Below, piece by piece: positions 1-64,000 of a DNA stretch of 64,000 bases (positions within the stretch are counted from its first letter, which is position 1; each line of letters opens with the position of its first letter). The notes under the pieces were generated by a model. The model searched no databases. It had not been told where the DNA came from and worked only from the letters and a program-made list of their open reading frames with translations. Position numbers and translations under genes: made by a program. Origin of the DNA: an uncultured delta proteobacterium. Its GTDB lineage: Bacteria; Desulfobacterota; Binatia; Binatales; Binataceae. Location of the stretch: the NCBI GenBank assembly GCA_963842085.1, contig CAWJET010000001.1, positions 672,001 to 736,000 on the forward strand, given 5' to 3'.

Positions 1-24
1 CTCTTCGATTCCTCCTGTGTCGGG

Positions 25-2352
25 TTAGAACTTGTATTGCAAACTCATATAAGCGGTGTTTCCGGTGAAAGGTGTCCAGTTGGAGTTGCCCAGGAACACC
101 GACTGAGGCGACGCCGCCATCCAGGGTGTCAACCGGTCGTAGCCGAAGTCATTCTCGCCAAAGTTGCTGAAAAGGTAGCCGATGGTCAGCGCCATGTTCT
201 TACGGAAAGGATAGCGGTAGGTGACAATCAACTCGTGGAAGCGCGAACCGACGTCCGGGAAACTCGTCGCTGGGCCAAGGGCGGCATCGCCATTTGCGTG
301 CGTTGCGTCATTCGTAACCGTGTAGTTGTACTGCGCTTGTATGGTCGAGGCGTTCGGTAGCACCTGGTTGGCGGGTATCGTGGCGTTAAAACCAACGTCA
401 ATTGAATTGCCCTGCTCACGACCGTAGCTAGTCCAAGTCTGACCAGGGCAAGTTGCGGGAGTTTGATGCTCGGGAACGGACGGACACTTTGGCTCACCCA
501 CGCCGCCCGGCTGGCGCTGGAAGGAGTTGAGATTCCAGTCCGTGGCGGTCCACGACCAGTCAGCATGCAGGTTTAGTCCCGCGAGCGGGGTCCAATTCAT
601 GCCGACGGAGGGGGTGTAGTCGGACCAGTGCTGCAGACCGAAGTCCGAGGACGGATATGAGTAATCGTCGTAGTCCATCTCGGCATAGAGCGTCAGCGGT
701 TTGAGCCACGGATTTTCTTCCAGCCAGGGGTTGCCTTCCCCGGCTTGAAAGGGCTGGGCGTCCGAATACAGCGAGAACTGATTGACGTGCACTGAGGCCT
801 CGTCGAAGCGGGTCAATTGACTGAACTCGGTTAAGCCGCCGTTCTGATTAACCAGACTCGTGCGATTGTTGTTATAGCCGGGAGAGTCACGGTCGGCATA
901 CTGGTACGAACCCCGCAACTCAAGCCATTCGTAGGGAGTCCAATCCAGCACCGGACCATACGAGGTCGTGTCTTGCTGCAGCACCATCATGCCGCCGTTG
1001 TGATTAGTCTGAATGTTGCCGACCAGACTGGCCACCATCGTCTCGGTTATGTTGTAGCTCGCTTCGCCCTGGATGTTCTGTGTGGAAAAAGCGAAGGGAT
1101 AAGCGGTGGCGCTCCACAGGCTGGCCGTATCATTCAATGAAAATACGTCCTTGAAGGTCACAGCGGGATCATGGTTGTCGTAGTCGAAGTAGCTGTAGGT
1201 GGCCTTTAGCCGCAGGCGGTCCAGCGGCCGGCTGACGACGCTGAAGTTGGCGAAGAATGGCGACACGTCACCGCCCAAGCTCTGCCGGGGAAGCGCTTGG
1301 GAGGGCAAGGCACCGTTGATCGTGAACGGGATGAAGCCCTGGTTCTGAAGCCACCATCCGTAAGAGACGCTGCCCATGAGGTGCGTGTCCATCGGCAGGT
1401 TGAGACCGGCGGTAGCCTCGAAAGTATGAGCCTCGTTGTCGGGGTAGGTGAAGTCGCGGCCGTTGCAGGGCCCAATGCCAGCGGAGCCCCCACCCGAGTA
1501 AATCGGAGAGTCAACGCAAGAACCGCCGGGGCCAGTCATTTCGCCCCAGGTGTTGGGGTTCTGCCAGGTAAGTGTGCTGTACTGGTTCTTGAAGAATGAG
1601 CCCTGATACTGAAGCCCGAGCAGCCAGGTTCCGTTAGCCCACTGCACGCCGACGCCGTAATTGTAAGTGTCGTACTCGATCGGCCGCGAAAGCTCGGTGA
1701 TATTGTACGCACCGGGGTTAGGACCGAACATTTCGCCATACTGGTTGTTGCCGCTTGGGTTCTGGAAATTGAAGTATGCCGAGTAGGTCCACTGGGGCGT
1801 AGGCGTGTAGCGGATGTTCAGGTTGGCGATCCCCTCCAACAGGCTGAGTGACAGCGGCTGGTCAGTCTTGTTTAGCCAGGAGGCGATGTTCGGACCCACG
1901 GTCGGCGTAGGCGCCGCTGGCTTCGAGGGCAGAGTGAAGTTGCCACCATTTTGCTGGTAAGGGCTCTCGGCAATGTCGTCGCTCAGAAAATGCGGAATTT
2001 CCTGCCACTGCGCATCGACATCCAGCAGGCCGTATTCCCCGAAATGGAGGTCGTACAATTCGTTGGTCTGGCCAACGTTGAGGGCGTGGAAGTCCGCGAA
2101 CGTCCGGCCCTCCTTGTCCTGAAGCAGTAACTTCAGCTCGGGCGATATTATCTGCTGCGCGAGGTCCTGATATTCGCGGAACTTGGCGACGTTGGTGGCC
2201 GGTACATTCTGCAGAAAAGCTCCGACCTCGGCCGAGCCCGTTGCGGTGTAATTGCTGCCGACGTTGACCTGGGCGGCGACGAACCGGGGTGTCAGCGTGA
2301 GCACTGTTAGAGCGATGACGAACGGTCGAAATATGAAACGCGGTAAATTCAT
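25..2352 (-). CDS. mtrB: MtrB/PioB-family decaheme-associated outer-membrane beta-barrel
   Basis: 775 aa; signal peptide; AKFREY motif near the N-terminus; aromatic-rich alternating strands; C-terminal YKF; directly downstream of a decaheme cytochrome; GAGGAGG RBS. Confidence 0.9.
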   Translation of the reverse strand: MNLPRFIFRPFVIALTVLTLTPRFVAAQVNVGSNYTATGSAEVGAFLQNVPATNVAKFREYQDLAQQIISPELKLLLQDKEGRTFADFHALNVGQTNELYDLHFGEYGLLDVDAQWQEIPHFLSDDIAESPYQQNGGNFTLPSKPAAPTPTVGPNIASWLNKTDQPLSLSLLEGIANLNIRYTPTPQWTYSAYFNFQNPSGNNQYGEMFGPNPGAYNITELSRPIEYDTYNYGVGVQWANGTWLLGLQYQGSFFKNQYSTLTWQNPNTWGEMTGPGGSCVDSPIYSGGGSAGIGPCNGRDFTYPDNEAHTFEATAGLNLPMDTHLMGSVSYGWWLQNQGFIPFTINGALPSQALPRQSLGGDVSPFFANFSVVSRPLDRLRLKATYSYFDYDNHDPAVTFKDVFSLNDTASLWSATAYPFAFSTQNIQGEASYNITETMVASLVGNIQTNHNGGMMVLQQDTTSYGPVLDWTPYEWLELRGSYQYADRDSPGYNNNRTSLVNQNGGLTEFSQLTRFDEASVHVNQFSLYSDAQPFQAGEGNPWLEENPWLKPLTLYAEMDYDDYSYPSSDFGLQHWSDYTPSVGMNWTPLAGLNLHADWSWTATDWNLNSFQRQPGGVGEPKCPSVPEHQTPATCPGQTWTSYGREQGNSIDVGFNATIPANQVLPNASTIQAQYNYTVTNDATHANGDAALGPATSFPDVGSRFHELIVTYRYPFRKNMALTIGYLFSNFGENDFGYDRLTPWMAASPQSVFLGNSNWTPFTGNTAYMSLQYKF

Positions 2353-2385
2353 CGACCTGTTCCTCCTCGTAAACCTTGGCTGCGC

Positions 2386-3465
2386 TCACCGAGTCAAGTC
2401 CACGCCACCGGGTGCATTTGATCCGTGAATCGCCGAATGACAATTGGTGCAAGCCTGGCTGAAGACAAATACCGTGCCCCGGCCAGACGGCGTGCCCGGA
2501 TGGAACGTCCCGATGTGGCACTGCTGGCACAACCGGGGCGGTCGCATCTTAAGCATCGAGCGGTTTATCGCACCGTGCGGGTCATGGCAGTTCAGGCAGT
2601 CCTGCACGACCGGTGGATGCATCCATAGGAACGGGCCGCGCTTCTCGGCGTGACAGGTGTAACAGGTCTCATTGACGGTGGCGCGCACCAGTTGATTAGG
2701 ATAAGGGCCGCCGTGTGGGTTGTGACAGTCGGTGCAGGTCATGAGTCCCTCGAACAGCGGCATGTGCGAGGGCAGCGTCATTTGCATCTTCTGCTTCAGG
2801 TGACAGCGCAAGCAGACCTGGGTCTCCGGGCGAGTGATGATGAAAGGATTCGACTCCATCGCCGACGCGAGCTGAAAGCGGGGACTTATCTGGCGCATAA
2901 TGGTGTGGCAGTCGGTGCAGCGTAAGCCGCGAAAGGCGTGAGTGCTTGCGTGCCAAAAGGCCTGCGCTCCGTTGTTGTGGCAATTCAGGCAGGCCGCGTT
3001 TTGCTGATCTGCCGCTTCCCCGGAATCGGCTCGGAAACTGATTACCCCGCCAGTACTAGGGCCGTGCATCACTTCGTCAGGCTTCTCATTTCGCCCCATA
3101 GCTTGAGCCATCGCGCCGACATAGCGACTGCCGGGTCCATGACAGGATTCGCATCCCCGCCCTTGCGCCTCGTCGCGAGGATGCTCGAGCATGATCTTGC
3201 CCATCATGGTCTGGCTAAATTCGTGTGTTACTCCTTGATGGCAGCTTTCACAGACTTTGTCACCCAGGTAAGTCGCAAGCGGCGCGGATTGGGCTGGAGT
3301 TACGGATTGCCCATTCGGCTGCGGTGAAGGCGCGACCGGCGTACTCGATGCGGCCGGCGGGGAGGCAGACGCCGCGGCGGCGGCGCCGCATCGATAACAG
3401 ACGAACACCACCCCGACCAGGACAAGGATAGCGATTCGCGGAAATCGCTTGAGGAAAGCAGTCAT
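2386..3465 (-). CDS. mtrA: MtrA/MtoA/DmsE-family periplasmic decaheme cytochrome c
   Basis: 10 CxxCH motifs counted; AEKRGPFLWMHPPV and CHSAIHGSNAP family motifs; start moved to MTAFLKR (signal peptide). Confidence 0.93.
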   Translation of the reverse strand: MTAFLKRFPRIAILVLVGVVFVCYRCGAAAAASASPPAASSTPVAPSPQPNGQSVTPAQSAPLATYLGDKVCESCHQGVTHEFSQTMMGKIMLEHPRDEAQGRGCESCHGPGSRYVGAMAQAMGRNEKPDEVMHGPSTGGVISFRADSGEAADQQNAACLNCHNNGAQAFWHASTHAFRGLRCTDCHTIMRQISPRFQLASAMESNPFIITRPETQVCLRCHLKQKMQMTLPSHMPLFEGLMTCTDCHNPHGGPYPNQLVRATVNETCYTCHAEKRGPFLWMHPPVVQDCLNCHDPHGAINRSMLKMRPPRLCQQCHIGTFHPGTPSGRGTVFVFSQACTNCHSAIHGSNAPGGVDLTR

Positions 3466-3508
3466 GGATGCGTACGGTCCCCGCGGCAAATTATCAGTAT
3501 TCTTGGTC

Positions 3509-4264
3509 CTACCGCAACTCGCCGCCGAGGGTGCGATGACGGCCTTGGTTGGCATCGTAACGTTGGTCGCCGCGCAGGTCCGCCAGCCTGCTAGAGAGCC
3601 ACGACAGCCACTCGTCCATTCCCTGGTTATCGCGTGCCGAAACCAACAGCAGGCGCGGCTGGGGCATCACCCTGGCGAGAGCGTCCTCGAATGATTGCGT
3701 GTGCACGTCTGGCAGATGCGGCAGCAGGTCGGCCTTGGTCAGCACGACCAGGTCGGCGCTGCGGAACATCACCGGGTACTTAAGCGGCTTGTCCTCGCCT
3801 TCAGTCACCGCCAGCGCGACTACATTCACGCGCTGACCCAGGTCGTAGACAGCCGGACAAACAAGATTGCCGACATTTTCGATGAAGAGTACGTCGCGAT
3901 CCTGCCAAGCGATGTCATGCAGGCCTCGATGCACCATCGCCGCGTCGAGATGGCAGGTTGACCCGGTCGTGATAGTGGCGGCCGGGATGCCGGCCGCGCG
4001 TAGGCGCTCGCCATCGTGGTCGGTGGCGAGATCGCCGCTGAGCGCGGCCAGCTTGACGCCGCGCGGAGCGAGAGCGCGCGCCGTCGCTTCGATGAGCGCT
4101 GTCTTACCTGAGCCCGGCGAGCCCATGAGATTTATCGCGAGCACGCCAGCAGAGGCGAAATGCTCGCGGTTGTGACGCGCTGCACTCTCATTCGCCTTGA
4201 GAATCCGCTCATGAAGGTCCACCGTGACGACTCGTTCGTCACCACAGCCGCAGGTCTGGCACAT
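3509..4264 (-). CDS. hypB: Hydrogenase nickel-insertion GTPase HypB
   Basis: MCQTCGC N-terminus, GSPGSGKT P-loop, CHLDA, ENVGNLVCPA, EGEDKPLKYP. Confidence 0.97.
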   Translation of the reverse strand: MCQTCGCGDERVVTVDLHERILKANESAARHNREHFASAGVLAINLMGSPGSGKTALIEATARALAPRGVKLAALSGDLATDHDGERLRAAGIPAATITTGSTCHLDAAMVHRGLHDIAWQDRDVLFIENVGNLVCPAVYDLGQRVNVVALAVTEGEDKPLKYPVMFRSADLVVLTKADLLPHLPDVHTQSFEDALARVMPQPRLLLVSARDNQGMDEWLSWLSSRLADLRGDQRYDANQGRHRTLGGELR

Positions 4265-4605
4265 CAGTTCACCTCCATCTCGATTCTGGTCAGCAGGATT
4301 TCATCCCCCTGGGCCAGGCATGCCGCGCCGCCGCACCCTACGCAGCGAAGCGCTCCATGCCGGGGAAGCTCGCAGCCGCACTGGCTGCACTTCCATACCG
4401 CCAGGACCGGCTCGATGGAAAGTGCTGCCTCTGCGCAAACTGTGCGCTCGCGGAAGATCTCATACGCGGTGGCGAGCAGGTCGCGATCGACGCCCGAAAG
4501 CTCGCCGACGCGCACGCAGACCCGGCGCACGGCGGTTGCGCCACGCGAGCGCGCCGTCGTGTCAACCTGCTCTATCAGCGCGCCTATAACCGAATACTCG
4601 TGCAC
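4264..4605 (-). CDS. hypA: Hydrogenase nickel metallochaperone HypA
   Basis: MHEYS N-terminus, two CxxC motifs, GDE motif. Confidence 0.95.
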   Translation of the reverse strand: MHEYSVIGALIEQVDTTARSRGATAVRRVCVRVGELSGVDRDLLATAYEIFRERTVCAEAALSIEPVLAVWKCSQCGCELPRHGALRCVGCGGAACLAQGDEILLTRIEMEVN

Positions 4606-4617
4606 CTACAATCCCTC

Positions 4618-5481
4618 TCACGCGCCGTTGAATTTCGGCGTCCGCTTCGCAATAAACGCCGCGAGTCCGTCGGCAAAGTCCGGCCCATTGGCGACTCGCG
4701 TCAGGCTCTCGAGTTCGCCATCGAGATGGCGATCGAGCATGTCCATGCCGCACGCCTGGTTGATGAGGGCCTTGGCCTCTGCCCAGGCGCGCGTGGGTCC
4801 CGCGGCCAGGCGCTCAACCAAGGCGAAGGTTTCAGCCTCGAATGTTTCATTGGGATGTACTGCCGTGACCAGCCCGATTTCCAGAGCGCGTCTCGCATCC
4901 AGCCGCGGGCTAAGGAACACGAGTTCCAGCGCACGCCTGAGTCCGAGCAGGCGCGGGAGCAGGAAGGTCGAGCTTTCGGCGCCGGTCAGCCCGGTCCGGC
5001 CGTAAGCCCATTCGAAGCTGGCGCGCTCGGAAGCGATGACCAGGTCGCACGCCATCGCGATTCCGAAACCGCCGGCCGCTGCAATCCCGTCCACCGCCGC
5101 CACGAACGGCTTTGCTGCCCGCCGGATCTCGGAGATGGTGCTGTGGATATACTCGACAATTTCCTTCAGCACTTCGCCGAAGCCCGCGCTTTGAGTTGTC
5201 GCCTCCGGTTTGAGGTAGTCGAGTTCGCGCTCATTCCCACCCGTTCGCACATATTTGAGATCGGCGCCGCTGCAAAATACGCCGCCCGAGCCGCGAATCA
5301 CCACCGCGCGCACTGACTCATCGCGCGCCAGCCGCAAACCCGCGCGCCGCAGATCCTGAGCGGTCGCAACGTCGAGCGAGTTGAAGTGCTCACGACGGTC
5401 GATGGTGATGACGCCCACGCCTGCGCGTGTGTCACACAGAACGTGTGGCGACGGGCGACGAGTTGGCTCTTTGACTTCCAT
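4618..5481 (-). CDS. Enoyl-CoA hydratase/isomerase (crotonase) family protein resembling the HypX C-terminal domain
   Basis: FCSGADL, KPFVAAVDGIAAAGG, ACDLVIAS crotonase motifs; AYGRTGLTGAESSTFLLPR; lies between hypE and hypA. Confidence 0.85.
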   Translation of the reverse strand: MEVKEPTRRPSPHVLCDTRAGVGVITIDRREHFNSLDVATAQDLRRAGLRLARDESVRAVVIRGSGGVFCSGADLKYVRTGGNERELDYLKPEATTQSAGFGEVLKEIVEYIHSTISEIRRAAKPFVAAVDGIAAAGGFGIAMACDLVIASERASFEWAYGRTGLTGAESSTFLLPRLLGLRRALELVFLSPRLDARRALEIGLVTAVHPNETFEAETFALVERLAAGPTRAWAEAKALINQACGMDMLDRHLDGELESLTRVANGPDFADGLAAFIAKRTPKFNGA

Positions 5482-5489
5482 GGTACTGC

Positions 5490-6521
5490 TCAGCAAATGC
5501 GCGGCAACGGTTCGCCTTCAGGTTCGGAGAGCAAGCGGCGGCCGAAGCCAGTGTCGAGAATCAGGCGCCCGGGCCGCTCTGCCGTGCAGGTCGCGACGAT
5601 CGCGGCGTTGCGGCCGAGCGGATGAGCGCGCAGGGCGTTAAGTACGCGCTCCGCGGATTCCGCGCGCACCCCGATGAGCGCCTTGCCCTCGTTGGCCACC
5701 ATCAGCGGGTCGATCCCAAGCAGCTCAGCCGCGGCGCGCACACCGGCGTTCAGCGGCACGCTTGGGCCGTTGAGCACGATCCCGACGCCGGCCTTTTGCG
5801 CCATTTCGCAAAGCGCGCTGACCACGCCGCCGCGCGTCGGATCCTTCATCGCAACCACGCCGTCGCCACCTGCGTCGAGCGCCTGGCGGACCATCATATT
5901 GAGAGGCGCCACATCCGACCGCAGATCGCCTTCGAGCGCGAGTTCGTGCCGGCACGCCATCACCGCGAGTCCGTGATCGCCGGCGGTTCCGCTGAGAATG
6001 ATCAGGTCGCCCGGCTTTAGGCCGGAATCGGGAACAACGCGGCGCGAGAGCGCGATGCCCGTCGTATTGAGCACGAGCCCGTCGATCTCGCCGCGGCCCA
6101 TGACCTTTGTGTCGCCGGTTAGAATCCGCGCGTCCGCCTCGCGGCAGGCAGCCTCGATTGAGTCGCGGACGCGTTCGAGGTCAGCGCGGGAAAACCCTTC
6201 TTCGACCACCACCGCGCAGGTGAGCGCCAGAACGTCGGTCGCACCCATCATCGCCAAGTCGTTGACAGTACCGGCGACCGCCAGCCGCCCGATATCGCCG
6301 CCGGGGAAAAAGATCGGACTGATCACGTGCGAGTCGGTGGTGATGACCAGCCATTGGTCCCCGAGCGCGATGGCCGCGCCGTCGTCCATTGCTGCCAGAC
6401 CGATTCCCGGCCCCGGCACGCCGTCCAACCGGTCGACGAAGAGTTCCTTGATGAGCGCGCGCATCGCGCGTCCACCGGCTCCATGCTTGAGCCCGATTCT
6501 GCTGTCTTCTTCGTCGACCAT
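5490..6521 (-). CDS. hypE: Hydrogenase maturation protein HypE
   Basis: HGAGG, TTDSHV, GTVNDLAM, DPTRGG, ANEGK, C-terminal PRIC. Confidence 0.97.
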   Translation of the reverse strand: MVDEEDSRIGLKHGAGGRAMRALIKELFVDRLDGVPGPGIGLAAMDDGAAIALGDQWLVITTDSHVISPIFFPGGDIGRLAVAGTVNDLAMMGATDVLALTCAVVVEEGFSRADLERVRDSIEAACREADARILTGDTKVMGRGEIDGLVLNTTGIALSRRVVPDSGLKPGDLIILSGTAGDHGLAVMACRHELALEGDLRSDVAPLNMMVRQALDAGGDGVVAMKDPTRGGVVSALCEMAQKAGVGIVLNGPSVPLNAGVRAAAELLGIDPLMVANEGKALIGVRAESAERVLNALRAHPLGRNAAIVATCTAERPGRLILDTGFGRRLLSEPEGEPLPRIC

Positions 6522-6531
6522 GGCGTCAGTT

Positions 6532-7665
6532 TCAACTACCCAAATCGGGCCTGCCTCCGTACTCCAGCCAGATGCGGCAAGTCCCTTCACTGCTCACCAT
6601 GCATGCGCCCACCGGATGGTCCGGCAAGCATTTGGTGCCGAAGAGCGGGCAGGCGCTCGGCGTTGCGATACCGGCCATGATGTCGCCGCATATGCACTGC
6701 GCGGCAAGCCGGGGCGGTGCGTACGACCACAGGCCGGTGAGGTCGATCTTGAAGCGCCGGCGTGCGTCGACCTGCGCCCATTCGTCGCGCAAGCGCAGGT
6801 TGCCGTTGGGCACGTGCGCAATTCCGCGCCATCGACCGCCGATCGACCGAAACACCCGCCACAACGCCTCCTGAGCATTGCGGTTTCCCTCGCGCGTGAC
6901 GCACCGCGGATAGGCGTTGACCACGGCCGCACGGCGATCACGAATCAGCTCGAGCAGGCGTGCGAGTCCGGCCAGAATATCGAGCGGTTCGAAGCCGGCC
7001 ACTACGACGGGTATATGATGATGCTCGACGAAACGCTCGAAGACTCCCCATCCAGTGATGGCGGCTGCGTGGCCCGCCGCAAGAAACCCTTCGACCCGTG
7101 TCGCAGGCATTTCGGCGACTATCTCCATCACCGGCGGGATGTACTTGTGAGCGGAGAGAACCGAGAAGTTGGATGGCGTGCCGGCCAGCAGGGCCGCCGC
7201 GGTGGCGACGGCTGTGGTCTCGAAGCCGCTGGCGAAGAACACCAGCTCTTCATCAATGCGGCGCGCCAGTTCCACCGCCTGCGACACGCTGTAGACGACG
7301 TCCACGCGCGCGCCATCCGCCCTCGCGTCTGCCAGCGACTTGACGCTTCCGGGCACGCGCAGCATGTCGCCGTAGGTCGCAATTCTCACTCCTGCAAGCG
7401 CAAGCGCGACCGCCTCGTCAACCTCGGGCAGATCGGTCACGCATACCGGACAGCCCGGTCCCATGATCACGTCGAGCGCGCGGGGCAAGCTGGCCCGCAA
7501 GCCGAAGCGCGCGATTGCCTGCTCGTGGCTTCCGCACACGTGCATCACTGAGATTGGCGCGCGGCCGATAGATTCGCACAGCCGGCCGAGCAGCGCGGTG
7601 AGCTCGCGTCCGCGCCGGGGATCGCGGAACTCGAGCACGCGGCCGTTCATCTGGCTGTCATCCAT
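6532..7665 (-). CDS. hypD: Hydrogenase maturation protein HypD
   Basis: CGSHE, GPGCPVC, GFETT, GACMVSSEGTC. Confidence 0.97.
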   Translation of the reverse strand: MDDSQMNGRVLEFRDPRRGRELTALLGRLCESIGRAPISVMHVCGSHEQAIARFGLRASLPRALDVIMGPGCPVCVTDLPEVDEAVALALAGVRIATYGDMLRVPGSVKSLADARADGARVDVVYSVSQAVELARRIDEELVFFASGFETTAVATAAALLAGTPSNFSVLSAHKYIPPVMEIVAEMPATRVEGFLAAGHAAAITGWGVFERFVEHHHIPVVVAGFEPLDILAGLARLLELIRDRRAAVVNAYPRCVTREGNRNAQEALWRVFRSIGGRWRGIAHVPNGNLRLRDEWAQVDARRRFKIDLTGLWSYAPPRLAAQCICGDIMAGIATPSACPLFGTKCLPDHPVGACMVSSEGTCRIWLEYGGRPDLGS

Positions 7666-7948
7666 CTTTTTTTCTCTCGCCAGCCGCAATTTCGCCGCGC
7701 ACGTCGGCCGCCATCAAATCCTCGCGCTCGGCTTCGCGCAGCAATTCCTCGTAAAGGGCAAGGGTGGCTTCGACCTCCGCGGCGGGAATCTTGCGGATCG
7801 CGTAACCGACATGATTGAGCACGTAGTCGCCGGGACCGACCGGCTCGTCAACGATGTCGAGCAGGACCTCCTTGCGCACGCCCCAGAAATCGACGGTCGC
7901 GACGGAACCTGAAACTCCGACCACTCTGCCCGGTACACCGAGGCACAT
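7658..7948 (-). CDS. hypC: Hydrogenase chaperone HypC
   Basis: MCLGVPG start overlapping the hypF stop (TGATG); GDYVLNHVGYAI. Confidence 0.96.
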   Translation of the reverse strand: MCLGVPGRVVGVSGSVATVDFWGVRKEVLLDIVDEPVGPGDYVLNHVGYAIRKIPAAEVEATLALYEELLREAEREDLMAADVRGEIAAGERKKDG

Positions 7949-10320
7949 CAGAGGCGGCCTCCCTTCGATTCGCGCACGCGTGCCGCGGCGACCATCGCTT
8001 GCCCGAGTGCGATACCGCCGTCTCCGGCCGGGACCTCGCGCGGCAAAAAAACCTGGGTAACGCCGGCCAGGGCGTCGAAGATTCCTTGCGCGAGCCGCGG
8101 ATTCTGAAAGCATCCGCCGCTCAGCACGACCGGGACTTGTCCGTGCTCTGCGAGCGCCGAGCGCACCGTCGCTGCTGTTCCTTCAATCAATGTGTTGTGA
8201 AAGCGCGCCGCGATCCGGCGGCGATCGGCGCCCGCGATAACTTCATGGACAATCCTGCGAACCATCGGCCGCAGATCCAGGCTCCACGGCTGCTGATTGC
8301 GATGGAGGGAAAATTCATAGACCCCGGTTTCACGGGGATCGGCGAGATTGTTGAGCATCATAGCGACCTGCCCTTCGTAGGCGGCATGCTGCTGCGCGAA
8401 GACCAGCGCACCAATCGCGTCGAAGTAGCGGCCGATGCCGTGCGCGCTTGCTGTATTCAGTCCGCTTGCGATCATGCGCCTTACGGTCGTCGCGGCGCCT
8501 GCATCGATCCGCGAGAAAAGCCCGAGCCGCTCGAATTCGTTAAACGACCCGCCGAAGGCATCCTCGATCAGCGCGAGCGCTAGCCGCCAGACCTCGCGCA
8601 CCGCGCGATCGCCGCCCGCCAGCGCGACCGGCCGAATCGTCGCAATCCGCTCGAAGCCGGCGAAATCCGCGAGCATCAACTCGCCGCCCCACATCGCGCC
8701 ATCGCTCCCGAGCCCCGACCCATCGAATGCGACCCCGAGAACCGGACCCGCAAGGCCGTGTTCCGCCATCGCACTCGCAACATGCGCATGATGATGCTGC
8801 ACCGCGACGGTAACGCACCCCTTGCGCCCCACCGCATAACGGGTCGAGAGATAATCAGGATGCAGGTCGTGCGCGATTATCTCGGGCTTCACGCCGACGA
8901 AGCCTTCCATCCTTGCGATCGACTCCTCAAAAGCCTCGTAGGTCTCGAGACCGTCGAGATCGCCGATGTGCGGACCGAACCAGATCGAATCCCCGCTGCC
9001 CAGGCAGAACGCATTTTTGAGTTGCGCTCCGACGGCCAGGACCGGTCGCTCGAATGGCGGATCGATTGGCACAGGACGTGGCACATAACCTCGCGAGCGG
9101 CGCAGCACGGTTGGAGCGCCTGCGATCATGCGCGCAACCGAGTCGTCGCATCGGGTCACGATTTCACGGTCGTGGATCAGAAAGAGGTCAGCAATCCCTC
9201 CCAGCCGAAGGAGCGCCTCATCGTTGCGATAGGCGATAGGTTCATCCGACCGGTTTCCCGACGTCATCACCAGCGGTCTCTGCGCTGCCGCCAGAAGCAG
9301 GTGATGCAACGGCGTGTACGCGAGCATGACGCCGACGAGCGGGGTTTCCGGCGCGACCTCGGCAGCGAGACCCGCATCCGGATGCCGGTGGGCGAGAACG
9401 ATCGGCCGCTCGGGCGAGGACAACAGTGCTCGCTCCGTGGGACCAAGAACGGCGAGGCGCTCGGCGTCTTCGAGCTCACGCACCATGACGGCGAACGGCT
9501 TTTCATCGCGATGTTTGCGGATGCGCAGCCGTGCGACCGCGGCCGCCGATGTGGCGTCGCAGGCGAGGTGAAACCCGCCAAGACCCTTGAGCGCGACGAT
9601 ACGCCCTTCGCGCACTGCGAGGGCCGCGTCGCCAATCGGGTGGCTCGATGCCAACTCGTCGCCCGCCGCTGCGAGCAGCCGCAGACTCGGGCCGCACTCG
9701 CGACAAGCGTTTGACTCCGCGTGAAAACGTCGATTACCGGGATCTCGGTACTCGCGCAGGCACTCGGCGCACATCTCGAACGCCGCCATCGTTGTCGCGC
9801 CGCGGTCGTAAGGGACATCACACGCGATCGTGAAGCGCGGGCCGCAGTTCGTGCAGTTGGTGAAGGCGTAACCGAAGCGGCGATCTCCGCGATCGAAGAT
9901 CTCGGCGACACATTCGCGACAGGTTGCCATGTCGGCGGGTATCGATACGCAGCGCTCCGCGCGCTGCTCGCTCGCGGCGATCTCGAAATGAGGCCGCTGC
10001 TCGAACTCCAGCAGGTTTGCCTGCACAGTCTTGAGTCGTGCCCGCGCAGGCGCCTCGGTAATCAGGCGACTGACAAAGCGGTCCAGCACTACGCGCGAAC
10101 CGAAGGCTTCTATAATGACGCCCGCCGCGTCGTTACGAACGCTGCCGGTCAGCCCCTCTTCACGCGCCAGCCGGTAGACGAAAGGCCGGAAGCCGACGCC
10201 CTGCGAAATTCCCGTCACTTTGATCTTGCGGCCCGCGAGTCCTGACACATCCATATCAGGGTCGACTGCATGGGACGGTGAGAAGCAGACGTCCGCGAGC
10301 TGTGGCTCCTCACCGTTCAT
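7948..10320 (-). CDS. hypF: Carbamoyltransferase HypF
   Basis: QGVGFRPFVY acylphosphatase domain, zinc fingers (CTNCGPR), KGLGGFHL, HHHAH, DGGIALGQ. Confidence 0.97.
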   Translation of the reverse strand: MNGEEPQLADVCFSPSHAVDPDMDVSGLAGRKIKVTGISQGVGFRPFVYRLAREEGLTGSVRNDAAGVIIEAFGSRVVLDRFVSRLITEAPARARLKTVQANLLEFEQRPHFEIAASEQRAERCVSIPADMATCRECVAEIFDRGDRRFGYAFTNCTNCGPRFTIACDVPYDRGATTMAAFEMCAECLREYRDPGNRRFHAESNACRECGPSLRLLAAAGDELASSHPIGDAALAVREGRIVALKGLGGFHLACDATSAAAVARLRIRKHRDEKPFAVMVRELEDAERLAVLGPTERALLSSPERPIVLAHRHPDAGLAAEVAPETPLVGVMLAYTPLHHLLLAAAQRPLVMTSGNRSDEPIAYRNDEALLRLGGIADLFLIHDREIVTRCDDSVARMIAGAPTVLRRSRGYVPRPVPIDPPFERPVLAVGAQLKNAFCLGSGDSIWFGPHIGDLDGLETYEAFEESIARMEGFVGVKPEIIAHDLHPDYLSTRYAVGRKGCVTVAVQHHHAHVASAMAEHGLAGPVLGVAFDGSGLGSDGAMWGGELMLADFAGFERIATIRPVALAGGDRAVREVWRLALALIEDAFGGSFNEFERLGLFSRIDAGAATTVRRMIASGLNTASAHGIGRYFDAIGALVFAQQHAAYEGQVAMMLNNLADPRETGVYEFSLHRNQQPWSLDLRPMVRRIVHEVIAGADRRRIAARFHNTLIEGTAATVRSALAEHGQVPVVLSGGCFQNPRLAQGIFDALAGVTQVFLPREVPAGDGGIALGQAMVAAARVRESKGGRL

Positions 10321-10724
10321 GTCTCACCCAGCGTGTGGATGTACGCGACCAGGTCCCAGATCTGGCGGTCGGTGAGCGTCGACCACGACGGCATCGCGGC
10401 CCCCTGGACGCCGTCATGAATCGCCCGATAAGTCTGCCACGCGTTCGCCGAATCGGACCATGGCGGGACTGTGAGATTGCCCGGCGGCGGCTCCATTCCC
10501 ATGCTGCGGACGCCGTGCCCGTCGCCTCTCTCGCCGTGGCAAATTACGCAATTCTGCATGAAGAGCGCGCGTCCTCTTTCTCTCGCCTCGCGCGACGCAA
10601 AGAGCCCGGATGGAGCCTGCGCTGCGCCGGGCGGTCTACCGCTCCTGCTGCACCCGATTATCGCGCACAACATCCCCAGCGCAGCTGTCGCGACCCTCCG
10701 CGCCACTCTTCGGCGACAGTTCAT
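10317..10724 (-). CDS. Monoheme cytochrome c, probable lipoprotein
   Basis: Single CVICH, distal AMP methionine, IIGC lipobox-like signal; start uncertain because of overlap with the protease ORF. Confidence 0.85.
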   Translation of the reverse strand: MNCRRRVARRVATAALGMLCAIIGCSRSGRPPGAAQAPSGLFASREARERGRALFMQNCVICHGERGDGHGVRSMGMEPPPGNLTVPPWSDSANAWQTYRAIHDGVQGAAMPSWSTLTDRQIWDLVAYIHTLGET

Positions 10725-11187
10725 ATCCAAGACCTCGAGCCTCACGCACTATCGCCTCGACCAGCCCCTCCAATCCCGCGTCGACAGGATCGGAACGCTC
10801 AATACTCAAATCCATTGTTTCCGGCACCAGTCCCAGCAAGGTGACCGAGGTTGGAAAAGAGTCGATGAGTCGCGCGGCGTCGAAAAGATCTGCAACCCCA
10901 ACCTGGTGAGGGGACAGGCGCTCGCGGACTGCGGGTGGCACCTCGTCTCCGTCGATTCGGACCAGTGTTCCCGGCGGAGCATCGACGCGAACCGCATCTA
11001 CCAGAATCACGTGTTCCGACTCGGCAAACAGCCCAAGCAGTGCGAGCCCAAGCGTGCCGCCATCTGCAACCCGAACCCGTGGCGGAATATTGTAATTGCG
11101 TTCGAGCCGAGCCACTGCGGCGGCGCCGAGTCCGTCGTCGCGAAGCAGTATATTGCCAAGCCCGAGAACCAATAATTCGTCAGGCAT
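10636..11187 (-). CDS. hyaD: Hydrogenase maturation endopeptidase (HyaD/HupD family)
   Basis: GLGNILLRDDGLG, DGGTLG, DAV, SPHQVG. Confidence 0.95.
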   Translation of the reverse strand: MPDELLVLGLGNILLRDDGLGAAAVARLERNYNIPPRVRVADGGTLGLALLGLFAESEHVILVDAVRVDAPPGTLVRIDGDEVPPAVRERLSPHQVGVADLFDAARLIDSFPTSVTLLGLVPETMDLSIERSDPVDAGLEGLVEAIVREARGLGYELSPKSGAEGRDSCAGDVVRDNRVQQER

Positions 11188-11896
11188 CGCGTTTCCTCTC
11201 CGCGACGCCTTCCGGGCCTACGCGCTTGTACCCCGAAAATATCGAATCGATGATCCCGCTGCGCTCCGTCATAGAAAAAAGAGTCGCCGAGTACACGTGA
11301 TGAATCATGAAGATCAGGAGCAACCACATCCCGACATGATGGACCAGGCGCACCATCTGAAGTCCGCCGAAAATCGGGATCAGGAACCCGAAGAACTGAA
11401 AAGGCGAGTTCACTCCGGCATAGACGGTATAGAGAGCGAGACCGGTGCCGATCATTGTGAAGTAGATCAAGAAGATAACTGCGTAGGTTGCACCGGCCAT
11501 CCCGCTGTGGCCGGCGTACGGCTCCGGGTCGCGGCGCACAAAGCCATAAAAGCGCATCGACTGCCAGATGCTGCTAAAGCGTTCGCGCGTGACCGGAATG
11601 AACTGGTGCCAACGCGCATAGTAATTGCCGGCGAACATCCAGTAGACACGCACAAATACCGACAAACTGAAGACGACGGCCGCATACAGGTGGATCAGGC
11701 GCATGGTGCCCATAACGAAGTGATCGCGGGCGGGCCCACTGACTGCGATAAACGGATGACCTATATAGAAGCCCGTAACCGCAAGCACTGCGATCGAAAG
11801 AACGATCAGCCAGTGCGTGATGCGCACCGGCAGTTCCCAGGCATAGACAAGGCCGGAGCCGGGCGGCTCCGGCACAGGCCGCGGCAGTGCGCTCAC
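11180..11896 (-). CDS. hyaC: [NiFe]-hydrogenase cytochrome b subunit
   Basis: WELPVRITHW, four hydrophobic helices, His ligands (IHL, VHH, HHVY); GTG start overlaps the large-subunit stop. Confidence 0.93.
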   Translation of the reverse strand: MSALPRPVPEPPGSGLVYAWELPVRITHWLIVLSIAVLAVTGFYIGHPFIAVSGPARDHFVMGTMRLIHLYAAVVFSLSVFVRVYWMFAGNYYARWHQFIPVTRERFSSIWQSMRFYGFVRRDPEPYAGHSGMAGATYAVIFLIYFTMIGTGLALYTVYAGVNSPFQFFGFLIPIFGGLQMVRLVHHVGMWLLLIFMIHHVYSATLFSMTERSGIIDSIFSGYKRVGPEGVAERKRDA

Positions 11897-13602
11897 AGGA
11901 CCTTGACGCGGGCCAACTCGCGCCTCCTGGCGTCCACCACGTGAACGCCGCACGCCATGCACGGATCGAATGAGTGCACCGTGCGGAGTATTTCGAGTGG
12001 TTGATCCGGCTTCGCCACCGGAGTGCCGACGAGCGACGCCTCGTAAGGACCCGGCTGGTTCGCATGGTCCCGCGGGCCGGCATTCCAGGTGCTCGGCACG
12101 ACACACTGGTAGTTCACGATCTGGCCGTTGCTGATGTGAACCCAGTGGCCGAGAGACCCGCGCGGCGCTTCGTGAAAGCCGGCGCCGTAACAGTCGGCGG
12201 GCCAGCTCTCCGGCTCCCATTTCGAGTTGTCCTGGATACGGTAGTCACGGCGCGCCATGTTCTCGCCCAGGGCGGTTACCCAGTCGCCCATCTTTTCCAC
12301 CACGACCTGAGTCTCAATGGCGCGCGCCGCCACTCGCCCCAAGGTCGAGAACAGCGCTTGCGGTCCAACGCCGAGCGCCGCCAGGGCTTTGTCAACCAGT
12401 TGCTTGACCTGCGCCGGCCGGCCCGACACGTACGCGACCAGCATGCGCGCGAGCGGCCCAACCTCCATCGGCGCACCCTCATAGCGCGGTGATTTGAGCC
12501 AACTGTACTTCTCCGCCAGCACCAGTCGTTCGTACGGCGGCTTGGGTCCGGTGTAATGCGGGTCGGTTTCCCCCTTGTACGGATGTAGCGCTTCGCTGTC
12601 GCCGCCTGAATATTCGTACCAGGAATGTGCGACCTGCTCCGTGATCTTTCCCTGGTCAACCGGCTCGACCTTTGAAATATCGCGCCCCCGGATTATCCCG
12701 GATGGCATCCATAGCTCAGGATTTTCGCTGTCGTCCTCGGGATAATCGCCATACACCATGTAGTTGCCGACGCCCGCGCCGATCGAAGCCCAATCCTTAT
12801 AGAATGATGCGACTGCCAGGACGTCGGGCAAATAGACACGCTTGACGAAGTCGCGGCCTTCGGCGATGAGCTTGTCGAGCGCCGAGATCGTGTCGGCGTT
12901 GAGCGCGGCTTGCGAGTCGGGATCAACCGGCGTCGCCATGCCACCGACCAGGAAACTTTGCAGGTGCGGATTTTTTCCGCCCAGGATCGCATGGATCTTG
13001 ATGAAGCGCCGCTGCCAGTCGAGCGCCTCCAGATAATGCGCAACCGCCATCAGATTCGCCTCGGGCGGCAGGCGGTACGCCGGATGACCCCAGTAGGCGT
13101 TAGCGAAGGGCCCAAGCTGGCCGCGCTGAACGAACGTACTGATCCGGTCGCGTACTCCCGAAAAATACTTTGCACTCGACAGCGACCAGTCTGAGATCGA
13201 CTGGGCAAGCGTGGCGGTCTTGGCCGGATCGGCCTTGAGCGCCGAGGTGATATCGACCCAGTCGAGTGCATGCAGATGGTAGAAATGGATCACGTGGTCG
13301 TGGACGCACTGCGCCGCGATGATGAGGTTGCGCAGCAGCCGCGCGTTGGGCGGCGGTTGCGCGCCGATTGCGTGCTCGACGGCGCGAATCGAGGCGATCG
13401 CGTGAACTGTGGTGCAAACTCCGCAGATGCGTTGGGTGAAGACCCATGCGTCACGCGGATCTCGCCCCTTGAGAATGATCTCGATGCCGCGAAACATCGT
13501 CGACGACGACCAGGCCTCATTCACCTTGCCGCCATCGACTTCGGCTTCTATTCGGAGATGCCCTTCGATGCGCGTTATCGGATCAACGACGACGTGGGTC
13601 AT
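11893..13602 (-). CDS. hyaB: Group 1 [NiFe]-hydrogenase large subunit
   Basis: DPITRIEGH; L1 QRICGVCTTVH; L2 SFDPCMACGVH plus cleavable C-terminal tail. Confidence 0.97.
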   Translation of the reverse strand: MTHVVVDPITRIEGHLRIEAEVDGGKVNEAWSSSTMFRGIEIILKGRDPRDAWVFTQRICGVCTTVHAIASIRAVEHAIGAQPPPNARLLRNLIIAAQCVHDHVIHFYHLHALDWVDITSALKADPAKTATLAQSISDWSLSSAKYFSGVRDRISTFVQRGQLGPFANAYWGHPAYRLPPEANLMAVAHYLEALDWQRRFIKIHAILGGKNPHLQSFLVGGMATPVDPDSQAALNADTISALDKLIAEGRDFVKRVYLPDVLAVASFYKDWASIGAGVGNYMVYGDYPEDDSENPELWMPSGIIRGRDISKVEPVDQGKITEQVAHSWYEYSGGDSEALHPYKGETDPHYTGPKPPYERLVLAEKYSWLKSPRYEGAPMEVGPLARMLVAYVSGRPAQVKQLVDKALAALGVGPQALFSTLGRVAARAIETQVVVEKMGDWVTALGENMARRDYRIQDNSKWEPESWPADCYGAGFHEAPRGSLGHWVHISNGQIVNYQCVVPSTWNAGPRDHANQPGPYEASLVGTPVAKPDQPLEILRTVHSFDPCMACGVHVVDARRRELARVKVL

Positions 13603-14710
13603 GCTCGGGGCCCTCTGAACTGCTCTTGGAACCGGCCGGCTCGGTTCCCGTGTGATGCCGCACGATCTGGCCGACACCATGGGCGACCGACGCCGCGCCC
13701 ACAATTCCCGCCGCGGCCAAGCCAATCCGATCGAGGTTGGCGTTCACGTTGAATCCAGGAACATTGGGCAAGCGCCGATAGAAAGGCGTCATGGTGTCCC
13801 AGAAATTCGGCTCCGCACAGCCGACACACGGATGGCCGCAGCCGATCGGCCAGTTCGTGCCCTCATTCCATCGCACTTCCGGACAGTTTTGCGAGGTCGC
13901 GGGCCCTTTGCATCCCATCTTGTACAGGCAGGCGCCGTTCCGATGGGCTTCGTCGCCCCAAGCCTCGACGTACTGTCCGGCATCGAAGTGTGCGCGCCGT
14001 TCGCAGTTGTCGTGGATGAGTTTTCCGTAGGCGAAAAGCGGACGCCGGTACCGATCCAGTGGCGGCCACTGCTTCATGGTCATGTAGTAAACAATTAGCG
14101 CCGTTATGTTCTCGGCGTTCATCGGGCATGCTGACATATTGATCAGGTTGTTGACGCCCGGCACCGCATCGCCGACCGAGACCGCGCCGGTCGGGTTGGG
14201 GCGCGCCGCCGGTATCCCGCCGAAGGTCGCGCAGGTGCCGACCGCGATCGTTGCCGCAGCCTTGCCGCACACTTCGCGCGCGATCTGCAAAGCGCTGCGA
14301 CCGCCGATGGTGCAATAGGCTCCGTCGGCACCTGTGGGAATCGCTCCTTCAACCAGGGCTATGTACTTTCCCGCGAAGTCGCGAACCGTGCTGTCAAGCG
14401 CGCTCTCAGCTTGAAAGCCGGCTGCAGCCATCAGGGTTTCGTGGTAGTTCAGCGAAATCGAATCCAGGATGAGGTCACCGACGGTCGGGTGACTCGCGCG
14501 CAAAAACGACTCCGTGTTACCGGCACAGTCCTGAAACTCGAGCCAGACGAGAACGGGCTTCGGCGCCATCTCGATATTTGCGGCAATCATGCTGGCCGCC
14601 GTCTCCGGCATCGCCAGCAGCGTCGCCATCGAGGCACAGAATTTCAGGAAATCGCGGCGTGACACGCCGCGGTACGCGAGCTCTTTACCCAGCCAGCTAT
14701 TGGACGCCAT
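13583..14710 (-). CDS. hyaA: Group 1 [NiFe]-hydrogenase small subunit (Tat-exported, membrane-anchored)
   Basis: SRRDFLK Tat motif, DCAGN proximal motif, HDNC, CLYKMGCKGP, HPCVGC, C-terminal anchor with His; AGGAGG RBS. Confidence 0.97.
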   Translation of the reverse strand: MASNSWLGKELAYRGVSRRDFLKFCASMATLLAMPETAASMIAANIEMAPKPVLVWLEFQDCAGNTESFLRASHPTVGDLILDSISLNYHETLMAAAGFQAESALDSTVRDFAGKYIALVEGAIPTGADGAYCTIGGRSALQIAREVCGKAAATIAVGTCATFGGIPAARPNPTGAVSVGDAVPGVNNLINMSACPMNAENITALIVYYMTMKQWPPLDRYRRPLFAYGKLIHDNCERRAHFDAGQYVEAWGDEAHRNGACLYKMGCKGPATSQNCPEVRWNEGTNWPIGCGHPCVGCAEPNFWDTMTPFYRRLPNVPGFNVNANLDRIGLAAAGIVGAASVAHGVGQIVRHHTGTEPAGSKSSSEGPEHDPRRR

Positions 14711-14791
14711 CGGCGGTCCTCCTGCTAGAACAACCCGGTGGTTGGAGTCTCGTGGCGTGCTGCGCACGCCGCACCCTCTGTGAATAGGCGA

Positions 14792-14820
14792 CCTATACTC
14801 TCGCGAGAATTAATTTGCAA
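14792..14820 (-). promoter_or_regulatory. Possible sigma70-type promoter of the hydrogenase-mtrAB operon
   Basis: TTGCAA-17 nt-TATAGG on the minus strand about 80 nt upstream of the small-subunit start. Confidence 0.35.
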
Positions 14821-14908
14821 ACTCACGCGCGGCGATCTTGCGCTAACCTCTTCGATTCAGCGCCGTGCGCTGAATCCCGAGGCGCGAGGGACTTAGCGAT
14901 TGGGATAA

Positions 14909-15094
14909 CTACTCAGGTGTCGCGCCACCTTGTTTGAGCTCGTTTTCCGCCTGCAGCCAATCGTCCAGTTCGCTGCCTGGGCCGCCATTGCGGGCGCAAT
15001 ATATCTCGTAGGCGCGGCTACGGATGTCGTCTTCCGGCAGCTGCGGCTTCTGTCCGAGGACCGGCTTCTGGTTGGCCTCTTTTTTCTCTGCCAT
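14909..15094 (-). CDS. DUF2934-family small protein
   Basis: IRSRAYEIY...DDWLQAENEL signature; AAGGAG RBS. Confidence 0.85.
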   Translation of the reverse strand: MAEKKEANQKPVLGQKPQLPEDDIRSRAYEIYCARNGGPGSELDDWLQAENELKQGGATPE

Positions 15095-15405
15095 TTTTGG
15101 TCTCCTTCTTGTTGCCGCCCACCTTTGAGTTACTGCACGGCGGTCAACGTTGCTTCCGATCGGCCCATCCAGCAGAGTCGGTGTATCCAAAGGATGCAGA
15201 TTCGATTCACGTCTCATGCCGATCGACTAAGTCTGATTACGAACCATGTTCAGTACAAAAGGAGTTATGTTCAAGGCCGATTCCGTTACATCGGGAACGA
15301 ACCTCCGGTTGTTTTCACCCGTGGTTTGTCGTTACATCCGGCGACTGCGCTCGACGCCACCGATTTGACGGGGGCGCGTTTCTGGACTTATAGGACACTG
15401 AGGTC

Positions 15406-16155
15406 ATGGCACCACCCGCGTCACGCAACGCATCGATCAGGCAGAGCGCGGCCAGGCCGCCCCAACCTCGCGCAATAAGCGCCGAGAACCTGGGTAAATT
15501 GGAAGGACTGTCGGGCCTGCCGCTACGCAAACTTGAAGCCTTGCGCGCCAGGATGAGGATTCGCCAGTTCTCCAAACGCTCGATCATCTATGAGGAGGGT
15601 GAATCAGAACGCGCCGTCTACGTCCTGCTGTCGGGAATCGCCCGGCTTATCTGTCTCAGTCGAAAACGGAAACGCAACCTGCTCGAGGTGCTGGGACCCG
15701 GCGACGTGATCGAGATTCCGTCATTGTTGCCCGATATTCATCATAAGCTCACCTGCGAGACGTTCACGGATTGTCAAATTGGGCTGATCAGCCCAAGCGA
15801 GCTGGTCGAGGGCATCGTCGGCATTCCACTGCGCGAGTTCAACGAGGCGCTCAATTTGACGGTCGGCCGATGGTGGACGCTTTTGGAGCGCCATTCAAAC
15901 TTTCTCGATCAAACCGTTCGCGAGAGAATCGCAATCGCGTTGCTCGACCTCGGCCGGAAGTTCGGTCGGCGAGACGGGCGCCGGATCGTCATAGATGTGG
16001 ATCTGAGTGGTCAGGACATCGCGGACCTGGTGGAGTGCTCGCGGCCGAAAGCGAGCGAGTGCCTCAAGAAGCTGGTTGCCGAAGGCGTTGTCATGCGCGA
16101 ACACCGCCGTTTCATCATCGATTCGGCGAAAATTGAGACTAGCCTGCGATCCTGA
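15406..16155 (+). CDS. Crp/Fnr-family transcriptional regulator
   Basis: cNMP-binding-like domain (IYEEGE...VYVLLSG...GPGDVI) and C-terminal HTH (LSGQDIADLVECSRPKAS); start uncertain. Confidence 0.88.
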   Translation: MAPPASRNASIRQSAARPPQPRAISAENLGKLEGLSGLPLRKLEALRARMRIRQFSKRSIIYEEGESERAVYVLLSGIARLICLSRKRKRNLLEVLGPGDVIEIPSLLPDIHHKLTCETFTDCQIGLISPSELVEGIVGIPLREFNEALNLTVGRWWTLLERHSNFLDQTVRERIAIALLDLGRKFGRRDGRRIVIDVDLSGQDIADLVECSRPKASECLKKLVAEGVVMREHRRFIIDSAKIETSLRS

Positions 16156-16214
16156 CGCTCCATGGCCGGCATCGGGATGACTGCGGACTGCGACCGCTGT
16201 TCGCACGAGGAAGG

Positions 16215-16230
16215 TGGCAGGTGTTTTGCT
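16215..16230 (+). promoter_or_regulatory. Putative sigma54 (-24/-12) promoter upstream of the USP-CBS genes
   Basis: TGGCAGGTGTTTTGCT matches TGGCACG-N4-TTGCW with one mismatch and correct GG/GC spacing. Confidence 0.55.
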
Positions 16231-16302
16231 AGTTACGCGCAAGCTGGCGTTTGGTCTACAATCCAAGCTGAGCCTGAAGCGAGTAATCCATAATTGACTA
16301 CA

Positions 16303-17160
16303 ATGTTCCGTAAGATTCTTTGCCCGGTCGACTTCAGCGATAACTCGATGGCGGTGCTTCGCCAGGCGGCCAAGCTCGCTCGAAGGCACGACGCGCTGTT
16401 GTACCTGATGCACGTAGAGTTTGTACCGATGGGTAACCTCGTTGAACTTGCCCAGGACGTCACGCTTTCGACGGAACCTGGCAAGCTCCGACTCGAGCAG
16501 GTCGCGCGCAAACTTCTGCCCAGGGTGAGACACGAGGTTGTCGTGCAGTTTGGACGGCCCGCCGAGCTAATCGAAAAGGCCGCAAAGGATCTTGACGTCG
16601 ATCTGATTGTGATGGCGACCCATGGGCGGACCGGCATCGATCGTCTGTTTCTTGGGAGTGTCGCCGAACACGTTGTTCGCCGCTCGGTGACTTCGGTCTT
16701 GAGCTTCGGTCCCGCAACCGCTATCCGAACACTAAAGAAGATTCTTTGCCCGGTTGCCTTCGATCCAAACTCCATCGCCGCGCTTCGTTTTGGATGGAGC
16801 CTCGCCCAGGAGTACCGGGCCGCGATGAGTTTGCTCCATGTAGTTCCTCTGCCCTTCGAGCCCTCAGAAGTCCCTGCAGAGCCCCCGATACCTGAGTGGG
16901 AGCAAGACGCCCGCGCGGAACTGGCAAAGGTGGCAGCCGAAAATCTCGGCCCCAAAGCCAGGTGCAAACTGGTGGTGCGACGTGGAGACCCGGCTGGCGC
17001 GATACTCGAAGTCGAAAAGGAACTGCGGCCCGATCTGATCGTTATGGCTACCCATGGACGGACCGGATTGAGCCATCTGGTTTTGGGAAGCGTGGCGGAG
17101 CGCACGGTGCGCGAATCGACCGTTCCGGTCTTGACGGTCCGGAGACAACACTCGGCCTAA
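16303..17160 (+). CDS. Tandem-domain universal stress protein
   Basis: Two KILCPVxF...DLIVMATHGRTG...LGSVAE repeats. Confidence 0.95.
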   Translation: MFRKILCPVDFSDNSMAVLRQAAKLARRHDALLYLMHVEFVPMGNLVELAQDVTLSTEPGKLRLEQVARKLLPRVRHEVVVQFGRPAELIEKAAKDLDVDLIVMATHGRTGIDRLFLGSVAEHVVRRSVTSVLSFGPATAIRTLKKILCPVAFDPNSIAALRFGWSLAQEYRAAMSLLHVVPLPFEPSEVPAEPPIPEWEQDARAELAKVAAENLGPKARCKLVVRRGDPAGAILEVEKELRPDLIVMATHGRTGLSHLVLGSVAERTVRESTVPVLTVRRQHSA

Positions 17161-17234
17161 TCGGTATTGGTGCTCCGAGCCTTGAAAGCCGTTGGCGCTT
17201 GGCAAGAACGCGTGATGCATGGAGGCGCGCGCCC

Positions 17235-17708
17235 ATGAAGGTCGAGCAAATCATGAATCGCAACGTCAGGTTCTGCCGCCCGCAGGACTCACTTAGCAAT
17301 GCGGCGCAAATGATGTGGGACGAGGCTTGCGGTGCGGTTCCGGTCGTGGACGAGCAATCCAGGCCTATCGGTTTCCTGACCGACCGCGACATATGTATGG
17401 CCGCCTATACGCAAGGCAAGCCGCTGGGAGAGTTGCGGGTCGAGCTAGCCATGGCTCGGAAGGTCGTGACCTGCCGAGCTGAAGATGATTTACGCAAGGC
17501 GGCCGTACTGATGCAGCAGAACCACACGCGCCGGCTTCCGGTGATCGATCGGGACGGAACACTGGTCGGGTTGCTATCGCTGGACGATCTTGCCTGCGAG
17601 GCCGCCAGGGCACTTCGCGGCAGGGCCAACGAGGAACTGAGAAACCTGGTGCTGGAGGTGCACCTGGCGATTAATCGCGGACGCATACTCCTCCATCCGC
17701 CGGTTTGA
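17235..17708 (+). CDS. CBS-domain protein
   Basis: MKVEQIM, CGAVPVVD, GFLTDRDI, RRLPVID, GLLSLDD; GGAGG RBS. Confidence 0.92.
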   Translation: MKVEQIMNRNVRFCRPQDSLSNAAQMMWDEACGAVPVVDEQSRPIGFLTDRDICMAAYTQGKPLGELRVELAMARKVVTCRAEDDLRKAAVLMQQNHTRRLPVIDRDGTLVGLLSLDDLACEAARALRGRANEELRNLVLEVHLAINRGRILLHPPV

Positions 17709-17886
17709 TGAACCTCTTGAGTTACTCCTGTCGCTGGGCGATCCGTTCACGTTCGTTACGCGCCCTATGTTAAACCGGGCGTCGGGTTTTCACCTTTGTC
17801 TGGACTACTTTATCTGACTGCCTTCTTCTTCAGTCACCTGAAGTAAGGTAATCACGAAGGCCATGGCTTACGTGCCCTGGTCAGCC

Positions 17887-19227
17887 CTATCTGCTAAAGG
17901 CGGCGGCAATTTTGCGGTCTGCATTCCTCGCCTGTTCTGCGCCTGACTCCAGCGCCGAAAGGCGCCTCTCGAACGACGCACGCTGCGCCCGCTCCCGGTC
18001 GTGGTCCGTCTTCAGTTCGGTGATCTCCCGGCGGGCGGAGGTCATTTGGTCGCTGACCTTTTTGAGTCGCTGCGCCAATCGCGCGTTCTCAATAGTCTGT
18101 TTCTGCAGCTCATTCAGGAGCATTGCGCTAAGCATAGAATAGCGGACCGTCTCGACCTTGCCGTCCGCTCCGTACGTCACCAACTCCCGATACACCCGAG
18201 CGACTTCCTCCGCGACCAAACCGTACTGTAGCGTTCCACTTTGGTCGTTCTGGTAGCGGAACGTCACCGGGCGCAGTTTCATCAGTCCCCGGCTCGCCGC
18301 CCCCATGTCTTGGATGTCGCGCTTGAAACGCGCCGAAGATACGACGACACCGAGCTGGCCTGCGCTGTTGACCACTACCTCCGTTCCCGACGTGACGTTT
18401 GTACCGCTGATGCCCGCCACGTAGGTGGCGGTCTGGCTGCCGCTCGTGCCAATCCGAATGATGTTCGAGTCGGCTGCGAAACCACTATTGCCGATATCGA
18501 TGTTGCTGCTGCCTGTGGTCAGACCTGCGCCGGCCGTCGCGCCCAGAGCGATGTTGTAGGAGCCGGTGGGTTCAAGCTTCAGGGCCAAATATCCGACGGC
18601 GGTATTGAAGCTACCTGTGGTGTTGCTCTGGAGGGCGTCCATTCCAGAGGCAGTATTGGAGGCGCCGGTGGTGTTCTTCTGGAGGGTATTCATTCCGCTT
18701 GCCGTGTTAGCGGAGCCAGTCGTGTCGGCGAAGAGGGCATCCGCTCCGCTCGCCGTGTTGTAGAGGCCGCTCGTGTTCTTGAAAAGCGCCTCCTTTCCCG
18801 TCGCGGTATTGTAGCTGCCGGTGCTATTGCTGTTGAGACTTTGCCATCCGGTGGCGGTATTTTGAATCCCCGTGGTATTGGCATATAAGGCGCCCGCTCC
18901 GGTTGCGGTATTGTCGTAGCCCTGGGTGTTACTGTACAGGGCGTACCCTCCAGAAGCGGTATTGGAGCTGCCCGTCGTGTTGGCCTGCAGGGTGTTTGCC
19001 CCGATCGCCGTATTGACACTGCCGGTGCTGTTGGCGTTGAGGGCGTAGGCTCCGAGCCGGGTATCATCTGCGCGAGTCCTATCGGCCGCCTGCGCTCCGG
19101 TCCCGAGCTCGGTGGGGGATTGGGCGGCTGCGGTGCCCGCACCAAAGACCGCAATGACCAATAGCGCCGCGACAGAAAGACCAGTACTCCTTGCGCGGGC
19201 TTCGACTAAATGTCTCGTAAGCATCAT
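17887..19227 (-). CDS. Secreted repeat fibre protein with C-terminal intramolecular chaperone (peptidase S74-like) domain
   Basis: Signal peptide; about 12 tandem 14-aa NTAxGxxALxxNTT-type repeats; SSARFKRDI...LRPVTFRY...GLVAEEV; coiled-coil tail. Confidence 0.82.
   Translation of the reverse strand: MMLTRHLVEARARSTGLSVAALLVIAVFGAGTAAAQSPTELGTGAQAADRTRADDTRLGAYALNANSTGSVNTAIGANTLQANTTGSSNTASGGYALYSNTQGYDNTATGAGALYANTTGIQNTATGWQSLNSNSTGSYNTATGKEALFKNTSGLYNTASGADALFADTTGSANTASGMNTLQKNTTGASNTASGMDALQSNTTGSFNTAVGYLALKLEPTGSYNIALGATAGAGLTTGSSNIDIGNSGFAADSNIIRIGTSGSQTATYVAGISGTNVTSGTEVVVNSAGQLGVVVSSARFKRDIQDMGAASRGLMKLRPVTFRYQNDQSGTLQYGLVAEEVARVYRELVTYGADGKVETVRYSMLSAMLLNELQKQTIENARLAQRLKKVSDQMTSARREITELKTDHDRERAQRASFERRLSALESGAEQARNADRKIAAAFSR
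18560..19060 (-). repeat. Degenerate 42-bp coding tandem repeat within the fibre gene
   Basis: Recurring NTA(T/S)G units every 14 codons; boundaries approximate. Confidence 0.75.
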
Positions 19228-19798
19228 CGCTGACCCTCCAGCTTCATGAGCGCATTTTTACTGGAATTTCCGTGTCGACACCTCGGATAAGAATGCCTAT
19301 AGGCAACTCCGCACCTGTAGCGCGGTCGGGTTTTCCCTTGGTCTCGACTGAAACTGGTTTATGAAAGCCGGCCAGTTCGATCGTTTCGACCGCGCCGGAA
19401 GCCTGATCCGGACACAATAATCTACCAAAAAGCGGCCCTAGTTGAGAATCCGCAATCGCGCGATGCTCAGGGTTTTGTTCGGCGGTGGCGCCGCCGGATT
19501 GTCGGGCTCTTGACTGGCGGTTCATCTACGCCGTTCTCGCGCCCAAGTACGGCTGGATATGGAAGCAAAGTGAGCCCCCTCCGGCGCTTGGTCGATGCGC
19601 AACGTGATGGGTCGGAGGTTCACTTTGGGCGAGCGGAATGCTAGTCTTCTCGGTGTCACAATCCACCGCAGGTCATCTCCGCGTCATCGAAACCTCTAAT
19701 GGTACACGCGTGGATCAAGTTTTGAGAAGCCCCCCGGTTGAGATACCGGCCGTCGGAATTACGCTGTATACACACCGAGCTTCGAAACGGAATACCGC

Positions 19799-20779
19799 TT
19801 GACGACCACCGATCCGAGGATGCGCTTTTTCATTTTTGCGCTACGCACCGCAACCGAGGCCGCGGCTCAGGCGGCCTTCGAATGGATCGGACGCGGCGAC
19901 AAGGAGATGGGGGATAAAGCCGCGGTCACCGCGCTGCGCCGAGTGCTCAACCAGCTTCCGATCGACGGCACGATCGTGATCGGAGAAGGCGAGAAGGATG
20001 AGGCGCCTCAGCTCTACAACGGCGAGCGAGTCGGCAATCCCGACGCACCCGAGAAACTCGACATCGCCGTCGATCCGGTCGAGGGAACGAGCTACCTGGC
20101 GATGGGTCTTAGCAACGCCATGGTGGTGATCGCGATGGCGCCGCGCGGTACAATGTTCAGCCCCGGACCCGCATTTTACATGGAAAAGTTCGCAGCACCG
20201 CCTGCCGCCAAGGGGCAAATCGACATGGCCTGGCCGGTCGAGCGCAAGCTCAAAAAGCTCGCCGAGATCCTCGGCAAGCCCGTTTCGAAGCTGACCGTCT
20301 TCGTCCTGGAAAAGCCGCGGCACCGCCGGCTAGTCGAGGAGATCTATGCGGCCGGTGCCCGCGTGATGCAGTATCCGGCCGGTGATGTGGCTGGCGCATT
20401 GATGGCCGCGATTCCGGATTCAGCGGTGGACGCGCTGATGGGCACCGGCGGAACGCCCGAGGGAATCCTGACGGCCTGCGCGATCCGCGCGCTCGGAGCC
20501 GAGTTCATGGGACGGCTCGACCCGCAGCTTGCAACCGAAGCTGCGGTTGTGAAGCAGGCGGGGATGGACACCCAACGGTGGTATCGTGTGGAGGAACTGG
20601 TGCGTTCGCCCGAGACGCTGTTCTGCGCGACCGGGATCACGTCGGGACTGCTGCTTGATGGCATCGAGCGCGCCGAGACATATGATCGCTTACAGACCCT
20701 GATGATCTCCGGCATTACAGGAGAGCGCCAGATTCTGACGAGCTACCTGCCGACCGCGGCATCATTGAAGACCGCTTAG
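19799..20779 (+). CDS. glpX: Class II fructose-1,6-/sedoheptulose-1,7-bisphosphatase GlpX
   Basis: GEGEKDEAP, DPVEGT, YMEK, GGTPEG, ATGITSG. Confidence 0.95.
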   Translation: MTTTDPRMRFFIFALRTATEAAAQAAFEWIGRGDKEMGDKAAVTALRRVLNQLPIDGTIVIGEGEKDEAPQLYNGERVGNPDAPEKLDIAVDPVEGTSYLAMGLSNAMVVIAMAPRGTMFSPGPAFYMEKFAAPPAAKGQIDMAWPVERKLKKLAEILGKPVSKLTVFVLEKPRHRRLVEEIYAAGARVMQYPAGDVAGALMAAIPDSAVDALMGTGGTPEGILTACAIRALGAEFMGRLDPQLATEAAVVKQAGMDTQRWYRVEELVRSPETLFCATGITSGLLLDGIERAETYDRLQTLMISGITGERQILTSYLPTAASLKTA

Positions 20780-20794
20780 GAGGAGAAAATTGTA

Positions 20795-21730
20795 ATGCCT
20801 GAAAAGCGCGTCCCGCACCCCATCATGCTCGGTGTGGTCGGCGACTCAGCAGCGGGAAAGACCACTCTCTCCGAAGGTATTGCCTCGATTCTCCGCTCCG
20901 ACCGGGTCGTCGTAATGTGCGCTGACGACTACCACAGGTATTCGCGCGAGGAGCGCCGGATAAATGGCATCTCCGCGCTCGATCCCAAGGGAAACTACAT
21001 CGATATCCTGGAAGAGCACCTGCAGTTGCTGCGCCTGGGGCGTCCGATCCTGAAACCGGTCTACAACCATTCCGACGGGACGCTGGGTGCGCCGGAGTAC
21101 GTCGAACCGAAGCCCTACATCATCATCGAAGGGTTGCTCGGGTACACGACCCGCGCCATGCGCGACTGTTACGACGTCAAAATTTACCTCGAACCCGAAG
21201 AGGAGCTCCGCATCCTATGGAAGATTCAGCGTGACACAGCAAAGCGCGGCTACGAACGCGAGCAGGTGCTCGAGGAAATTGAAAAGCGCAAGCCTTTTAC
21301 CCAGGCGTATATCCATCCGCAGCGGCTGTTCGCCGACGTGGTAGTTTGTTTCCATCGGCCGGAGCACCCCACGGAGGGCTACCAGCATCTGAGCGTGCGG
21401 CATATCCTGCGTCCGACACTGCCTCATCCGGACCTCTCACCCGTGCTCAGCGATGTTGCCAATCCGGGACTTCGGATCGAGCTTGCCCGCGACAAGGACG
21501 GCAAGCCGGTTGATATCCTCGATATCGAGGGGAACATTACCGACCTTCGGGCGGAGCGCTTGGAAAAGCTGCTCTGGGAACTGATTCCAGAAGCGAGCCA
21601 CCTACGCGACAACGTAGGCTCGTTCGTTGACAAGAATGAACAGAAATCCAAAAGCCATCCGCTGGCGCTCACGCAGCTGCTGCTCACCTATTACATGGTC
21701 AAGGCGGCGCTCGGCGTCCACGTGATTTGA
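20795..21730 (+). CDS. prk: Phosphoribulokinase
   Basis: GDSAAGKTT P-loop, DDYH, KPVYNH, WKIQRDTAKRG, YIHPQR; cbb operon context. Confidence 0.92.
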   Translation: MPEKRVPHPIMLGVVGDSAAGKTTLSEGIASILRSDRVVVMCADDYHRYSREERRINGISALDPKGNYIDILEEHLQLLRLGRPILKPVYNHSDGTLGAPEYVEPKPYIIIEGLLGYTTRAMRDCYDVKIYLEPEEELRILWKIQRDTAKRGYEREQVLEEIEKRKPFTQAYIHPQRLFADVVVCFHRPEHPTEGYQHLSVRHILRPTLPHPDLSPVLSDVANPGLRIELARDKDGKPVDILDIEGNITDLRAERLEKLLWELIPEASHLRDNVGSFVDKNEQKSKSHPLALTQLLLTYYMVKAALGVHVI

Positions 21731-21805
21731 GCAGGGCTTCGGATTTCCACCGGATCCAGGTCAGCTTGAGGGCGGCAAACCGACACCGAGGCGGAGGATA
21801 AAGCG

Positions 21806-24377
<2,572 letters not shown>

Positions 24378-24392
24378 CGGAGGAGCCGGATC

Positions 24393-24812
24393 ATGAGAAT
24401 TACACAGGGAGCGTTCTCGTTCCTTCCCGATTTCACGGAAGACGAAGTCCGCGCGCAGCTCGAGTATTGCCTGCGCAACGGATGGGCAATAAACATCGAG
24501 TACACGGACGATCCGCATCCGCGCAACAGCTACTGGGAGTTGTGGGGACAGCCGATGTTCGATCAGAAGGATGCGGCCGCCGTGCTGGCTGAACTGGATG
24601 AGTGCCGCAAGGTACACCCGAACCATTACATAAAGATTAACGCCTTCGACTCGTCCAAGGGGCGCGAGTCGATTGCGCTCTCCTTCATTGTCAACCGGCC
24701 CCGCAAGGAGCCTGGCTTCGTTCTGGTCCGGCAGGAGGGGACAGGCCGCACAGTCCGCTATACTATTCGCAGCTACGCCACCGACCGGCCCGAAGGCGAA
24801 CGATACGATTGA
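24393..24812 (+). CDS. cbbS: RuBisCO small subunit, red-type
   Basis: [19 protein letters not shown], red-type C-terminal extension. Confidence 0.97.
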
Positions 24813-24821
24813 TGACGGCGT

Positions 24822-25799
24822 GTGCAAGAGCAGAAGCGACAATTGACCGCCACAACTGACGACAAGTCGGCAGCCGAGGATAAGCCTGCCACCCTGACGG
24901 CGCGGCCCAACTTGGAAGCGCCGGTAAACCTGGGCGAGGCGATGCGCGACGCCCGCGTGACCGAGGTGCTGGACCGTCTCGACCGGGAATTGGTCGGCTT
25001 GAAGCCCGTCAAGGCCCGGGTCCGGGAGATCGCCGCGCTTCTGCTCGTCGAGCGTGTGCGCGCAAGCGCCGGCCTGACCTCGACTCCGCCGAGCCTGCAC
25101 ATGTCGTTTACCGGCAATCCCGGCACCGGCAAGACGACGGTTGCGATGAGAATGGCCGAGATTCTGCATCGCCTCGGCTTCGTGCGCAAAGGACACGTCG
25201 TGGCGGTGACGCGCGATGATCTCGTCGGCCAGTACATCGGGCATACCGCGCCCAAGACCAAGGAAGTGCTCAAGCGCGCCATGGGCGGAGTGCTGTTCAT
25301 CGACGAGGCGTACTATCTCTACCGGGCCGAGAACGAGCGCGACTACGGCCAGGAAGCGATAGGAATCCTGATGCAGGTGATGGAGAATCAGCGCGAGGAT
25401 TTGGTGGTCATCCTGGCGGGTTACCGGGATCGCATGGATGCTTTCTTTCGCAGCAACCCCGGCCTCTCGTCACGCATCGCGCACCACATCGACTTTCCCG
25501 ATTACACGGCCGACGAACTAATGGAGATTGCGCAAATAATGCTGGCCGAGCAGAACTACCGGTTCAGCGAGGCGGGCGAGGCGGCATTTCGCCAGTATAT
25601 CACCAAGCGCATGACCCAGCCGCAATTTGCCAACGCGCGCAGCGTCCGCAACGCGCTCGACCGCGCTCGGCTGCGGCAGGCCACGAGGCTGCTTTCGCTT
25701 CCGGACAGCAAGCTGACGCTCAAGGATCTCATGACCATCGAAGCCGAGGAAATCCTGGCAAGCCGGGTCATGGCCGTGCCTGACACACCCATCACCTGA
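24822..25799 (+). CDS. cbbX: CbbX AAA+ RuBisCO activase
   Basis: [39 protein letters not shown]. Confidence 0.96.
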
Positions 25800-25946
25800 T
25801 CCAATCCCGAGTAGAACGCTCAGAATCGCTCCCTCGATTCTGTCCGGAGCTTCGCCCGGCTGTGCCTCCTCAAGACTTGATCCGGCAAGCGGAGAACGGA
25901 AAGGCTCAACTGTTACTGGGCCATAGTGCGGCCGGATGGCCGGCGC

Positions 25947-26846
25947 CTACGGTTCGGCGCGGAACACTCCCATCGCGCCGTTGTACTCATGCACCCGATT
26001 TAGATCCATGAATCGATACTCGCCCGGCTCGCTCACTTTGAACTCGAACACCGCGCCGGTGCTTGGGCCAACTGCGAAGTTGTCAGTCCCGTGAATCTGG
26101 TTGGCTGGATTTCCGCCGAAATAGACACTGCTGAATATGGCGCCGGCAACGTGAAACGTGGAGGTCAGGCTCGGACCGGCATTGACGAAGAATACTCGTA
26201 CCAACCTTCCCACTTTGATCAAAATCGGGTGCTCGGCGCCAGCTTTATTCAGCTGGCCATTGAACACTACAAAGGTTGGGCGTGCCTGCAGCATCGCGGT
26301 GAAGTCGGGAATAATCCGTCCGTTAGCGCGAGGTGTGCCGTAAAACTCACTCTGAACGAGGGTCATTTCCTGCGCCGGGCCCGATGGCCATCCATCTTTA
26401 GGATCCACGATAACAGCTCCATACATTCCGCGGCCGATGTGATCCAAAATAGGAATTCCGTTGCAGTGGTAGACAAAGACACCCGGCACGTCCGCACGAA
26501 ACTTATACCGCAGCGGAGCTTTGGTATTACCGCCGAAGTGCTCCGAAGAAATTTGAGCCGCAGGGATATTAAGGCCATGCGCGTCCCCCGTTTGGTTGAG
26601 TAATTCGACGTTGACCTCGTCGCCCTCGCGAAGCCTCAGTTCCGGTCCCGGAATGATACCGTCGAAGGTCCAGGCGTCGTAGGTCATTCCGTCTCCGATA
26701 TCGATACCTTTCTTTTCGACCGTCACGGTGAAGGTCTTGGTCGGTGCCTGAGCCCAAGCCGGCCCCCACACCATGGCAAAGACCATCGCGATCGCACCCA
26801 AGATCACGTTTCTTATGTCGCGGCCGGCGACCGAGTCTGCGTCCAT
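25947..26846 (-). CDS. Two-domain NirK-like cupredoxin/multicopper protein with degenerate type-2 Cu site
   Basis: WTFDGIIPGP, YHC...H...GMYG, VFNG, NAGP, FHVAG; signal peptide; two T2Cu histidines absent. Confidence 0.85.
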   Translation of the reverse strand: MDADSVAGRDIRNVILGAIAMVFAMVWGPAWAQAPTKTFTVTVEKKGIDIGDGMTYDAWTFDGIIPGPELRLREGDEVNVELLNQTGDAHGLNIPAAQISSEHFGGNTKAPLRYKFRADVPGVFVYHCNGIPILDHIGRGMYGAVIVDPKDGWPSGPAQEMTLVQSEFYGTPRANGRIIPDFTAMLQARPTFVVFNGQLNKAGAEHPILIKVGRLVRVFFVNAGPSLTSTFHVAGAIFSSVYFGGNPANQIHGTDNFAVGPSTGAVFEFKVSEPGEYRFMDLNRVHEYNGAMGVFRAEP

Positions 26847-26875
26847 ACCTTTGCTTCCCTTGCGAATCGCTGTGC

Positions 26876-27874
26876 TCACTTCGTCTTGCAGAAGTGCCTG
26901 ACGTATGCGCGCAGGCTGCGGATCTGGTCGTCGGTCAGCGCTTCTCCCCATGACGGCATGTCATTGCTGCGGCCGACCGAAGCACTGCCGCCCTTGATCT
27001 CATGGAACACGAAGTCGTCCGAGTCCCTCGCCATAATCTTGCAGTCGTGGAAGTTGCGCGGGTGGGTGGCAAGTGACAAGCCGTCAGGCCCGTCACCAAA
27101 ACCCTGCGGGCCATGACATCGCGAGCAGGTCTCTACAAACATCTCCTCGGTGGGGATGGTCTCTTCTGCGGCTGCACCTGGTGCGCTCTCGACCGCCCCG
27201 GCGGTGGGCTTGGGCAAGTTCTGGTTACTCCATTGCTGATAGTCCGCAGGCGTCAGAACTTTCAGGATACCTTTCATCGCGAAGTGCGAGATTCCGCAAA
27301 GCTGGGAGCACCCGATTTCATAGGTGCCCGGACGCGTTACCTCGAACCACGTGGGAATCTCCCGGCCGGGGAGGACGTCCTGTCTAAGGCGCAACTGCGG
27401 CACGTAAAAACTGTGGATCACGTCCTTCGACGTCATGAGCAAGCGGACTACCTGACCCGCGGGAACGATCAAAGTCGTAGTTTGGACCAGGTTGTGCGGG
27501 CCGAACTTGCCGTCGGGACCCGGATAAATGAACTCCCATCCGAACTGGAACGCCTCCAACTTTACCGTTAGCCCCGGAGCCGGACTTTGCTCCTTGACCA
27601 GATCCCAGACCGGCTTTGCCCGAACGTCGATCACGACGTCAAGGAAGGCGACAACGACGACCGGGACCAGCACCCATGCCAACTCGCGCAGTGACTTGCC
27701 GGGCACAAAGGCCGCTCGTCCACCCGCTCGACGACGGTACAAGATGAGGAACGCCAGAAGCGTACCCTCGGCCAGGATGAACGCCGTACCGACGATGTAG
27801 ATGACCAGCTTGATTACCGAGTCGATGCTCGGCCCGAACGTCGAAACGTCCGGTGGGAGCCACCCAAGGATCAT
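26876..27874 (-). CDS. coxB: Cytochrome c oxidase subunit II fused to a C-terminal cytochrome c (second copy)
   Basis: Two TM helices, DVIHSF, CSQLCGISHFAM CuA motif, CSRCH heme with distal DMP methionine. Confidence 0.92.
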   Translation of the reverse strand: MILGWLPPDVSTFGPSIDSVIKLVIYIVGTAFILAEGTLLAFLILYRRRAGGRAAFVPGKSLRELAWVLVPVVVVAFLDVVIDVRAKPVWDLVKEQSPAPGLTVKLEAFQFGWEFIYPGPDGKFGPHNLVQTTTLIVPAGQVVRLLMTSKDVIHSFYVPQLRLRQDVLPGREIPTWFEVTRPGTYEIGCSQLCGISHFAMKGILKVLTPADYQQWSNQNLPKPTAGAVESAPGAAAEETIPTEEMFVETCSRCHGPQGFGDGPDGLSLATHPRNFHDCKIMARDSDDFVFHEIKGGSASVGRSNDMPSWGEALTDDQIRSLRAYVRHFCKTK

Positions 27875-27978
27875 TTGAGCTCACCCCCGTCCAGCGTCAC
27901 ATGAAAGTCGGGGGAGCGGTGTTACAGTCGCTCCATACCCCGGACATTGAGCCCAGACCTCACTCTTAGCCCGAGCGC

Positions 27979-28683
27979 TTAGCCCTTCGGCTTCATTGAG
28001 AAATTGGCGGTCGCCGTCGCGCCGTCTTTCACGTCAACTTTCTGATTCTCCGTGCCAAGCTTCTCCTGCCACACTTCCACCGTATAGTCACCCGGCGGCA
28101 CATCCTTGATCTCGTAGTTGCCCTTGTCGTCGGTCACCGCGAAGTACGGGGTGTCGGTCGCGACCCACCACCCGCGCATCCAGCTATGCGCATCGCAGGT
28201 GACCTTGATCACTTCGGGCTGATCGATCTTATGCTTGATCTCTTTCTTGAACTTGGGCTGAGCCGTGTTGAACGACGGATTCGCGGTCGAATAGGTGTGG
28301 ATGTTGTGCAGAATCCCGTCTGAGTTGATGATGTCCACGGTGCTGCCGGCCGGGAACGCGAGCACGTGTGGCACGTAGTCGCATCCCTTCTGGTCGAACT
28401 TCACTTCGGCGGGCTTCAGCTCGCCCTTGGCGCCTTTCACGACCACCACTGCGTTCGCGATTCCGCCGCTGGGATCAACGATCAAATCCTCGGTGAAGTG
28501 CGGATGGAGACCGCAGACGTCCTTATCCTTGGTCACCTCGACCGGCTTGCGTGCGGGCGGCGTGCCGTCGTACTTGACGATTCCGCTGATCGTGCCGCCG
28601 GCGGCGCTCACGAGGCTGGCGCTAACGCTGAGGCTGAGCGCGATTCCCGCACACGCCGCCAGTACAAGTGGAAGCTTTTTCAT
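27979..28683 (-). CDS. Exported cupredoxin-like / carboxypeptidase-regulatory-like domain protein
   Basis: Signal peptide; DQKGC.Y.PHV, HNIH, CDAHSWM (His/Cys/His/Met T1Cu-like set). Confidence 0.8.
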   Translation of the reverse strand: MKKLPLVLAACAGIALSLSVSASLVSAAGGTISGIVKYDGTPPARKPVEVTKDKDVCGLHPHFTEDLIVDPSGGIANAVVVVKGAKGELKPAEVKFDQKGCDYVPHVLAFPAGSTVDIINSDGILHNIHTYSTANPSFNTAQPKFKKEIKHKIDQPEVIKVTCDAHSWMRGWWVATDTPYFAVTDDKGNYEIKDVPPGDYTVEVWQEKLGTENQKVDVKDGATATANFSMKPKG

Positions 28684-28724
28684 TAGCACTCCTCCTGCGA
28701 AATCATTCGTATTTCTCACGTCGC

Positions 28725-29423
28725 CTAGATCTTCGGATCGGTGTGCGCGAGCAGCTCGCGCATCTCGCGCATAATCCTGCCATAGTCGGGCTTGCCGAAG
28801 ATTCCCGAGCCTGAGACGAACACGTTGGCGCCGGCAGCCTTGACGTCCGCGATATTGTCGAGCTTCACGCCGCCGTCGATCTCGACGTCGAGACTGAGTC
28901 CGCGCCGCTTCAACTCGCGCCGGACGTAGCGCAACTTGTCCAGCGCGGCCGGGATAAACTCCTGGCCGCCGAATCCCGGGTGCACGCTCATCACAAGGAT
29001 CATGTCGAGATGCTCGGCAAAGGGCAGCACGCGGCCGGCGTCGGTCTCGGGATTGATTCCCACTGACGCGCGTGCGCCGAGGTCATGGATTCGCTTGGCC
29101 ATCGCGGGAATGTCGGGGCAGACCTCGCAATGCACCGAAATTGAATTGGCGCCCGCCTTCACAAAGGCTTCGACGTAGCGCGCCGGCTCGGAGATCATCA
29201 GGTGCGCGTCGAGCGGAAGTTTCGTAATCTTGCGGACCGCTCCCAGCACCGGAATTCCAATCGAGAGGTTGGGCACGAAGTGCCCGTCCATCACGTCGAA
29301 ATGAATCAAGTCAGCGCCCGCCTGCTCGACCGCGCGAATTTCCTCGCCCAGCCGCGCGAAGTCAGCGGACAGTATCGACGGCGCGAGTCTGTCAACAGGA
29401 TCCGCGTTGGAGGACTTGTTCAT
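28725..29423 (-). CDS. rpe: Ribulose-phosphate 3-epimerase
   Basis: APSILSADF, HFDVMDGHFVPN, DAHLMI, MSVHPGFGGQ, EIDGG. Confidence 0.97.
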   Translation of the reverse strand: MNKSSNADPVDRLAPSILSADFARLGEEIRAVEQAGADLIHFDVMDGHFVPNLSIGIPVLGAVRKITKLPLDAHLMISEPARYVEAFVKAGANSISVHCEVCPDIPAMAKRIHDLGARASVGINPETDAGRVLPFAEHLDMILVMSVHPGFGGQEFIPAALDKLRYVRRELKRRGLSLDVEIDGGVKLDNIADVKAAGANVFVSGSGIFGKPDYGRIMREMRELLAHTDPKI

Positions 29424-29493
29424 CGGCTTTTGATCGCGTCAGGCTACTCTTTCGCTGCCTGACTGCTTCAACTGCGGCTACCAGGCGCGCGGA

Positions 29494-30489
29494 TCAGACC
29501 TTGTCGAGCACCATCGCCAGCAGCACCACCGGCAGGTACGCAAGCGAAACCTTCATGACTCGCTGCGCCGCGGCGGCACTGGTGGAACCTCCCAGCACGA
29601 GTTGCAGGCAACGAAATAGCAACACCGCTCCAAGTACAACGGCGACCGGCACGTAAAGGAGTCCGGCAAACCTCATCAGGGCCGGCATCAGACCAACCAG
29701 GAGCAACGCCAAGGCCGCCGCTACAGTCAGTAAATTGGCGGGGTCGCCATAGCGGCCCCGCTCCGGCAGCATGTGGATACCTGCGCGCGCATAGTCGCGT
29801 CGATAGAGGCGCGCGATCGAGAGCGAATGCGGCAACTGCCACAGGAACATGATGGCGAAAAGTATCAGCGGCTCGCCGCCCAGGCCGTTGCGCGCCGCCG
29901 CCCAGCCGATCACCGGCGGCAGAGCGCCGGGAACCGCGCCAATGACGTGGCAGAGCCAGGTGACTCGCTTCATCGGGGTGTATGCACCCAGATAAAGCGC
30001 CGCGATGGCGCCGGTAACCATTGCGCTCAGCGGATTGACTTTCAACCAAAGATATAAAATCCCGGCGAGCGCGGTAACCACGCCGAACATCAGCGCGTCG
30101 ATCGGCCGCAACCGGCCTGAAGGCAGCGGCCGATGGCGCGTCCGCTCCATCCGGGCGTCCGTGTCGCGCTCGGCGTATTCGTTCAGCGCCAGCGTTCCGC
30201 CGGCCGCCAATGCGGTGCCGATCACCAGGTTAAGCGCCAGCACGAACCCGAACTGCTCGCCGCTTCCCATGTAGAAGCCCGCGAGCGTGGTGATAAGCAC
30301 CATCGTGAGCACGCGCGGCTTGGCCAATTCGAAATAGGCGGCTGCGTACTCGCTCACCGACGGCGCGGCACACAGTGCCACCTCTTCCACCGTCGCGGCT
30401 TTCAGGTTCAGGCGCTGAGAGGGCGTTATAGTTCCCGCCCCCTCAGTGAGCGATGCCAATCGTTCCGACGCTGGAAGGTTCTGGAACAC
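29494..30489 (-). CDS. cyoE: Protoheme IX farnesyltransferase (heme o synthase)
   Basis: LAKPR, ERDTDARMERTRHRPLPSG, YTPMKR, GALPPVIGW, DYARAG; start uncertain. Confidence 0.94.
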   Translation of the reverse strand: MFQNLPASERLASLTEGAGTITPSQRLNLKAATVEEVALCAAPSVSEYAAAYFELAKPRVLTMVLITTLAGFYMGSGEQFGFVLALNLVIGTALAAGGTLALNEYAERDTDARMERTRHRPLPSGRLRPIDALMFGVVTALAGILYLWLKVNPLSAMVTGAIAALYLGAYTPMKRVTWLCHVIGAVPGALPPVIGWAAARNGLGGEPLILFAIMFLWQLPHSLSIARLYRRDYARAGIHMLPERGRYGDPANLLTVAAALALLLVGLMPALMRFAGLLYVPVAVVLGAVLLFRCLQLVLGGSTSAAAAQRVMKVSLAYLPVVLLAMVLDKV

Positions 30490-30493
30490 GCCG

Positions 30494-30811
30494 TTAACGC
30501 GCCGTCTTCAGATACTCCAATATTGCATCCTCATCGTGCGGCGGCAGGTTCTCCATCGTGCGCATATGCATGATGATTTGATCCCACTGGTACGGAGCGA
30601 ACTCGGCGGGATTTCGAGCGTTGTGACAGTGGTTGCAATAGATTGGCCACAACGCCTGGCCCTCGTGGAACAGCTCAAGATGCCGCTTTTGCTGTTCCGG
30701 AGTGGGCCCCGTCGGGCCTGCAGCCTGCGCGCCCACCGCAGCAGCCAGCAGCACGAGCGACATCATTCCGGCCTTGGCAATCAGTGATTTCATCGTCGTC
30801 GGCCTCTTCAA
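30494..30811 (-). CDS. Small exported monoheme cytochrome c
   Basis: Signal peptide; CNHCH; W...HMR distal ligand region. Confidence 0.85.
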   Translation of the reverse strand: MKRPTTMKSLIAKAGMMSLVLLAAAVGAQAAGPTGPTPEQQKRHLELFHEGQALWPIYCNHCHNARNPAEFAPYQWDQIIMHMRTMENLPPHDEDAILEYLKTAR

Positions 30812-30814
30812 GGT

Positions 30815-32407
30815 TCAGAAACCAATTGATAGCTGCGTCATCACCGCGACATCGTTCGCCGTTGCGTTGATGCCGGTCGCGGTCGGGGTGGAGGCCGATC
30901 CTACGAAGTTGTAGAGCGTCCCGCCCCTTTCCGGAAGCTCCCAGTCAACCTCGGACTGCCAGACAATCGATGGCGCTATCCAGTAGTCGAGCGCCAGGGC
31001 GACCTCGCGCGCGTGCGGGCTATAGACGGAGGGCGATCCGTTGAAAGTGAAAATCGGTACGGGGCTGATGTCGTTCGCCAGAATGGCACGTTGATTCACG
31101 CCCGAGTAGCGCACCAGGAATTCAGTCTTGTCGAACCTCTGCTCCAGAAAGTCTCCAAGGTAGGGATGCGGAATGCCATAGAGGAAGTAACCGAACATCG
31201 CATACCAGCCCTCCCGGTTCTCATGCCCGCAGCAACCGGGATACATAGCCGCTCCCGTAAGCGAGGGCATTTGACGGTAGGTCTGCGCCCACTCGCCTCG
31301 GGTGCGGAACGGTCCGACGCGATAGGCGTAGCCCACGTCCCAGGCGTTGTACCAGAGCCCGTCGAGCCACTTGCCATTGTAGGTTGACGCCATCAGTTCA
31401 AGCCGTCCCCAATCCGCGCTGATGGGTATCGGGAACAGCCTGAAGCGCGCACCGAAACCCTTGCCATTCGTCGCAATGTTAGTACCGGTGAGCGGATTGA
31501 GTGCCTCACCGATTACCGGGTTGGGAATCGCATCCACGCCGGGCGACGATTCGAAACTCGGCCCGGAATCAATCCATACAGTGTAGTCAACGTCCTGCCC
31601 CATCTTTCCCCACTGGATACCGCCGCGCGCCTGCAGTCCCATAGCCGAGGGGGGAGCGATCGATTCAGCACCGAACATCAGCGGCGCCGTTATGAAAGGA
31701 TTGATCCAGCTGGGGCTCTGGTCCTCGAACCAGTCTCCTAAGGGCGTGTCGAACACCCCGACGAGCAGTTCCAGAGGAAACTCCTGTCCAGCCGGAAAGA
31801 TCTGAAGATTGGCGAGGCTTGGACCCACGTCGGAAATTCCACCCGGTTGGAGGGTAGCGCCGATGCTGCCGTAGAACTGGATCCAGTCATTAAGCCTGAG
31901 CATCGGGTTAACTTCGAAGTCAAGCACCGGTTGATTCATCGCGGCTTCGCGGTCGAAGTAGAAGCCGGCAGAGACGCCACCAACCATCGTGAAGGTATGT
32001 TGGCCGAGAAAGGCGTTTATGCGGTCGCCAAAACCGAGCGGCCCGAGCTGGGAATAGATGGTCTTCTGAATCTGGCCGACCTGCTTCTCAGTTTGAGCGT
32101 TAGTAGTCTGGAAACTAGTCTGCAGAGCGGTCTGGTTTTGCTGGAGATGCTGATTCGACTCCTGGAGTTCCCTGACTGCATCCTCGAGTTTCTCGATATG
32201 TTTGCGTTCGGCGTCAATTTCCTCGAGCAGACGCCGGTACTCAGTCGCTTTTTTCGATCTCGCGCTCGGCGGATCATCCGCCGTGCTTGGCTTCGAGATA
32301 GACGATTCATCCGCGCGCACGCTTCGTGGCGGCAACAGCATCAGCATCACCGCGATCGAAGCCAGTGTCCCCACGATCACCAGATGACTCACGCGCCTCA
32401 TACTCAT
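30815..32407 (-). CDS. Putative outer-membrane porin with N-terminal coiled coil
   Basis: Signal peptide, coiled coil, then aromatic/Gly-rich amphipathic strands, terminal Phe (LSIGF); no CxxCH. Confidence 0.75.
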   Translation of the reverse strand: MSMRRVSHLVIVGTLASIAVMLMLLPPRSVRADESSISKPSTADDPPSARSKKATEYRRLLEEIDAERKHIEKLEDAVRELQESNQHLQQNQTALQTSFQTTNAQTEKQVGQIQKTIYSQLGPLGFGDRINAFLGQHTFTMVGGVSAGFYFDREAAMNQPVLDFEVNPMLRLNDWIQFYGSIGATLQPGGISDVGPSLANLQIFPAGQEFPLELLVGVFDTPLGDWFEDQSPSWINPFITAPLMFGAESIAPPSAMGLQARGGIQWGKMGQDVDYTVWIDSGPSFESSPGVDAIPNPVIGEALNPLTGTNIATNGKGFGARFRLFPIPISADWGRLELMASTYNGKWLDGLWYNAWDVGYAYRVGPFRTRGEWAQTYRQMPSLTGAAMYPGCCGHENREGWYAMFGYFLYGIPHPYLGDFLEQRFDKTEFLVRYSGVNQRAILANDISPVPIFTFNGSPSVYSPHAREVALALDYWIAPSIVWQSEVDWELPERGGTLYNFVGSASTPTATGINATANDVAVMTQLSIGF

Positions 32408-32496
32408 CCTCCCCAGGCTTGCGCCTGAAAAATATGCCAGCAGCGACGAATCGCGTTACCGCCACCGATCCCCATCGGCAGCAGTCGCGGTCCTAG

Positions 32497-32615
32497 CAGG
32501 TTGCGGAAAAACTCAATGAAAGACGATTTCGGCGAAGAGTAAGCATTACTACGATCACGAGAATGCGTCTTGGATCAATGTCATCAGGAGTCAAAAACCC
32601 TTTTTCCGCAACCTG
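32497..32615. mobile_element. MITE (119 bp), IS5/IS1182-like ends
   Basis: Perfect 15-bp terminal inverted repeats CAGGTTGCGGAAAAA / TTTTTCCGCAACCTG, flanked on both sides by CTAG. Confidence 0.85.
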
Positions 32616-32623
32616 CTAGTGCC

Positions 32624-33013
32624 TCATTGCGCTACATCGATTTCGCCCTTCATTCCTTCCTTCACGTGCGTCGTGCAGAAGTACTTGTAAGTCCCGGGAA
32701 CCTTGAACGTGTAGCTGAAGTCTTCGCCCCCGTTCAGGTAACCGGAGTCCCACGTCTCCGCCCCCGCCGGCACCGATGCCCAGCTTGCGTCCGGCGCCTG
32801 GGACGGATCGCTGGTCGCGGTGTGGATGGTTTCGCCCTTGTTCACCCACTTTATAGTATCGCCGACTTTGACCTTCACCGGGTCGGGAACGAATTTCGCC
32901 GGCGTGTCGAACATCTTTACCTCCACGGTTTCCGCGAATGCCGGCATCGCGAGACCCAGCGACAACACACATGCGACCAGCAATCCCCTGCCAAGTAGCT
33001 GCATCTTTTTCAT
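32624..33013 (-). CDS. Plastocyanin/azurin-family blue copper protein
   Basis: Signal peptide; HTAT and YFCTTHVKEGMKG T1Cu ligands. Confidence 0.92.
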   Translation of the reverse strand: MKKMQLLGRGLLVACVLSLGLAMPAFAETVEVKMFDTPAKFVPDPVKVKVGDTIKWVNKGETIHTATSDPSQAPDASWASVPAGAETWDSGYLNGGEDFSYTFKVPGTYKYFCTTHVKEGMKGEIDVAQ

Positions 33014-33348
33014 ATTTTCCTCCAGCGCATCCAGGTTCCATTTGTGTTACCGCTGTTTGTGACAACTAAAGGCTCACCAGGACTCTCGATCGAGCCCGCT
33101 GTTTCCAAATACAGGCTCGTATCCGTTAGTTCTGATTTCTCGGAATAGGCGTGGAACGCGTATAGCGTTATTGCCCCGATAATTCCCCAAGCGAGGGCTA
33201 TCATGAAAAAAGCGCTCACCAGATAAGCGTGCAGGACGCCCGGTCCCGATGACCCAAAGCATAGCGGGCATGCATAGGCCGCAGGAGTGCAGACGAGCAC
33301 CGCCGAGATCGCAAGGGCGGCTGACTTAACTGAAGTAGACCAGCGCAT
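33010..33348 (-). CDS. Small membrane protein with CxxC after the signal peptide
   Basis: AYA-CPLC-FG followed by one TM helix; overlaps both neighbours in the operon. Confidence 0.6.
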   Translation of the reverse strand: MRWSTSVKSAALAISAVLVCTPAAYACPLCFGSSGPGVLHAYLVSAFFMIALAWGIIGAITLYAFHAYSEKSELTDTSLYLETAGSIESPGEPLVVTNSGNTNGTWMRWRKI

Positions 33349-33961
33349 AAATTACAGGCCAGAGAATCACCACGAATGACCAATACACCGAACACGCAAC
33401 CACACCGCGGAAGTCCACGTCGTATCGTCCTCGCCAGACCCGCTTCGCCACGAACGCGAGCACTGCCACCGCCACCACAAGATGTAGCGCGTGGGCGCCA
33501 ACGATCAGATAGAACATTCCGCCGTATACACTCGATGTCATCGTCAGCCCGAACCGAATTAGATGCGCCCATTCGCTGCCCTGAATGGCAAGGAACAGGG
33601 TGCCAAGCGCGAATGTTGCTCCCATCCACCGCATCGCGCCTGCCTTGTTGTGCTGGCGCAGGGCGCGCACCACGTTCCACATCGTCAGCCCGCTCAGGAC
33701 GAGAAGGCTGGTGTTGAATCCGGTCACGGCGAGCGGAAGGCGCGGTTGGTTCGCCGGCGGCCAAAATGGCGCTGACGCGCGCGAGACGAGAAATGCGCTG
33801 ATCAGACCCGCGAAGAGCATTACCTCGGAGCCTACGAATATCAGCACACCGAGCGTCGGATCGACGCCCTTTGGCGACCCCGCAGGACCCGACCTGCCGC
33901 CGCCGAACGCGGTGCCGCGTTTTAGAGTAGAAACCGTTCGAAGCGGAGTTGCCGCAGCCAA
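33326..33961 (-). CDS. coxC: Cytochrome c oxidase subunit III family protein (second)
   Basis: SEVMLFAGLISAF, NTSLLVLS, GAHALH, YWSFV. Confidence 0.88.
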   Translation of the reverse strand: MAAATPLRTVSTLKRGTAFGGGRSGPAGSPKGVDPTLGVLIFVGSEVMLFAGLISAFLVSRASAPFWPPANQPRLPLAVTGFNTSLLVLSGLTMWNVVRALRQHNKAGAMRWMGATFALGTLFLAIQGSEWAHLIRFGLTMTSSVYGGMFYLIVGAHALHLVVAVAVLAFVAKRVWRGRYDVDFRGVVACSVYWSFVVILWPVIYALVYFS

Positions 33962-33977
33962 GCGCTGACTCCTTATC

Positions 33978-34268
33978 CTACGGATGCATCGCGACGTCCG
34001 GAATGAACACCAAGGCCATCACAATCACCAGCGCCACCGGAAGCAGCGCCAGGGTATAAATCAGTACGTCTTCCGAGCGCAGGCGCATATAGTATCGTCC
34101 AATGACGTAGACCTGCGCTGCCGCCGCGGCAAATATGACCCACAGCGCCAGGCTTCGTGGCAGGCCCCGTGCCACGGTCAGGGCGCCCACCAGCAAAAGA
34201 ACAACCAGCAGTATCCAGGTTCTCAAAGAGTCCGAAGCATTGAATTCGGCTTGTTCCATCGGCGACAC
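33978..34268 (-). CDS. Cytochrome c oxidase subunit IV family protein
   Basis: Three TM helices, YYMRLRSE motif; lies between the two subunit III genes. Confidence 0.75.
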   Translation of the reverse strand: MSPMEQAEFNASDSLRTWILLVVLLLVGALTVARGLPRSLALWVIFAAAAAQVYVIGRYYMRLRSEDVLIYTLALLPVALVIVMALVFIPDVAMHP

Positions 34269-34883
34269 CTATCCGGCGGTGGGCGCCAAATACACCAGGG
34301 CAAAAAGCAGCACCCACACCGTCTCGACGAAATACCAATACAGGCACACGTATTTGAGCTTGCGCTCCAACCAACCGGCCGGAGTGCTGGGGCTCACCAT
34401 CAACATCAGTCCGAAGATCACCACGACTCCGGCCAGCAGATGAAGTACATGCAGCCCGGTCATCACATAGTAGAAGCTCCAGAAGAGCGCAGCGAGCGGA
34501 GTAAACCCTTCGCGAAAATCGCCGGCGTATTCGAAGGCCTTGATCACCAGGAAGAGCGTGCCCAGCAGCACAGTGGCGCTCAGGTAACGCTTCACTCGCG
34601 CCGAATCCTGGACGCGCGCGGCGCCTTGCGCGAGCGCGGCGGTCAGGCTGCTCGCAAACAGAACGAAGGTGTTGATCGCCCCCAGCCGCCAGTTGACGTG
34701 CGCGCCGGCGGCTCCCCATCCGCCATGGGAGACCCCCATCAGAATAAAGACACCCATGAGCCCGCCGAAGAGCATTGTTTCGCCGGCGAAGAACACCCAC
34801 ATTCCGAGCTTGCCGATCTCAAAACTGGTCGGTACCTCGTGCGCCGCATGTGCGATCCCGATTTCGGCTGCTGAGTTTGCCAT
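34269..34883 (-). CDS. coxC: Cytochrome c oxidase subunit III family protein
   Basis: KLGMWVFFAGETMLFGG, NTFVLFASS, TGLHVLH, LYWYFVE. Confidence 0.9.
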   Translation of the reverse strand: MANSAAEIGIAHAAHEVPTSFEIGKLGMWVFFAGETMLFGGLMGVFILMGVSHGGWGAAGAHVNWRLGAINTFVLFASSLTAALAQGAARVQDSARVKRYLSATVLLGTLFLVIKAFEYAGDFREGFTPLAALFWSFYYVMTGLHVLHLLAGVVVIFGLMLMVSPSTPAGWLERKLKYVCLYWYFVETVWVLLFALVYLAPTAG

Positions 34884-34893
34884 AAGTTTGCGC

Positions 34894-36600
34894 TCACCCC
34901 TGCGCGGCGCCTGCCTCCACCGCTGCGGCTTGCGGAACCCAATCCTGTTTCATCCCGGGCACACTGTACTCGTATGGCCCGCACACGACTGTCGGTATGG
35001 TGTGGAAGTTCTCATGCGGCGGCGGCGAATCGGTGGCCCATTCAAGCGTGGTGGCATTCCAAGGATTCGCAGGAGCCTTCGCGCCACGGAACATGCTCAT
35101 GAAAAAGTTCAGCAGGAACGGGACCTGCCCAGCTATTATGATGAGCAGCCCGATCGTTGCGATCACGTGGAGCGGCTGAAGCGGCTTGTAGTAGTGGTAA
35201 ACGGACGACAAATAGATTCGGCGCTGTCCGCCGCCCAACCCGATCAAGAACAGCGGAATAAATACCGTGTTGAAACCGATCCAGGTGAAAGCGAAGTGGA
35301 TCCTTCCCAGGGTCTCATTCATCATCCGGCCGAACATCTTCGGGAACCAGAAGTAGATCCCGCCAAATCCCGCGATAACGGCGGTCGGCACGAGCGTGTT
35401 GTGGAAATGCGCGATTACAAAATAGGTGTCGTGCAGGTAGATATCCGACGCATCCGTCCCCAGCGGAATGCCGGTTACCCCGCCCAGCAGGAAATTAGCC
35501 AGGGCGCCCAGCGCAAACAGCATCGCCGTGGTGTACGTGATCTGGCCGCGCCATAGCGTCGCGATCATCGCAAACAGCATCACCGCGAACGGAATGGAAA
35601 TCGCGATCGTGGTCGCGCTGAAAGGCTCTGCCAGCGTCGGGTTCATCCCGCTCACGAACATGTGGTGAGCCCACACCGTGAAGCTCAGGATTCCGGCTGC
35701 AATCACCGACCACACAATCATGCGATAGCCAAAAATCGGCTTGCGGCTGAATACCGGGAGGATCTCCATCACGATGCCGAGCCCCGGTACCGCCACGACA
35801 TACACCTCGGGATGGCCGAAGAACCAGAACAGGTGCTGCCATAGCAGCGGGTCGGCTCCTTTTTCCGGCAGGAAGAAGCCCGTGCCCACCATCCGATCGA
35901 GCAACAACATCACCACGCCGGCGATGAGCGGGCCCACACTCAGCATGAACATCACGCTCGCTACCAGTTCTGCCCACACCAGCAGCGGCATTCGCCAGAT
36001 CGTCATCCCGGGAGCGCGCATCGCGATCGCGGTGGTGAGGAAGTTGATGCCGCCCATCAGGACCGAAGCGAAATCGATCGCCACGGCGAGCAGCCAAAGG
36101 TTTCCGCCCCAGTAATTTCCGGGCAGGAACTTTGCCCCGTCCGACAGCGGAACGTAGTTCGTCCAGCCCGCGCGCGACGCGCCGCCCGGGACGAAAAACG
36201 AAAGCAGCAAGAGGACCGAAGCGACGAAAATAGTCCAGTACGAGGCCATGTTGAGCCGCGGGAACGCCATGTCGCGCGCCCCGACCATCAGCGGGATCAG
36301 GAAATTGCCGAACGCGCCAAGCAGCACCGGCATCGCCACGAAGAAGACCATTGTGGTTCCGTGCATCGTGACGACTTCGTAATACTGCAGTGCACTTACT
36401 TTTCCCCAGAGCGGAACCGAGGTGCGGGGCCAGGCAAGCTGCCAGCGGAAGACGTACGACAAGAACACGCCCACAAACCCCATGAACAAGCCCAGAAACA
36501 GGTACTGCTTGCCGATCACCTTGTGATCGACAGAAAATACGTACTGCCACCAAAAGCTCATCTTCTCGTGAGCCTCGACGGACTGCGCCATCTCGCTCAT
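34894..36600 (-). CDS. coxA: Heme-copper oxidase subunit I, A-family (GHPEVY) with altered K-channel
   Basis: DHKVIG, MHG, DMAFPRLN, GHPEVY, WAHHMF, HDTYFVIAHFH, RR; all six His ligands present. Confidence 0.96.
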   Translation of the reverse strand: MSEMAQSVEAHEKMSFWWQYVFSVDHKVIGKQYLFLGLFMGFVGVFLSYVFRWQLAWPRTSVPLWGKVSALQYYEVVTMHGTTMVFFVAMPVLLGAFGNFLIPLMVGARDMAFPRLNMASYWTIFVASVLLLLSFFVPGGASRAGWTNYVPLSDGAKFLPGNYWGGNLWLLAVAIDFASVLMGGINFLTTAIAMRAPGMTIWRMPLLVWAELVASVMFMLSVGPLIAGVVMLLLDRMVGTGFFLPEKGADPLLWQHLFWFFGHPEVYVVAVPGLGIVMEILPVFSRKPIFGYRMIVWSVIAAGILSFTVWAHHMFVSGMNPTLAEPFSATTIAISIPFAVMLFAMIATLWRGQITYTTAMLFALGALANFLLGGVTGIPLGTDASDIYLHDTYFVIAHFHNTLVPTAVIAGFGGIYFWFPKMFGRMMNETLGRIHFAFTWIGFNTVFIPLFLIGLGGGQRRIYLSSVYHYYKPLQPLHVIATIGLLIIIAGQVPFLLNFFMSMFRGAKAPANPWNATTLEWATDSPPPHENFHTIPTVVCGPYEYSVPGMKQDWVPQAAAVEAGAAQG

Positions 36601-36603
36601 CGC

Positions 36604-37341
36604 CTATCCCTCCTTCCCGTTTGCCGGCGATCGCGCACCTGATGCGCTCTTGCCCGTGCCGGCGGCGGCGGACTTGGACCAATGCTGGTTAACCCATTGC
36701 TGATAGTCCTCGGGCGTCAGAACTTTCAGGATACCTTTCATCGCGAAGTGCGAGATCCCGCAAAGCTGGGAGCATCCGATTTCATATGTGCCGGGCTGCG
36801 TCGCCTCGAACCATGCGGGAATCTCCCGGCCCGGAAGGACGTCCTGTCTAAGACGCAACTGCGGTACGTAAAAACTGTGGATCACGTCCTTCGACGTCAT
36901 CAGCAAGCGGACCACCTGGCCCGTGGGAACGGTCAAAGTCGTTGTTTGGACCAGGTCGTCGTGCGTGCCGAACTGGCCGTCAGGACCCGGATACGTGAAC
37001 TCCCATCCGAACTGGAACGCATCCAACTTTACCGTCAGCCCCGGAGCCGGACTTTGCTCCTTAACCAGTTCCCAGACCGGCTTTGCCCGAACGTCGATCG
37101 CCACATCAAGGAAGATGACGACAATGACGGGGATCAGCACCCATGCGAGCTGGCGCAGCGAATCGCCACGCACAAAGAATGCGTGCTGGCCCTCGCGGCG
37201 ACGGTAGAAGATGACGAACGCCAAGAGCGTACCCTCGGCCAGGATGAGCGCCGTACCGACTATGGAGATGACGAGCCTGATCACCGAGTCAATGTTTGGC
37301 CCGAACGTCGAAATGTCTTGTGGAAGCCAGCCGAAGATCAT
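36604..37341 (-). CDS. coxB: Cytochrome c oxidase subunit II
   Basis: Two TM helices; DVIHSF and CSQLCGISHFAM CuA motif. Confidence 0.94.
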   Translation of the reverse strand: MIFGWLPQDISTFGPNIDSVIRLVISIVGTALILAEGTLLAFVIFYRRREGQHAFFVRGDSLRQLAWVLIPVIVVIFLDVAIDVRAKPVWELVKEQSPAPGLTVKLDAFQFGWEFTYPGPDGQFGTHDDLVQTTTLTVPTGQVVRLLMTSKDVIHSFYVPQLRLRQDVLPGREIPAWFEATQPGTYEIGCSQLCGISHFAMKGILKVLTPEDYQQWVNQHWSKSAAAGTGKSASGARSPANGKEG

Positions 37342-37346
37342 GATGT

Positions 37347-38129
37347 TTACTCAGCCTGCGGCAAGCCTTGTCGTTTCGCAGGGGCGACTCCAAGGCCTGA
37401 GCACTCTCCCAGCTTCTCGCCGCGAACGGTGTTGCTGGAGGGGATTCCGGTGGCCGGCGGATTGTCGTCGTGACAGTCCAGGTTGCCGCCGATGTAATTT
37501 TGCGAGATGAGCCCCGACGCGACGGGATAGCCCGGCACGGTTATCGATCCCGCATTATTGTGGAACTCCAGCTTCCCGCCCATCTGGACTGCCCGGTTGC
37601 AAGCACTTGGATCCCCAATTACCCAAGGTGAATCGGACGAGCTCCCTTGGATTTGAACATCTCCGCCGATCCAGACATAGCAGAGGAAATTCGTCTTAAG
37701 ATCGCCGGTAGGGGGCGAAGTCGGCGGGAAACTCGTGGTATGAGACGCGGTCACGTTCCCGCCAACCGTGCTGTCCCCATACAGCCCGAGATATTTGGCG
37801 TGATCGGCCGTCAGGTTTCCCCGGATGTGCACGGTGCCGGCGATGAGGCCGCCCTCGACGGTGACGTTCCCCGTTACCGTGGTTCCTGCGAGCGTGCAGG
37901 CTGCTCCCGCGGGAACGTCTACGTTGCCATCGACTGTGACCGCACCCATTGTGACCTTACCAAACGAGCCGGTGCATGAGGTCACGGGTGCGGCGTTGGC
38001 GGCCGTAGCCGACAAGCCAACGACCACTGCTAGGCCAACCGTGCTGACCAGGTAACCCATCAGCTTGAGCATCGAGTCGATGCTCGGACCGAGCGTTGAA
38101 ACGTCTTGTGAATGCCTGGCTAGGATCAT
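37347..38129 (-). CDS. Exported Gly/Thr/Val-rich hypothetical protein (beta-helix-like) with coxB-derived N-terminus
   Basis: GGAGG RBS; DVSTLGPSIDS leader; repeated (V/I)xGN(V/L) units; several Cys; 5-bp gap to coxB. Confidence 0.65.
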   Translation of the reverse strand: MILARHSQDVSTLGPSIDSMLKLMGYLVSTVGLAVVVGLSATAANAAPVTSCTGSFGKVTMGAVTVDGNVDVPAGAACTLAGTTVTGNVTVEGGLIAGTVHIRGNLTADHAKYLGLYGDSTVGGNVTASHTTSFPPTSPPTGDLKTNFLCYVWIGGDVQIQGSSSDSPWVIGDPSACNRAVQMGGKLEFHNNAGSITVPGYPVASGLISQNYIGGNLDCHDDNPPATGIPSSNTVRGEKLGECSGLGVAPAKRQGLPQAE

Positions 38130-38832
38130 CGTCCTCCCCCGAACTGGATCCTGTGCGCGATCTGAACCGTGCGCTTTTGCCAAGAAGCAAACGCAGTGAT
38201 TGTTCAGATCGCCGGTGTCGCCTTCGTCGCTGAAGGCGCACCATACTTTTCGTTGCCTGCTCCTCCCCAAACCGAGCCACAAGGCAGACTGTCTACATTC
38301 GTGGCCAGTCTGCCAGGCAGGTCCTCGGTATATTGATCGATACTCGGCCCGCAGGTCGAAACGTCAGGCAACAGCCACCCGACCTTACAGATCCTCCCAT
38401 GCGGTAAATTTTGTTCGAACGGTTCTTTGCGGGACTGACGGGCAACTTCGAACATGCTCAACTCGTTCGCTGGTTTATGCAACTTCGTGTTTACGCATCT
38501 CGATAAAGCGCTTATACGCGCTTCCAAATAAAAAAGTCAAGCTGGATCAGACTAGAGCCAACACACTTTTTGCAGGCAGCTCCATTTCCCTCGGCATCGA
38601 GGAATCAGCACGGTAGATAAATTCTAGAATCACCCAAGACAAGAATGGCTGCTTGCTCTATCGCTGATGCCGCGAGCCCCGCGCGACAAGCCCGCTTCTC
38701 CAGCCCCCCGACGCCCCAGAAAATCCGCGGCTATGCCGGCTATCTCTAGTTTTGTTCCGCAGAGGCCGCGATAAATGATAAATGGACGACTGTGTGGCAA
38801 GGCTAAGCCGTTCGGCATCTGGCCCGAGACGC

Positions 38833-41265
38833 TCACTGGATGCCCTCCTGGAAGATGGTATCGCCGCTCTCTTCGTCTTTCCCGACCTGTGCGGGCGGCG
38901 GCGTCACCGCGATCGTCACCTTATCGATCATGCCGGTGAATTTGTTGTCGCCTTCTTTGTAGTCCTCGGTCACCGGCGTCGCGAGGTCTTCGCCAACGTC
39001 CTCGGTCTCATCGGCGGAAAAGACGAACGGGACGGTATTCTCGATTCGGCCCTCGGCCACCTTTTCCTCATTCACGTAGAGACGCCCGGTCCCTCCCTTA
39101 CCGACGCCTCCGCCGTCGTAAACGAATTCAAATCGCAGCGTGGCCGTGCCTGCCGGAACACGGTTGGGCGACTCAATCGTGTAGCGCTCCTTATTAAACC
39201 AGTTGTAGCAGTACTTGAGTTTGCCTTCCTTCATGTACAGGCTCCAGCCGGCGAACCTGCCGCCTTGGGCGAGAATCACGCCCTCCGCGCCGTCCTTAGG
39301 TATCTCGACCTGGGCGATGATGGTGTGTGAGCGATTCTTTATGTCGAGTGTCGCGTTTTCCATCATCGCGACCATTCCGGGATACAGTGTCAGCGACGTG
39401 CGGTCGCCCATTAATGATGGCCGGCCCGCCAACGCCGGAACCGCGCGTTCCGCCGCGCGGTCATCCAGCGGCAAGGCGTCGTATTTCTCAGCCTGGGCAA
39501 GGAAGAGTTGCTGAAGCTCCTTCAGCTTACCTGGGTATTTCGCCGCGAGGTCCTGCGACTGGCTGAAGTCGTCGTTGGTATTGTAGAGCTCCCATTTATC
39601 TTCGGTGAATTTCGGCAGCTTGACCATTCCGGTTTCCCACGGCGTCCGATGTTTCGTGACCGCGGTCCAGCCGTTCGAATAGATGCCGCGATTCCCGAAC
39701 ATCTCAAAGTATTGCGTGGTGTGCCGGGTTGGGGCCGCGGCGCTGGCGAAGGTGTAAACCATGCTCACGCCTTCCATCGGCTTCTGCTTGATGCCGTCGA
39801 CCGTTTTCGGCTGCGGGAGCTTCGCCGCCTCGAGGATGGTCGGCGTAATATCGATCACGTGATGCCACTGGGTTCTGATGCCGCCCGCATCCCTGATGCG
39901 CGCCGGCCATGAGATGACCATACCGTTGCGCGTGCCGCCGTAGTGTGAAGCGACCTGCTTGGTCCATTGGAAGGGTGTGTCGCCCGCCAGAGCCCATCCT
40001 ACCGGGATATGTGGAAACGTCATGGGGCCGCCTATCTCGTCGAGTTGCTTGACCACGTTCTCCGTCGTGTCAGAAACCCCATTAAGTGTCGCGATCTCAT
40101 TGAGCGTGCCCGTGAGGCCACCCTCAGCGCTCATCCCGTTGTCCCCGGCGATATAAATCACGATGGTGTTGTCAGATTCTCCGATATCTTTGAGACTGTC
40201 GAGCAGTCTGCCAACTTCGTGGTCAGTGTATTCACCAAATCCGGCATAGTTCTCCATCAGGCGAGCCGCGACGCGCTTCTCGTCGGTGCTGAGCTCATCC
40301 CAGTGCTTGACGCCTGGCGCCCACGGAGCGAGCTGGGTTGTATGGGGCACAACCCCCAACTGCTTCTGTCGCGCGAGTGTCGCCTCCCGGTACTTGTCCC
40401 AGCCCTCATCGAATCTGCCCCGGTACTTGTCGCGCCATTCCTTCGGGGTGTGGTGCGGCGCATGAAGCGCGCCGGGCGCGAAATAGACGAAAAAGGGCTT
40501 ATCGGGCGTCATCGTATGCTGAAAACGCATCCAAGCGATCGCATGGTCGGTCATATCGGTCATGAAGTTGTAGCCAGGCGTGTGTGCCGGCTCAACGACC
40601 GTTGTGCCGTCGTAGATCAATGGCGCCCACTGGTTCGTCTCACCGCCAAGGAATCCGTAGAACTTCTCGAAACCGTCGCCGATCGGCCACTGTGTGAATG
40701 GTCCTGAGACGCTGACCTCCCACGCCGGGGTCTGGTGCATCTTGCCGAAGGCCGCCGTATTGTACCCATTCATTTTAAGAATCTGGGCGATCGTGGCGGC
40801 CTCATTCGGCCTGATCGACGAGTAGCCTGGCGCGCTGGTCGCGAGTTCAGTGATCGCTCCCATGCCCACCGAGTGATGGTTGCGCCCGGTGAGTAGCGCC
40901 TGGCGGGTCGGCGAGCAAAGGGCCGCTGTATGAAACTGCGTGTAGCGCAGCCCGCTTTTCGCGAGTGAATCCAGCGTGGGCATGTTGATGCCGCCGCCGA
41001 AGGTGCTCGGCGCACCGAAGCCAATATCATCGAGCAGAATTACGACTACGTTGGGCGCACCCGCGGGCGGCCGCAGTGGCTCGATCGGCGGAAACTTCGC
41101 GTCGCGCGCATCCAGCGGAATTTTGCCGGGATACTTGTAGTGCATGTCCGGTATCGGCAATTGAGTGCGATCGATTTGTTGAGCGTAGGCGGGAAGCACC
41201 CTCGCTGCGATGCCCAGACACAGACTAACTCCGAGAACCAGAACCAGTTTTTTCATCTTTGCCAT
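38833..41265 (-). CDS. Exported arylsulfatase
   Basis: PNVVVILLDD, CSPTRQALLTGR formylglycine motif, GKMH, HAPHH, GDNG. Confidence 0.95.
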   Translation of the reverse strand: MAKMKKLVLVLGVSLCLGIAARVLPAYAQQIDRTQLPIPDMHYKYPGKIPLDARDAKFPPIEPLRPPAGAPNVVVILLDDIGFGAPSTFGGGINMPTLDSLAKSGLRYTQFHTAALCSPTRQALLTGRNHHSVGMGAITELATSAPGYSSIRPNEAATIAQILKMNGYNTAAFGKMHQTPAWEVSVSGPFTQWPIGDGFEKFYGFLGGETNQWAPLIYDGTTVVEPAHTPGYNFMTDMTDHAIAWMRFQHTMTPDKPFFVYFAPGALHAPHHTPKEWRDKYRGRFDEGWDKYREATLARQKQLGVVPHTTQLAPWAPGVKHWDELSTDEKRVAARLMENYAGFGEYTDHEVGRLLDSLKDIGESDNTIVIYIAGDNGMSAEGGLTGTLNEIATLNGVSDTTENVVKQLDEIGGPMTFPHIPVGWALAGDTPFQWTKQVASHYGGTRNGMVISWPARIRDAGGIRTQWHHVIDITPTILEAAKLPQPKTVDGIKQKPMEGVSMVYTFASAAAPTRHTTQYFEMFGNRGIYSNGWTAVTKHRTPWETGMVKLPKFTEDKWELYNTNDDFSQSQDLAAKYPGKLKELQQLFLAQAEKYDALPLDDRAAERAVPALAGRPSLMGDRTSLTLYPGMVAMMENATLDIKNRSHTIIAQVEIPKDGAEGVILAQGGRFAGWSLYMKEGKLKYCYNWFNKERYTIESPNRVPAGTATLRFEFVYDGGGVGKGGTGRLYVNEEKVAEGRIENTVPFVFSADETEDVGEDLATPVTEDYKEGDNKFTGMIDKVTIAVTPPPAQVGKDEESGDTIFQEGIQ

Positions 41266-41346
41266 CCGCTCCTCTAGCAGCAACCCAAACGAGAGACAGG
41301 CTCGTTCGCAGGTGCCGACGGTACACTACTCGTTGCCGAAACCTCG

Positions 41347-41535
41347 TCATACGCGCTCTACATCCGCGTTCTGCCAGGGTGATCGTGGTGCGGTAACGAG
41401 CTGGGTGATGCCCATCGCTTCGACCCGGGCAGCAGAAGTACGAGCCATACGACGCATCGCGATCGCCGCAGCAGATACCGAGGCGCCGTGTCCCACGGGA
41501 ACGCTTCGGTCACTCGGTGCGTAAGCCAAGTTGAA
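41347..41535 (-). pseudogene. Frameshifted fragment of an integrase-core (rve) transposase
   Basis: EAFPWDTAPRYLLR in one frame and TAPRSPWQNADVERV in another. Confidence 0.8.
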
Positions 41536-41541
41536 GTGGGT

Positions 41542-42279
41542 TCAGCGTCCCTTGTACACCGGTTTGCGCTTCTCGCGCGCAGCCCGCATGCCCTCGCCAG
41601 CGTCCTCGCTCTCGCGCACGGCACCGAGATCGCGAGTGGCACGTCCCAACAGCTCCGACGGGCCCTTGGGCAGAATCGATTCGGTGACGAACCGCTTGAT
41701 GGTGCTGAGCACAAGCGGCGCGCTTTCGGCGAGCTCGCGCGCCATCGCTACCGCCTCATCGACCTGCCGCCCGTTGGCGACCACGCGATTTACCAGCCCG
41801 ACCTCGTAGGCGCGCCGCGCGTCGAGCGTCGCGCCGAGCAGCATCACTTCCATCGCAACCTTGTGCGGGATGCGCGCGGCGAGCCCGGCGATCATCCCGC
41901 CGGTGAAGCCGAGGCGAGCCTCGGGATATGAGAACCTGGCGCTCTCGCTTGCGACGCACAGGTCGCACGTCATCACCGCGACCAGCGCGCCGCCGATGCA
42001 CCAGCCGCTCACCGCGGCGATGATCGGTTTGTCGGTGGTGATGCCCACGGTCGGGATGCAGCGCCAGAGCTCGGGCAGGTCGGTGAAATCGGCACCGGCG
42101 GAGAACGCCTCGTCGCCGGCGCCGGTCAGTACCGCGACGCGCTGCCCGGAGGCGTCGAAGGCCGCGAAGGCGGACTGCAAATCTATCGCGACCTGCTTGT
42201 TGATCGCGTTGCGGCGATCGGGGCGGTCGATCGAAATGATCGAAACGGGGCCTTCCTGGCGGACTTCGACGTCGCTCAT
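41542..42279 (-). CDS. Enoyl-CoA hydratase/isomerase family protein
   Basis: AFSAGADF, KPIIAAVSGWCIGG, PEARLG. Confidence 0.9.
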   Translation of the reverse strand: MSDVEVRQEGPVSIISIDRPDRRNAINKQVAIDLQSAFAAFDASGQRVAVLTGAGDEAFSAGADFTDLPELWRCIPTVGITTDKPIIAAVSGWCIGGALVAVMTCDLCVASESARFSYPEARLGFTGGMIAGLAARIPHKVAMEVMLLGATLDARRAYEVGLVNRVVANGRQVDEAVAMARELAESAPLVLSTIKRFVTESILPKGPSELLGRATRDLGAVRESEDAGEGMRAAREKRKPVYKGR

Positions 42280-42449
42280 GCAACCGATGTACGAGAATCG
42301 CGGCGCGAGCGCAAACGCGTTTCAGTCCGCCGACATGATCTTTGCGCAGACCGCTTCCGCGATGACCTCGGCTCGCAGACCTCGAATGACTTGACATCGG
42401 CCCCAGAGCGCATTCGAGTGTCGGCTGAATGGCACCCTCATCCTCGCGC

Positions 42450-43361
42450 CTATTGTTCGCGGCCACGAAGAATCGCGGCCATCGTGGTCGCGTTCATAAT
42501 TCCGAAATTCTGGTAGCAGTTGTTGAAGATCACGTACGCACGCTTGACGCCTCGTTCTTCCAGATTTTGCAGACCTTTGGCGAGCGACTGAAGCTCGCGT
42601 TCGGAGTACAGGTATTTGAAGCGCTCGGCGGCCGTGATGTTCCGCTTGAACCAGCTGTCAAGATTCCTCCCGTGAAAGCGCATGTACACCTGGTCGCCGG
42701 TCGCCTCTACAAATGAGGGTACGATCGAATTGTCCGCGGGCGCATCGATCGAGGTGTAGTACAGACCACGCGATCGCAGGAACTTCATCGTCTCGGCACG
42801 CTGCCCTTTGCCGCGAACCCAGCTGGGATGGCGGAACTCGATTGCGATTGACGCCCCGGGCAGCCGTTCCGGAAGGCTCGCGAGGTAATCAAAATTCGAA
42901 GGCTTGGCGATGAAGTACGGCGGAAGCTGGAAAGCGACCATTCCGAGTTTGCCCGCTTCGCGCAGCGGCGCAATCGCACTCCAGAACATCTGGAACGCCA
43001 GATCGACGACCTCGCGGGAAGGCCTCGTCAGCCGGCGTTCCGCGCGTTGCTCAGCCGGCAACATCTCGCGCATCTCCTTGGGAAGCCGAGAGATTTCCGC
43101 CGCATGCTGCGTCATCAGCGCGAACGTCTTGATGTTGAAGAGGAACCCCGCGGGAGTGCGCTCCGACCAGAGCTTCGCATTGCGTTCCGAAGGCAGCGCG
43201 TAATATGTCGAGTCAACCTCGACTGTGTTGAACCGTTCCGCATAGAAGCGCAGACGCTCTTCGGCGGTGCGGACAGAAGGCGGATAAAACAGGTCTGAAT
43301 TGACCAGCGACGCGTCGGTCCAGGATGCCGTACCAATCCGAAATTCAACCGCAGCGCTCAT
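42450..43361 (-). CDS. DUF72 family protein
   Basis: IGTASW, VEVDSTYY, FQLPP, IEFRH, RFHGRN, FNNC. Confidence 0.92.
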   Translation of the reverse strand: MSAAVEFRIGTASWTDASLVNSDLFYPPSVRTAEERLRFYAERFNTVEVDSTYYALPSERNAKLWSERTPAGFLFNIKTFALMTQHAAEISRLPKEMREMLPAEQRAERRLTRPSREVVDLAFQMFWSAIAPLREAGKLGMVAFQLPPYFIAKPSNFDYLASLPERLPGASIAIEFRHPSWVRGKGQRAETMKFLRSRGLYYTSIDAPADNSIVPSFVEATGDQVYMRFHGRNLDSWFKRNITAAERFKYLYSERELQSLAKGLQNLEERGVKRAYVIFNNCYQNFGIMNATTMAAILRGREQ

Positions 43362-43581
43362 CCACGATAGTTTAACAGACCATCGGGACTCTGCGGGCGT
43401 TCTGCACACCGATTTGTGCCGATCTAGGTAGAATCGATGGGCCTATGATCTCCTGCGAAATTAGTACGACCGGGATGCCGTGCCGGTCGGCGTTTTCCGA
43501 TCGCTGTCATGCGCGAGCCGCTGGATACCTCGCCCGGCGCAGGTGAGGGCGCCGATACTTTGAGCGCTACGAAGCCGAGAC

Positions 43582-44748
43582 TCAGTATGAGCGCGGAAGT
43601 CCGAGAACGTGCTCGGCAACTGAATTGAGGACCATCTCTTGCGAGACGGGCGCGATTTTAGTCAGCCGACATTCGCGGAAATAGCGCTCAACATCGTAGT
43701 CGCGAATATATCCATAGCCGCCTAGCGTCTGCACTGCCCGATCGCACGCCTCGAAGCCTGCATCGGCGGCGCGCAACTTTGCGATGTTCGCTTCCGCGCC
43801 GCATGGTCTGCCGTGATCGAACAGCCACGCCGCCTTCAGCATCATCAGTTCCGCAACTTCCAGCTTTGAATACGCATCAGCCAGCGGATGCGCGATCGCC
43901 TGGTTCTGCCCGATCGGACGGCTGAACACGACGCGTTCTTTTGCGTACCGGACCGCCTTCGAGAGCGCCACGCGTCCCATACCGATCGCTTCCGCCGCAA
44001 CCAGGATCCGTTCGGGATTCAGCCCATCAAGGAGGCAGTGAAAACCGCGCCCTTCCCTGCCGACCAGGTCGCCGGCTGGAACCTTCAGGTTGTCGACGAA
44101 GAGCATGTTGGTATCCACCGCCGCGCGGCCAAGCTTGTGCAGCTCGCGCACCTCGACCGCGGACGGATCGAGATCCGCAAAAAACAAACTCATTCCGTCG
44201 GTCTTCTTCTCGACTTTCTCGAACGGCGTCGTACGCGTCAGCAGCAGCATCTTGTGCGCCTCGCGCGCCTTGGTCGTGAAAACCTTCCTACCGTTGATTA
44301 GATAACAGTCACCCTCGCGGCGAGCCGAGGTCTTGATGTGGGTGATGTCATTGCCCGCGTCTGGTTCGGTAATCGAAAACGCGACCTGGATCTCACCGCT
44401 CACCACTTTCGGCAAATAGCGGCGCTTCTGTTCGTCGGTTCCGTGAAAGACGAGCGGACTGACACCGAAAATTGAGAGGTGAATCGCGCTAGCACCGGCC
44501 ATCGCGGCACCCGACGCGGCGACTTCGCGCAGAACCAGAGCCGCTTCCGTGATCCCGAGGCCACTACGGCCGTACTCCTCCGGTATTGCGACTCCCAGGT
44601 ATCCTGCCTTCGCGACTGCGGCGAAAAAGTCGTGGGGAAACTCCGCTCGCGCATCGCGCTCGCGCCAATATTCGTCGGGATACTCCGCACAGAGTGCACG
44701 CACCTGCCGGATTATTTCTTCCTGGGCAGGCGTGAGTTCAAAGTCCAA
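43582..44748 (-). CDS. Acyl-CoA dehydrogenase
   Basis: FSITEPDAG, NGRKVF, LNPER, GGYGY. Confidence 0.95.
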   Translation of the reverse strand: MDFELTPAQEEIIRQVRALCAEYPDEYWRERDARAEFPHDFFAAVAKAGYLGVAIPEEYGRSGLGITEAALVLREVAASGAAMAGASAIHLSIFGVSPLVFHGTDEQKRRYLPKVVSGEIQVAFSITEPDAGNDITHIKTSARREGDCYLINGRKVFTTKAREAHKMLLLTRTTPFEKVEKKTDGMSLFFADLDPSAVEVRELHKLGRAAVDTNMLFVDNLKVPAGDLVGREGRGFHCLLDGLNPERILVAAEAIGMGRVALSKAVRYAKERVVFSRPIGQNQAIAHPLADAYSKLEVAELMMLKAAWLFDHGRPCGAEANIAKLRAADAGFEACDRAVQTLGGYGYIRDYDVERYFRECRLTKIAPVSQEMVLNSVAEHVLGLPRSY

Positions 44749-44785
44749 TTCTGTTCTCCGTGGAAGGCATTTGGGATTCGTTGTG

Positions 44786-45655
44786 TCAGAATTTTCGCGC
44801 TTCCACCGACGCGAGGACGCGGCGGGCTTGCTTTAGATGTGGCATGTCGAGCATCTTGCCATCCAGCGCCACCGTACCGACCCCCGCTGAAAACGCCTCG
44901 ACGACCCGGCGTGCATGTGCAATATCTTCGGCGGAGTGGGTGAAGGCGAGGTTGATTGGCTCTACCTGATCGGGATAGATCGCAACCTTACCGGTGAATC
45001 CTGCGCGTCGTGCGGCTTGCGACTCGCGCGACAACCCCTCGGAATCCCTGAAGTTCGTGTACACAGTATCGATCGGTTCAATCCCGGCAGCGACTGCAGC
45101 TAGCAGGCATAGCGATCGCGCCAACTTGTATGTGAACTCGAGCTGCCCGTCCTCGTCACGGTTGGTACTTGCACCAAGCGCCGCCGAAAGATCTTCGGCT
45201 CCCCAAGTCAGGCCCCACAGTCGATCGCTGCATCCGGCAAACCCGCCGAGATTGAACAGCGCTGGCGCGGTTTCGGTCGCAACCGCCATTACCCGAATCG
45301 AATCGGCCACGACGCCCTCGCGCACCTCCAGCGCGGACAAATAGTGATCAAGCAGCACCGCGTCCAACGCCGACGTGGTCTTTGGCAGCAGAATTCCATC
45401 GGGCGCGCCGCCAACGGTTGCCGCGAGGTCAGGGAGCGCCTTCTCGGTCGACAACGGATTGATTCGAACCCACAGCTGAGTACGAGTGCGATCGCGATGG
45501 CTGTCCAGGTATTCGCGCACCATCTTGCGCGCAGCCTCGATACGATCTGCGGAGACCGCGTCCTCCAGATCGAGCACCAGTGCGTCGGCGGCCGAATTTT
45601 CGGCCTTGGCGAGTTTGCGCTCGCTGTCACCGGGCACAAAAAGAAACGAGCGCAT
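44786..45655 (-). CDS. CitE/malyl-CoA lyase-like (HpcH/HpaI aldolase family) protein
   Basis: RSFLFVPGD, LDLEDAV, VRIN, GAEDL, GKMLDMP. Confidence 0.9.
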   Translation of the reverse strand: MRSFLFVPGDSERKLAKAENSAADALVLDLEDAVSADRIEAARKMVREYLDSHRDRTRTQLWVRINPLSTEKALPDLAATVGGAPDGILLPKTTSALDAVLLDHYLSALEVREGVVADSIRVMAVATETAPALFNLGGFAGCSDRLWGLTWGAEDLSAALGASTNRDEDGQLEFTYKLARSLCLLAAVAAGIEPIDTVYTNFRDSEGLSRESQAARRAGFTGKVAIYPDQVEPINLAFTHSAEDIAHARRVVEAFSAGVGTVALDGKMLDMPHLKQARRVLASVEARKF

Positions 45656-45657
45656 CG

Positions 45658-46113
45658 TCACTGCCTCTTGTTTTTTCGCATCAATGCCGAGCGTTTGCAG
45701 AATGCCACTTCCTGATCGCGCTGATTGAAGCACCGATGCTCGAACACGATGATGCCCGCATCCGGCCGCGACTTGCTTTCGCGCATCCCCGCAACGCGAG
45801 TCTGCGCCCTGAGGGTGTCGCCGATAAACACCGGGTTCGCGAATCTTACATCGGTCATGCCGAGATTCGCGATCGTCGTGCCGAGCGTCGTGTCGCCCAC
45901 CGACAATCCGATCATCAGACCCAGCGTGAAGATGCTGTTGACGATGCGTTGTCCGAATTCCGTGTTCTTGGTAAATTCCGCGTCAAGATGCAGCGGCTGC
46001 GGATTGTGCGTCAGCGCGGTAAATAGCAGATTGTCAGTCTCGGTCACGGTTCTGGTGATCGGATGTAGAAACACGCGGCCAACTTCGAATTCGTCGTAAA
46101 ATAGCCCGCTCAT
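45658..46113 (-). CDS. MaoC-family dehydratase
   Basis: RTVTETDN, NPQPLHLD, PVFIGDT. Confidence 0.92.
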   Translation of the reverse strand: MSGLFYDEFEVGRVFLHPITRTVTETDNLLFTALTHNPQPLHLDAEFTKNTEFGQRIVNSIFTLGLMIGLSVGDTTLGTTIANLGMTDVRFANPVFIGDTLRAQTRVAGMRESKSRPDAGIIVFEHRCFNQRDQEVAFCKRSALMRKNKRQ

Positions 46114-46220
46114 CGGCTACTCCCGGCATTGCGCGATTCCGGCAGGCTGGTCCGCCGGAAATTTTTCCAGATGCTCGGACACAATTTTGTGCCGCTCGAT
46201 TTGCGGAACGTGACTAATGT

Positions 46221-46664
46221 TCAAGCCCTGCGCAGCCGGACAGCATCTCCGACCTTAATCTTTCCGCCGGCGAGCACGCGGCAACTCACTCCGGCGCGCC
46301 AATCGGGCTCCAGAGCCTTGCGCAGCCCGGCTTGCTGGATATCCATCACACGGCACGGTGGATTCTCGCCCCCTATTTCCAAGAGCACGTCGGCGACTGA
46401 GATCACTGCCCCTTCTGTGTCGCGCAGATCTATCCCGCCCAATACGAGATTAGCTCGTCGTTTGGTCCAGGGGACTTCCATTCCAAGATCTTGGCACGCG
46501 TCGCGCCAGGAATCGGCGCTGATGACGGTCACCTGCCTATCCGGCACGTTTCCGTGACAGTCGCCCTCTACGCCTGCCTCGATCGTGACCAGCACTTCGT
46601 TCACTGTCTCCATTGCTTCGCGCGGCTTTGACCGCCTCGCGATGCCGAGCAGCTCTCCGTTCAT
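46221..46664 (-). CDS. MOSC-domain protein
   Basis: GVEGD, RQVT, RRANL, PCRVM, G.I.VGD. Confidence 0.85.
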   Translation of the reverse strand: MNGELLGIARRSKPREAMETVNEVLVTIEAGVEGDCHGNVPDRQVTVISADSWRDACQDLGMEVPWTKRRANLVLGGIDLRDTEGAVISVADVLLEIGGENPPCRVMDIQQAGLRKALEPDWRAGVSCRVLAGGKIKVGDAVRLRRA

Positions 46665-46724
46665 CGCGATGGTCGCCCTGTCCATGCGCTACAGTATTCA
46701 GCCACAGTTGGGGTGCGTCAATCC

Positions 46725-46872
46725 ATCAAGGGTTCGATAACGCGATTGGAAGCCTAAAGCTGTCGACCAAGTCTCTCAGCCGCTGCTTTGCATCTCCGAT
46801 CACAGATACCCCGTCGCCGACGAGAATTGTGTCGAAGTCGAGCGCAAGCAATTGCTGAAGGCTGCGCCGCCA
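46725..46872 (-). pseudogene. Orphan C-terminal fragment of a probable MBL-fold protein
   Basis: Reads RRSLQQLLALDFDTILVGDGVSVIGDAKQRL with an in-frame stop just upstream and no start. Confidence 0.45.
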
Positions 46873-47000
46873 ATCTTAATCCCGCGCGAGCGTGCGATTC
46901 CAACGCTCGCCCTAGCAGTTGGCAGCGGGCTGACACGCGACTATTGATACAAGACGCCCGCGTCGAGCAGGCGAGCATCAGACCAACGGGGAGAGAAATC

Positions 47001-47861
47001 ATGGGCAAACTCGAAAAGAAGGTTGCAGTCATTACTGGTGCGGCGAGCGGAATCGGCCGCGCCACCGCAATACGGTTCGCAGGCGAGGGCGCTGCAGTCG
47101 TCATCGCTGACCTCAATCGCGAGGGTGGCGAGGCTGCGGTGCGCGACTGCAAGGAGAACGGCGGCAGCGCAGTCTTCCAGCTCACCGACGTCTCTAGTGA
47201 AGAAAATATCAAGAGCGCTGTCGATCGCGCGGTCAAGGAATTTGGACGCCTCGACGTCATCTATAACAATGCCGGTCTGGGCGGCGCGGTCGGGCCGCTC
47301 GAGAAGACCAGTGCGGAAAACTGGGACCGCAGCTTCTCGATCCTGCTGCGCGCAGTATTTCTTGGCATCAAGCACGCAGTGCCTCAGATGCGTAAGACAG
47401 GCGGCGGTTCGATCATCTCAACCGCCTCGATCGCCGGACTGCGCGGTGCTGCCGGGTTACACGCGTACTGTGCCGCCAAGGCTGGAGTGATCAGCCTGAC
47501 CCGCTCGGCTTCGATCGAACTGGCCAAGGACAAGATTCGCGTCAATTGCATCTGCCCCGGACTTATAGCGACACCGCTGACGTACAATCGCATCCCCGGC
47601 GGCGAACAAGCCGCGACACAACTCTTTGCAGCGTTCCAGCCATGGCCGCGTGCGGGACGCCCCGAAGATATCGCGGCGATGGCGTTGTTTCTGGCCAGCG
47701 ACGACTCGGAGTTCGTCAGCGGACAGGCAATGGTGGTCGATGGCGCCGTGACGTCGGGAATGGGCGCGGGCAGCCTGGCGCGAGGCTCTCAAGCGGCGCC
47801 GCCGTCGCTCCTCGACGACGAATGGTCGGGGCCTTCATTCCAGATGAAGCGCCCGTCGTAG
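47001..47861 (+). CDS. Short-chain dehydrogenase/reductase
   Basis: TGAASGIG, NNAG, YCAAK, VNCICPG. Confidence 0.95.
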   Translation: MGKLEKKVAVITGAASGIGRATAIRFAGEGAAVVIADLNREGGEAAVRDCKENGGSAVFQLTDVSSEENIKSAVDRAVKEFGRLDVIYNNAGLGGAVGPLEKTSAENWDRSFSILLRAVFLGIKHAVPQMRKTGGGSIISTASIAGLRGAAGLHAYCAAKAGVISLTRSASIELAKDKIRVNCICPGLIATPLTYNRIPGGEQAATQLFAAFQPWPRAGRPEDIAAMALFLASDDSEFVSGQAMVVDGAVTSGMGAGSLARGSQAAPPSLLDDEWSGPSFQMKRPS

Positions 47862-48031
47862 GTGCATCATGACTCTTTTTCCACCGAGGGCATTTGATCA
47901 CCGCGCACGTCTTGGTGCTGAGCCGCAAGGCAATCGTGATGATAGAGAATCGTTCCTTCGATCACGCGCTGGGCTATCTCAGTCTTCAAGCTTCCGGATG
48001 TCGGTTTTGGTTGCTTAGCCCGATGGATACT

Positions 48032-49222
48032 TCAGGAACGAAGCATTTTCGGACCGAAGAAGGCCAGCCAAACCGCCGAGCCCACAATCCACACGGCGGC
48101 CGCCCATCCAAGATGAACGTAGTAGGTATTACTGGCGTCGGCTGCCAGCCTCGCGCTCAGAGCAATCAGGAAGGCTGCGCCCAACATAATCACGGCTAGC
48201 GGACGACCGAGGGCGAGTTGCTCCATGTTCAGATGGCTCATCACGACGTGGCTGCCCACTCCAAAGGCCAGCAAGCTGAAGCCGCCAATATAAAGGATGT
48301 GCATGGCTGGCACGCGATAGTCGGGCCAGATTGCCGAGGCAATCAATCCCACTGGCATGAGCCACACCGCCAGCCACACCAGCTTGCGATGCGCGCCCGG
48401 CTTGCCCGGGAGTCGCAGTGCGCCGCCACCGAATCCCAACCCGATCGCTACTACCATCGCGCGCAGCAGAGGGCCGCTTCGTTCAAAGCCATGCTGCTCG
48501 AGCAGCAAGCTCGCGAAGATCGCAATTCCGGCTGCTGCATATGCCAAGGCCTTCCAGGTTTCACGAGGCCCGGAGCCAAGGTCTGGAGGTGGAGGCGCGC
48601 CGCCCATGAGCGGCAGGACGAGACTGCCGATGCCGATCGCGAGGCAGAGAAATACGCCCTGCTCGACCAGCAGCACACCGAGATAGCCAGTGGATGGAAG
48701 CACGGCGTTCGCGTCGGCCGCGGCAATCAGGGCGGCGCCAGCCAGTCCCTGCAAGGCAGCGATCGGCAATAGCACAAAGGCGGCCGGCGGGCGGCGGCCC
48801 GCCTCGCCCGCCCGAAATCGACGCAGCGCAAACTGCATGAGCAGCACGAACAGCGCTGCGTACGCGATTTCGGCTGAAATCCACGAGTCGAGGATCGCGG
48901 CGCCAGTAGTCACCATCAGCGCTATCGCAAACGCTGCCATCTCCATTCGCCCAACTAGGGGTGATTGCGTTCGGCGCGGCAGCGCCGTGAGAAGAAACCC
49001 TATGGCAAACGCCATCATGAATGCCTGCATTTGCACCAGGCCGTGAAAGCGGCACGAGTAGGTCGCCGTGACTCCGGTGGCGTAAAGCAGCCAGTGGCCT
49101 ACACCGATCCATGCAAACAAAACGCCGAGCGGAAAAAACAGCCGGAACGGTTCGCTCCGCCAGCGCGAGATGGCCGCAGCCGGCGCGGGCGAAACACCTT
49201 CGGCATTTTCCAGCAGCGTCAT
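48032..49222 (-). CDS. nnrS: NnrS-family membrane protein
   Basis: PFRLFF, H...GFLLTALPR, HILYIGGFS, SH motif; multi-TM. Confidence 0.78.
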   Translation of the reverse strand: MTLLENAEGVSPAPAAAISRWRSEPFRLFFPLGVLFAWIGVGHWLLYATGVTATYSCRFHGLVQMQAFMMAFAIGFLLTALPRRTQSPLVGRMEMAAFAIALMVTTGAAILDSWISAEIAYAALFVLLMQFALRRFRAGEAGRRPPAAFVLLPIAALQGLAGAALIAAADANAVLPSTGYLGVLLVEQGVFLCLAIGIGSLVLPLMGGAPPPPDLGSGPRETWKALAYAAAGIAIFASLLLEQHGFERSGPLLRAMVVAIGLGFGGGALRLPGKPGAHRKLVWLAVWLMPVGLIASAIWPDYRVPAMHILYIGGFSLLAFGVGSHVVMSHLNMEQLALGRPLAVIMLGAAFLIALSARLAADASNTYYVHLGWAAAVWIVGSAVWLAFFGPKMLRS

Positions 49223-49308
49223 TGAATCTGATTGTCAACGCATTCGATTCAGTTTGCCAGAACGACGAAGTTTGAAGTGGATTCTGTTTCTGACTAGTTT
49301 CTTCTGCA

Positions 49309-49470
49309 TCAGGCTGCCAGACGTTCGTAGCGATGATGCAAGCCACCGACCTGGGGAATGGAGACGACTCTTCCGACCCTTTGTGGCGTGGTCGGGCGCG
49401 GCTGTGGGCAATCCTTCTCGAGCGAAAGATGGGTGCGGGTGCGTTTGTGGTTCCTCAAAACCTCATCCGC
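49309..49470 (-). pseudogene. C-terminal relic of an integrase-core transposase
   Basis: RTHLSLEKDCP...VGGLHHRYERLAA-stop. Confidence 0.8.
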
Positions 49471-49543
49471 GCGCAAGGAGACTCGGGAGACTGGCGGGAG
49501 TCTCGCGGAGCTTGAACCTCCCGGGGCCATGATGGAAGGCTGA

Positions 49544-50947
49544 GTGCTTATGGCACCGGAGCCGGAGCGTTACGAACCGACCCTCGATTCAGTCCGGAGC
49601 CATCCTCTGCCCGACTGGTATCAGGACGCGAAGCTCGGGATCTTCGTGCACTGGGGCCTGTACTCCGTACCGGGCTGGGCGGCCTCTCGAAGAGATCCCT
49701 ATAGCATCATTGCCGAGCGCGGCTTCGACGCGTACTTCCGCGAGAACCCTTACGCCGAGTGGTACCTGAACACCTTGAAGTTTGAAGACGGTCCCACTCG
49801 CGCCTACCATAATCGCACCTTCGGCGAGCACTTCTCGTACGAAGACTTCCAGCCCATCTTCGAGAGCGAGGCGCGCAAGTGGGCGCCTGACGACTGGGCG
49901 CAGTTGTTTCACAAGGCGGGTGCAGCCTACGTCGTGCTGACCGCCAAGCACACCGACGGCTGCCTGTTGTGGCCGAGCAAGGTCGGCAATCTGGGCCGCC
50001 CGGGATATCATTCGACGCGCGATCCCGTGGGCGAGTTCGCAGCCGCAATGCGAGCGCGAGGTCTCCGCGCCGGACTCTACTACACCGGGGGCATGGACTG
50101 GCTGCTGAACCCAGATCGCATCGACGCGCCCGAAAAGATCTACTCGACGATCCTCGACGGGCCGCAGTACGTCGAATACGCCAACGCCCACTGGCGCGAG
50201 CTAATCGATCGTTATCATCCGTCGGTGATGTGGGGCGACATCATGTACCCGCCCGGCGCGAACACACTGGAACTGTTTTCCTATTACTACAATCGCGTGC
50301 CGGACGGCGTGATCAACGATCGCTTCGCCACACAGTTCACTCCGCCGCGCCGCCCGAGCCTGCAGCCGCCCGGCGTTCACTACGACTTCGTCACTCCCGA
50401 GTACACTTCCTTCGACGAGATACAGACTGAGAAGTGGGAAACCTGTCGGGGTATCGGCTGCTCCTTCGGTTACAACCGCATCGACGACGAAACCAGCTAC
50501 CTCACCGCCGCCGCGGTTGTCCGCATGCTGATCGACATCGTGAGCAAGAACGGCAACCTCCTGCTCAACGTCGGCCCACGCGCCGATGGCAGCATCCACG
50601 AGCTACAGCGCAAATGCCTGCATGGACTAGGCGCCTGGCTGGACGTCAACGGCGAGGCCATCCGCGCCACCCGTCCATGGAGCCGAGCCGAGTCAACGAC
50701 CTCGGACGGAGTCCAAGTCCGCTTCACCCGCAAGCAAGACGCGCTGTACGCGATACTGCTTGACACCCCGCGCGAAGCTGAGGTGCGCATTCGACACTTG
50801 CACGCGGCTGCCGGCGCCGACGTGCGCTTGCTCGGTATCGACCAGCGCCTGCAGTGGCGCAACAGCGGCGACGATCTGATCGTCCGCCTTCCCCCGCCGC
50901 TTGCCGATAGCCCCGCGCACGCCCTCCGAATGCCGTTGCCTACATGA
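49544..50947 (+). CDS. Alpha-L-fucosidase (GH29)
   Basis: DAKLGIFVHWGLYSVP, YAEWY, WGD nucleophile, SKNGNLLLNVGP. Confidence 0.93.
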   Translation: MLMAPEPERYEPTLDSVRSHPLPDWYQDAKLGIFVHWGLYSVPGWAASRRDPYSIIAERGFDAYFRENPYAEWYLNTLKFEDGPTRAYHNRTFGEHFSYEDFQPIFESEARKWAPDDWAQLFHKAGAAYVVLTAKHTDGCLLWPSKVGNLGRPGYHSTRDPVGEFAAAMRARGLRAGLYYTGGMDWLLNPDRIDAPEKIYSTILDGPQYVEYANAHWRELIDRYHPSVMWGDIMYPPGANTLELFSYYYNRVPDGVINDRFATQFTPPRRPSLQPPGVHYDFVTPEYTSFDEIQTEKWETCRGIGCSFGYNRIDDETSYLTAAAVVRMLIDIVSKNGNLLLNVGPRADGSIHELQRKCLHGLGAWLDVNGEAIRATRPWSRAESTTSDGVQVRFTRKQDALYAILLDTPREAEVRIRHLHAAAGADVRLLGIDQRLQWRNSGDDLIVRLPPPLADSPAHALRMPLPT

Positions 50948-51000
50948 CGAGTGTTAGCGCGCGCCGTCGCTGCGCACGTCGTGATCGAGCCACACTCGTG

Positions 51001-51047
51001 CCTGTTCGAAACCTGAATCCGGACGTATTGATGATGGCGCCCGCCGC
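51001..51047 (-). pseudogene. Very short C-terminal relic of the same transposase family
   Basis: GGRHHQYVRI on the minus strand. Confidence 0.5.
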
Positions 51048-51125
51048 TTGTCGAAGATCGTCTGCATTGATTCAAGTCGGCCGAGGGCGCACTGTCTTTT
51101 CGCAAGCCCAAAAGGAGGTCCGTTT

Positions 51126-51680
51126 ATGAGCCGGATTTTCGGAGAAATGCGGCAGATCGCGTTCGTCGTGCGTGATCTCGAAAAAGCGCTCGACTATTGG
51201 ACGCACACGCTCGGCGTCGGTCCCTTCTTCATGATGCGCGATATTGTGCCGGACAACTATCGCTATCGGGGCAGACCTGTGCCGCCACCACGAGTATCTA
51301 TTGCGTTAGGTTTTTCGGGCGAGTTCCAGGTGGAGATCATCCAACAGCACGACGACCAGCCAAGCGCCTATTGCGATTACCTCGCTGCCGGTCACGAAGG
51401 CTTCCAGCACGTCTCCTCATGGGTGACGCGCGCCGAATACGATCGCGCCGTGCCGGAACTCGTCCGCTCCGGCCTATCCGTGGCGCATGAGGGCGCGATC
51501 CCAGGCAGTGGTATCCGGTTCATCTACTTCGCAACTGATTCCATGCCGGGCGGCCCTCTCTACGAGATTTCGGAAGCTAAGGAACCCTCCATTTACCCGA
51601 CAATGATGAAGATTCGCGACCTCGCGCGGGTTTGGGACGGCCACGAACCGATTCGCGATTTCGCAACTCTGATGCGCTGA
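51126..51680 (+). CDS. VOC/glyoxalase-family protein
   Basis: QIAFVVRDLE, LGVGPF, EIIQQ, GFQHV; AGGAGG RBS. Confidence 0.88.
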   Translation: MSRIFGEMRQIAFVVRDLEKALDYWTHTLGVGPFFMMRDIVPDNYRYRGRPVPPPRVSIALGFSGEFQVEIIQQHDDQPSAYCDYLAAGHEGFQHVSSWVTRAEYDRAVPELVRSGLSVAHEGAIPGSGIRFIYFATDSMPGGPLYEISEAKEPSIYPTMMKIRDLARVWDGHEPIRDFATLMR

Positions 51681-51801
51681 AGGATGCAGTCCCGAGAGGG
51701 CGGTGCGATGCGTTGGCTCCGAGTTTACGGTGCAAGTGAGCGGCCGTGTTCGTGTACACGGCAACGATCGGTTGAATCCCAATTTAGCGAGGACAGTAAC
51801 A

Positions 51802-52674
51802 ATGAAGATCGGAGTTTCAGTGCCTCTGACCGCAGTCTCAGGCGATCCAGGCGCGATCGCGCATGAGGCGGAGAACCTCGGCTTCGAATCCATCTGGAGC
51901 GTCGAACATTCCTGCGTGCCTTCGGGCTACACCACTCATTATCCCCGATCGACCGACGGTAAGGTCCCCGCGATGTACGCCCAGCTTTCCGAGACGTGGG
52001 TGGTGCTCGCAATCGCAGCCGCGGCAACGAAGCAAATCAAGCTTGGCACCGGCATCCTGCTACTGGCTCAGCACAACGTGATCGAGACGGCGCGTGCGGC
52101 CGCAACCCTCGATCTCTATTCAGGCGGGCGGCTGATCCTGGGCGTCGGAGCGGGTTGGTTCCGCGAGGAAGCCGAAGTTATGGGCGTACGGTTCGAACAG
52201 CGCTGGAAGCATTTGCGCGAGTCGGTCGAGGCGCTGCGCATCCTCTGGACGCAGGAAGAAGCGAGCTACGCAGGCGAAATAATCAAGTTTCCCGCACTGC
52301 GCGTCGGTCCCAAGCCGGTGCAGAAGCCATGTCCGCCGATCATGCTCGGCGCGCACGATCCGAAGTATGCGCTCAGGCGGGTTGCGCGCTATGCCGACGG
52401 CTGGATGCCGGGCGGACTCTCACCAGACAAAGCAATGGAATTCATTCCGCAGATCAAGCGGATGGCGCGCGAGTACGGTCGCGATCCCGAGCAACTGCAG
52501 TTCTCAGTGGCACTCGCGACGCGCGGGGACGAGCCAACTGCTGACACTCTCAAGCGTTACCAATCGGCTGGGGTGAGCCGCATCATCATAATGGCCACCG
52601 CGGCGGCGGCGGGTGACGGAGTCAAGGCAATCCGTGCCATCGCACCATTGGTCGAGCGCGCAGCGAAGGTTTGA
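51802..52674 (+). CDS. LLM-class (possibly F420-dependent) oxidoreductase
   Basis: GFESIWSVEH, LGTGI, SGGRLILGVGAGW, PKPVQKP, ADGW. Confidence 0.9.
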   Translation: MKIGVSVPLTAVSGDPGAIAHEAENLGFESIWSVEHSCVPSGYTTHYPRSTDGKVPAMYAQLSETWVVLAIAAAATKQIKLGTGILLLAQHNVIETARAAATLDLYSGGRLILGVGAGWFREEAEVMGVRFEQRWKHLRESVEALRILWTQEEASYAGEIIKFPALRVGPKPVQKPCPPIMLGAHDPKYALRRVARYADGWMPGGLSPDKAMEFIPQIKRMAREYGRDPEQLQFSVALATRGDEPTADTLKRYQSAGVSRIIIMATAAAAGDGVKAIRAIAPLVERAAKV

Positions 52675-52727
52675 AATTGGCGTACGTCAGGAACCTCGAA
52701 GAGCAAAAGTGAGAGGAGAACTCTACG

Positions 52728-52865
52728 ATGGGCAGACCCGATGGCAACGCAGCGATCACCGGCGCGGCAAGCGGAATCGGCCGCAGCACTGCTTGTCCCA
52801 ATTCTCAACCGTGGTCTCGTCGATCGGCCCGCCCGCGCCGCCAAGGCCGGCGTTGTTATCCATGA
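52728..52865 (+). pseudogene. Internally deleted SDR remnant
   Basis: RBS then MGRPDGNAAITGAASGIGRSTA, followed shortly by out-of-frame AAKAGVV. Confidence 0.65.
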
Positions 52866-52914
52866 TGGGGAAGTCGCGAGCCGATCGCGTATAGACGTCA
52901 GGAGGTGACCGCCG

Positions 52915-53265
52915 ATGGATTTTGGCAAATTTAGTTTTGGCTCAATTGAAATCGACGGCAAAGCATACGAACATGACGTGGTAATCGACCGCGGAAGGAT
53001 TCACAAGCGCAAGAAAAAAGTCTCGCGGAGATTCCGCGAGCAGTTCGGGCATACTCCGCTTTCGCTGGAAGAGGAAATCCCCTGGAAATGTCGGCGACTG
53101 ATAGTCGGTTCCGGAAAGTACGGCGCGCTCCCGGTGATGGACGAAGTGAAACTCGAGGCGCAGCGGCGCGACGTGGATATTGTGATTCTCCCGACGGACG
53201 CGGCGATTAAGGAGCTCGGCAAGAATCCGGCGAAAACGAATGCGATCCTCCAAGTGACGTGCTGA
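52915..53265 (+). CDS. Mth938-like domain protein
   Basis: FGSIEIDG.YEHDVVI, IVGSG, C-terminal xVTC. Confidence 0.82.
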   Translation: MDFGKFSFGSIEIDGKAYEHDVVIDRGRIHKRKKKVSRRFREQFGHTPLSLEEEIPWKCRRLIVGSGKYGALPVMDEVKLEAQRRDVDIVILPTDAAIKELGKNPAKTNAILQVTC

Positions 53266-53295
53266 ATGGTCCACCCGCGAAAGAGGTTCCCCGCG

Positions 53296-53772
53296 ATGGC
53301 ACTGAAGCTGACTTCTCCCGCCTTCAAGAATCAGGGCGAGATACCTCCCGTCTACACCTGCGACGGAAACGATCTTTCTCCCGCCCTGACCTGGTCGAAC
53401 ATTCCTGAAGGAACGCAAAACCTCGCTTTAATCGCAGACGACCCGGACGCCCCCGATCCGGCTGCGCCAAAAATGACCTGGGTGCATTGGGTACTCTACA
53501 ACCTTCCGCCCGTGCTCGATGGCCTGCCCGAGGCGGCCGGTTCCGCCAAATTGCCAACCGGTACCCTGGCTGGCGTAAATGACTGGAAGCGCACCGGTTA
53601 CGGCGGGCCGTGTCCCCCGATCGGACGTCACCGGTATTTTTTCAAGCTATATGCGTTGGACAGGGTGCTGCCTGACCTCAATCGGCCAACCAAAGCAAAA
53701 CTTGAAGCGGCGATGAAAGGTCATATCCTGGCCCAAGCGACGCTGATCGGAACCTATCAGCGCGAGCGTTGA
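53296..53772 (+). CDS. YbhB/YbcL Raf-kinase-inhibitor-like (PEBP) protein
   Basis: LTSPAF, DDPDAP, WVHW, GPCPP, HRYFF. Confidence 0.94.
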   Translation: MALKLTSPAFKNQGEIPPVYTCDGNDLSPALTWSNIPEGTQNLALIADDPDAPDPAAPKMTWVHWVLYNLPPVLDGLPEAAGSAKLPTGTLAGVNDWKRTGYGGPCPPIGRHRYFFKLYALDRVLPDLNRPTKAKLEAAMKGHILAQATLIGTYQRER

Positions 53773-53831
53773 GGTGTTGTCGGCGGGATTCCCTTTTGCG
53801 CAATCGAACTGCCACGGAAGGAGTGCTGAAG

Positions 53832-55442
53832 ATGCCGGCGGACACAATCTCGCGAACAGGCGTTTACTACGCGCTCAAGCTGGATAAGGACGTGCAAATT
53901 CCGATGCGCGATGGCGCCTACGTCGTGGCCGATGTGTTCCGCCCTGGGAACGACGGCCTGTTTCCCATCATCATGACGATGGGCCCCTACTCCAAAGACA
54001 TCCACTTCCGCGACTGGAACCCGAGCGTGGACTACGAGCATCTGCCCGAGCGCGGTCCTTACATGCACTGGGAGACGGTCAACCCCGACTGGTGGGTGCC
54101 GCAGGGCTACGTCGTGATTCGCGTTGACGGCCGTGGCACCGGCAAGTCGCCCGGGAGCGTGCGCCGGCTCTCGGACGAGGAGGCGCGAGACTTCTACGAC
54201 GCCGTCGAATGGTCGGCGGCTCAGCGGTGGAGCAACGGCAAGGTGGCGGTGATGGGCATCTCGTACTTCGCGATGAATGCGTGGCGCGTAGCCGCTCAGC
54301 AACCGCCGCATCTGGCGGCGATCGTGCCCTGGGAAGGCGCAGTGGACACGTATCGCGACGCGGGCCGTCACGGCGGCATCTACTCCAACGGCTTCAACCA
54401 ACGCTGGGCCCGCCATGTGCGGAGTCACGAGGCAGGCGCGGCGCGACCTCCAGCAGATGCCGTCGAGCGCGCCGTACCTCCGGAACTCTTTACGGAGAGC
54501 GCGTACAACGTTCCCGACCTCAGTCGGATCCGGGTGCCGCTTCTCTCGGCCGGCAATTGGGGCGGCGCCGCCCTGCACTTGCGCGGCAACGTCGAAGGCT
54601 TCCTCGGCGCCGGCTCCGAACACAAGTTCCTGGAGATTCACAGCGGCAATCACATCGTCCCGTTCTATTCGCTGGAGGGCCGTCTGCTCCAGAAGCGGTT
54701 CCTGGATCAGTGGCTGCACGACGTCGACACCGGCATCCTGCGCGAGCCTCGCGTGCGCCTGGCAATCCGCCGCGGCGGCGATCGCTACGTCTGGCGGTAC
54801 GAGAACGAATGGCCGATCGGCCGCACGCAGTGGACGCCGCTCTACCTGGACGCCGCGAAAGGCACAATGAGCCGTGATCGATTGGCAAATGCTGGCGAGA
54901 CGCGCTTCACGGCCGAAGCCGGAAAGCCCCGCGATGAGGCGCACGCTGTATTCGTCGGCCCTACGTTCGAGCAAGAGACCGAGTTCACCGGTCCTGTCAT
55001 GCTGAAGCTGTGGATCTCATCGACCAGTGACGACGCCGACCTGTTCGCCATTGTCCGAAAGATCGGACGCGACGGGCGCGAGGTGATGTTCCCGGGACAG
55101 AACCAGCCTGCTATCCCGACTGCTCTGGGATGGCTGCGCGCCTCGCATCGCAAGCTTGATCCGGCAAGGTCAACACCCTACCGCCCCTACCACTCTCACG
55201 ATGAGATCCAGAAGCTGGAGCCCGGCGCGATCGTGCCGGTTGAGATTGAGATCTGGCCGACGAGCGTCGTCTTCGAACGTGGCGACCGCTTGGTGCTCGA
55301 GGTCGCGTCAGAGGACGATCCGCGTATGGAGCCCTTCCTGCACAACGACCCGATCGATCGCAGGCGGGGCGGCATCACTAAGATTCACGCCGGTGGAGGA
55401 TACGACTCCTATCTGCTCATGCCCCTGATCCCGCCGCGCTGA
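53832..55442 (+). CDS. CocE/NonD-family hydrolase
   Basis: IPMRDG, DGRGTGKS, GISY nucleophile, GWLRASHR. Confidence 0.92.
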   Translation: MPADTISRTGVYYALKLDKDVQIPMRDGAYVVADVFRPGNDGLFPIIMTMGPYSKDIHFRDWNPSVDYEHLPERGPYMHWETVNPDWWVPQGYVVIRVDGRGTGKSPGSVRRLSDEEARDFYDAVEWSAAQRWSNGKVAVMGISYFAMNAWRVAAQQPPHLAAIVPWEGAVDTYRDAGRHGGIYSNGFNQRWARHVRSHEAGAARPPADAVERAVPPELFTESAYNVPDLSRIRVPLLSAGNWGGAALHLRGNVEGFLGAGSEHKFLEIHSGNHIVPFYSLEGRLLQKRFLDQWLHDVDTGILREPRVRLAIRRGGDRYVWRYENEWPIGRTQWTPLYLDAAKGTMSRDRLANAGETRFTAEAGKPRDEAHAVFVGPTFEQETEFTGPVMLKLWISSTSDDADLFAIVRKIGRDGREVMFPGQNQPAIPTALGWLRASHRKLDPARSTPYRPYHSHDEIQKLEPGAIVPVEIEIWPTSVVFERGDRLVLEVASEDDPRMEPFLHNDPIDRRRGGITKIHAGGGYDSYLLMPLIPPR

Positions 55443-55459
55443 GCTGCACCGGCGGTTAG

Positions 55460-57070
55460 TCAAACCGCCCAAGCGGTCAGGCGGTTGCTCTCATCGCCGT
55501 TGCGCAGGCCACGCCTTGTTGCTTCAATTCCTTTGTCTGTTGATAATCGCCACCCACCTAGCGCTTGAACCGTCAGTGCAAAAAATGTCGAGAGATCATG
55601 GTCGGGGCGCATTGCGGCGGCGGCAATGCCACGCAGCATGCCCCCAAAGACCCATTGATGCAGGAGGAAGGACAGATACCAGTAGAGAAGTCCGAACAGC
55701 CCCACGGGGTCAAAAATCGCAGTCTGCCTGATGGTCGCGCCGGTCTTGGTCGACTCAACTTCAAAGTCGAGCCAGGCGCGGCCCGGCACCTTCATCTCTG
55801 CCGCGAGAGTCAGTTTGCGGTCCGGCTCGAAAGCGGAGACGCGCCAAAAATCAACGTGGTCGCCGACCGCTATCGTCGTGTCATTGGAGCGCCCGCGCCG
55901 CATGCCAGGGCCGCCTAGCAGGCGGTCGACAAGCGCGCGCACTTCCCACAGCCGGTGGCCGTAATACCAACCCACGGTGCCGCCAATGCTTTGTATCGGC
56001 GCGAATGCCCGCGCCGGGGGAACGTTCACCTCTACTGCCTGCTAAACGATCAGGCGGTTGCCGATGCGGACGCCGCCCCAAGGGGAGTTGGAGGGCGCCG
56101 CGGACAGCGCGTGGGACCAACGAGTTGCCGAAAATTCGAAGTCCTCGTCGCGTAGCGCATCGGCAACGGCTTTTTGGATTCCGGCAGGCCGTATTGAAAA
56201 CATTCGCAGCGCCAGGTCGTTGGAGACGACCGTCGCGTGCCGCACGCTTTCGACCAGCTCCCGTCCCACGCGCGCCTGCAGAGGGGTTACCAGCTTCAAC
56301 CACCAGCTGGAGAGCCGTGGCGTCAGCACCGGGACCCGGATCATCGCGCGCTTCAATCCGCGCTGTTGGGCGTATTCGCGGATGATGCCCGCATACGACA
56401 CCCGCTCGGCACCGCCGATTTCGAATACGCAACTGGCTGTGGTGCTTAGATCAAGCGCAGCCACGAGATAGCGAATGGCATCGTTGATCGATATCGGCTG
56501 CGCCTGCATAGTCACCCAGCGGGGCATAATCATCAAGAGAAGGCGCTCGGCGAGCGCACGAACCATTTCGAATGAAAGGCTGCCGCCGCCGATAATTGCC
56601 GAAGCGCGGAACTCGATCACCTGCGTACTGGAAGCACGCAACAATTCTCCCACTTCGTGTCGGCTGCGCAGATGCGGCGAGAGCGAACGGCTGGAGCTTC
56701 CCAGGCCACCTAGATAGATAATCCGCCGGACTCCCGCTGCGCGTGCCGCCTCGGCAAAATTACGCGCACCTTCGCGATCCGCGCTTTCAAAAGATCGCTC
56801 CGAGTTCATTGAATGGACGAGATAGTAGGCGGTATCGACGCCGCGCATCGCGGCATCGATGCTCTCGCGATCGAGTACATCGGCGCGCACAACTGTGGTC
56901 TTTTGTGCGCGGCTGGCGATTGCTTCCGGACGGCGGCCCGCACAGCGCACGCGATGCCCCTCCGCCTCGAGCGCTCTCAGCAATCGGCTGCCGACATAGC
57001 CGCTCGCACCGGTCAGAAGAATCAGGCGCTCCGAACCATCCGACGAGGTCTTTGGTCGAATTGACATTTT
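55460..57070 (-). pseudogene. NAD(P)-binding SDR plus DUF2867 protein (YbjT-like), interrupted by an in-frame TAG at 56042-56044
   Basis: TGASGYVG, YYLVHSM, then AEMKVPGRAWL; the two ORFs are in the same frame separated by one amber codon. Confidence 0.8.
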
Positions 57071-57107
57071 CATTCTCGCGGTGCGAGCGGCTCCAGTCCC
57101 GGGCCCA

Positions 57108-57320
57108 CTATTCGCGGGAGACGACAACGGGCAGCACGACCAACTGGTAAAAACCAGACAGTCCGACCAGCCCGTAGACCAACGAACTGAGCGCCGAGGT
57201 CTGGCCGAAGCTCATGCCGAGCAGTGCGGCCACCAGGTCGAGGTGAGCGAGTGCAACCAGGCCCCAGTTGAGAGCCCCGACAATTACGAGCACCGCCGCG
57301 ATGATTTTAAGCGTTTTCAT
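57108..57320 (-). CDS. DUF378 (YuzA-like) membrane protein
   Basis: VIVGALNWGLV...DLVA...VYGLVG. Confidence 0.9.
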   Translation of the reverse strand: MKTLKIIAAVLVIVGALNWGLVALAHLDLVAALLGMSFGQTSALSSLVYGLVGLSGFYQLVVLPVVVSRE

Positions 57321-57513
57321 TTTCTCCACGACTCCTTTCCTGTTTTCGCGCTTTAGCCTGCCCTCTTGCTTTAAGGTTCTGCGATCGCGTACTTGTGATG
57401 ATAGAGAAAATATTTTTAACTGTGAAGACAGAACAAGCTCTTGGATAAAAGTTATTTAACTGAAGAGACAAAAGAGCGGCCTTCGTTGCTTGGGACTCAA
57501 ACGGATTGAAGAG

Positions 57514-58098
57514 ATGCTCTCGGACACGCTGAAAGAAGGGCTCCAGAAATACGCGATCGGCGAGAAGCTCCGGCGGCTTAGGCTCCGGAAGAAGGTGGGG
57601 CTCGTCGAACTCGGCCGCCACACCGGCCTTTCGCCCGCGATGCTTTCAAAGGTGGAGCGTGGCAGGCTATTTCCGACGCTGCCGACTCTGCTCAGGATCG
57701 CGATGGTTTTCAACGTCGAGCTCGAACACTTCTTCACCGATAGCCGGCACGTAGTGGCCGTTGCCCGTAAGAAGGACCGGCTGGCTTTCGATGAAAAGTT
57801 AGGCGGCGATGAGGTCGTCTACCGCTTCGAATGCCTCGACTTCGAGGCCGGGGACCGAAAACTCAACGCTTTCTATGCCGAATTCCCGAAGGCTGCAGCG
57901 GGGCGCCTGCGCACTCACGAGCACGATGGCGTGGAATTCATCTACGTGCTTTCCGGCACTCTCAGCGTGAAGATCGGCGAGGAGGAGAACAAGCTGCGCA
58001 AGGAGGATGCGATCTATTTTGATTCCAGCGTAACTCACAGTTATCGGACGGTCGGGAACGCTCCCTGCTCGGCTGTGGTTGTAACGCTGGCGCCATAA
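57514..58098 (+). CDS. XRE-family HTH regulator with cupin domain
   Basis: IGEKLRRLR...LSKVERG...PTL; HEHDGVEFIYVLSG; YFDS. Confidence 0.92.
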   Translation: MLSDTLKEGLQKYAIGEKLRRLRLRKKVGLVELGRHTGLSPAMLSKVERGRLFPTLPTLLRIAMVFNVELEHFFTDSRHVVAVARKKDRLAFDEKLGGDEVVYRFECLDFEAGDRKLNAFYAEFPKAAAGRLRTHEHDGVEFIYVLSGTLSVKIGEEENKLRKEDAIYFDSSVTHSYRTVGNAPCSAVVVTLAP

Positions 58099-58147
58099 GC
58101 AGACTATTTCGCTCCGGAATTTGTCTCGCCTGTTTGAAACCGAAAAG

Positions 58148-59533
58148 ATGACTTCACTGGACAAGCTCGCCGACGATCCCCGCATAGGAGTGCGCAATGG
58201 AGGGGGCATCGATCCGCGCGGCAGATGTGTCGTCTGCCGGATGCGGCGATCGCAACGTGCGCTCGACAATCCCGCGCTTGAAACCGCAATCACCGCAGCG
58301 AACGTGCTTGAGCAGCCGGTAGTGGTCTTTTTTGGCCTGCTTGCGCGCCATCCGTTGGCGAATCTCCGCCACTACGCCTTCATGCTGGAGGGCTTGGCGG
58401 AAACGGCCCAGCAGATGGTGAAGAGGAAAATCGGCTTTGTGGCCCGGATCTGCTCCGGCGCAAGCTCGAATCGGGAGTTCGCGCGATTCTGCGCAGAGGT
58501 CCGTCCTTCGCTGGTGATTTGCGATGAAGATCCAGCCCGTCGCCCTCCGAAATGGAAACGGGAGACGTTGCTTTATCCATCCGCGCCGCTGTGGAGTGTC
58601 GATGCGGATGTGGTCGTCCCCTCGAGATTGCTGGAAAAAGAGCAGTTCGCAGCGCGCACAATACGTCCCCGGATCCGCGTGCGGCTCGCGCAGTTCCTCA
58701 AGCCGGTTGGAAATCGTGCGGTGCGCGTGCCCTGGAAGGGCGACCGCGGAATGCGTTCGCTGCCGTTAGCGCCCGAACTCGCCGATCGACTTCATCTCGA
58801 TCGTTTCGTCGGTCCCGCCGGCGGCTTTCATGCCGGCCCCCAGGCTGCGCTGATGGCGCTGCGTCGGTTTACCCGTGATCGTCTGCGGGCCTACGCCACC
58901 AACCGCAACCATCCGGAAATCGACGCAACTAGCCAGCTCTCGCCCTATCTTCATTTTGGTCAGATCGGGCCACATACTGTGGCTCTCGCGGTCCGTGACT
59001 CAGCGGCGCCAGTCCGCGACCGCGAAGCATTTCTGGAAGAGATGATCGTGCGGCGCGAACTGGCGGTTAATTTTGTGCGTTACAATCCGCACTTCAAGAG
59101 CCTCGCGAGCATCGAGCCATGGGCCCAGCGCACCCTCGAGGAACATGCCGGTGATAAACGTGTGTATCTCTATAGCGAAAGGCAACTCGCTAACGCCGAG
59201 ACGCACGACCCGCTGTGGAATGCCGCACAACGACAAATGGTCACTTCCGGGTGGATGCACGGGTACCTGCGCATGTACTGGGCTAAAAAGATTCTGGAGT
59301 GGAGTCCGGCGGCGGACGAGGCATACGACATTTGTGTGAGGCTCAACGATCGCTATGAGCTCGACGGGCGCGATCCTAACGGCTATGCCGGCATTGCATG
59401 GGCGATTGGCGGCAAGCACGACCGCGCCTGGGGTCCCGAACGGCCTGTTTAGGGCAAAATTCGCTACATGTCGTTCGCCAGCACCGCGCGCAAGTTCAGT
59501 AGCCGTGCGTATATCGAGAAGTGGAACGGGTAG
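58148..59533 (+). pseudogene. phr: Class II CPD photolyase, interrupted by an in-frame TAG at 59450-59452
   Basis: SQLSPYLHFGQI, MHGYLRMYWAKKILEW, LDGRDPNG, HDRAW; after the TAG the frame continues GKIRYMS...RKF to a stop at 59531-59533. Confidence 0.85.
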
Positions 59534-60513
59534 CACACAGCAGGGCCCTCTACGCCAGTGAGGAACCGATCAGGATCGGAGTCTCATCGTGCCTGCTCGG
59601 CGCCAAGGTCCGCTTCGACGGCGGCCACAAGCGCAGCGATTTCCTGGTCGATACGCTAGGCAGTTTCGTTGAGTTTGTTCCCGTCTGCCCGGAATTGGAG
59701 ATTGGGCTGGGCGTTCCGCGTGAAACTCTGCGACTCGTCCGCGACGGCACAGCTCAGGCGACAAGACTGGTAGCGAATCAAACCGCCATCGACCATACCA
59801 AGGCGATGAACTCATACGCGGAACGCCGGGTTGTGGCGCTCGGACGGGAGGGACTTTCCGGCTACATCCTGAAGAAGGACTCGCCGAGTTGCGGCATGGA
59901 GCGGGTGCGCGTCTACGGGTCCTCCGGGATGCCCACACGCGACGGATCAGGTTTGTTCGCGGCGGCGTTGATGCGTCGGTACCCCAGTTTGCCGGTGGAG
60001 GAAGAAGGGCGGCTGAACGATCCGTACCTGCGCGAGAACTTCGTCGAGCGGGTGTTCGCCTACCGGCGCCTGCGCTCTTTCTTCGCCTCGCGATGGACGC
60101 TCGGCGGACTGGTTCGGTTCCACACCATGCATAAGCTCAGCTTGATGGCGCACTCGCCCAAGGCTTACGGTGAACTGGGCCGATTCGTCGCCTACGCGAA
60201 ACGAATGGCCAGGGACGACGTACCCGAGCTCTACGAGTCCGCATTCATGGAAGCGCTGAAAAAGCTGGCGACCACGGCGCGTCACCGCAATGTGCTGCAG
60301 CACATGCTCGGCTATCTCCGGCCGCATCTGGATCAGGATTCACGCGACGAGCTCGTCACACTGATTGAAGATTACGGGCGCGGACTGGTGCCGCTGATCG
60401 TGCCAATCGCGCTCTTCCGGCACTACGTGCGAAAGTTTGACGTCGCTTATTTGCGCGGACAGGTTTATCTCGAACCGCATCCGAAAGAGCTGATGCTCCG
60501 CAATCACGTCTGA
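59521..60513 (+). CDS. DUF523/DUF1722 (YbgA-like) protein
   Basis: GVSSCLLG.VRFDGGHK, CPE, SPSCG, EEEGRL, YLEPHP; start uncertain. Confidence 0.9.
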   Translation: MERVAHSRALYASEEPIRIGVSSCLLGAKVRFDGGHKRSDFLVDTLGSFVEFVPVCPELEIGLGVPRETLRLVRDGTAQATRLVANQTAIDHTKAMNSYAERRVVALGREGLSGYILKKDSPSCGMERVRVYGSSGMPTRDGSGLFAAALMRRYPSLPVEEEGRLNDPYLRENFVERVFAYRRLRSFFASRWTLGGLVRFHTMHKLSLMAHSPKAYGELGRFVAYAKRMARDDVPELYESAFMEALKKLATTARHRNVLQHMLGYLRPHLDQDSRDELVTLIEDYGRGLVPLIVPIALFRHYVRKFDVAYLRGQVYLEPHPKELMLRNHV

Positions 60514-60743
60514 CGGTGGGCGATTTTTGGTTCGAGCTGACCCCGACGTTAGCAACGACCTCTGCTACACCGTCGGCGAGGTTAGAGACGAGGCACGACT
60601 AAAGCGAATTTATGCTTGCGAAGTTTTATTACTACCTTGTCACGGCTGTGGAAGCTCTATTTTCGACGGATCGGCGGGTTTTTCCGGCTTTTGGACTGAC
60701 CTTCATGATTGGTTTCCCTTCGGATGCGAACCACTCCAATCAG

Positions 60744-63239
60744 CTATGTGAGGGGACAAGGCTCAACGTTCCAGATGTCCCTCGCGTACTCCGCGATGGT
60801 ACGGTCGCTGGAGAACTTACCGGACCCGGCCACGTTCAGGATCGCCTTGCGTGACCATTCTTCTGGATCTGCATACAACTCGACGAGCCTGCGGTCCGCG
60901 TCCAGATACGATCTGAGGTCCGCCAGATGCATGTAGTAATCGCCATGCGTAAGGAGGGTGTCCCGCAACGGCTCGAACACGCCACGCTCATTGGGGCTGA
61001 AGTGATCGGAAAAGATCAGGTCCAACGCGGCACGCGTCTCGGGCTCATTGTCATAGTGCCAATGTGGGTTGTACCGGCTTCGGCTATCGGCCACCTGCTG
61101 GGCTGTGAGGCCAAACAAGAAGAAGTTTTCTTCACCCGCTTGCTGCGCCATTTCGATAGTAGCTCCGTCGCGGGTGCCGATAGTCAGAGCTCCGTTCATC
61201 ATGAACTTCATATTGCTGGTGCCGCTGGCTTCGTAACCTGCGGTTGAAATCTGATTGGAAACGTCGCTGGCGGGAATCAGCCGTTCCGCCAGCGAAACGT
61301 CGTACTCAGGGACAAACACGACTTTGATTTGACCTCGCATCGTGGGGTCGTTGTCGATCTTATCGGCCATATTGTTAATGAACTTTATGATGAGCTTGGC
61401 GAGCTGGTAGCCTGGCGCAGCCTTCCCGGCGAAGAAGAAGGTTCGCGGCTGTATCTGCGCATTGGGGTTTTCCAGCAGTCGGTTGTACAGCACCACTATG
61501 CGGAGGGCGTTCAGTAGCTGTCGCTTGTATTCGTGGATGCGTTTAACCTGGCTATCGAAAATTGAATCTGGATCTACCGTTACCCCGAACTTCGATTTGA
61601 GCCAGTCAACAAACCGGACTTTCGTTTGACGAGTGGCTTGACGGAAGTTGTCGCGAAAGGCTCCGTTCCCGGCAAGCGGTTTTAGTTTGCTCAACTGACT
61701 CAGGTCGGTAATCCAGCCGTCGCCGATTGCATCCGTAATGGTGCGGGCCAGCGCCGGATTTGCCAGCAGCAACCAGCGCCGCGGCGTGACGCCGTTGGTC
61801 TTGTTGTTGAAGCGTTCGGGAAACAACTCGGCCAGATCTTTAACCGTCGTGGTGCGCAGTAATTGAGAGTGAATCTCGGCTACACCGTTGGTGCTGTGCG
61901 ACCCGACGATCGCCAGGTTGGCCATCCGTACGTGCTTGTTCGCGCCTTCCTCGATCAGCCTGATCCTGGCGGCACGGCCGTCGTCATCCGGAAAGCGGCT
62001 ACGAACGTCATCGAGCAACCGCCGATTGATTTCGAATATGATCTCCAGATTGCGCGGTATAAGTATCTGAAACCACTCAACCGGCCATTTTTCGAGAGCT
62101 TCGGGCAGGAGCGTATGGTTGGTGTACGCGAGCGTTCTGCGCGTCAGGTCCCAGGCCTCGTCCCAGCCGAGCTTCGCTTGGTCGAGCAGAATCCGCATCA
62201 ACTCCGGCACCGCCATCGCTGGATGTGTGTCGTTGAGCTGTATCGCTACTTTCTCAGGAAGGGCGCTCCAATCGGGATTGTCGTGCCGGAACCGTCGCAC
62301 AATATCGGCAAGCGCGCAGGCGACCAGAAAGTACTCCTGTACGAAGCGCAGGCCCTGTCCCAAACTGGTAGAGTCGTCTGGATAGAGGACTCGGGTGAGG
62401 GATTCAGCCCCCAACCTCTCTGCGACGGCGGCGACGAAATCGCCGTGGCTGAACTCTTGAAAGTTGAACTCGTCTGGAGCGGCGGCGGCCCACAGTCTTA
62501 GCGTGTTTATGGTCTTGCCGCCGTAGCCAACCACCGGACGATCAAAGGGAATCCCTATCAGCGTCGAAGGCCGATCGCTGACCGGATGTAGCGCTCCCCC
62601 GCGGAGCTCAATGGAGCAGTTGAGCTGCAGTTCGACTCTTTCATGCGGACGAGCCACTTCCCAAGGGTCCGGGCGACGCAGCCAATTGTCCGGGCGTTCC
62701 CACTGCCAGCCATCTCGAATTGATTGCTTGAACATCCCATATTCGTAGCGCAGCCCATAGCCCATGGCTGGCAACTGCATCGTCGCCATCGAATCCAGGA
62801 AGCAGGCCGCAAGACGGCCGAGGCCTCCATTGCCGAGACCGGCGTCCGGCTCCTGGTCCAGCACGCCCATCCAATCAAGATTTTTTTCTTTGATGAGTTG
62901 CTTGGCGATGGGATCGAGCAGCAGATTTTGAACATTGTGGGCGAGCGAGCGACCGAGAAGAAACTCTATCGACAAATAATAGACACGTTTTGGATTCCTG
63001 CCCTCGTAGGTTTGCTCGGTCTGGATCCAACGTTGAGAGAGTACGTCGCGTACGGATCGCGCGATGGCTTCAAACCGATTGCGCGCGTCGGCGACCTTTA
63101 TGTCCGTAACACTGTCGAAAAGAAGATGTCGCTCATAGAGCGCCTCATCCGCTCCGACGAATTTCACCGGACCACATCCATACTGCGCCAGGAGCTTGGC
63201 TATGGTCTCGGGGCTCACCGCTCTCACAATAGTTGCCAC
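60744..63239 (-). CDS. glgP: Glycogen/starch/alpha-glucan phosphorylase
   Basis: GLGNGGLGRLAACF, KRIHEYKRQ, EASGTSNMKFMMNG PLP-lysine motif. Confidence 0.97.
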   Translation of the reverse strand: MATIVRAVSPETIAKLLAQYGCGPVKFVGADEALYERHLLFDSVTDIKVADARNRFEAIARSVRDVLSQRWIQTEQTYEGRNPKRVYYLSIEFLLGRSLAHNVQNLLLDPIAKQLIKEKNLDWMGVLDQEPDAGLGNGGLGRLAACFLDSMATMQLPAMGYGLRYEYGMFKQSIRDGWQWERPDNWLRRPDPWEVARPHERVELQLNCSIELRGGALHPVSDRPSTLIGIPFDRPVVGYGGKTINTLRLWAAAAPDEFNFQEFSHGDFVAAVAERLGAESLTRVLYPDDSTSLGQGLRFVQEYFLVACALADIVRRFRHDNPDWSALPEKVAIQLNDTHPAMAVPELMRILLDQAKLGWDEAWDLTRRTLAYTNHTLLPEALEKWPVEWFQILIPRNLEIIFEINRRLLDDVRSRFPDDDGRAARIRLIEEGANKHVRMANLAIVGSHSTNGVAEIHSQLLRTTTVKDLAELFPERFNNKTNGVTPRRWLLLANPALARTITDAIGDGWITDLSQLSKLKPLAGNGAFRDNFRQATRQTKVRFVDWLKSKFGVTVDPDSIFDSQVKRIHEYKRQLLNALRIVVLYNRLLENPNAQIQPRTFFFAGKAAPGYQLAKLIIKFINNMADKIDNDPTMRGQIKVVFVPEYDVSLAERLIPASDVSNQISTAGYEASGTSNMKFMMNGALTIGTRDGATIEMAQQAGEENFFLFGLTAQQVADSRSRYNPHWHYDNEPETRAALDLIFSDHFSPNERGVFEPLRDTLLTHGDYYMHLADLRSYLDADRRLVELYADPEEWSRKAILNVAGSGKFSSDRTIAEYARDIWNVEPCPLT

Positions 63240-63295
63240 TTCTCTTCCCTTGTAATTGATCGTCGCGTTCGTAACGGCAGTTCGGCAGCTCGTTC

Positions 63296-63895
63296 TTAGT
63301 GATCCATGAGATGGTGCAAATCATTCCAAAACTTGATTACCGGCCGCGTCAGATCATTTTCATAGCTAAGCGCGCTCAGGCTCGCAGTGCTCAGTAGAAA
63401 ATGTTCCCCAGCCTGCGGTTCGAAGCCCAGCCAGCGTGCCGCTAGTACGCGGAGAAAGTGCCCACTCGAAAAAATCAGAACGTCCTCCTGGAGCGCCCGC
63501 ACACGGCCAACCACACGATCAGCTCTTGCTCCAACCTCGGCGACCGACTCGCCCCCGGGGCAGCCGTCGCGAAATAGCTTCCATCCAGGGCGCTTGGCAC
63601 GGATCTCCTGAGTGCGAAGTCCCTCGTATTCACCGTAATTCCATTCGACCAAGTCGCGATCGACCTCGGCTTGAGCGCCGAACCCAGCCAGCTCACATGT
63701 GCGGCGCGCTCGTTGTAGTGGACTGGTAAATACCTTGGCGAAGAACCGTCTTTGGAGCTGGTTACCGAGGTGGCGGGCGTTACTTTGTCCGCGCTCGGTC
63801 AGAGGAAGATCAGTAAGCCCCGTATGCTGACCCGAGAGACTCCACGCCGTCTCGCCGTGCCTCGCGATGTAAAGCGTCGGGAGCATTTCATTCAT
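63296..63895 (-). CDS. Histidine phosphatase (phosphoglycerate mutase) family protein
   Basis: RHGETAW, SPLQRA, EWNYGEYEG, GGES. Confidence 0.92.
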   Translation of the reverse strand: MNEMLPTLYIARHGETAWSLSGQHTGLTDLPLTERGQSNARHLGNQLQRRFFAKVFTSPLQRARRTCELAGFGAQAEVDRDLVEWNYGEYEGLRTQEIRAKRPGWKLFRDGCPGGESVAEVGARADRVVGRVRALQEDVLIFSSGHFLRVLAARWLGFEPQAGEHFLLSTASLSALSYENDLTRPVIKFWNDLHHLMDH

Positions 63896-63916
63896 CGGTC
63901 GGTTCCTTCGGAAACT

Positions 63917-64000
63917 TCAGAACGGCCACTGCCAGTCCGTGATGTCCATCGGATCGATACCGAACTGGTGCGCGTGGTTTTTGCTTTTTATCTGCTGGTT
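63917..64000 (-). CDS. xfp: 3' end of a probable phosphoketolase (partial)
   Basis: Reads NQQIKSKNHAHQFGIDPMDITDWQWPF-stop, resembling phosphoketolase C-termini; only 27 codons visible. Confidence 0.55.
   Translation of the reverse strand, partial: NQQIKSKNHAHQFGIDPMDITDWQWPF

Follow-up and report, generated by a model that had tools for sequence, protein, structure and literature searches.

A hydrogenase, a red-type Calvin cycle operon, a terminal oxidase and two candidate outer-membrane conduits at one locus of a Candidatus Binatus genome

In the rus operon of Acidithiobacillus ferrooxidans, a cupredoxin and an aa3-type oxidase neighbour Cyc2. The accessible part of the literature describes Cyc2 as a 16-strand OprO/P-like barrel, for which OprP is the reported template, with one c heme at its periplasmic mouth and the signature AXPXFAR[QK][TY] (10.1101/228056). 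The Mto cluster of Sideroxydans lithotrophicus ES-1 (mtoA, mtoB, mtoD, imoA, pmcA) and PioAB combine, as far as the accessible text goes, a decaheme cytochrome and a large barrel without MtrC with monoheme cytochromes and a NapC/NirT tetraheme carrying CxxCHxM (PMC13390432). Binatia have so far been described as methylotrophs and alkane degraders. In the accessible sections of Murphy et al. (10.1101/2020.09.14.296780), Binatota are credited with PRK and RuBisCO (three Binatales genomes), group 1 uptake hydrogenases, most commonly 1f, and copper monooxygenases; the Calvin cycle is discussed there for C1 assimilation, and those sections mention neither gene clustering, nor an Mtr conduit, nor a porin-cytochrome pair. 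The complete genome considered here, with genes for H2 uptake, CO2 fixation and two candidate conduits, widens this picture.

The window, i.e. the whole stretch of 64,000 nt analysed, comes from an uncultured delta proteobacterium (GCA_963842085.1 CAWJET010000001.1:672001-736000), and its region 25..38129 was originally predicted to hold three adjacent operons among Binatota-like flanking genes. The operons are present and their named genes are all intact and in place, but blocks 1 and 2 are separated by a 5 kb spacer of five genes (14909..19227) coding for a DUF2934 protein, a Crp/Fnr regulator (15406-16155, plus strand), a USP, a CBS protein and an S74-chaperone repeat protein (17887-19227, minus strand). 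RecA, GyrB and the resident CoxA each belong to a 90% cluster that bears the name Candidatus Binatus, which confirms the taxonomic impression and identifies the host, by its markers, as a soil Candidatus Binatus. A chimeric contig, put forward as grounds for abandoning the prediction, was ruled out: contigs of four runs from two studies, excluding the possible source, span every one of the 30 bins of 13001-33000 and bridge the block junctions. Run X4 gave a single joint, 14993-30212. The locus does not qualify as a mobile genomic island either. No integrase or transposase was found among the proteins scanned, no real tRNA lies at the locus (an ARAGORN match at 13341-13433 was dropped as it falls inside hyaB), GC, GC3 and codon usage do not shift across the region and no other genome shares the unit. 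Rfam gave 0 matches, and promoter and terminator scans stayed near chance level.

The reading that we prefer, with a probability of roughly 0.55, is that three separately inherited cassettes were gathered in a variable region of Candidatus Binatus and gave a heterotroph a facultative H2-driven chemolithoautotrophy or mixotrophy. The cluster would probably allow carbon fixation on hydrogen and perhaps also on extracellular electrons.

Block 1 is an operon on the minus strand (14710->25). It opens with hyaA, hyaB, hyaC (cytochrome b), hyaD and a monoheme cytochrome c gene (10317..14710), continues with hypF, hypC, hypD, hypE, a stand-alone crotonase gene (4618-5481), hypA and hypB (3509..10320) and closes with genes for a decaheme cytochrome (2386..3465) and an MtrB/PioB-type outer-membrane barrel (25..2352). 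The operon does not stop at the start of the window but goes on for another 9 kb beyond it (C1:671997->662989), adding eight further cytochromes: the extension encodes a cytochrome c, two pentaheme proteins, a kelch propeller, a TPR protein, a cytochrome c, a NapC/NirT tetraheme, a cytochrome c, an 11-heme cytochrome and a cytochrome b. The hydrogenase is a group 1 membrane-bound uptake [NiFe] enzyme with a Tat signal on HyaA, whose proximal motif is C-x-x-N. O2-tolerant 6-Cys hydrogenases of group 1d carry supernumerary cysteines at the proximal cluster. Such cysteines are missing here, the motif being C-A-G-N in 12/13 sequences and C-C-G-N in one, and a group 1d assignment was rejected. The enzyme is quinone-linked and the sole [NiFe] hydrogenase of the genome, so growth on H2 and CO2 would need reverse electron flow.

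The decaheme, of the MtrA/MtoA/PioA family, contains 10 CxxCH motifs, scores 235.5 bits with TIGR03508 (cut-off 192.2) and matches 6r2q_A with E 7e-50. PioA-type decahemes have His/Met ligation at two or three hemes. The His that follows heme motif 4 in 6r2q aligns with Met here, a possible ligand change, and the two conserved Met positions (TxMG and CxDCHxxM) occur in 25/25 aligned rows. The barrel scores 259 bits with PF11854 (cut-off 23), and 198.9 with TIGR03509, under its 240 cut-off. Judged on these profiles, the decaheme and the adjacent barrel are predicted to form a conduit of the MtrAB/MtoAB/PioAB type. MtrCAB proper was rejected as no extracellular MtrC/OmcA decaheme was found in the genome, where the best TIGR03507 score is 19.1 bits (cut-off 209.3) and the only two decahemes are both MtrA-like. 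With its extension, block 1 parallels the gene set of the ES-1 cluster (decaheme, large barrel and monoheme cytochromes, no MtrC), and its NapC carries the CxxCHxM of ImoA. Compared with the accessible description of ES-1 and PioAB (PMC13390432), the block is fused into a hydrogenase-hyp operon and has as extras kelch and TPR proteins, a cytochrome b, an 11-heme cytochrome and a pair of pentaheme proteins that cannot be clearly assigned to a family.

On another reading, block 1 serves anaerobic respiration of Fe(III) or humics with H2, with electrons passing from the hydrogenase through quinone, NapC or a CbcL-like protein and MtrAB to pentaheme proteins outside, and CO2 fixation possibly riding along under anoxia. 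Consistent with such a route, the hydrogenase and mtrAB genes form one run, with 43 nt ahead of the decaheme gene and 33 nt between it and the barrel gene, kept in congeners G179 and G274; USP, CBS and Crp/Fnr genes adjoin. The 11-heme cytochrome and cytochrome b presumably resemble a split CbcL. The pentaheme model matches NrfA-fold proteins including OcwA weakly (Z 6-7), but this lies within the chance range, with no Foldseek match at E 0.001, and the outside location of the pentahemes is putative. The missing MtrC, the Met-ligand motifs of the decaheme and NapC, which are like those of PioA/ImoA, and a red-type RuBisCO with CbbX together with five oxidases, which point to an aerobe, make this reading quite improbable.

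Block 2 is the operon glpX-prk-fba-cbbL-cbbS-cbbX (19799..25799, plus strand). Catalytic motifs, small subunit, CbbX activase and PRK are all present, which by sequence makes it a red-type form I RuBisCO system; its best structure matches are likewise red-type and profile scores are 782.9 for NF003252 (cut-off 438), 518.6 for TIGR02880 (459) and 373.9 for PRK07429 (236). The closest relatives of the operon are alphaproteobacterial: the nearest PRKs (60-71% identity) are nearly all titled Alphaproteobacteria, many of them Methyloceanibacter, and the complete gene order recurs in 7/80 PRK-relative loci (record titles include Benzoatithermus flavus and Methyloligella) at 59-83% identity. Unlike those operons, the one described here has no rpe of its own and the host's rpe has moved next door, and none of the 80 loci has hya, mtr or cox genes beside it. 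Within the family of 165 genomes, including the one analysed, cbbL occurs in 6, and it is missing from all 46 other genus members searched. A monophyly test did not reject a single origin for the six RuBisCOs of the family (AU p 0.097, row L167 left out), so the case for an independent gain depends mainly on gene order and on the divergence of the PRK, which shares 38-48% identity with the other PRKs of the family.

Complex I and the other Calvin cycle enzymes are encoded elsewhere in the genome, and the genetic capacity for H2-driven CO2 fixation that had been predicted is thus supported by gene content. (A motif screen had missed gap and pgk, and a blank in that screen was not taken to mean that a gene is absent.) Electrons from H2 would enter the quinone pool via HyaABC, any one of the genome's five heme-copper oxidases would build the proton gradient by respiring O2, NADH would come from complex I running in reverse or from organic co-substrates, and the acquired cbb operon would fix CO2 together with native gap, pgk, tpi, tkt and rpiB and the moved rpe. 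Neither a bd oxidase nor a PQQ alcohol dehydrogenase scored over cut-off in the genome. Some observations sit less easily with a hydrogen-driven cycle. No cbbR is adjacent to the cbb operon and the blocks have no FNR/CRP box in common; a copper monooxygenase operon that also carries genes for aldehyde and alcohol dehydrogenases, or an NAD-linked formate dehydrogenase, both encoded elsewhere in the genome, could feed the cycle instead.

Block 3 is an operon on the minus strand (38129->25947). A secreted protein without known family (37347..38129) heads it, followed by coxB, coxA, coxC, coxD, a second coxC and a small membrane protein (33010..37341). Six His ligands, the His-Tyr cross-link, the D channel and the CuA motifs of subunit II are kept in 11/11 same-type sequences, under a residue numbering that we take to be the standard one. 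The K-channel Lys is replaced by Met or Ile in 11/11 genome and 14/14 metagenome sequences of this type, although three resident A-type oxidases retain it. The enzyme is therefore predicted to be an A-family O2 reductase with intact active site and D channel and replaced K-channel residues. A nitric oxide reductase was rejected since the active-site Tyr, lost in such enzymes (PMC11214002), is retained. A K-channel-less A-family oxidase has been reported together with a His-Met MtoA in an Fe(II) oxidiser, and the oxidase of Ferrigenium straubiae, described in the same source (10.64898/2026.01.22.701106), likewise has the Tyr and no K channel; its operon coxBA11C lacks the porin, cupredoxin and second subunit III present here. 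A natural oxidase of this kind offers a convenient way to ask if catalysis can be sustained by the D channel on its own.

Downstream lie a plastocyanin-like type 1 copper cupredoxin (32624..33013), a miniature inverted-repeat element with 19-nt terminal repeats whose insertion is strain-polymorphic (32493..32619), an OprP-like porin with an N-terminal coiled coil (30815..32407), a small monoheme cytochrome c (30494..30811) and the heme O synthase gene ctaB (29494..30489), all genes on the minus strand. The porin model has 16 long strands (pLDDT 79.6) and OprP as top structural match (Z 26.0, rmsd 3.9, 306 aligned). In the complex model (score 0.90, best control 0.02) the cytochrome contacts the short turns and inward loop 228-235 of the porin, which would place a single heme as a plug at the periplasmic mouth. 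The two conduits of the original prediction thus both look real by profile scores and models. Cyc2 proper was rejected: porin and cytochrome are two unfused ORFs, porin first, and are likewise separate genes in 75/80 loci, the porin has no CxxCH, and AXPXFAR[Q/K][T/Y] is absent before CxxCH in 15/15 aligned cytochromes. For the small cytochrome, neither a Pfam match above cut-off nor a closely related solved structure was found. The coiled coil also differs from the accessible description of Cyc2 (10.1101/228056), and the pair, known here from genes and models, heads bc-complex, NirK-like and cupredoxin loci as well. The pair, modelled as a candidate Cyc2 architecture split over two genes, is the most novel part of the locus. 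A literature search that covered largely non-subscription papers listed none on this cluster or, for Binatia, on a Cyc2 analogue made of two genes. The module is small, expressible and directly testable, and if it truly moves electrons it would be a new type of conduit that present marker searches overlook.

A more integrated iron- or electrode-driven lithoautotrophy might be imagined. Fe(II) would be oxidised in the pore, with electrons running downhill through the plug cytochrome and cupredoxin to the K-channel-less aa3 oxidase, the MtoAB-like, NapC and CbcL-like proteins would feed the quinone pool for NADH, the blocks would be co-regulated and H2 would be a second donor. This is unlikely. 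It agrees with the OprP match, the complex score, the accessible parallels with Cyc2, ES-1 and the K-channel-less Fe(II) oxidiser, and the position of the cytochrome gene after the porin in 75/80 loci, followed by cupredoxin, cytochrome, oxidase or bc complex. Against it stand the lack of the Cyc2 signature, the many invariant porin arginines, as in anion-selective pores, the family-wide Met motifs, whose meaning the source paper calls inconclusive, a porin homologue in 114/164 relatives, mostly heterotrophs by gene content, and the oxidase block in 12 other genomes, none with RuBisCO. Similarly unlikely is its fuller form, in which this soil Binatia species is a branched iron/electro-lithoautotroph: an undescribed two-gene Cyc2 analogue would serve the cupredoxin and D-channel-only oxidase, an Mto-like wire and the hydrogenase would supply the quinone pool, and the Calvin cycle, itself borrowed, would be in the course of recruiting host genes. 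Were it true, surface electron uptake could be family-wide in an abundant soil lineage, because most Binataceae genomes carry the pore-plug pair and searches with the Cyc2 motif do not see it. Under the hydrogen-driven reading that we prefer, the conduits would be older family modules, also found without RuBisCO, and extras rather than the reason for gaining the Calvin cycle; iron or humic redox pools outside the cell would be their most likely partners in electron exchange, uptake being the somewhat more probable direction.

That the three blocks form one module, as first proposed, is not supported by comparison with relatives, in which they are unlinked and of differing origins; this is one half of what the proposal itself named as grounds for giving it up. 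All three occur together only in the analysed genome (1/165), and a conserved island was rejected on the separate distributions among family genomes and metagenome loci. Same-type hyaB (at least 77%) was found in 13 other family genomes, and the hydrogenase-hyp-MtrAB unit is shared, in synteny, by G179 and G274, both of which lack cbbL. Same-type coxA (at least 75%) was found in 12 other genomes and in 0/5 other RuBisCO genomes; block 3 keeps its gene order in 10/12 loci fetched, and rpe, cbb, hya or mtr genes lie beside it in 0/12 of these and 0/30 metagenome loci (15 with at least 2.2 kb downstream). Nor did a sign of shared regulation emerge, as six intergenic regions scanned with up to two mismatches gave no FNR or CRP box (hypD row left out).

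Such independence, the patchwork flanks and the lack of a shared regulator site could mean chance neighbours in one insertion hot spot, each with a use of its own: H2 would support persistence, RuBisCO would act as an electron sink or recapture CO2 while alkanes or formate are oxidised, and the oxidase would scavenge O2 or peroxide. The monooxygenase and formate dehydrogenase genes and the Methyloceanibacter-titled PRK relatives would fit, and unrelated cassettes can accumulate at insertion hot spots even where selection plays no part. We hold this distinctly unlikely, in view of the repeated co-occurrence of hydrogenase and RuBisCO, the moved rpe and the genes added at its junction with cbbX. 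The same-type hydrogenase is present in 4/5 other RuBisCO genomes compared with 9/159 without RuBisCO, on different contigs from RuBisCO where both occur, kin not being independent and the RuBisCO lineages numbering about three. This pattern speaks for hydrogen as the driver.

The rpe gene (28725..29423, minus strand) does lie inside the oxidase operon as predicted, but it does not signal one module, being the genome's only copy, relocated in this lineage alone. It left the site fmt-rsmB-rlpA-[rpe]-tRNAPro-plsY, kept in 29/29 congener loci fetched (44 had a match), and now lies within 3 kb of cbbX. Long-standing membership of the oxidase operon was rejected on the 0/12 genome and 0/30 metagenome loci. 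The rpe and plsY trees place the analysed genome among the same congeners, with weak support. The relocation beside cbbX counts for functional clustering and against pure chance, in favour of the gathered cassettes proposed above, i.e. a lithoautotrophy cluster under assembly within one lineage, down to a relocated housekeeping gene. At the same junction a duplicated coxB and a bc-linked gene were added. The operon tail (25947..28683, minus strand), seen in the analysed genome alone, encodes a carboxypeptidase-regulatory-domain protein, a CoxB-cytochrome c fusion and a NirK-like two-domain copper protein. The last was rejected as a nitrite reductase: it scores 150.6 with TIGR02376 (cut-off 296.3) and keeps the type 1 Cu ligands alone, and at what we take to be the three type 2 Cu histidine positions the first is Pro (His in 9 homologues) and the third is absent. 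The fusion gene shares 86% nucleotide identity with coxB, and the carboxypeptidase-regulatory-domain gene 89% with a copy at C1:368386-369108.

The locus lies in a 4.93-Mb genome of Candidatus Binatus (G000) consisting of two contigs, C1 and C2, and rated 100% complete. Its host marker proteins RecA, GyrB and resident CoxA fall in 90% clusters with named members Candidatus Binatus. The original prediction took three adjacent operons for one lithoautotrophy module and named a chimeric contig as a possible refutation. The gene set that it described was confirmed and the locus proved to be real. Between window positions 19001 and 29000, 72-98% of words are present in seven soil runs from two studies (one run is flagged as the possible source), and contigs from four runs besides the possible source cover all 30 bins of 13001-33000. 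Among the bridging pieces listed are 14357-15335, 17200-18525, 18479-20523, 25237-26345 (this one in two runs), 26118-27278, 28339-28958 and 29122-30568. No listed piece bridges the crp gene; the gene order hya-DUF2934-crp-usp is repeated in the relative G179.

The cbb operon (19799-25799, plus strand; glpX-prk-fba-cbbL-cbbS-cbbX) encodes a red-type form I RuBisCO system, and gap, pgk, tpi, tkt, rpiB and complex I are encoded elsewhere in G000. Sampling of 251 genomes of the class detected cbbL in 2; the gene was found in 6 of 165 genomes of the family Binataceae and in none of 46 other genus members. Three Binatales genomes with PRK and RuBisCO are already reported (10.1101/2020.09.14.296780). 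The five other family cbb operons have different gene orders, their PRKs are just 38-48% identical to that of G000 and none adjoins hya, mtr or cox genes. The best 80 of at least 208 PRK relatives show 60-71% identity and are nearly all titled Alphaproteobacteria; seven of these 80 loci share the full cbb gene order and none has hya, mtr or cox near prk. In the cbbL tree the family copies fall into three lineages, although grouping them all together was not rejected (p 0.097). The operon was not gained recently, since its codon use is fully host-like. Just before it, positions 17887-19227 encode a secreted protein that combines Asn/Thr repeats with an S74 intramolecular chaperone domain; a partial paralogue of this protein is found on C2.

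The only hydrogenase of G000 is quinone-linked. The same hydrogenase type (hyaB in 13 of 164 relatives) occurs in 4/5 other RuBisCO genomes versus 9/159 genomes without RuBisCO, a contrast that favours a Calvin cycle driven by H2 although the genomes are not independent. Electrons would most likely flow from H2 to quinone and on to O2, and reverse flow through complex I together with H2 oxidation would most likely drive the Calvin cycle that this mixotroph has acquired. G000 also carries a copper monooxygenase operon and a formate dehydrogenase, which could supply the electrons instead. The former, of the pmoCAB type (C1:3067130-3070204; stretches L232 and L234), has a sigma-54 regulator, an aldehyde dehydrogenase, a porin and a Zn alcohol dehydrogenase nearby. 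As no PQQ methanol dehydrogenase match exceeded the cut-off in G000, this operon likely serves short-alkane oxidation.

The hydrogenase genes open a single-strand operon with short gaps (14710 to 25, minus strand) encoding hyaABCD, a monoheme cytochrome, hypFCDE, a crotonase, hypAB, a decaheme cytochrome and an MtrB/PioB barrel. The run continues for 9 kb past the window start, where it encodes three monoheme cytochromes, a pair of pentaheme proteins, a kelch protein, a TPR protein, a NapC/NirT tetraheme, an 11-heme cytochrome and a cytochrome b. Homologues of mtrB occur in 34/164 relatives. As far as napC, G179 and G274 have conserved the joined operon, whose order is rearranged in G305; cbbL is absent from all three. 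G179 and G274 (stretches L074 and L072) have the same operon layout, yet identity to the MtrAB pair of the window is 56-59% and 88%, against 80-90% for the neighbouring genes, which suggests an exchange of the pair at its original site. A further MtrAB (49-50%) lies at C1:1815044-1821133 (L225), ahead of a cytochrome c, a Rieske protein and a cytochrome b. The crotonase gene (4618-5481) stands alone between hypE and hypA and is conserved in seven other hyp operons of the family (63-92%); its product may be the counterpart of the C-terminal part (half) of HypX.

In 8 of 12 relatives no more than about 10 kb separates the pentaheme pair from mtrB, so the pair belongs to the electron wire and not to the hydrogenase. 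These two paralogues (L001:17134-19439, to the left of the window) have no clear family, occur also among Acidobacteriota-named proteins and weakly resemble the NrfA/OcwA fold. A search of G000 found no MtrC. In the decaheme alignment, Met replaces the His of 6r2q after haem motif 4, and this and a second conserved Met are present in 25/25 aligned rows. A report of His-Met ligation exists for both PioA and F. straubiae MtoA, its meaning being called inconclusive (10.64898/2026.01.22.701106). The conduit gene set is similar to the Mto cluster of Sideroxydans ES-1, whose ImoA may work in either direction (PMC13390432). Uptake is no more than modestly favoured as the direction of electron flow. 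Iron- or electrode-driven autotrophy would be a possible rival to the supply by H2.

In the oxidase operon, the order coxB-coxA-coxC-coxD-coxC2-small-cupredoxin-porin-cytochrome recurs in 10 of 12 loci compared, the other two being incomplete. In CoxA the D channel is intact, as are the metal ligands and the His-Tyr pair. Its K channel carries Lys to Met/Ile, Thr to Phe and Ser to Met/Gln/Leu replacements in 11/11 genome and 14/14 metagenome sequences of the same type, two sets that may overlap; the three resident A-type oxidases keep the Lys. The entry residue of subunit II is Glu in five of 10 orthologues and Gln in five. The fifth haem-copper oxidase of G000 is divergent and probably B-type; it lies at C1:1311556-1313540 (L231), a few kb from relaxase-like and integrase-like ORFs.

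In the model, the porin (30815-32407, minus strand) has a coiled coil at its N-terminus and forms a barrel of 16 strands, nearest to OprP (Z 26.0, rmsd 3.9, 306 aligned), the named template for Cyc2 (10.1101/228056). The small cytochrome gene (30494-30811, minus strand) follows it in 75/80 metagenome loci, and four of the five exceptions have at most 108 nt downstream. Genes that come next in the 50 more distant of these loci encode, among others, a cupredoxin (23), a further cytochrome (17), a NirK-like protein (7), and bc-complex subunits or an aa3 oxidase. The complex model scored 0.90 versus 0.02 for the best control, a value reached by 116/157 solved and 2/215 mismatched pairs, which is a rough guide here given the custom alignments and haem; contacts agreed by at least 96% between runs and partner pLDDT was at least 86. 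Contacts involve short turns at the chain-end side and an inward loop (228-235) faced by the haem motif; D225 and E228 are acidic residues conserved in the inward loop. The small cytochrome is thus predicted to be a periplasmic plug beneath the porin constriction, an architecture modelled as that of Cyc2, yet the pair is not a Cyc2 member. An iron role is possible for it, against which stand the porin homologues in 114/164 relatives and the numerous arginines among invariant porin residues. A second pair (39% and 49%) heads the operon at C2:34931-41869 (L224), followed by a cytochrome, an Fe-S protein, a Rieske protein, a cytochrome b and a tetraheme. A miniature inverted-repeat element (32493-32619; 19-nt ends, 17 genome matches), inserted between the cupredoxin and porin genes, is missing from contigs of metagenome runs X3 and X4.

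The single rpe of G000 (28725-29423, minus strand) is 80-91% identical to congener copies. Congener rpe flanks map to C1:1411-1415k in 29/29 loci examined (44 matches in all), on both sides in 24, and in none of the 29 do the window neighbours adjoin rpe. The ancestral site in G000 is closed and remnant-free, so a native rpe has moved to its present place; the rpe and plsY trees weakly place G000 near the same congeners. Duplicates of two genes were added beside it, one of coxB (86% nt), the other of a bc-linked gene (89% nt). This rearrangement is the best sign of a functional neighbourhood, albeit a single event in a patchwork region. The claim of one module is thus partly sustained: the junction speaks for it, whereas no shared FNR/CRP site was found among the blocks, the hydrogenase operon of G179 and G274 occurs without cbbL, and none of the 12 relatives (of 164) with same-type coxA has RuBisCO. 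Each block singly has known kin; among the papers listed by a literature search, no description was found of their combination, the rpe move or the two-gene pore-plug conduit. Elsewhere, the window encodes an NnrS protein (48032-49222) and a photolyase fused with DUF1722/thiouracil desulfurase (58121-60513), and a gas vesicle gene cluster (gvpK; L001:1-6200) lies 18 kb to its left, matched in one of five congeners tested.

Follow-up and report, generated by a model that had tools for sequence, protein, structure and literature searches.

The role of group 1f hydrogenases is still unsettled (PMC5037454). H2-coupled Fe(III) reduction through the Mtr system has been described in Shewanella (PMC7784907). 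The nearest precedent for a physical association of both functions is found in Deferribacter autotrophicus, in which a group 1f hydrogenase (FHQ18_02875-02890) lies beside a multihaem cluster (FHQ18_02900-02990); its authors suggest that both are co-expressed for lithoautotrophic iron reduction and describe the hydrogenase and multihaem clusters of a sister species as separated (PMC6896113). Conduit clusters have been surveyed by Baker et al. 2022, who required the presence of mtrC (PMC8805035). For the Binatota, Murphy et al. 2021 assigned 22 of 33 hydrogenase sequences to group 1f and drew HyaABC as a respiratory H2-uptake enzyme (PMC8262859).

The locus described here belongs to an uncultured soil bacterium, a Candidatus Binatus/Binataceae genome (G000), and joins a hydrogenase to an outer-membrane conduit; the parts are known and the joined layout seems to be undescribed. 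It brings together two open questions, namely, the role of the group 1f enzymes and the direction of electron flow in MtrAB pairs without MtrC, which is not assignable from sequence.

Organization and Control of the Unit

In the window (the whole stretch of 64,000 nucleotides that was analysed), 14 genes run on the minus strand from 14710 to 25, each with a family assignment from profile searches (Table 1). The 13 junctions, in order from hyaA to mtrB, measure -20, -4, -8, -89, -4, -1, -8, +10, +8, +12, -1, +43, and +33 bp, a range of -89 to +43 bp, in which +43 corresponds to hypB-mtrA and +33 to mtrA-mtrB. Gene starts were picked by eye and are least certain for the monohaem cytochrome c and hypE. 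The preliminary description had reported 14 same-strand genes with small gaps or overlaps, and all of them were recovered over that span with the identities proposed for them. Its boundary, 25..14710, encloses a real run that is incomplete, with at least 7 further genes past base 1 of the window; the whole conserved unit has 21 genes in about 21 kb.

Table 1: Location of the genes and control regions of the unit. Positions refer to the window, or to contig C1 of G000 where indicated.
Feature	Position	Strand	Basis or remark
Crp-family regulator, divergent	15406-16155	+	
DUF2934 gene	14909-15217	-	
Leader and candidate promoter	14711..14830	-	TTGCAA...TATAGG-like hexamers; GGCGTG/CACGCC hairpin
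hyaA, small subunit	13583..14710	-	PF01058, PF14720, TIGR00391 over cut-off
hyaB, large subunit	11893..13602	-	PF00374; L1 QRICGVCTTVH, L2 FDPCMACGVH
hyaC, b-type cytochrome, quinone-reducing subunit	11180..11896	-	TIGR02125 over cut-off
hyaD, maturation protease	10636..11187	-	PF01750, TIGR00072
cytc1, monohaem cytochrome c, His/Met by motif	10317..10724	-	PF00034/PF13442
hypF	7948..10320	-	TIGR00143 over cut-off
hypC	7658..7948	-	TIGR00074 over cut-off
hypD	6532..7665	-	TIGR00075 over cut-off
hypE	5490..6521	-	TIGR02124 over cut-off
Crotonase-family gene (enoyl-CoA hydratase fold), stand-alone in hyp block	4618..5481	-	PF00378
hypA, nickel insertion	4264..4605	-	PF01155
hypB, nickel insertion	3509..4264	-	TIGR00073 over cut-off
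hypB-mtrA spacer, 43 bp	3466..3508	-	Without intrinsic terminator
mtrA/mtoA-type decahaem cytochrome, Binataceae clade 1	2386..3465	-	TIGR03508; 10 CXXCH
mtrB/pioB-type outer-membrane beta-barrel	25..2352	-	PF11854, 259 bits (cut-off 23); C-terminal Phe
Cytochrome c, beyond window	G000:C1 671997-671554	-	PF00034
Five-haem cytochrome, beyond window	G000:C1 671439-670360	-	
Five-haem cytochrome, beyond window	G000:C1 670363-669134	-	
Kelch gene, beyond window	G000:C1 669137-667833	-	
Zinc-ribbon/TPR gene, beyond window	G000:C1 about 667849-666893	-	
Second cytochrome c beyond window	G000:C1 666865-666512	-	
NapC/CymA-type tetrahaem, end of the 21-gene unit	G000:C1 666515-666000	-	PF03264 over cut-off

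The terminator scan of the window gave 13 sites, against 11.2 ± 3.3 in shuffled sequences, and none at the hypB-mtrA junction, in agreement with the earlier remark that no obvious terminator precedes mtrA. The hypB stop is spanned by a 16-pair hairpin (z -1.65; 13 of 200 shuffles were equally good), which has no U tract and is absent in G021 (by eye). The scan and the shuffles rule out an intrinsic terminator between both genes. The spacer itself has a related version in G021 and G420 and a different one in G007. The packing and the lack of an intrinsic terminator are consistent with the hydrogenase/hyp genes and mtrAB being likely transcribed as one unit. No Rfam family was found within the window.

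The hexamers and the hairpin of the leader are conserved in G000, G007, and G021. The consensus promoter scan gave no promoter here, and we consider the region a candidate promoter of the unit. The DUF2934 gene and the Crp-family gene accompany the unit and its relics; the Crp-family protein is a candidate regulator. Canonical FNR control was not supported: no N-terminal cysteine cluster is seen by eye in this protein, and upstream of hyaA, FNR/CRP boxes were matched only with 2 mismatches and in unconserved places.

Hydrogenase and Maturation Genes

HyaA was aligned to 1h2a_S and 8pou_S. By motif reading, it carries the twin-arginine signal SRRDFL and a C-terminal hydrophobic anchor, and its proximal-cluster motif is CAGN, with Asn in place of the second Cys of the standard enzyme. 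The cysteine motifs L1 and L2, the Tat small subunit with its anchor, the cytochrome b, and the protease are those of the group 1 membrane-bound uptake enzymes, and hyaB is the sole PF00374 gene of G000. The O2-tolerant enzymes of group 1d have extra cysteines at the proximal cluster; considering the CAGN motif and the lack of supernumerary Cys in the window and in G007/G021, this group was discarded. Group 1c (Hyb), which needs four subunits including HybA and HybB, was also discarded, as three are encoded here; a Hyb-like layout does occur in G061, with a HyaB identity of 46-49%. The three subunits plus protease match the group 1f layout of D. autotrophicus. By exclusion, and taking into account the prevalence of 1f in Binatota, the enzyme probably belongs to group 1f. 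The plasmid search yielded only hydrogenases with less than 60% identity.

The crotonase gene marks a type of hyp block that is present in 27 of 401 genomes of the class. The hyaC of G000 is 63-64% identical to the G007 and G021 copies, which share 91% with each other, and its dS is 2.1-3.5, compared with about 0.5 in its flanks; judged by this divergence, it is a swapped allele.

Conduit and Accessory Cytochromes

MtrA has an N-terminal signal, scores 235.5 bits with TIGR03508 (cut-off 192.2), and matches 6r2q_A with an E of 7e-50. MtrB matches 6r2q_B (E 1e-11) and reaches 198.9 with TIGR03509, below the cut-off of 240 of that model. An MtrA-type decahaem gene followed directly, after 33 bp, by the barrel gene is the arrangement of MtrAB/MtoAB/PioAB. 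In G000, TIGR03507 (MtrC/OmcA) had no match over cut-off, and the only two ten-haem ORFs are both MtrA copies. In the tree, the Binataceae MtrAs cluster with neither MtoA nor Shewanella MtrA, and the phylogeny is uninformative on the direction of electron flow. The small cytochromes c show an invariant Met and lack a second conserved His (alignment A3), and their family is common to the cytochrome c domain fused to a nearby oxidase subunit II. Past a 240-bp gap, and in G000 only, there are a cytochrome c, an 11-haem cytochrome, and an FdnI-type cytochrome b.

The five-haem protein was compared with known structures by means of a predicted model (pLDDT 74.6). The top six matches were all of the NrfA/octahaem nitrite reductase/OcwA group (Z 5.0-5.9, rmsd 4.1-6.3, 169-196 residues aligned; next row Z 2.9), where a Z under 8 is a lead only. 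Foldseek gave a best E of 0.83 and the Atlas a TM of 0.44-0.50; the PDB sequence and Foldseek searches returned short or weak matches only. NrfA has an active-site haem bound by CXXCK. This motif occurs in 0 of 103 aligned five-haem sequences, which have an invariant CX8CH instead, and an identity as NrfA was rejected. The two NrfA/OcwA-like proteins are tentative candidates for the terminal or relay cytochrome role that MtrC would otherwise fill.

Distribution, Relics, and Age of the Join

The join of hydrogenase and mtrAB is intact in 3 of 165 genomes of the family (G000, G007, and G021), with an identical order of the 21 genes. As this order recurs in the genomes of two other species, an assembly accident does not explain the join. 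The preliminary description had made its proposal depend on the linkage being present elsewhere, and the genome search bore this out with the two further intact copies and with relics in G420, G360, G245, and G468. G420 keeps hypB, mtrB scraps, a cytochrome c, and a NapC-like hexahaem, having lost mtrAB; in G360, G245, and G468, hyaA scraps stand directly before mtrA and the hydrogenase is lost, the mtrA, mtrB, cytochrome c, and napC frames being whole in G360 and G245. The relics span two other genera and show that the join was once more widespread.

All genes of the unit are under purifying selection (omega 0.04-0.41). Between G000 and G021, dS is 0.30-0.68 in both halves, hyaC apart, and 0.36 in gyrB; the hydrogenase and mtrAB values being alike and near that of gyrB, the join is old. 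Two unrelated mtrAB alleles occupy the slot behind hypB, the swapped one being that of G007, and a single clade was rejected (p-AU 3.5e-6). The carrier genomes are not sisters in the gyrB tree, which is weakly resolved.

In the family, this MtrA is present in 7 of 13 genomes with this hydrogenase versus 26 of 152 without it, in counts that include kin and are not independent; this hydrogenase is missing in 26 of the 33 genomes with this MtrA, and this MtrA in 6 of the 13 genomes with this hydrogenase. Layouts vary, with a divergent one in G404, convergent ones in G406 and G115, and one lying 2 kb behind a group 1h-type cluster in G012. As its porin matched none of the MtrB models, G115 was counted as a looser parallel only.

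Among 80 GTDB MtrA loci, a hydrogenase-related match was seen at 4. L052 is the same cassette and was not counted apart from the genomes already listed; in L064, of a third MtrA clade, the operon holds a gutted hyaB and an intact hyaC. In L092, a hydrogenase lies some 3 kb beyond a pair of the GSU2203/GSU2204 type without forming one run with it; L075, with a weak cytochrome b match only, was rejected. Near metagenomic hypB relatives, mtrA/mtrB appeared in 0 of 80 among the matches listed, 60 of which had at least 600 bp downstream. A broad linkage outside Binatia was not found in these 80 GTDB loci and listed hypB relatives.

Proposed Function

Since the unit also encodes a NapC/CymA-type protein and periplasmic carriers, a path from H2 to the outer membrane is complete on paper. 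We propose that the locus is a mobile, mosaic Binataceae operon for a respiratory loop that is complete in itself, fed by H2, and terminates outside the cell, with electrons going from H2 to quinone, the CymA-like protein, MtrAB, and Fe(III) or humics, as an indirect loop and not a direct wire; the probability of this reading is about 0.45. The periplasm-facing HyaAB, in which the motifs are present, would oxidise H2, and HyaC, as its family does, would deliver electrons to the quinone pool of the membrane. The NapC/CymA-type tetrahaem would then re-oxidise quinol on the periplasmic side, closing a proton-moving redox loop, the small cytochromes c would ferry electrons through the periplasm, and, at low oxygen, Fe(III) or humic quinones would receive them from MtrA inside the MtrB barrel. 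As the coupling would run via the quinone pool and shared regulation, it would be optional and either half could be lost. The preliminary description had envisaged a dedicated wire from H2 to mineral or electrode, or its reverse. The path holds on paper, the direction of flow being unsettled; "dedicated" is overstated, with each half surviving without the other in the family counts given above, and "wire" is not supported, the halves meeting only through the shared quinone pool.

The lack of RuBisCO in G007 and G021 suggests outward flow, as do the stand-alone conduit copies, whose neighbours are genes for fermentation and stress (acetate kinase, phosphoketolase, ADH, PPDK, and PPK2). RbcL was found in 1 of 47, and autotrophy as the conserved purpose of the unit was discarded on this count. 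Against outward flow stand the absence of MtrC from the genome, the order mtrA-mtrB-cytochrome c-tetrahaem, which copies the mto cluster of Fe(II) oxidisers, and the invariant-Met small cytochromes akin to an oxidase-fused domain. Moreover, no menaquinone pathway was established (MqnA none, MenD none over cut-off, MenB/BadI marginal, and MqnC-like matches under cut-off).

The same order, missing MtrC, and His/Met-type carriers favour a second explanation, which we consider rather unlikely: two inlets under one promoter, with electrons flowing inward from the hydrogenase and from an Mto-like conduit alike. The donors would be H2 together with Fe(II), reduced humics, or a cathode, and the sinks a cytochrome c oxidase and, via the tetrahaem, the quinone pool, in a mixotrophic or lithoautotrophic life at low oxygen. 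It accords with the full Calvin-cycle and oxidase clusters that G000 has 5-22 kb upstream of hyaA, and with Sideroxydans CL21, described as able to use H2 instead of Fe(II) as its electron donor (PMC7784907). However, the two other intact carriers have no RuBisCO, and the Binataceae MtrAs do not group with MtoA any more than with Shewanella MtrA. The MtoA and His/Met markers leave the direction unfixed, because MtoA works outward in Shewanella (PMC3274759) and a His/Met carrier can have a potential of -143 mV (PMC13390432).

The rarity of the intact join weighs on the H2-fed loop, as do the 7 of 13 family hydrogenase loci without a multihaem gene within the stretches fetched, the hyp block of G416, followed by ORFs whose N-termini resemble the oxidase subunits of the window (by eye), and the unsettled role of group 1f itself. 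It is improbable that the halves share regulation only, the conduit being a passenger under the promoter of the hydrogenase and its Crp-family regulator, functionally unpaired, in a low-oxygen accessory gene pool where modules shuffle and electrons mix in the quinone pool. The loss of one half with the other intact (G420; G360 and G245), the frequent swaps of hyaC and mtrAB, the non-sister carriers, and the varied layouts of G404, G406, G115, and G012 would fit it. On the other hand, the join, conserved in both halves, has lasted over a dS of about 0.5, a second mtrAB allele came to refill the slot in G007, and multihaem genes lie near 9 of the 27 crotonase-type hyp blocks of the class versus 3.3% of the 20-kb windows of G000, so that hydrogenase and quinol-oxidising multihaem genes pair at about ten times the genomic background. 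A reverse flow, in which electrons from minerals or partners would enter via MtrAB and be vented as H2, is highly improbable: the enzyme has the three-subunit build with a linked cytochrome b found in uptake hydrogenases, and passing electrons from quinol to H2 runs uphill, at the expense of proton motive force. In its favour, the periplasmic NiFe enzyme of Shewanella is reported to make as well as use H2 (PMC7784907).

A more specific form of the H2-fed loop is doubtful: a portable operon for H2-driven extracellular respiration that would give group 1f hydrogenases a job, with the new NrfA/OcwA-like pair, possibly carrying a sixth haem on CX8CH, replacing MtrC. By passing among Binataceae, the operon would in a single step let a soil heterotroph that lives aerobically oxidise H2 and reduce Fe(III)/humics.

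The layout suggests a plug-in route to breathing iron minerals and humic matter with H2 as fuel. If flow is outward, an abundant uncultured lineage of soil and peat, described as aerobic, would couple fermentation-derived H2 to Fe(III)/humic reduction and so rival methanogens for H2; if inward, the unit would be a two-donor lithotrophy module. The unit, of about 21 kb, is testable and brings its own maturation genes, the natural deletions of either half are ready-made comparisons, and it offers a natural template for H2-to-electrode engineering.

Comparison with Known Systems

By comparison with Sideroxydans lithotrophicus ES-1, the cluster has the order of MtoAB-MtoD-ImoA(CymA), that is, decahaem, barrel, monohaem, and NapC-type tetrahaem, without MtrC (PMC3274759, PMC5566968, PMC13390432). 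It differs in following a hydrogenase/hyp operon, in adding two five-haem, kelch, and TPR genes, and in its MtrA, from a separate Binataceae lineage in the tree. MtoD of Sideroxydans is described as bis-His (PMC13390432), whereas the Binataceae monohaem has the invariant Met.

The chemistry of Shewanella oneidensis MR-1 is alike on paper, H2 passing electrons through HyaABC, quinone, and the tetrahaem CymA to MtrCAB (PMC7784907, PMC8805035). In MR-1 the conduit is capped by MtrC, which G000 lacks, and hya/hyp (SO_2092-2099), mtr (SO_1776-1782), and cymA, elsewhere, are unlinked, unlike the Binataceae unit.

D. autotrophicus shares a three-subunit group 1f hydrogenase adjoining candidate Fe(III)-reduction cytochromes; as described, it has no MtrA, MtrB, or CymA homologues and presents adjacency, not a tightly packed run through hyp genes (PMC6896113). 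In the same lineage as the host, Murphy et al. 2021 found hydrogenases of groups 1c, 1f, 1h, and 1i and tied them to aerobic respiration and pMMO, in a main text where "Mtr" is absent (PMC8262859). The main text of Baker et al. 2022 contains neither "hydrogenase" nor "Binat"; the mobile mtrCAB clusters that it describes, with cymA, pdsA, mtoC, and mtoD as passengers, are likewise modular and horizontally moved and, like the Binataceae unit, bring their own quinol oxidoreductase and carriers (PMC8805035).

Gene Run and Its Extent

The window spans G000:C1:672001-736000; its genome, G000, comprises 4.93 Mb in two contigs and is rated 100% complete. The preliminary description had claimed 14 same-strand genes, and all of them were present. 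By Pfam and NCBIfam their order is hyaA, hyaB, hyaC, hyaD, a monohaem cytochrome c, hypF, hypC, hypD, hypE, a crotonase, hypA, hypB, a DmsE/MtrA decahaem cytochrome, and an MtrB/PioB barrel, with junctions of -89 to +43 bp. MtrA and MtrB match two chains of PDB 6r2q, which we take to be the Shewanella MtrABC structure, and among named records this MtrA is closest to those of Candidatus Binataceae and Ca. Binatus, so that the host is treated here as belonging to Binataceae. As had been proposed, the terminator scan gave no terminator-like site at hypB-mtrA, with a scan total at chance level (13 sites vs 11.2 expected). A hairpin across the hypB stop has no U tract and is not conserved.

The run itself was thus real, but its extent had been set too short. 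Past window base 1 it continues with a cytochrome c, two five-haem cytochromes, a kelch protein, a zinc-ribbon/TPR protein, a cytochrome c, and a NapC/NirT tetrahaem cytochrome (gaps, in order, 27, 114, -4, -4, 22, 27, and -4 bp); a further cytochrome c gene lies 240 bp on, with genes for an 11-haem cytochrome and an FdnI-type cytochrome b after it. Since DNA likeness to the related genomes G007 and G021 ends just past the tetrahaem gene, the conserved unit was delimited as 21 genes, about 21 kb. Other features are collected in the table.

Features of the window, of G000, and of related genomes (G) and compared loci (L)
Sequence	Coordinates	Feature	Remarks
Window	25-14710	14-gene run	minus strand
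Window	4618-5481	stand-alone crotonase within hyp block	strongly conserved, omega 0.07
Window	11180-11896	hyaC	swapped in G000
Window	14745-14775	leader hairpin GGCGTG/CACGCC upstream of hyaA	inner pair varies on both sides: C-G, G-C, A-U in G000, G007, G021 (three sequences only)
Window	17887-19227	repeat-rich exported protein with Peptidase_S74 chaperone domain	between USP/CBS genes and Calvin-cycle cluster
Window	19799-25799	Calvin-cycle cluster: glpX, prk, class II aldolase, rbcL, cbbX	hydrogenase 5 kb off
Window	26876-27874	extra oxidase subunit II	its C-terminal cytochrome c domain and the unit's small cytochromes share a family; G000 has at least four CoxA-type genes
L001	17137-19439	five-haem pair
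G000:C1 (L001 1-6300)	649600-658300	gas vesicle cluster (gvpA, gvpN-like, others) and CDC48-like ATPase	few kb downstream of unit; host a presumed soil bacterium
G000:C1 (L050)	1817255-1821133	second mtrAB, clade 3, 54%/49% identical	then cytochrome c and cytochrome b-c fusion; no hydrogenase gene nearby
L033	11142-12881	B12-binding-domain gene	at edge of or inside hydrogenase-cytochrome unit
L151	1494-3251	B12-binding-domain gene	as L033
G404		divergent hydrogenase/mtr layout	5.2 kb
G406		convergent layout
G369		11-haem cytochrome and cytochrome b between hyaD and hyp genes	two contigs; two hyaC copies in tandem
G012		mtrA 2 kb after group 1h-type cluster
G115 (another family)		hypB, cytochrome c, NapC-like six-haem	facing MtrA-type decahaem with unclassified porin

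Hydrogenase and Five-Haem Pair

HyaAB is the sole [NiFe] hydrogenase of G000. Its L1/L2 motifs are intact, and it comes with a twin-arginine signal, a C-terminal anchor, and a cytochrome b. It has neither Hyb subunits nor the additional cysteines that mark O2-tolerant enzymes, and the second proximal-cluster position of the small subunit is Asn. By exclusion, layout, and the prevalence of 1f in Binatota, it probably belongs to group 1f, which makes up 22 of 33 Binatota hydrogenases in the accessible text of Murphy et al. (PMC8262859).

There are 187 relatives of the five-haem pair; those with names are few and come from Ca. Binatus and Acidobacteriota. The pair accompanies the kelch and TPR genes either before or after mtrAB. 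The predicted model (pLDDT 74.6) weakly matched NrfA, octahaem nitrite reductase, OcwA, and the Carboxydothermus S-layer undecahaem cytochrome (Z 5.0-5.9), and a Foldseek search with it gave nothing significant. Among 103 sequences there was no CXXCK, a lipobox-like motif occurred in two, and invariant features were a CX8CH, which judged from sequence may be a non-canonical sixth haem site, and two Met, with four or five free His. The protein may be an MtrC substitute or a periplasmic reductase.

Distribution and Age of the Join

The linkage recurs in other genomes: hypB runs directly into mtrA in three (G000, G007, and G021), with 34 of the 35 family MtrA matches read directly and G331 judged from the hypB side only. 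The MtrA type of the window occurs in 17 and the hydrogenase type in 5 of 47 genus genomes; across the 165 family genomes, 33 carry that MtrA, 13 that hydrogenase, and 7 both (Fisher p 0.005, overstated since kin are not independent).

Between G000 and G021 purifying selection acts on every gene of the unit, and on either side of the join dS falls at 0.30-0.68, hyaC excepted (gyrB 0.36). The mtrAB DNA of G007 matches G000 at 65% and stand-alone copies in G012, G070, and G030 at 82-84%; its flanks are as in G000, and its hypB-mtrA spacer is different. The MtrA tree has three Binataceae clades, and a single clade for the three joined copies was rejected (p-AU 3.5e-6, 15 rows). Nor are the carriers sisters in the weakly resolved gyrB tree (30 of 47 genus genomes), which fits transfer or repeated loss. 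The joined unit is real, old, and repeated within Binataceae.

Relics show that the join was formerly wider and that either half can be lost. G420, of another genus, has a hydrogenase block with HyaB at 94% and a G021-like spacer, followed by two mtrB 3'-end scraps, a cytochrome c, and a six-haem protein resembling, by eye, the NapC-like six-haem proteins of other loci; its mtrAB is deleted. A third genus supplies G360, G245, and G468, where differing hyaA scraps and a DUF2934 gene immediately precede a clade-2 mtrA. The divergent Crp-family regulator is retained in G360 and G468; the conduit frames are broken in G468 and complete in the other two. In L064, a clade-3 mtrAB operon, hyaB is internally deleted, mtrA is interrupted, and an intact hyaC stands in the place of the cytochrome b that partners the 11-haem protein; cytochrome b subunits seem able to replace one another.

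Of 401 class genomes, 27 carry the crotonase-marked hyp block, the crotonase lying beside hyp genes in every locus read. A multihaem gene was present at 9 of these 27 blocks and absent at 18 (stretches of 10-20 kb, unequal in length, three examined by tblastn only), against 3.3% of 20-kb G000 windows; none was seen at 7 of the 13 family loci of the window-type hydrogenase. No mtrAB stood beside 80 metagenomic hypB relatives among the matches listed, and no hypB-mtrA join outside Binataceae was found among 80 GTDB MtrA loci. Three of the metagenomic relatives listed (L155, L160, and L161) have a 7- to 9-haem cytochrome directly after hypB, two with a cytochrome b, a CbcL-like parallel to the unit described here. 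The recurring theme is a hydrogenase with a quinol-to-periplasm exit, which MtrAB completes in a few Binataceae only.

Direction of Electron Flow

A HyaC-type hydrogenase cannot contact MtrA. Its electrons go to quinone and have to be brought back to the periplasm by a quinol oxidoreductase. The larger unit bears on the mechanism because the oxidoreductase needed between HyaC and MtrA lies in it. The first haem of its NapC/NirT tetrahaem is CXXCHXM in all 12 aligned copies, a form we take to be typical of NrfH/CymA. The "dedicated wire" proposed before was overstated, the coupling being loose, quinone-mediated, and dispensable.

Our leading, still tentative reading (probability about 0.45) is outward, H2-fed respiration through the conduit. 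Starting from H2, such a path runs downhill; as a redox loop it would move protons. We counted in its favor that RuBisCO (RbcL) occurs in G000 alone among the 47 genus genomes, that stand-alone conduit copies have genes for acetate kinase, phosphoketolase, alcohol dehydrogenase, PPDK, and PPK2 as neighbours, and that Shewanella, in the available text of PMC7784907 and PMC3274759, links H2 to Fe(III) via Mtr with unlinked genes. Since RbcL is in one genome of 47, G000 may be unusual within its genus in being an autotroph.

It is somewhat unlikely that hydrogenase and conduit both carry electrons inward. To this would point the absence of MtrC from G000, a gene order matching mtoA-mtoB-mtoD-cymA, small cytochromes that share an invariant Met and look like the cytochrome c domain carried by the nearby oxidase subunit II, and the Calvin-cycle and oxidase clusters 5-22 kb upstream. 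Neither marker set fixes the direction, because MtoA can work outward, restoring ferrihydrite reduction in Shewanella (PMC3274759, accessible text), and ES-1 has carriers at +155 and -143 mV (PMC13390432, accessible text).

One promoter for the unit is indirectly supported by the conduit staying behind the hyaA leader after hydrogenase loss; that the halves share regulation only, without functional pairing, is doubtful. H2 evolution by the hydrogenase is very improbable.

Comparison with Known Systems

A full-text search gave no report of mtrAB within a hydrogenase-hyp operon, a layout for which no earlier description was found in the literature searched, and the supplements to PMC8262859 and PMC8805035 may contain examples. 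Mtr genes in Binatota were likewise unreported in the main texts searched, few of them from subscription journals. The parts of the unit are known ones, and its chemistry probably is too. It finds its closest precedent in Deferribacter autotrophicus, where, in the available text of PMC6896113, a group 1f cluster adjoins a multihaem cluster, the latter without MtrAB, and co-expression of the two for H2-driven iron reduction was suggested.

Follow-up and report, generated by a model that had tools for sequence, protein, structure and literature searches.

A free-standing crotonase encoded in a hyp operon as a candidate source of the CO ligand of [NiFe] hydrogenase

Introduction

Why should a crotonase be encoded in the middle of a hydrogenase maturation operon? 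The question is raised by a stretch of 64,000 nucleotides from an uncultured bacterium of the Binataceae, here termed the window, in which a crotonase-fold gene on the minus strand (4618-5481, 287 amino acids), carrying the motif AYGRTGLTGAESSTFLLPRLLG, is sandwiched between hypE and hypA. The known system that invites comparison is HypX (HoxX) of Cupriavidus necator (plasmid pHG1), Rhizobium leguminosarum and Aquifex aeolicus (PDB 6J0P), which generates CO from N10-formyl-THF via formyl-CoA during aerobic synthesis of the [NiFe] cofactor, and whose chemistry was reportedly described by Schulz et al. in 2020. It is only in HypX-bearing organisms that the origin of the CO ligand of [NiFe] hydrogenases is known. 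In a 2025 review (PMC12134894) the source for organisms without HypX is listed as unresolved, and the origin of formyl-CoA for a reaction of the decarbonylase type is raised there as a further question. The original prediction for this locus, drawn from the sequence of the window, had seen in the gene a stand-alone 'half-HypX' that might release CO from formyl-CoA made elsewhere. Here we ask how far this reading holds.

Organization of the operon

The presence of a crotonase gene between hypE and hypA was borne out by the open reading frame, by a Pfam match to ECH_1 (E 5.6e-46) with no other domain, and by the identification of HypE and HypA as the neighbouring products. The open reading frame spans 4618-5496 on the minus strand, starts with TTG and encodes 292 amino acids. 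The ATG at 5481, located 8 nt past the hypE stop, is likely the true start; as it yields a protein of 287 residues, the length of the closest homologues, we consider the coordinates 4618-5481 to be right. Note that residue numbers used throughout (Tyr165, Glu174 and others) follow the 292-residue frame. The gene is part of a [NiFe]-hydrogenase island that covers 25-14767 of the window on the minus strand and starts with the genes for the small and the large subunit. In the direction of reading, its features are the following:

13583-14767, minus strand: [NiFe] hydrogenase small subunit with a Tat-type leader (best PDB match 1H2A_S, 330 bits; alignment)
11893-13725, minus strand: [NiFe] hydrogenase large subunit (listed reading frame, homology from about 13590; best PDB match 3MYR_B, 716 bits)
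11180-12220, minus strand: b-type cytochrome subunit (Pfam Ni_hydr_CYTB; listed reading frame, the true start probably lying further in)
10636-11187, minus strand: hydrogenase maturation endopeptidase of the HyaD/HycI type (Pfam HycI, 7e-25)
10317-10745, minus strand: monohaem cytochrome c gene in the interval between the protease gene and hypF (Pfam Cytochrome_CBB3 / Cytochrom_C)
7948-10320, minus strand: hypF (Pfam acylphosphatase, zf-HYPF, Sua5 and HypF_C)
7658-7948, minus strand: hypC (Pfam HupF_HypC; product begins with MCLGVPG; one-base overlap between the hypC ATG and the stop of hypF)
6532-7689, minus strand: hypD (Pfam HypD, 4e-123)
5490-6590, minus strand: hypE (Pfam AIRS and AIRS_C; stop 8 nt before the crotonase ATG; adjoins the crotonase gene in related loci)
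4618-5481, minus strand: hyp-linked crotonase (reading frame, Pfam ECH_1, family and motif, AlphaFold2 pLDDT 92.8; alternative TTG start at 5496)
4264-4605, minus strand: hypA (Pfam HypA, 1.1e-24; GTG start 12 nt after the crotonase stop, with GAGGGA ahead of it)
3509-4264, minus strand: hypB, a GTPase (Pfam cobW/HypB/UreG)
2386-3555, minus strand: multihaem c-type cytochrome with paired CXXCH motifs, directly after hypB
25-2352, minus strand: outer-membrane porin of the MtrB/PioB type, following the multihaem cytochrome

A distinct crotonase family

An AlphaFold2 model of the protein (pLDDT 92.8) shows the crotonase fold, and its best Foldseek matches are the ordinary crotonases 4LK5 and 3P5M and PaaG, with TM values to 4LK5 of 0.81 and 0.96 when normalized to query and target length, respectively. 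A sequence search against the PDB likewise retrieved ordinary crotonases as the best solved relatives, at about 118 bits and 33-34% identity. Among the 74 NCBIfam families matched, the 25 best that were listed all stayed below their cut-offs; the top match was alternative oxepin-CoA hydrolase, with 167.8 against a cut-off of 300, and the score for PaaG (TIGR02280) was 154.9 bits against 345.15. PaaG, the 1,2-epoxyphenylacetyl-CoA isomerase (6SL9, 3HRX, 4FZW_C), is thus, together with 4LK5 and 3P5M, closest by sequence and fold, but it differs from the window protein in its catalytic Asp136, replaced by Ala173, in the score below the PaaG cut-off, and in a paa rather than a hyp gene context.

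The crotonase and its relatives form a distinct and strongly conserved family. It is tight, with at least 59% identity, and in the loci examined its members occur in hyp operons only. The best 120 relatives listed at 90% clustering are 67-94% identical to the crotonase; they originate from Binataceae, Acidobacteriota and Vicinamibacteria and, where named at all in the source, are labelled PaaG isomerase or enoyl-CoA hydratase. In a library for which the clustering threshold was 50% identity, a single full-length representative with 562 bits stands for the family, followed by fragments, and the next full-length crotonases score about 228 bits or less at no more than 45% identity. The nearest of some 38 crotonase paralogues in the organism's own genome is 36% identical. 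We found no description of a stand-alone or PurN-paired hyp crotonase in the full-text literature, and the family is seemingly an undescribed one dedicated to hydrogenase maturation. One further protein, P0162 (278 amino acids, on a 3-kb contig), may belong to the periphery of the family; this crotonase is 38% identical and has the sequence FEWAY and an S-A-E loop replacing P-D-G.

Genomic context was analyzed in two independent scans, and both bear on the expectation in the original prediction that orthologues would be confined to hyp operons, which they were. The first scan used one genome per species and yielded 42 loci with at least five phylum labels, comprising Binataceae, several classes of Acidobacteriota, Myxococcota/'delta proteobacterium', Gemmatimonadaceae and Spirochaetota. 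In 42 of 42 the crotonase gene directly adjoins hypE or has nothing but a formyltransferase gene in between, and in 31 hypA comes next. A cytochrome c match is found at the equivalent place in the operon in 21 of the 42. The second scan retained 80 loci on metagenome contigs; hypE or the formyltransferase gene lies upstream in all 61 contigs with at least 400 nt of upstream sequence, and 76 of the 80 loci contain at least one hyp gene, the remaining four having very short flanks or the formyltransferase gene only. Two loci of the collection show individual arrangements: the order in L049 (6877-9886) is hypD, crotonase, hypE, and L065 (8001-8276) has only a crotonase fragment, residues 87-178, after hypE.

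Within a sample of 121 genomes from the window's class the crotonase was detected in 7 and HypE in 30, counts that may miss a few, as part of the first-look candidates was scored in these searches. The crotonase gene adjoins hypE in all seven carriers, and the HypE encoded there is at least 64% identical to that of the window. The remaining 23 HypE proteins, 40-58% identical to the window's, come without the crotonase. In a phylum-level sample, which included four genomes of the class, one of 151 genomes contained the crotonase, and this was the window's own.

Relationship to HypX

By descent, the designation 'half-HypX' did not hold. In comparisons with hhalign the profile of the HypX C-terminal domain scored 172.9 against the crotonase family and again 172.9 against a generic PaaG-like outgroup, while the family and this outgroup scored 558.9 against one another; the best solved relatives of the window protein, as outlined above, are ordinary crotonases, and HypX (6J0P) was found neither among the 60 listed of 204 PDB sequence matches nor among the Foldseek matches listed. 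As the family is overall no nearer to HypX than ordinary crotonases are, the protein is better described as an analogue than as half of HypX. In a tree of seven HypX C-terminal domains, 14 family members and 32 other crotonases, HypX joins the branch between the family, here including P0156 and P0162, and the generic outgroup, which is where any distant crotonase would root the tree.

The overall architecture differs as well. HypX is a fusion of 550-600 residues, whereas the window crotonase is a separate protein of 287 residues with ECH_1 as its only domain. A. aeolicus HypX is a monomer according to structural work (PMC6802093), while the model of the window protein best matches ordinary crotonases. 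In the same work HypX is described as part of a 1:1:1 complex with HypC and HypD. Apparent fused forms of the family, P0121-P0123, were discarded, as they look like read-through or frameshift calls with out-of-frame stretches rich in Arg, Ala and Pro. Among plasmid matches, H20 (Mesorhizobium huakuii) and H27 (Sulfurovum mangrovi) have a HypX whose annotation comprises two genes, one for a formyltransferase family protein and one for an enoyl-CoA hydratase-related or hypothetical protein, which may be true splits or frameshifts.

There are nevertheless likenesses, namely the location in a hyp operon beside hypE, the crotonase fold, a Tyr and a Glu that align with the pair named as catalytic in HypX, a G-[AS]-E loop, the Ala in a GxAxAGG segment, and, in many relatives of the window crotonase, a formyltransferase that is encoded alongside. 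As the family derives from PaaG-like crotonases and not from HypX, the likeness of the active sites looks convergent.

Residues of the active site

In the window protein the segment in question reads A164-Y165-G-R-T-G-L-T-G-A-E174-S-S-T-F-L-L-P-R-L-L-G. For comparison we assembled HypX of C. necator (pHG1) and six further plasmid-encoded HypX proteins, and all seven display HY-x2-MG(N)LYGSEYWTY-x-LP, so that the HypX motif given in the original prediction was correct. The residues at positions 145 and 165 of the crotonase are Gly and Tyr, not Glu, in the columns that we take to be those of the two catalytic glutamates of rat enoyl-CoA hydratase (Glu144 and Glu164), the match to which covers residues 123-289 versus 93-258.

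The catalytic pair of HypX is named as Tyr416/Glu426 in A. aeolicus, corresponding to Tyr439/Glu449 in Ralstonia eutropha, and in the same study both residues lie beside the CoA thiol and are treated as required (PMC6802093). BLASTP aligned the crotonase with HypX at 31% identity over 172 residues (E 9e-13), and in this alignment as well as with hhalign and MAFFT Tyr165 aligns with Tyr439 and Glu174 with Glu449. Both are invariant in all 39 full-length family members, and their spacing of nine residues is equal in four of the seven HypX proteins. The predicted conservation of the HypX pair therefore stands as far as the alignment is concerned, but half of it carries little information: a Tyr at position 165 is common to most near relatives of the PaaG-like kind and was present in 15 of the 16 nearest unrelated crotonases, so that only Glu174 discriminates.

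A broader comparison with 30 outgroup sequences identified 29 positions at which the family has an invariant residue that is rare in the outgroups. Five of these, A57, A141, V153, G172 and E174, bear the residue of the HypX majority, and three, E174, G172 and A141, are invariant both in the family and in all seven HypX proteins. The outgroups have Gly (22 of 30), Pro (26 of 30) and Gly (30 of 30) at columns 174, 172 and 141, respectively, and Glu in none. Positions 172-174 are P-D-G in the outgroups, G-A-E in the family and G-S-E in HypX, and A141, judged by the offset in numbering, shares its column with Ala392 of A. aeolicus. In the alignment to 6SL9 the catalytic Asp136 of PaaG, for which a D136N entry is among the Foldseek matches, coincides with Ala173; this column holds Asp in 29 of 30 outgroups, but Ala in 39 of 39 family members.

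A partner formyltransferase in related loci

HypX combines its crotonase domain with a formyltransferase, and a formyltransferase gene is also found next to the crotonase gene in a large number of related loci. A gene for a protein of 240-270 amino acids is located between hypE and the crotonase gene in 18 of the 42 genome loci and 35 of the 80 metagenome loci, which lends independent support to a link with formyl-group chemistry as originally proposed. The best NCBIfam match of this partner is PurN, with 80.6 bits against a cut-off of 150.1, and among solved structures GAR transformylases are the best relatives; all 15 aligned copies have the catalytic His and Asp, and the Asn is retained in at least 90%. 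HypX's N-terminal domain, in contrast, is of the Fmt/FDH type and includes a Formyl_trans_C part that the PurN-type partner is devoid of, and from this difference it follows that the same pair of folds was recruited independently. Judging from these sequence relationships, the hypE-linked formyltransferase and crotonase are the predicted two-gene counterpart of the fused HypX, built from different subfamilies.

The window itself represents a one-gene form. The crotonase belongs to the same family in both arrangements, and the tree mixes the two forms. In agreement with the statement in the original prediction that no formyltransferase accompanies the crotonase, neither a formyltransferase domain nor a gene for one was detected in the window, and the partner was not found in the organism's own genome either, where its best match is PurN with 34.9 bits and the other matches are PurN-, PurU- and Fmt-like relatives, not copies of it. 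The partner was also absent from all five other partner-less genomes. PurN-like best matches in such genomes reached 28-46 bits, compared to 182-233 bits for true, unframeshifted copies.

With the nearest crotonases as the root of the family tree, the deepest branches are those of the forms that carry the pair, so that the partner-less state is derived, and the tree implies three or more losses of the partner. The window crotonase is placed in a partner-less clade labelled Binataceae. The partner-less form makes up 24 of the 42 genome loci and occurs under several taxon labels. Between the crotonase and its partner-less relatives L024-L026 we obtained a dN/dS of about 0.07 (0.07-0.09) at a dS of about 0.5, which means strong purifying selection and indicates that the crotonase is functional without the partner.

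HypX, candidate sources of formyl-CoA and lifestyle

A fused HypX is absent from the organism's own genome, where no reading frame of more than 333 amino acids matches Formyl_trans_N, and canonical HypX is likewise absent from all ten other carrier genomes, in which the best matches reach at most 51 bits and extend over a single domain. The best match to the HypX C-terminal domain in each carrier genome is the hyp-linked crotonase itself, although weakly (30-42 bits). The best match to the HypX N-terminal domain, an Fmt-like paralogue at C1:1083972, was rejected, with no hyp gene in the 3.6 kb around it. In the class sample a HypX-like fragment was present in one of 121 genomes, and 23 of the 30 HypE-bearing genomes have neither the crotonase nor HypX; neither of the two is thus generally required.

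For the supply of formyl-CoA, the best formyl-CoA transferase candidate in the own genome stays below the cut-offs (428.7 against 442 and 420.8 against 504.2), no match to oxalyl-CoA decarboxylase in this genome passes the cut-off, and no common downstream gene able to make formyl-CoA was seen in eight partner-less loci.

The window and the genome also hold information on the lifestyle of the organism. Five COX1 genes for haem-copper oxidases are encoded in the genome, and two gene clusters of the window are of relevance:

19799-25799: Calvin-cycle cluster a few kb from the hydrogenase genes, with GlpX-type FBPase, phosphoribulokinase, class II aldolase, RuBisCO large subunit and a CbbX-like AAA protein
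25947-36600: respiratory genes, with a multicopper oxidase-like reading frame, COX2 with a fused cytochrome c domain, a UbiA-family prenyltransferase (haem O synthase-like) and COX1 (34894-36600)

The combination of oxidases, RuBisCO and phosphoribulokinase makes an aerobic, hydrogen-driven autotrophy plausible.

Proposed function and alternatives

We consider it probable, at roughly 55%, that the crotonase is an accessory enzyme which releases CO from formyl-CoA for the CO ligand of the [NiFe] hydrogenase, as suggested by its gene context, its active-site residues and the recurrent formyltransferase. In this mechanism the free-standing protein would bind the formyl thioester of CoA, with formyl-CoA as the substrate and CO as the product, Tyr165 and Glu174 would act as the base in the way proposed for HypX, and the CO would be passed on to the Fe(CN)2CO group that is built on HypCD. 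A genome that has lost the partner would have to obtain formyl-CoA from elsewhere, with an Frc-like CoA-transferase or the action in trans of a housekeeping formyltransferase as candidate sources. A more specific version is offered more tentatively: the family may consist of stand-alone formyl-CoA decarbonylases that arose from PaaG-like crotonases independently of HypX, are fed by a cellular pool of formyl-CoA without a channelled formyltransferase, and supply the CO ligand in aerobic maturation.

The most serious alternative, in our view a less likely one, is a maturation accessory with a different chemistry, be it a hydrolase or isomerase for the CoA thioester of another acyl group, an adaptor for HypCD that binds CoA, or a decarbonylase for another acyl donor, so that its product would not be CO from formyl-CoA. 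A strict hyp context indeed reveals a link to maturation rather than a reaction, the descent from PaaG-like isomerases and hydrolases, with alternative oxepin-CoA hydrolase and PaaG as best NCBIfam matches, would fit such a role, and the retention of the crotonase through three or more losses of the formyltransferase means that a dedicated formyl-THF donor is dispensable to it. On the other hand, the repeated pairing with a formyltransferase points to a formyl group, and the active site has departed from that of PaaG, with Ala in place of the catalytic Asp in every one of the 39 members and a loop that copies the G-[AS]-E of HypX.

That the crotonase of this genome is a leftover of the two-gene module, its role gone with the formyltransferase, is very improbable. 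The derived nature of the partner-less state is compatible with such a remnant, as is locus L065, where only a fragment of the crotonase is retained, but the low dN/dS of 0.07-0.09 among partner-less relatives, motif residues that are all intact, the tight spacing of 8 nt to hypE and 12 nt to hypA, and the maintenance of this form in 24 of 42 loci under several labels all argue against decay. Least of all do we expect an ordinary crotonase of a fatty-acid or phenylacetate pathway that resides in the operon by chance, since its generic best relatives (enoyl-CoA hydratases and PaaG) and the numerous paralogues in the genome are outweighed by the constant position in 42 of 42 and 61 of 61 loci, the distance to the nearest of those paralogues, the isolation of the family in the 50% library, and the failure of the best listed families to reach a curated cut-off, together with the loss of the PaaG Asp.

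If the release of CO from formyl-CoA is indeed the function of this family, it would constitute a second aerobic route to the CO ligand, widespread in lineages from soil and sediment with labels such as Binataceae and Acidobacteriota, and an active site for CO formation would have evolved convergently. The family provides a small and separately expressible candidate for the decarbonylation step alone, and as it occurs naturally with and without a formyl-THF-dependent partner, the chemistry of the HypX C-terminal domain, the roles of Tyr and Glu and the feeding with free formyl-CoA become directly testable. It may also aid heterologous production of hydrogenases in air, and annotation stands to gain for genes now labelled PaaG isomerase or plain enoyl-CoA hydratase.

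Further observations on the hydrogenase locus

The first proximal-cluster motif of the small subunit is C-A-G-N (residues 81-84, window 14516-14527), in place of C-T-C-C in HoxK of C. necator and C-T-G-C in the enzyme from D. vulgaris. In related loci this motif appears as CAGN (L058, L059), CAGD (L060) and DTGC (L049), so that one of the usual cysteine ligands seems to be swapped for Asn or Asp in this hydrogenase lineage. At the other end of the island, the multihaem cytochrome and the MtrB/PioB-type porin (25-3555) resemble an extracellular electron-transfer module, and L024, L025 and L080, the closest relatives, also have this pair beside the operon. A gene for a regulator of the Crp/Fnr type (15406-16155) is oriented divergently from the hydrogenase operon.

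Follow-up and report, generated by a model that had tools for sequence, protein, structure and literature searches.

A porin-cytochrome pair encoded with an A-type oxidase in the Binataceae: a candidate split Cyc2-like electron conduit

Our analysis of a 64-kb window (the whole stretch of DNA that was analysed) from the genome of an uncultured soil bacterium (Binataceae) revealed a 15-gene operon, all on the minus strand and spanning positions 38129 to 25947, that may combine an A-type CuA oxidase with its own electron-input branch through a split Cyc2-like porin-cytochrome conduit, a reading to which we assign a probability of about 45%. The outer-membrane porin and the small monohaem cytochrome c of this operon belong to an obligate pair, and a conduit formed by them to feed the oxidase is supported in silico. 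The same-strand set of 15 genes given in the preliminary description was recovered by position and by Pfam and NCBIfam searches of the 15 translations, on which the family assignments below are based, and a literature search found no published description of the operon.

The oxidase is encoded by coxB (subunit II, without a fused cytochrome; 36604..37341; COX2 3.7e-16; TIGR02866 141 bits), coxA (A-family haem-copper oxidase subunit I; 34894..36600; COX1 3.1e-137), and a subunit IV gene (33978..34268; COX4_pro 2.4e-08) that lies between two subunit III paralogs (34269..34883, COX3 4.7e-12; 33326..33961, COX3 1.4e-22). The COX1-family subunit I and the CuA motif C-x3-C-x3-H-x2-M in the CoxB translation identify an A-family cytochrome c oxidase; CoxA, a member of a set of four strong paralogs encoded by the genome, scored 599 bits with CtaD_CoxA, below the equivalog cut-off of 670.75. 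Haem o synthase (CyoE/CtaB) is encoded in the operon (29494..30489; TIGR01473 244 bits, cut-off 210), and CtaA elsewhere in the genome. Downstream of the subunit genes, a small membrane protein (33010..33348) matched no Pfam or NCBIfam family and carries, just behind its signal or anchor segment, a CxxC motif kept in 11 of 11 aligned orthologs; it is a candidate copper or thiol handling factor. It is followed by a cupredoxin with a signal peptide (32624..33013; Copper-bind 1.9e-13) whose best match was plastocyanin (9.1e-15); its identification as rusticyanin was rejected, with 20 bits for TIGR03095 against a cut-off of 146.7. The porin (30815..32407) and the small cytochrome (30494..30811; one CxxCH) come next.

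Gene 1 encodes a secreted or membrane hypothetical protein of 260 aa (37347..38129) with a weak Bactofilin (beta-helix) signal below the Pfam cut-off (E 0.0069). The earlier reading of this gene is amended here: it starts from an ATG at 38129 and opens with a third copy of the 5' 91 nt of coxB (38039-38129), such that its residues 1-30 copy the CoxB N-terminus. A homolog with 84% identity was found upstream of coxB in only one (L007) of 12 ortholog loci. Downstream of haem o synthase, ribulose-phosphate 3-epimerase (rpe; 28725..29423; TIGR01163 276 bits, above the cut-off) was not found near the operon at the other ortholog loci, and its position is specific to the source genome among those read. 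The secreted product of gene 13 (27979..28719), previously described as a second cupredoxin-like protein, is so only weakly; its N-terminal half resembles amicyanin weakly (E 0.0011) and its clear domain is CarboxypepD_reg (3.7e-12). Gene 14 (26876..27874; COX2 and Cytochrome_CBB3) is a second coxB that shares 85-90% nucleotide identity with the first across ~690 nt and whose product ends in a class-I cytochrome c domain. Gene 15 (25947..26951) encodes a NirK-like two-domain cupredoxin that, aligned to AniA, keeps the T1Cu ligands only, as had been claimed; of the T2 histidines only one of three remains, the catalytic aspartate is replaced and TIGR02376 reached 150 bits against a cut-off of 296, and a copper nitrite reductase (NirK) was therefore rejected. 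Of the three T1Cu carriers originally proposed, only the cupredoxin belongs to the conserved unit; genes 13 and 15 were not found near other ortholog loci, with the exception of one NirK-like gene (53% identity) that lies upstream in L009.

The block from coxB to the small cytochrome was kept in 10 of the 12 ortholog loci, implying an arrangement beyond chance; one of the two exceptions is cut by a contig end, and the other has the cupredoxin, porin and cytochrome alone. The haem o synthase gene follows the small cytochrome in five of the 12.

The start codon of the small cytochrome lies 3 nt past the porin stop, and a family porin was immediately upstream of the small cytochrome in 82 of 82 copies (median gap 17 nt) from 80 loci retrieved by the cytochrome alone. 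The pairing was also found in 16/16 Binataceae paralog loci, in 6/6 loci from other families of the Binatia (porin 31-34% identical) and in 7/7 soil-metagenome loci read, sets that overlap in genomes and are kin and are thus not independent, and it persists down to about 25-30% porin identity. The 82/82 pairing implies that the two proteins are a functional pair rather than chance neighbours, in agreement with the unfused pair suggested in the preliminary description. The pair was duplicated as a unit: relative to the cytochrome of the source operon, oxidase-linked cytochromes are 57-89% and paralog-linked ones 42-62% identical, with the porin identities running parallel.

The pair heads three kinds of redox units, with the oxidase, with a Rieske/cytochrome b complex or with NirK-like proteins. 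A complex of flavoprotein, Rieske protein, cytochrome b and cytochrome c was co-oriented with 49 of the 82 modules, the oxidase type of the present operon accompanied 10, and in 8 a NirK-like homolog followed a porin-cytochrome-cytochrome trio. A second carrier, either a class-I cytochrome c or a cupredoxin, adjoins 78/82 modules; a class-I cytochrome c lies within 500 nt downstream in 67/82, and a cupredoxin is directly upstream of the porin in 11/82. In four distant representatives of the porin family, class-I cytochrome c domains are fused N-terminal to the barrel, natural fusions that lend support to the conduit interpretation; a fused relative was found in a Legionella genome. Distant relatives adjoin cytochrome-maturation or copper-resistance genes.

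The porin matched no Pfam family, including Porin_O_P (PF07396), yet 14 of 41 porin relatives matched the latter, and on sequence grounds it is placed as a distant member of that superfamily. Its AF2 model (pLDDT 81.6) consists of a signal peptide, a coiled coil and a barrel, with 16 transmembrane strands counted from the DSSP string. Foldseek matched the model to OmpU, Omp32, OprO and OprP (E about 1e-12 to 1e-11) and also to OmpM1, and the family profile matched OprO (3.1e-07) and OprP (3.3e-06); the protein is thus a predicted barrel, as the earlier reading had supposed. Compared with the OprO/OprP phosphate-selective porins (PDB 4RJW, 2O4V; PF07396), the likeness lies in the fold and a distant sequence relationship, whereas the N-terminal coiled coil, the obligate cytochrome partner and the respiratory context are different. 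Attachment porins of the OmpM1/SlpA type share the barrel with an N-terminal coiled-coil stalk, but the present porin has no SLH domain by Pfam and has a cytochrome partner. Its coiled coil (residues ~50-121), periplasmic in the prediction, probably serves to trimerise the porin, and it may also be a docking site for the second carrier. No CxxCH occurs in the porin, and CxxCH-based screens for Cyc2 or MtoA would miss it, as anticipated; its sole two cysteines form a vicinal pair (392-393) within a GCCGH motif (391-395) in predicted extracellular loop 6, in line with the loop position first reported. The motif is present in 13 of the 14 closest relatives (at least 53% identity), with GCCGN in the remaining one; none of the other 26 relatives in the porin alignment (41 rows) carries it. 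It is confined to the oxidase-linked clade and may bind metal at the outer entrance of the barrel.

The small cytochrome, a divergent class I protein with a mature length of ~75 aa that matched no Pfam family, is predicted to sit within the porin lumen, in its periplasmic half. Co-folding of the two proteins, proposed earlier as a check and calculated here without haem, placed the cytochrome inside the barrel with an ipSAE of 0.78, compared with 0.00 for the best of three controls, which supports binding at the level of a model; of solved complexes, 116 of 157 reach the ipSAE mark, as do 2 of 215 mismatched pairs, a rough calibration given that the alignments were self-made. The runs shared at least 96% of contacts, with partner pLDDT at or above 82. 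Porin contact residues follow an alternating i, i+2 pattern along strands 1-10 and 14; loop 3 and the turns facing the N-terminal (periplasmic) side also take part, and only a lumen position fits the predicted contacts. Interface residues were weakly more conserved than other barrel residues (entropy 1.52 versus 1.78 bits; p 0.013), with no significant difference when the comparison was restricted to strands (p 0.20).

Cyc2, the fused cytochrome-porin Fe(II) oxidase of Acidithiobacillus ferrooxidans and Mariprofundus (Cyc2PV-1), carries a single CXXCH at the N-terminus of its barrel polypeptide. The present pair would similarly place one haem at or in a 16-strand OprO/OprP-like barrel whose gene neighbours specify a terminal oxidase and a cupredoxin or cytochrome, a comparison that rests on fold class and architecture. 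It differs from Cyc2 in that barrel and cytochrome are separate genes with the haem motif on the one after the porin, in having a complete class-I-like cytochrome of 75 residues in place of the short N-terminal segment, and in the 70-residue periplasmic coiled coil of the porin. The OprO/OprP barrel class indicated by Foldseek and the family profile is also the one to which the porin of Cyc2 is assigned by Keffer et al. (2021, PMC8406198).

Similarity to the rus operon had also been proposed, and it is partial. The outer-membrane barrel-cytochrome, the periplasmic blue copper protein and the A-type oxidase do occur in one operon, but the cupredoxin is plastocyanin-like rather than rusticyanin, and no dihaem c4 Cyc1 was found in the operon, where genes 10 and 14 are monohaem with one CxxCH each. 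The gene order is also unlike the cyc2-cyc1-orf-coxBACD-rus of A. ferrooxidans, the host belongs to a neutral-soil lineage, and the pair additionally heads Rieske/cytochrome b and NirK-like units. The conduit reading of the preliminary description is partly supported, by pairing, lumen co-fold, barrel class and fusions, and not by homology to rus proteins.

Under the split-conduit reading, the 16-strand barrel would be plugged from the periplasmic side by the 75-residue monohaem cytochrome c, as a two-gene counterpart of Cyc2. A small redox-active solute, most likely Fe(II) and possibly Cu(I) or Mn(II), would enter the barrel from outside and pass an electron to the haem of the small cytochrome, from which it would move to the plastocyanin-like cupredoxin encoded upstream of the porin (or to a class-I cytochrome c in the paralogous modules), and from the cupredoxin through the CuA of CoxB to O2. 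Access to the haem from outside, the donor, the direction of flow and what the cupredoxin and the GCCGH loop do are inferred.

The most serious alternative, which we nevertheless regard as unlikely, is a general respiratory accessory of the Binatia in which the cytochrome binds the porin without any electron transfer across the outer membrane; barrel and coiled coil would only hold periplasmic carriers near respiratory complexes, or the cytochrome would act as a redox-sensitive plug gating an anion porin. The presence of the porin family in 115 of 165 Binataceae genomes, the absence of RuBisCO from most carriers and the stalked attachment porin OmpM1 among the fold matches would be consistent with such a role, as would the fusions, in which class-I cytochromes are tethered to the periplasmic N-terminus by long linkers. 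The near-universal Rieske/cytochrome b neighbourhood, represented by the 49 modules above, fits a general accessory as well as a donor-specific conduit. However, tethering would be achieved more simply by a membrane or lipid anchor, the co-fold has the cytochrome in the lumen and not on the stalk, and the architecture parallels that of Cyc2.

Somewhat more doubtful is a function in copper handling, with the porin importing or exporting copper to assemble CuA, CuB and T1Cu or to detoxify the metal, the cytochrome shifting the redox state of copper and the CxxC protein serving as a chaperone. The GCCGH motif of the closest relatives, the CxxC conserved in all aligned orthologs and the wealth of copper proteins in the operon would agree with this, and among distant modules one adjoins CopA/CopB genes and another a two-component system and a cupredoxin-FG-GAP protein. 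Most modules, namely those linked to the Rieske/cytochrome b complex, lack a neighbouring copper protein, however, the predicted plugged lumen would be a poor transport path, and no CopB/PcoB match was found by Pfam.

An outward conduit appears improbable. The Rieske/cytochrome b complex and cytochromes c would then relay electrons from quinol to the plugged porin, which would hand them to an external acceptor (Fe(III) chelates or humic substances, for example), with the oxidase-linked copy as a side branch, and both the co-orientation of that complex with the modules and the MtrB/PioB-type conduits in 35 of the 165 Binataceae genomes would be compatible with such a flow. Against this, the genes of the pair lie within an oxidase operon and are flanked by those for the cupredoxin and haem o synthase, and since the oxidase consumes electrons, inward flow is indicated for this copy. 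An ordinary phosphate or anion porin present in the operon by accident, suggested by the relationship to OprO/OprP, is highly improbable and close to refuted by the pairing counts, with the conservation of the pair to low porin identity and the lumen co-fold also against it.

In favour of the split-conduit reading, the window also encodes other lithotrophic and electron-transfer functions, namely a NiFe hydrogenase, a CBB operon and a separate pair of MtrB/PioB porin and decahaem cytochrome (25-3555; MtrB_PioB match at 25-2352). Like the MtrAB, MtoAB and PioAB systems, the pair described here has side-by-side genes and a cytochrome predicted to insert in an outer-membrane barrel, but its identification as an MtrAB/PioAB-type complex was rejected, having one haem and 16 strands as opposed to the decahaem cytochrome and the barrel of 24-32 transmembrane regions described by He et al. 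(2017, PMC5566968). MtrB/PioB was only slightly more common in clear carriers of the oxidase-linked porin (4/12) than in the other genomes (31/153). CBB and hydrogenase genes were not found near the operon at other loci, and RuBisCO was detected in six of 165 Binataceae genomes, with no detection among the 12 clear carriers (source genome excluded). These RuBisCO counts, the Rieske/cytochrome b complex beside the pair in most Binataceae and the fused relative in Legionella disfavour a dedicated lithoautotrophic role.

To our knowledge, two types of outer-membrane electron conduit are known, the multihaem porin-cytochrome complexes and the one-haem fusion Cyc2. Surveys of iron oxidisers search for these and would not see a two-gene, one-haem conduit. 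A broader and rather doubtful possibility is that the pair is a Binatia-wide outer-membrane electron gate, through which Fe(II) or Mn(II), as a metal donor outside the cell, feeds both a downhill branch, from cupredoxin to oxidase, and an uphill branch to NAD(P)+ via the paralogous module with its GltD-like flavoprotein-Rieske-cytochrome b complex; such a bifurcated gate would resemble rus/petI of Acidithiobacillus, built from a split one-haem analogue of Cyc2. If true, a lineage that is abundant in soil and peat and has until now been regarded as methylotrophic or heterotrophic would be a hidden metal oxidiser that escapes CxxCH-based screens. With one barrel and a 75-residue cytochrome, the pair is small enough to be tractable for expression, structure and activity assays, and it could shed light on electron transfer across the outer membrane by a single haem in a 16-strand barrel, a question that Cyc2 also poses. 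Obligate across the Binatia and recurrent in soil metagenomes, it would add candidates to the metal-oxidising or electron-exchanging bacteria of soil and peat.

The porin (gene 9, 30815..32407) and small monoheme cytochrome c (gene 10, 30494..30811) of the oxidase operon are most likely a split one-heme porin-cytochrome of the Cyc2 kind, with its output running via a cupredoxin to CuA. The operon lies in a 4.93 Mb Binataceae genome in two contigs (G000; the window is G000:C1:672001-736000), and its single block of 15 same-strand genes, as initially described, was confirmed: 15 minus-strand ORFs extend from 38129 to 25947 with short or overlapping gaps, the sole long gap being the 216 nt that precede the porin. 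Pfam and NCBIfam matches on this strand identified CoxB (its CuA motif seen in the translation), CoxA, two subunit III paralogs, subunit IV, a plastocyanin-like cupredoxin, heme o synthase, ribulose-phosphate 3-epimerase, a CarboxypepD_reg protein, a second CoxB with a class-I cytochrome c domain, and a NirK-like protein. The heme a synthase gene lies elsewhere in the genome, adjoining another coxA paralog. Scans of the operon gave no promoter-like sites and 16 terminator-like sites (12.3 expected), all of them within genes.

The preliminary description had taken gene 13 as a second cupredoxin-like protein; a weak amicyanin-like half is present, but the clear domain is CarboxypepD_reg. Its view of gene 15 as a NirK-like protein with type 1 copper only held up in an alignment with AniA, where the T1Cu ligands are kept and two of the three T2 histidines and the catalytic aspartate are missing; this rejects a nitrite reductase function for gene 15. 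The second coxB copy (26876-27874) has 85-90% nucleotide identity to the first (36604-37341), the first 91 nt of coxB occur a third time at 38039-38129, where they form the start of gene 1, and a further stretch resembling the CoxB N-terminus lies upstream in an ORF at 38204-38527. These repeated stretches look like traces of recurrent recombination at the operon head. Each of the two porin-cytochrome loci of the genome also has a sulfatase gene no more than a few kb away (window 38833-41283, minus strand; 2134-3741, minus strand, in the paralogous locus L003), which may be a coincidence.

The 530-residue porin itself had no Pfam match. An AF2 model built with 41 relatives in the alignment (pLDDT 81.6, pTM 0.72) shows a signal peptide, a helix at about residues 50-121, and a barrel read as 16 transmembrane strands, whose last outer loop contains a hairpin. 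Foldseek matched this model in the PDB to the classical porins OmpU, Omp32, OmpK36, OprO, OprP and OmpM1 (E about 1e-12 to 1e-11). Porin_O_P was matched by 14 of the 41 relatives, and the family profile retrieved OprO (3.1e-07) and OprP (3.3e-06) from the PDB sequences, placing the window porin distantly among the OprO/OprP porins. The family is small: among 1.84 billion representatives searched exhaustively with HMMER, only 246 relatives reached E <= 0.001. Atlas look-ups returned Porin_O_P and class-I cytochrome again, and nothing further. In two loci with orthologs the porin was matched in overlapping pieces (three in L007, 10001-11613; two in L014, 9157-10771), which suggests frameshifts, from either broken genes or MAG assembly errors.

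The only two cysteines of the porin are held in a loop with the motif GCCGH. This motif occurs in 13 of the 14 closest aligned relatives (>=53% identity), the remaining one having GCCGN; none of the 26 further relatives in the 41-row alignment has it. Strand parity, together with the side of the barrel contacted in the co-fold, would make this an outward-facing loop. The motif was rejected as a heme-attachment site, its histidine not being next to the second cysteine, unlike in CXXCH.

The proposed check of whether the cytochrome plugs the barrel was run as a heme-free co-fold of porin residues 100-530 and cytochrome residues 31-105, each entered as an alignment. The cytochrome was predicted inside the lumen with a score of 0.78 (runs 0.81, 0.75 and 0.78), while none of three controls exceeded 0.00. 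Of 157 solved complexes, 116 reach the score mark, as do 2 of 215 mismatched pairs; these figures apply only approximately, custom alignments having been supplied. The runs shared at least 96% of their contacts, with a partner pLDDT of at least 82, and the model supports binding between the two proteins. Porin contacts followed an i, i+2 alternation on eleven strands and included loop 3 (225-235) and the turns on the N-terminus side; this pattern is read as a cytochrome that would sit within the periplasmic half of the barrel lumen. Conservation at the interface exceeded that of the remaining barrel only slightly, a weak difference.

The small cytochrome (105 residues, with a signal peptide and one CxxCH) starts 3 nt after the porin stop codon. 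It matched no Pfam family, and its similarity to PDB sequences was confined to the heme-motif region of class-I cytochromes. The source genome has one paralog of the porin (46% identity), on the other contig, followed in order by a small cytochrome homolog, a 117-residue class-I cytochrome c, a GltD-like FeS flavoprotein, Rieske, cytochrome b and cytochrome c; at this locus (L003, G000:C2:25000-44999; 9932-16870) the porin-small cytochrome-class-I cytochrome trio heads the flavoprotein-Rieske-cytochrome b operon. The small cytochrome directly follows the porin in 16 of 16 paralog loci from 15 Binataceae genomes, and the same order was found in all six loci from other families of the class Binatia, where the porins are 31-34% identical. 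When the cytochrome alone was used for retrieval and the best 80 of 130 relatives were kept, these 80 loci held 82 cytochrome genes, and every one (82/82) had a porin of the same family directly upstream, at a median gap of 17 nt. These pairing sets share genomes and are kin, and are not independent samples.

Among these modules from the best 80 of 130 relatives, a class-I cytochrome c lies within 500 nt downstream in 67 of 82 and a cupredoxin upstream of the porin in 11 of 82. The commonest context in the class, again for the best 80 of 130 relatives, was the Rieske/cytochrome b operon with its NAD(P)-type GltD-like FeS flavoprotein (49/82), followed by the window-type oxidase and a second cytochrome only (10/82 each), a NirK-like protein (8/82) and a contig end (5/82). 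Because the Rieske/cytochrome b complex is the commonest partner of the pair, three rivals to the Cyc2-like reading are live: the pair could serve a general respiratory role, it could serve a copper role, or it could carry electrons outward.

CxxCH was present in only 4 of the 269 proteins gathered, all four of them distant members of the porin family in which one or two class-I cytochrome c domains are joined N-terminally to the barrel via linkers and coiled coils. One of these fused porins has a 68%-identical relative in a Legionella sp. genome, followed by diheme and triheme cytochromes; at this locus (L121, 7995-11979) the diheme cytochrome-porin fusion is preceded by an OprB-type porin. 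Relatives of another fusion are common in soil metagenomes (at least 424 confirmed matches), and the seven loci read have the order class-I cytochrome, porin, small cytochrome. The metagenomic small cytochrome is homologous to that of the window, with invariant G, LW, CxxCHN, W and HMR positions common to both. Small cytochromes in L193 (9720-10010), L181 (7603-7917) and L123 (9604-9909) carry a lipoprotein-like signal, with a Cys after a lipobox-like stretch, whereas those of Binatia have an ordinary signal peptide. Neighbors of the metagenomic modules varied: a two-component system accompanied by cupredoxin-FG-GAP and CarboxypepD_reg proteins, cytochrome-maturation genes plus an FtrD-like protein, or CopA/CopB.

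A member of the porin family was detected in 115 of 165 Binataceae genomes (E <= 1e-20). Orthologs of the window porin (>=59% identity) were near-full in 11 of the 165 and in pieces in one more, and four further genomes contained fragments only (60-68% identity); these tallies take in four genomes flagged as unpublished (G079, G213, G282 and G338). Carriers of the oxidase-linked porin belong to six or more genera. Of the 12 ortholog loci read, 10 retain the whole block coxB-coxA-coxC-IV-coxC'-CxxC-cupredoxin-porin-cytochrome; of the other two, one is cut by a contig end and one (L017) retains cupredoxin-porin-cytochrome only, followed by a hybrid histidine kinase. Heme o synthase comes next after the block in 5 of the 12 loci, while neither the epimerase gene rpe nor genes 13, 14 (the second CoxB) and 15 (NirK-like) were found beside the other ortholog loci among the 12 read.

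The window also contains several genes associated with lithotrophy. An MtrB/PioB-type barrel (775 aa, PF11854 1.3e-76) and a decaheme MtrA/PioA-like cytochrome (389 aa, 10 CxxCH) are encoded at 25-3555 (minus strand), immediately after the hyp genes and in the same direction, and a second MtrB/PioB copy is present in the genome. At 3509-14767 (minus strand) are genes for the small and large subunits, cytochrome b and maturation protease of a NiFe hydrogenase, along with hypF, C, D, E and B and a gene of the crotonase fold. A CBB operon at 19799-25799 (plus strand), with GlpX-type FBPase, PRK, class II aldolase, RuBisCO large and small subunits and a CbbX-like AAA protein, is convergent with the oxidase operon and ends 150 nt from it. 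Except for a 37% HypB-like match in L009, no CBB, hydrogenase or MtrAB genes were found near the other ortholog loci, and this "lithoautotrophy island" is therefore particular to the source genome. RuBisCO was detected in only 6 of 165 Binataceae genomes, including the fragment carrier G265. It was found neither in the 12 clear carriers other than the source genome nor in the 46 further genomes of the source genus. The MtrB/PioB family model matched 35 of 165 genomes, among them 4 of the 12 carriers, a tally that takes in the unpublished genomes G079, G213 and G333. The scarcity of RuBisCO and the non-conserved neighborhood temper a lithotrophic reading.

The operon had been proposed as an analogue of the rus iron-oxidation operon; the parts lists do resemble each other, but the likeness goes no further. 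The pair is also unlike MtrAB, which belongs to a multiheme class. The closer comparison is with Cyc2, whose barrel is assigned to the OprO/OprP class, with an N-terminal cytochrome, by Keffer et al. 2021 (PMC8406198). The window pair would resemble Cyc2 in its proposed working, from one heme and an OprO/OprP-class barrel, but as two genes it is without the fused polypeptide that is the defining feature of Cyc2. A literature search that extended into PMC13741234 and PMC5566968, with subscription journals and supplements outside its scope, turned up no account of an OprP-like porin and a monoheme cytochrome encoded as two genes.

In such a split pair, as in Cyc2, one heme cannot span the membrane, and the partner would therefore be a small solute entering the pore. 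This redox-active solute would come from outside and meet the heme, and electrons would leave the cytochrome for the cupredoxin and then CuA. Which way electrons flow, which donor supplies them, and what the loop, coiled coil and CxxC protein do are all inferred. Fe(II) would be the obvious candidate donor, and Cu(I) is kept in play by the Cys-His loop and the copper contexts of the distant relatives.
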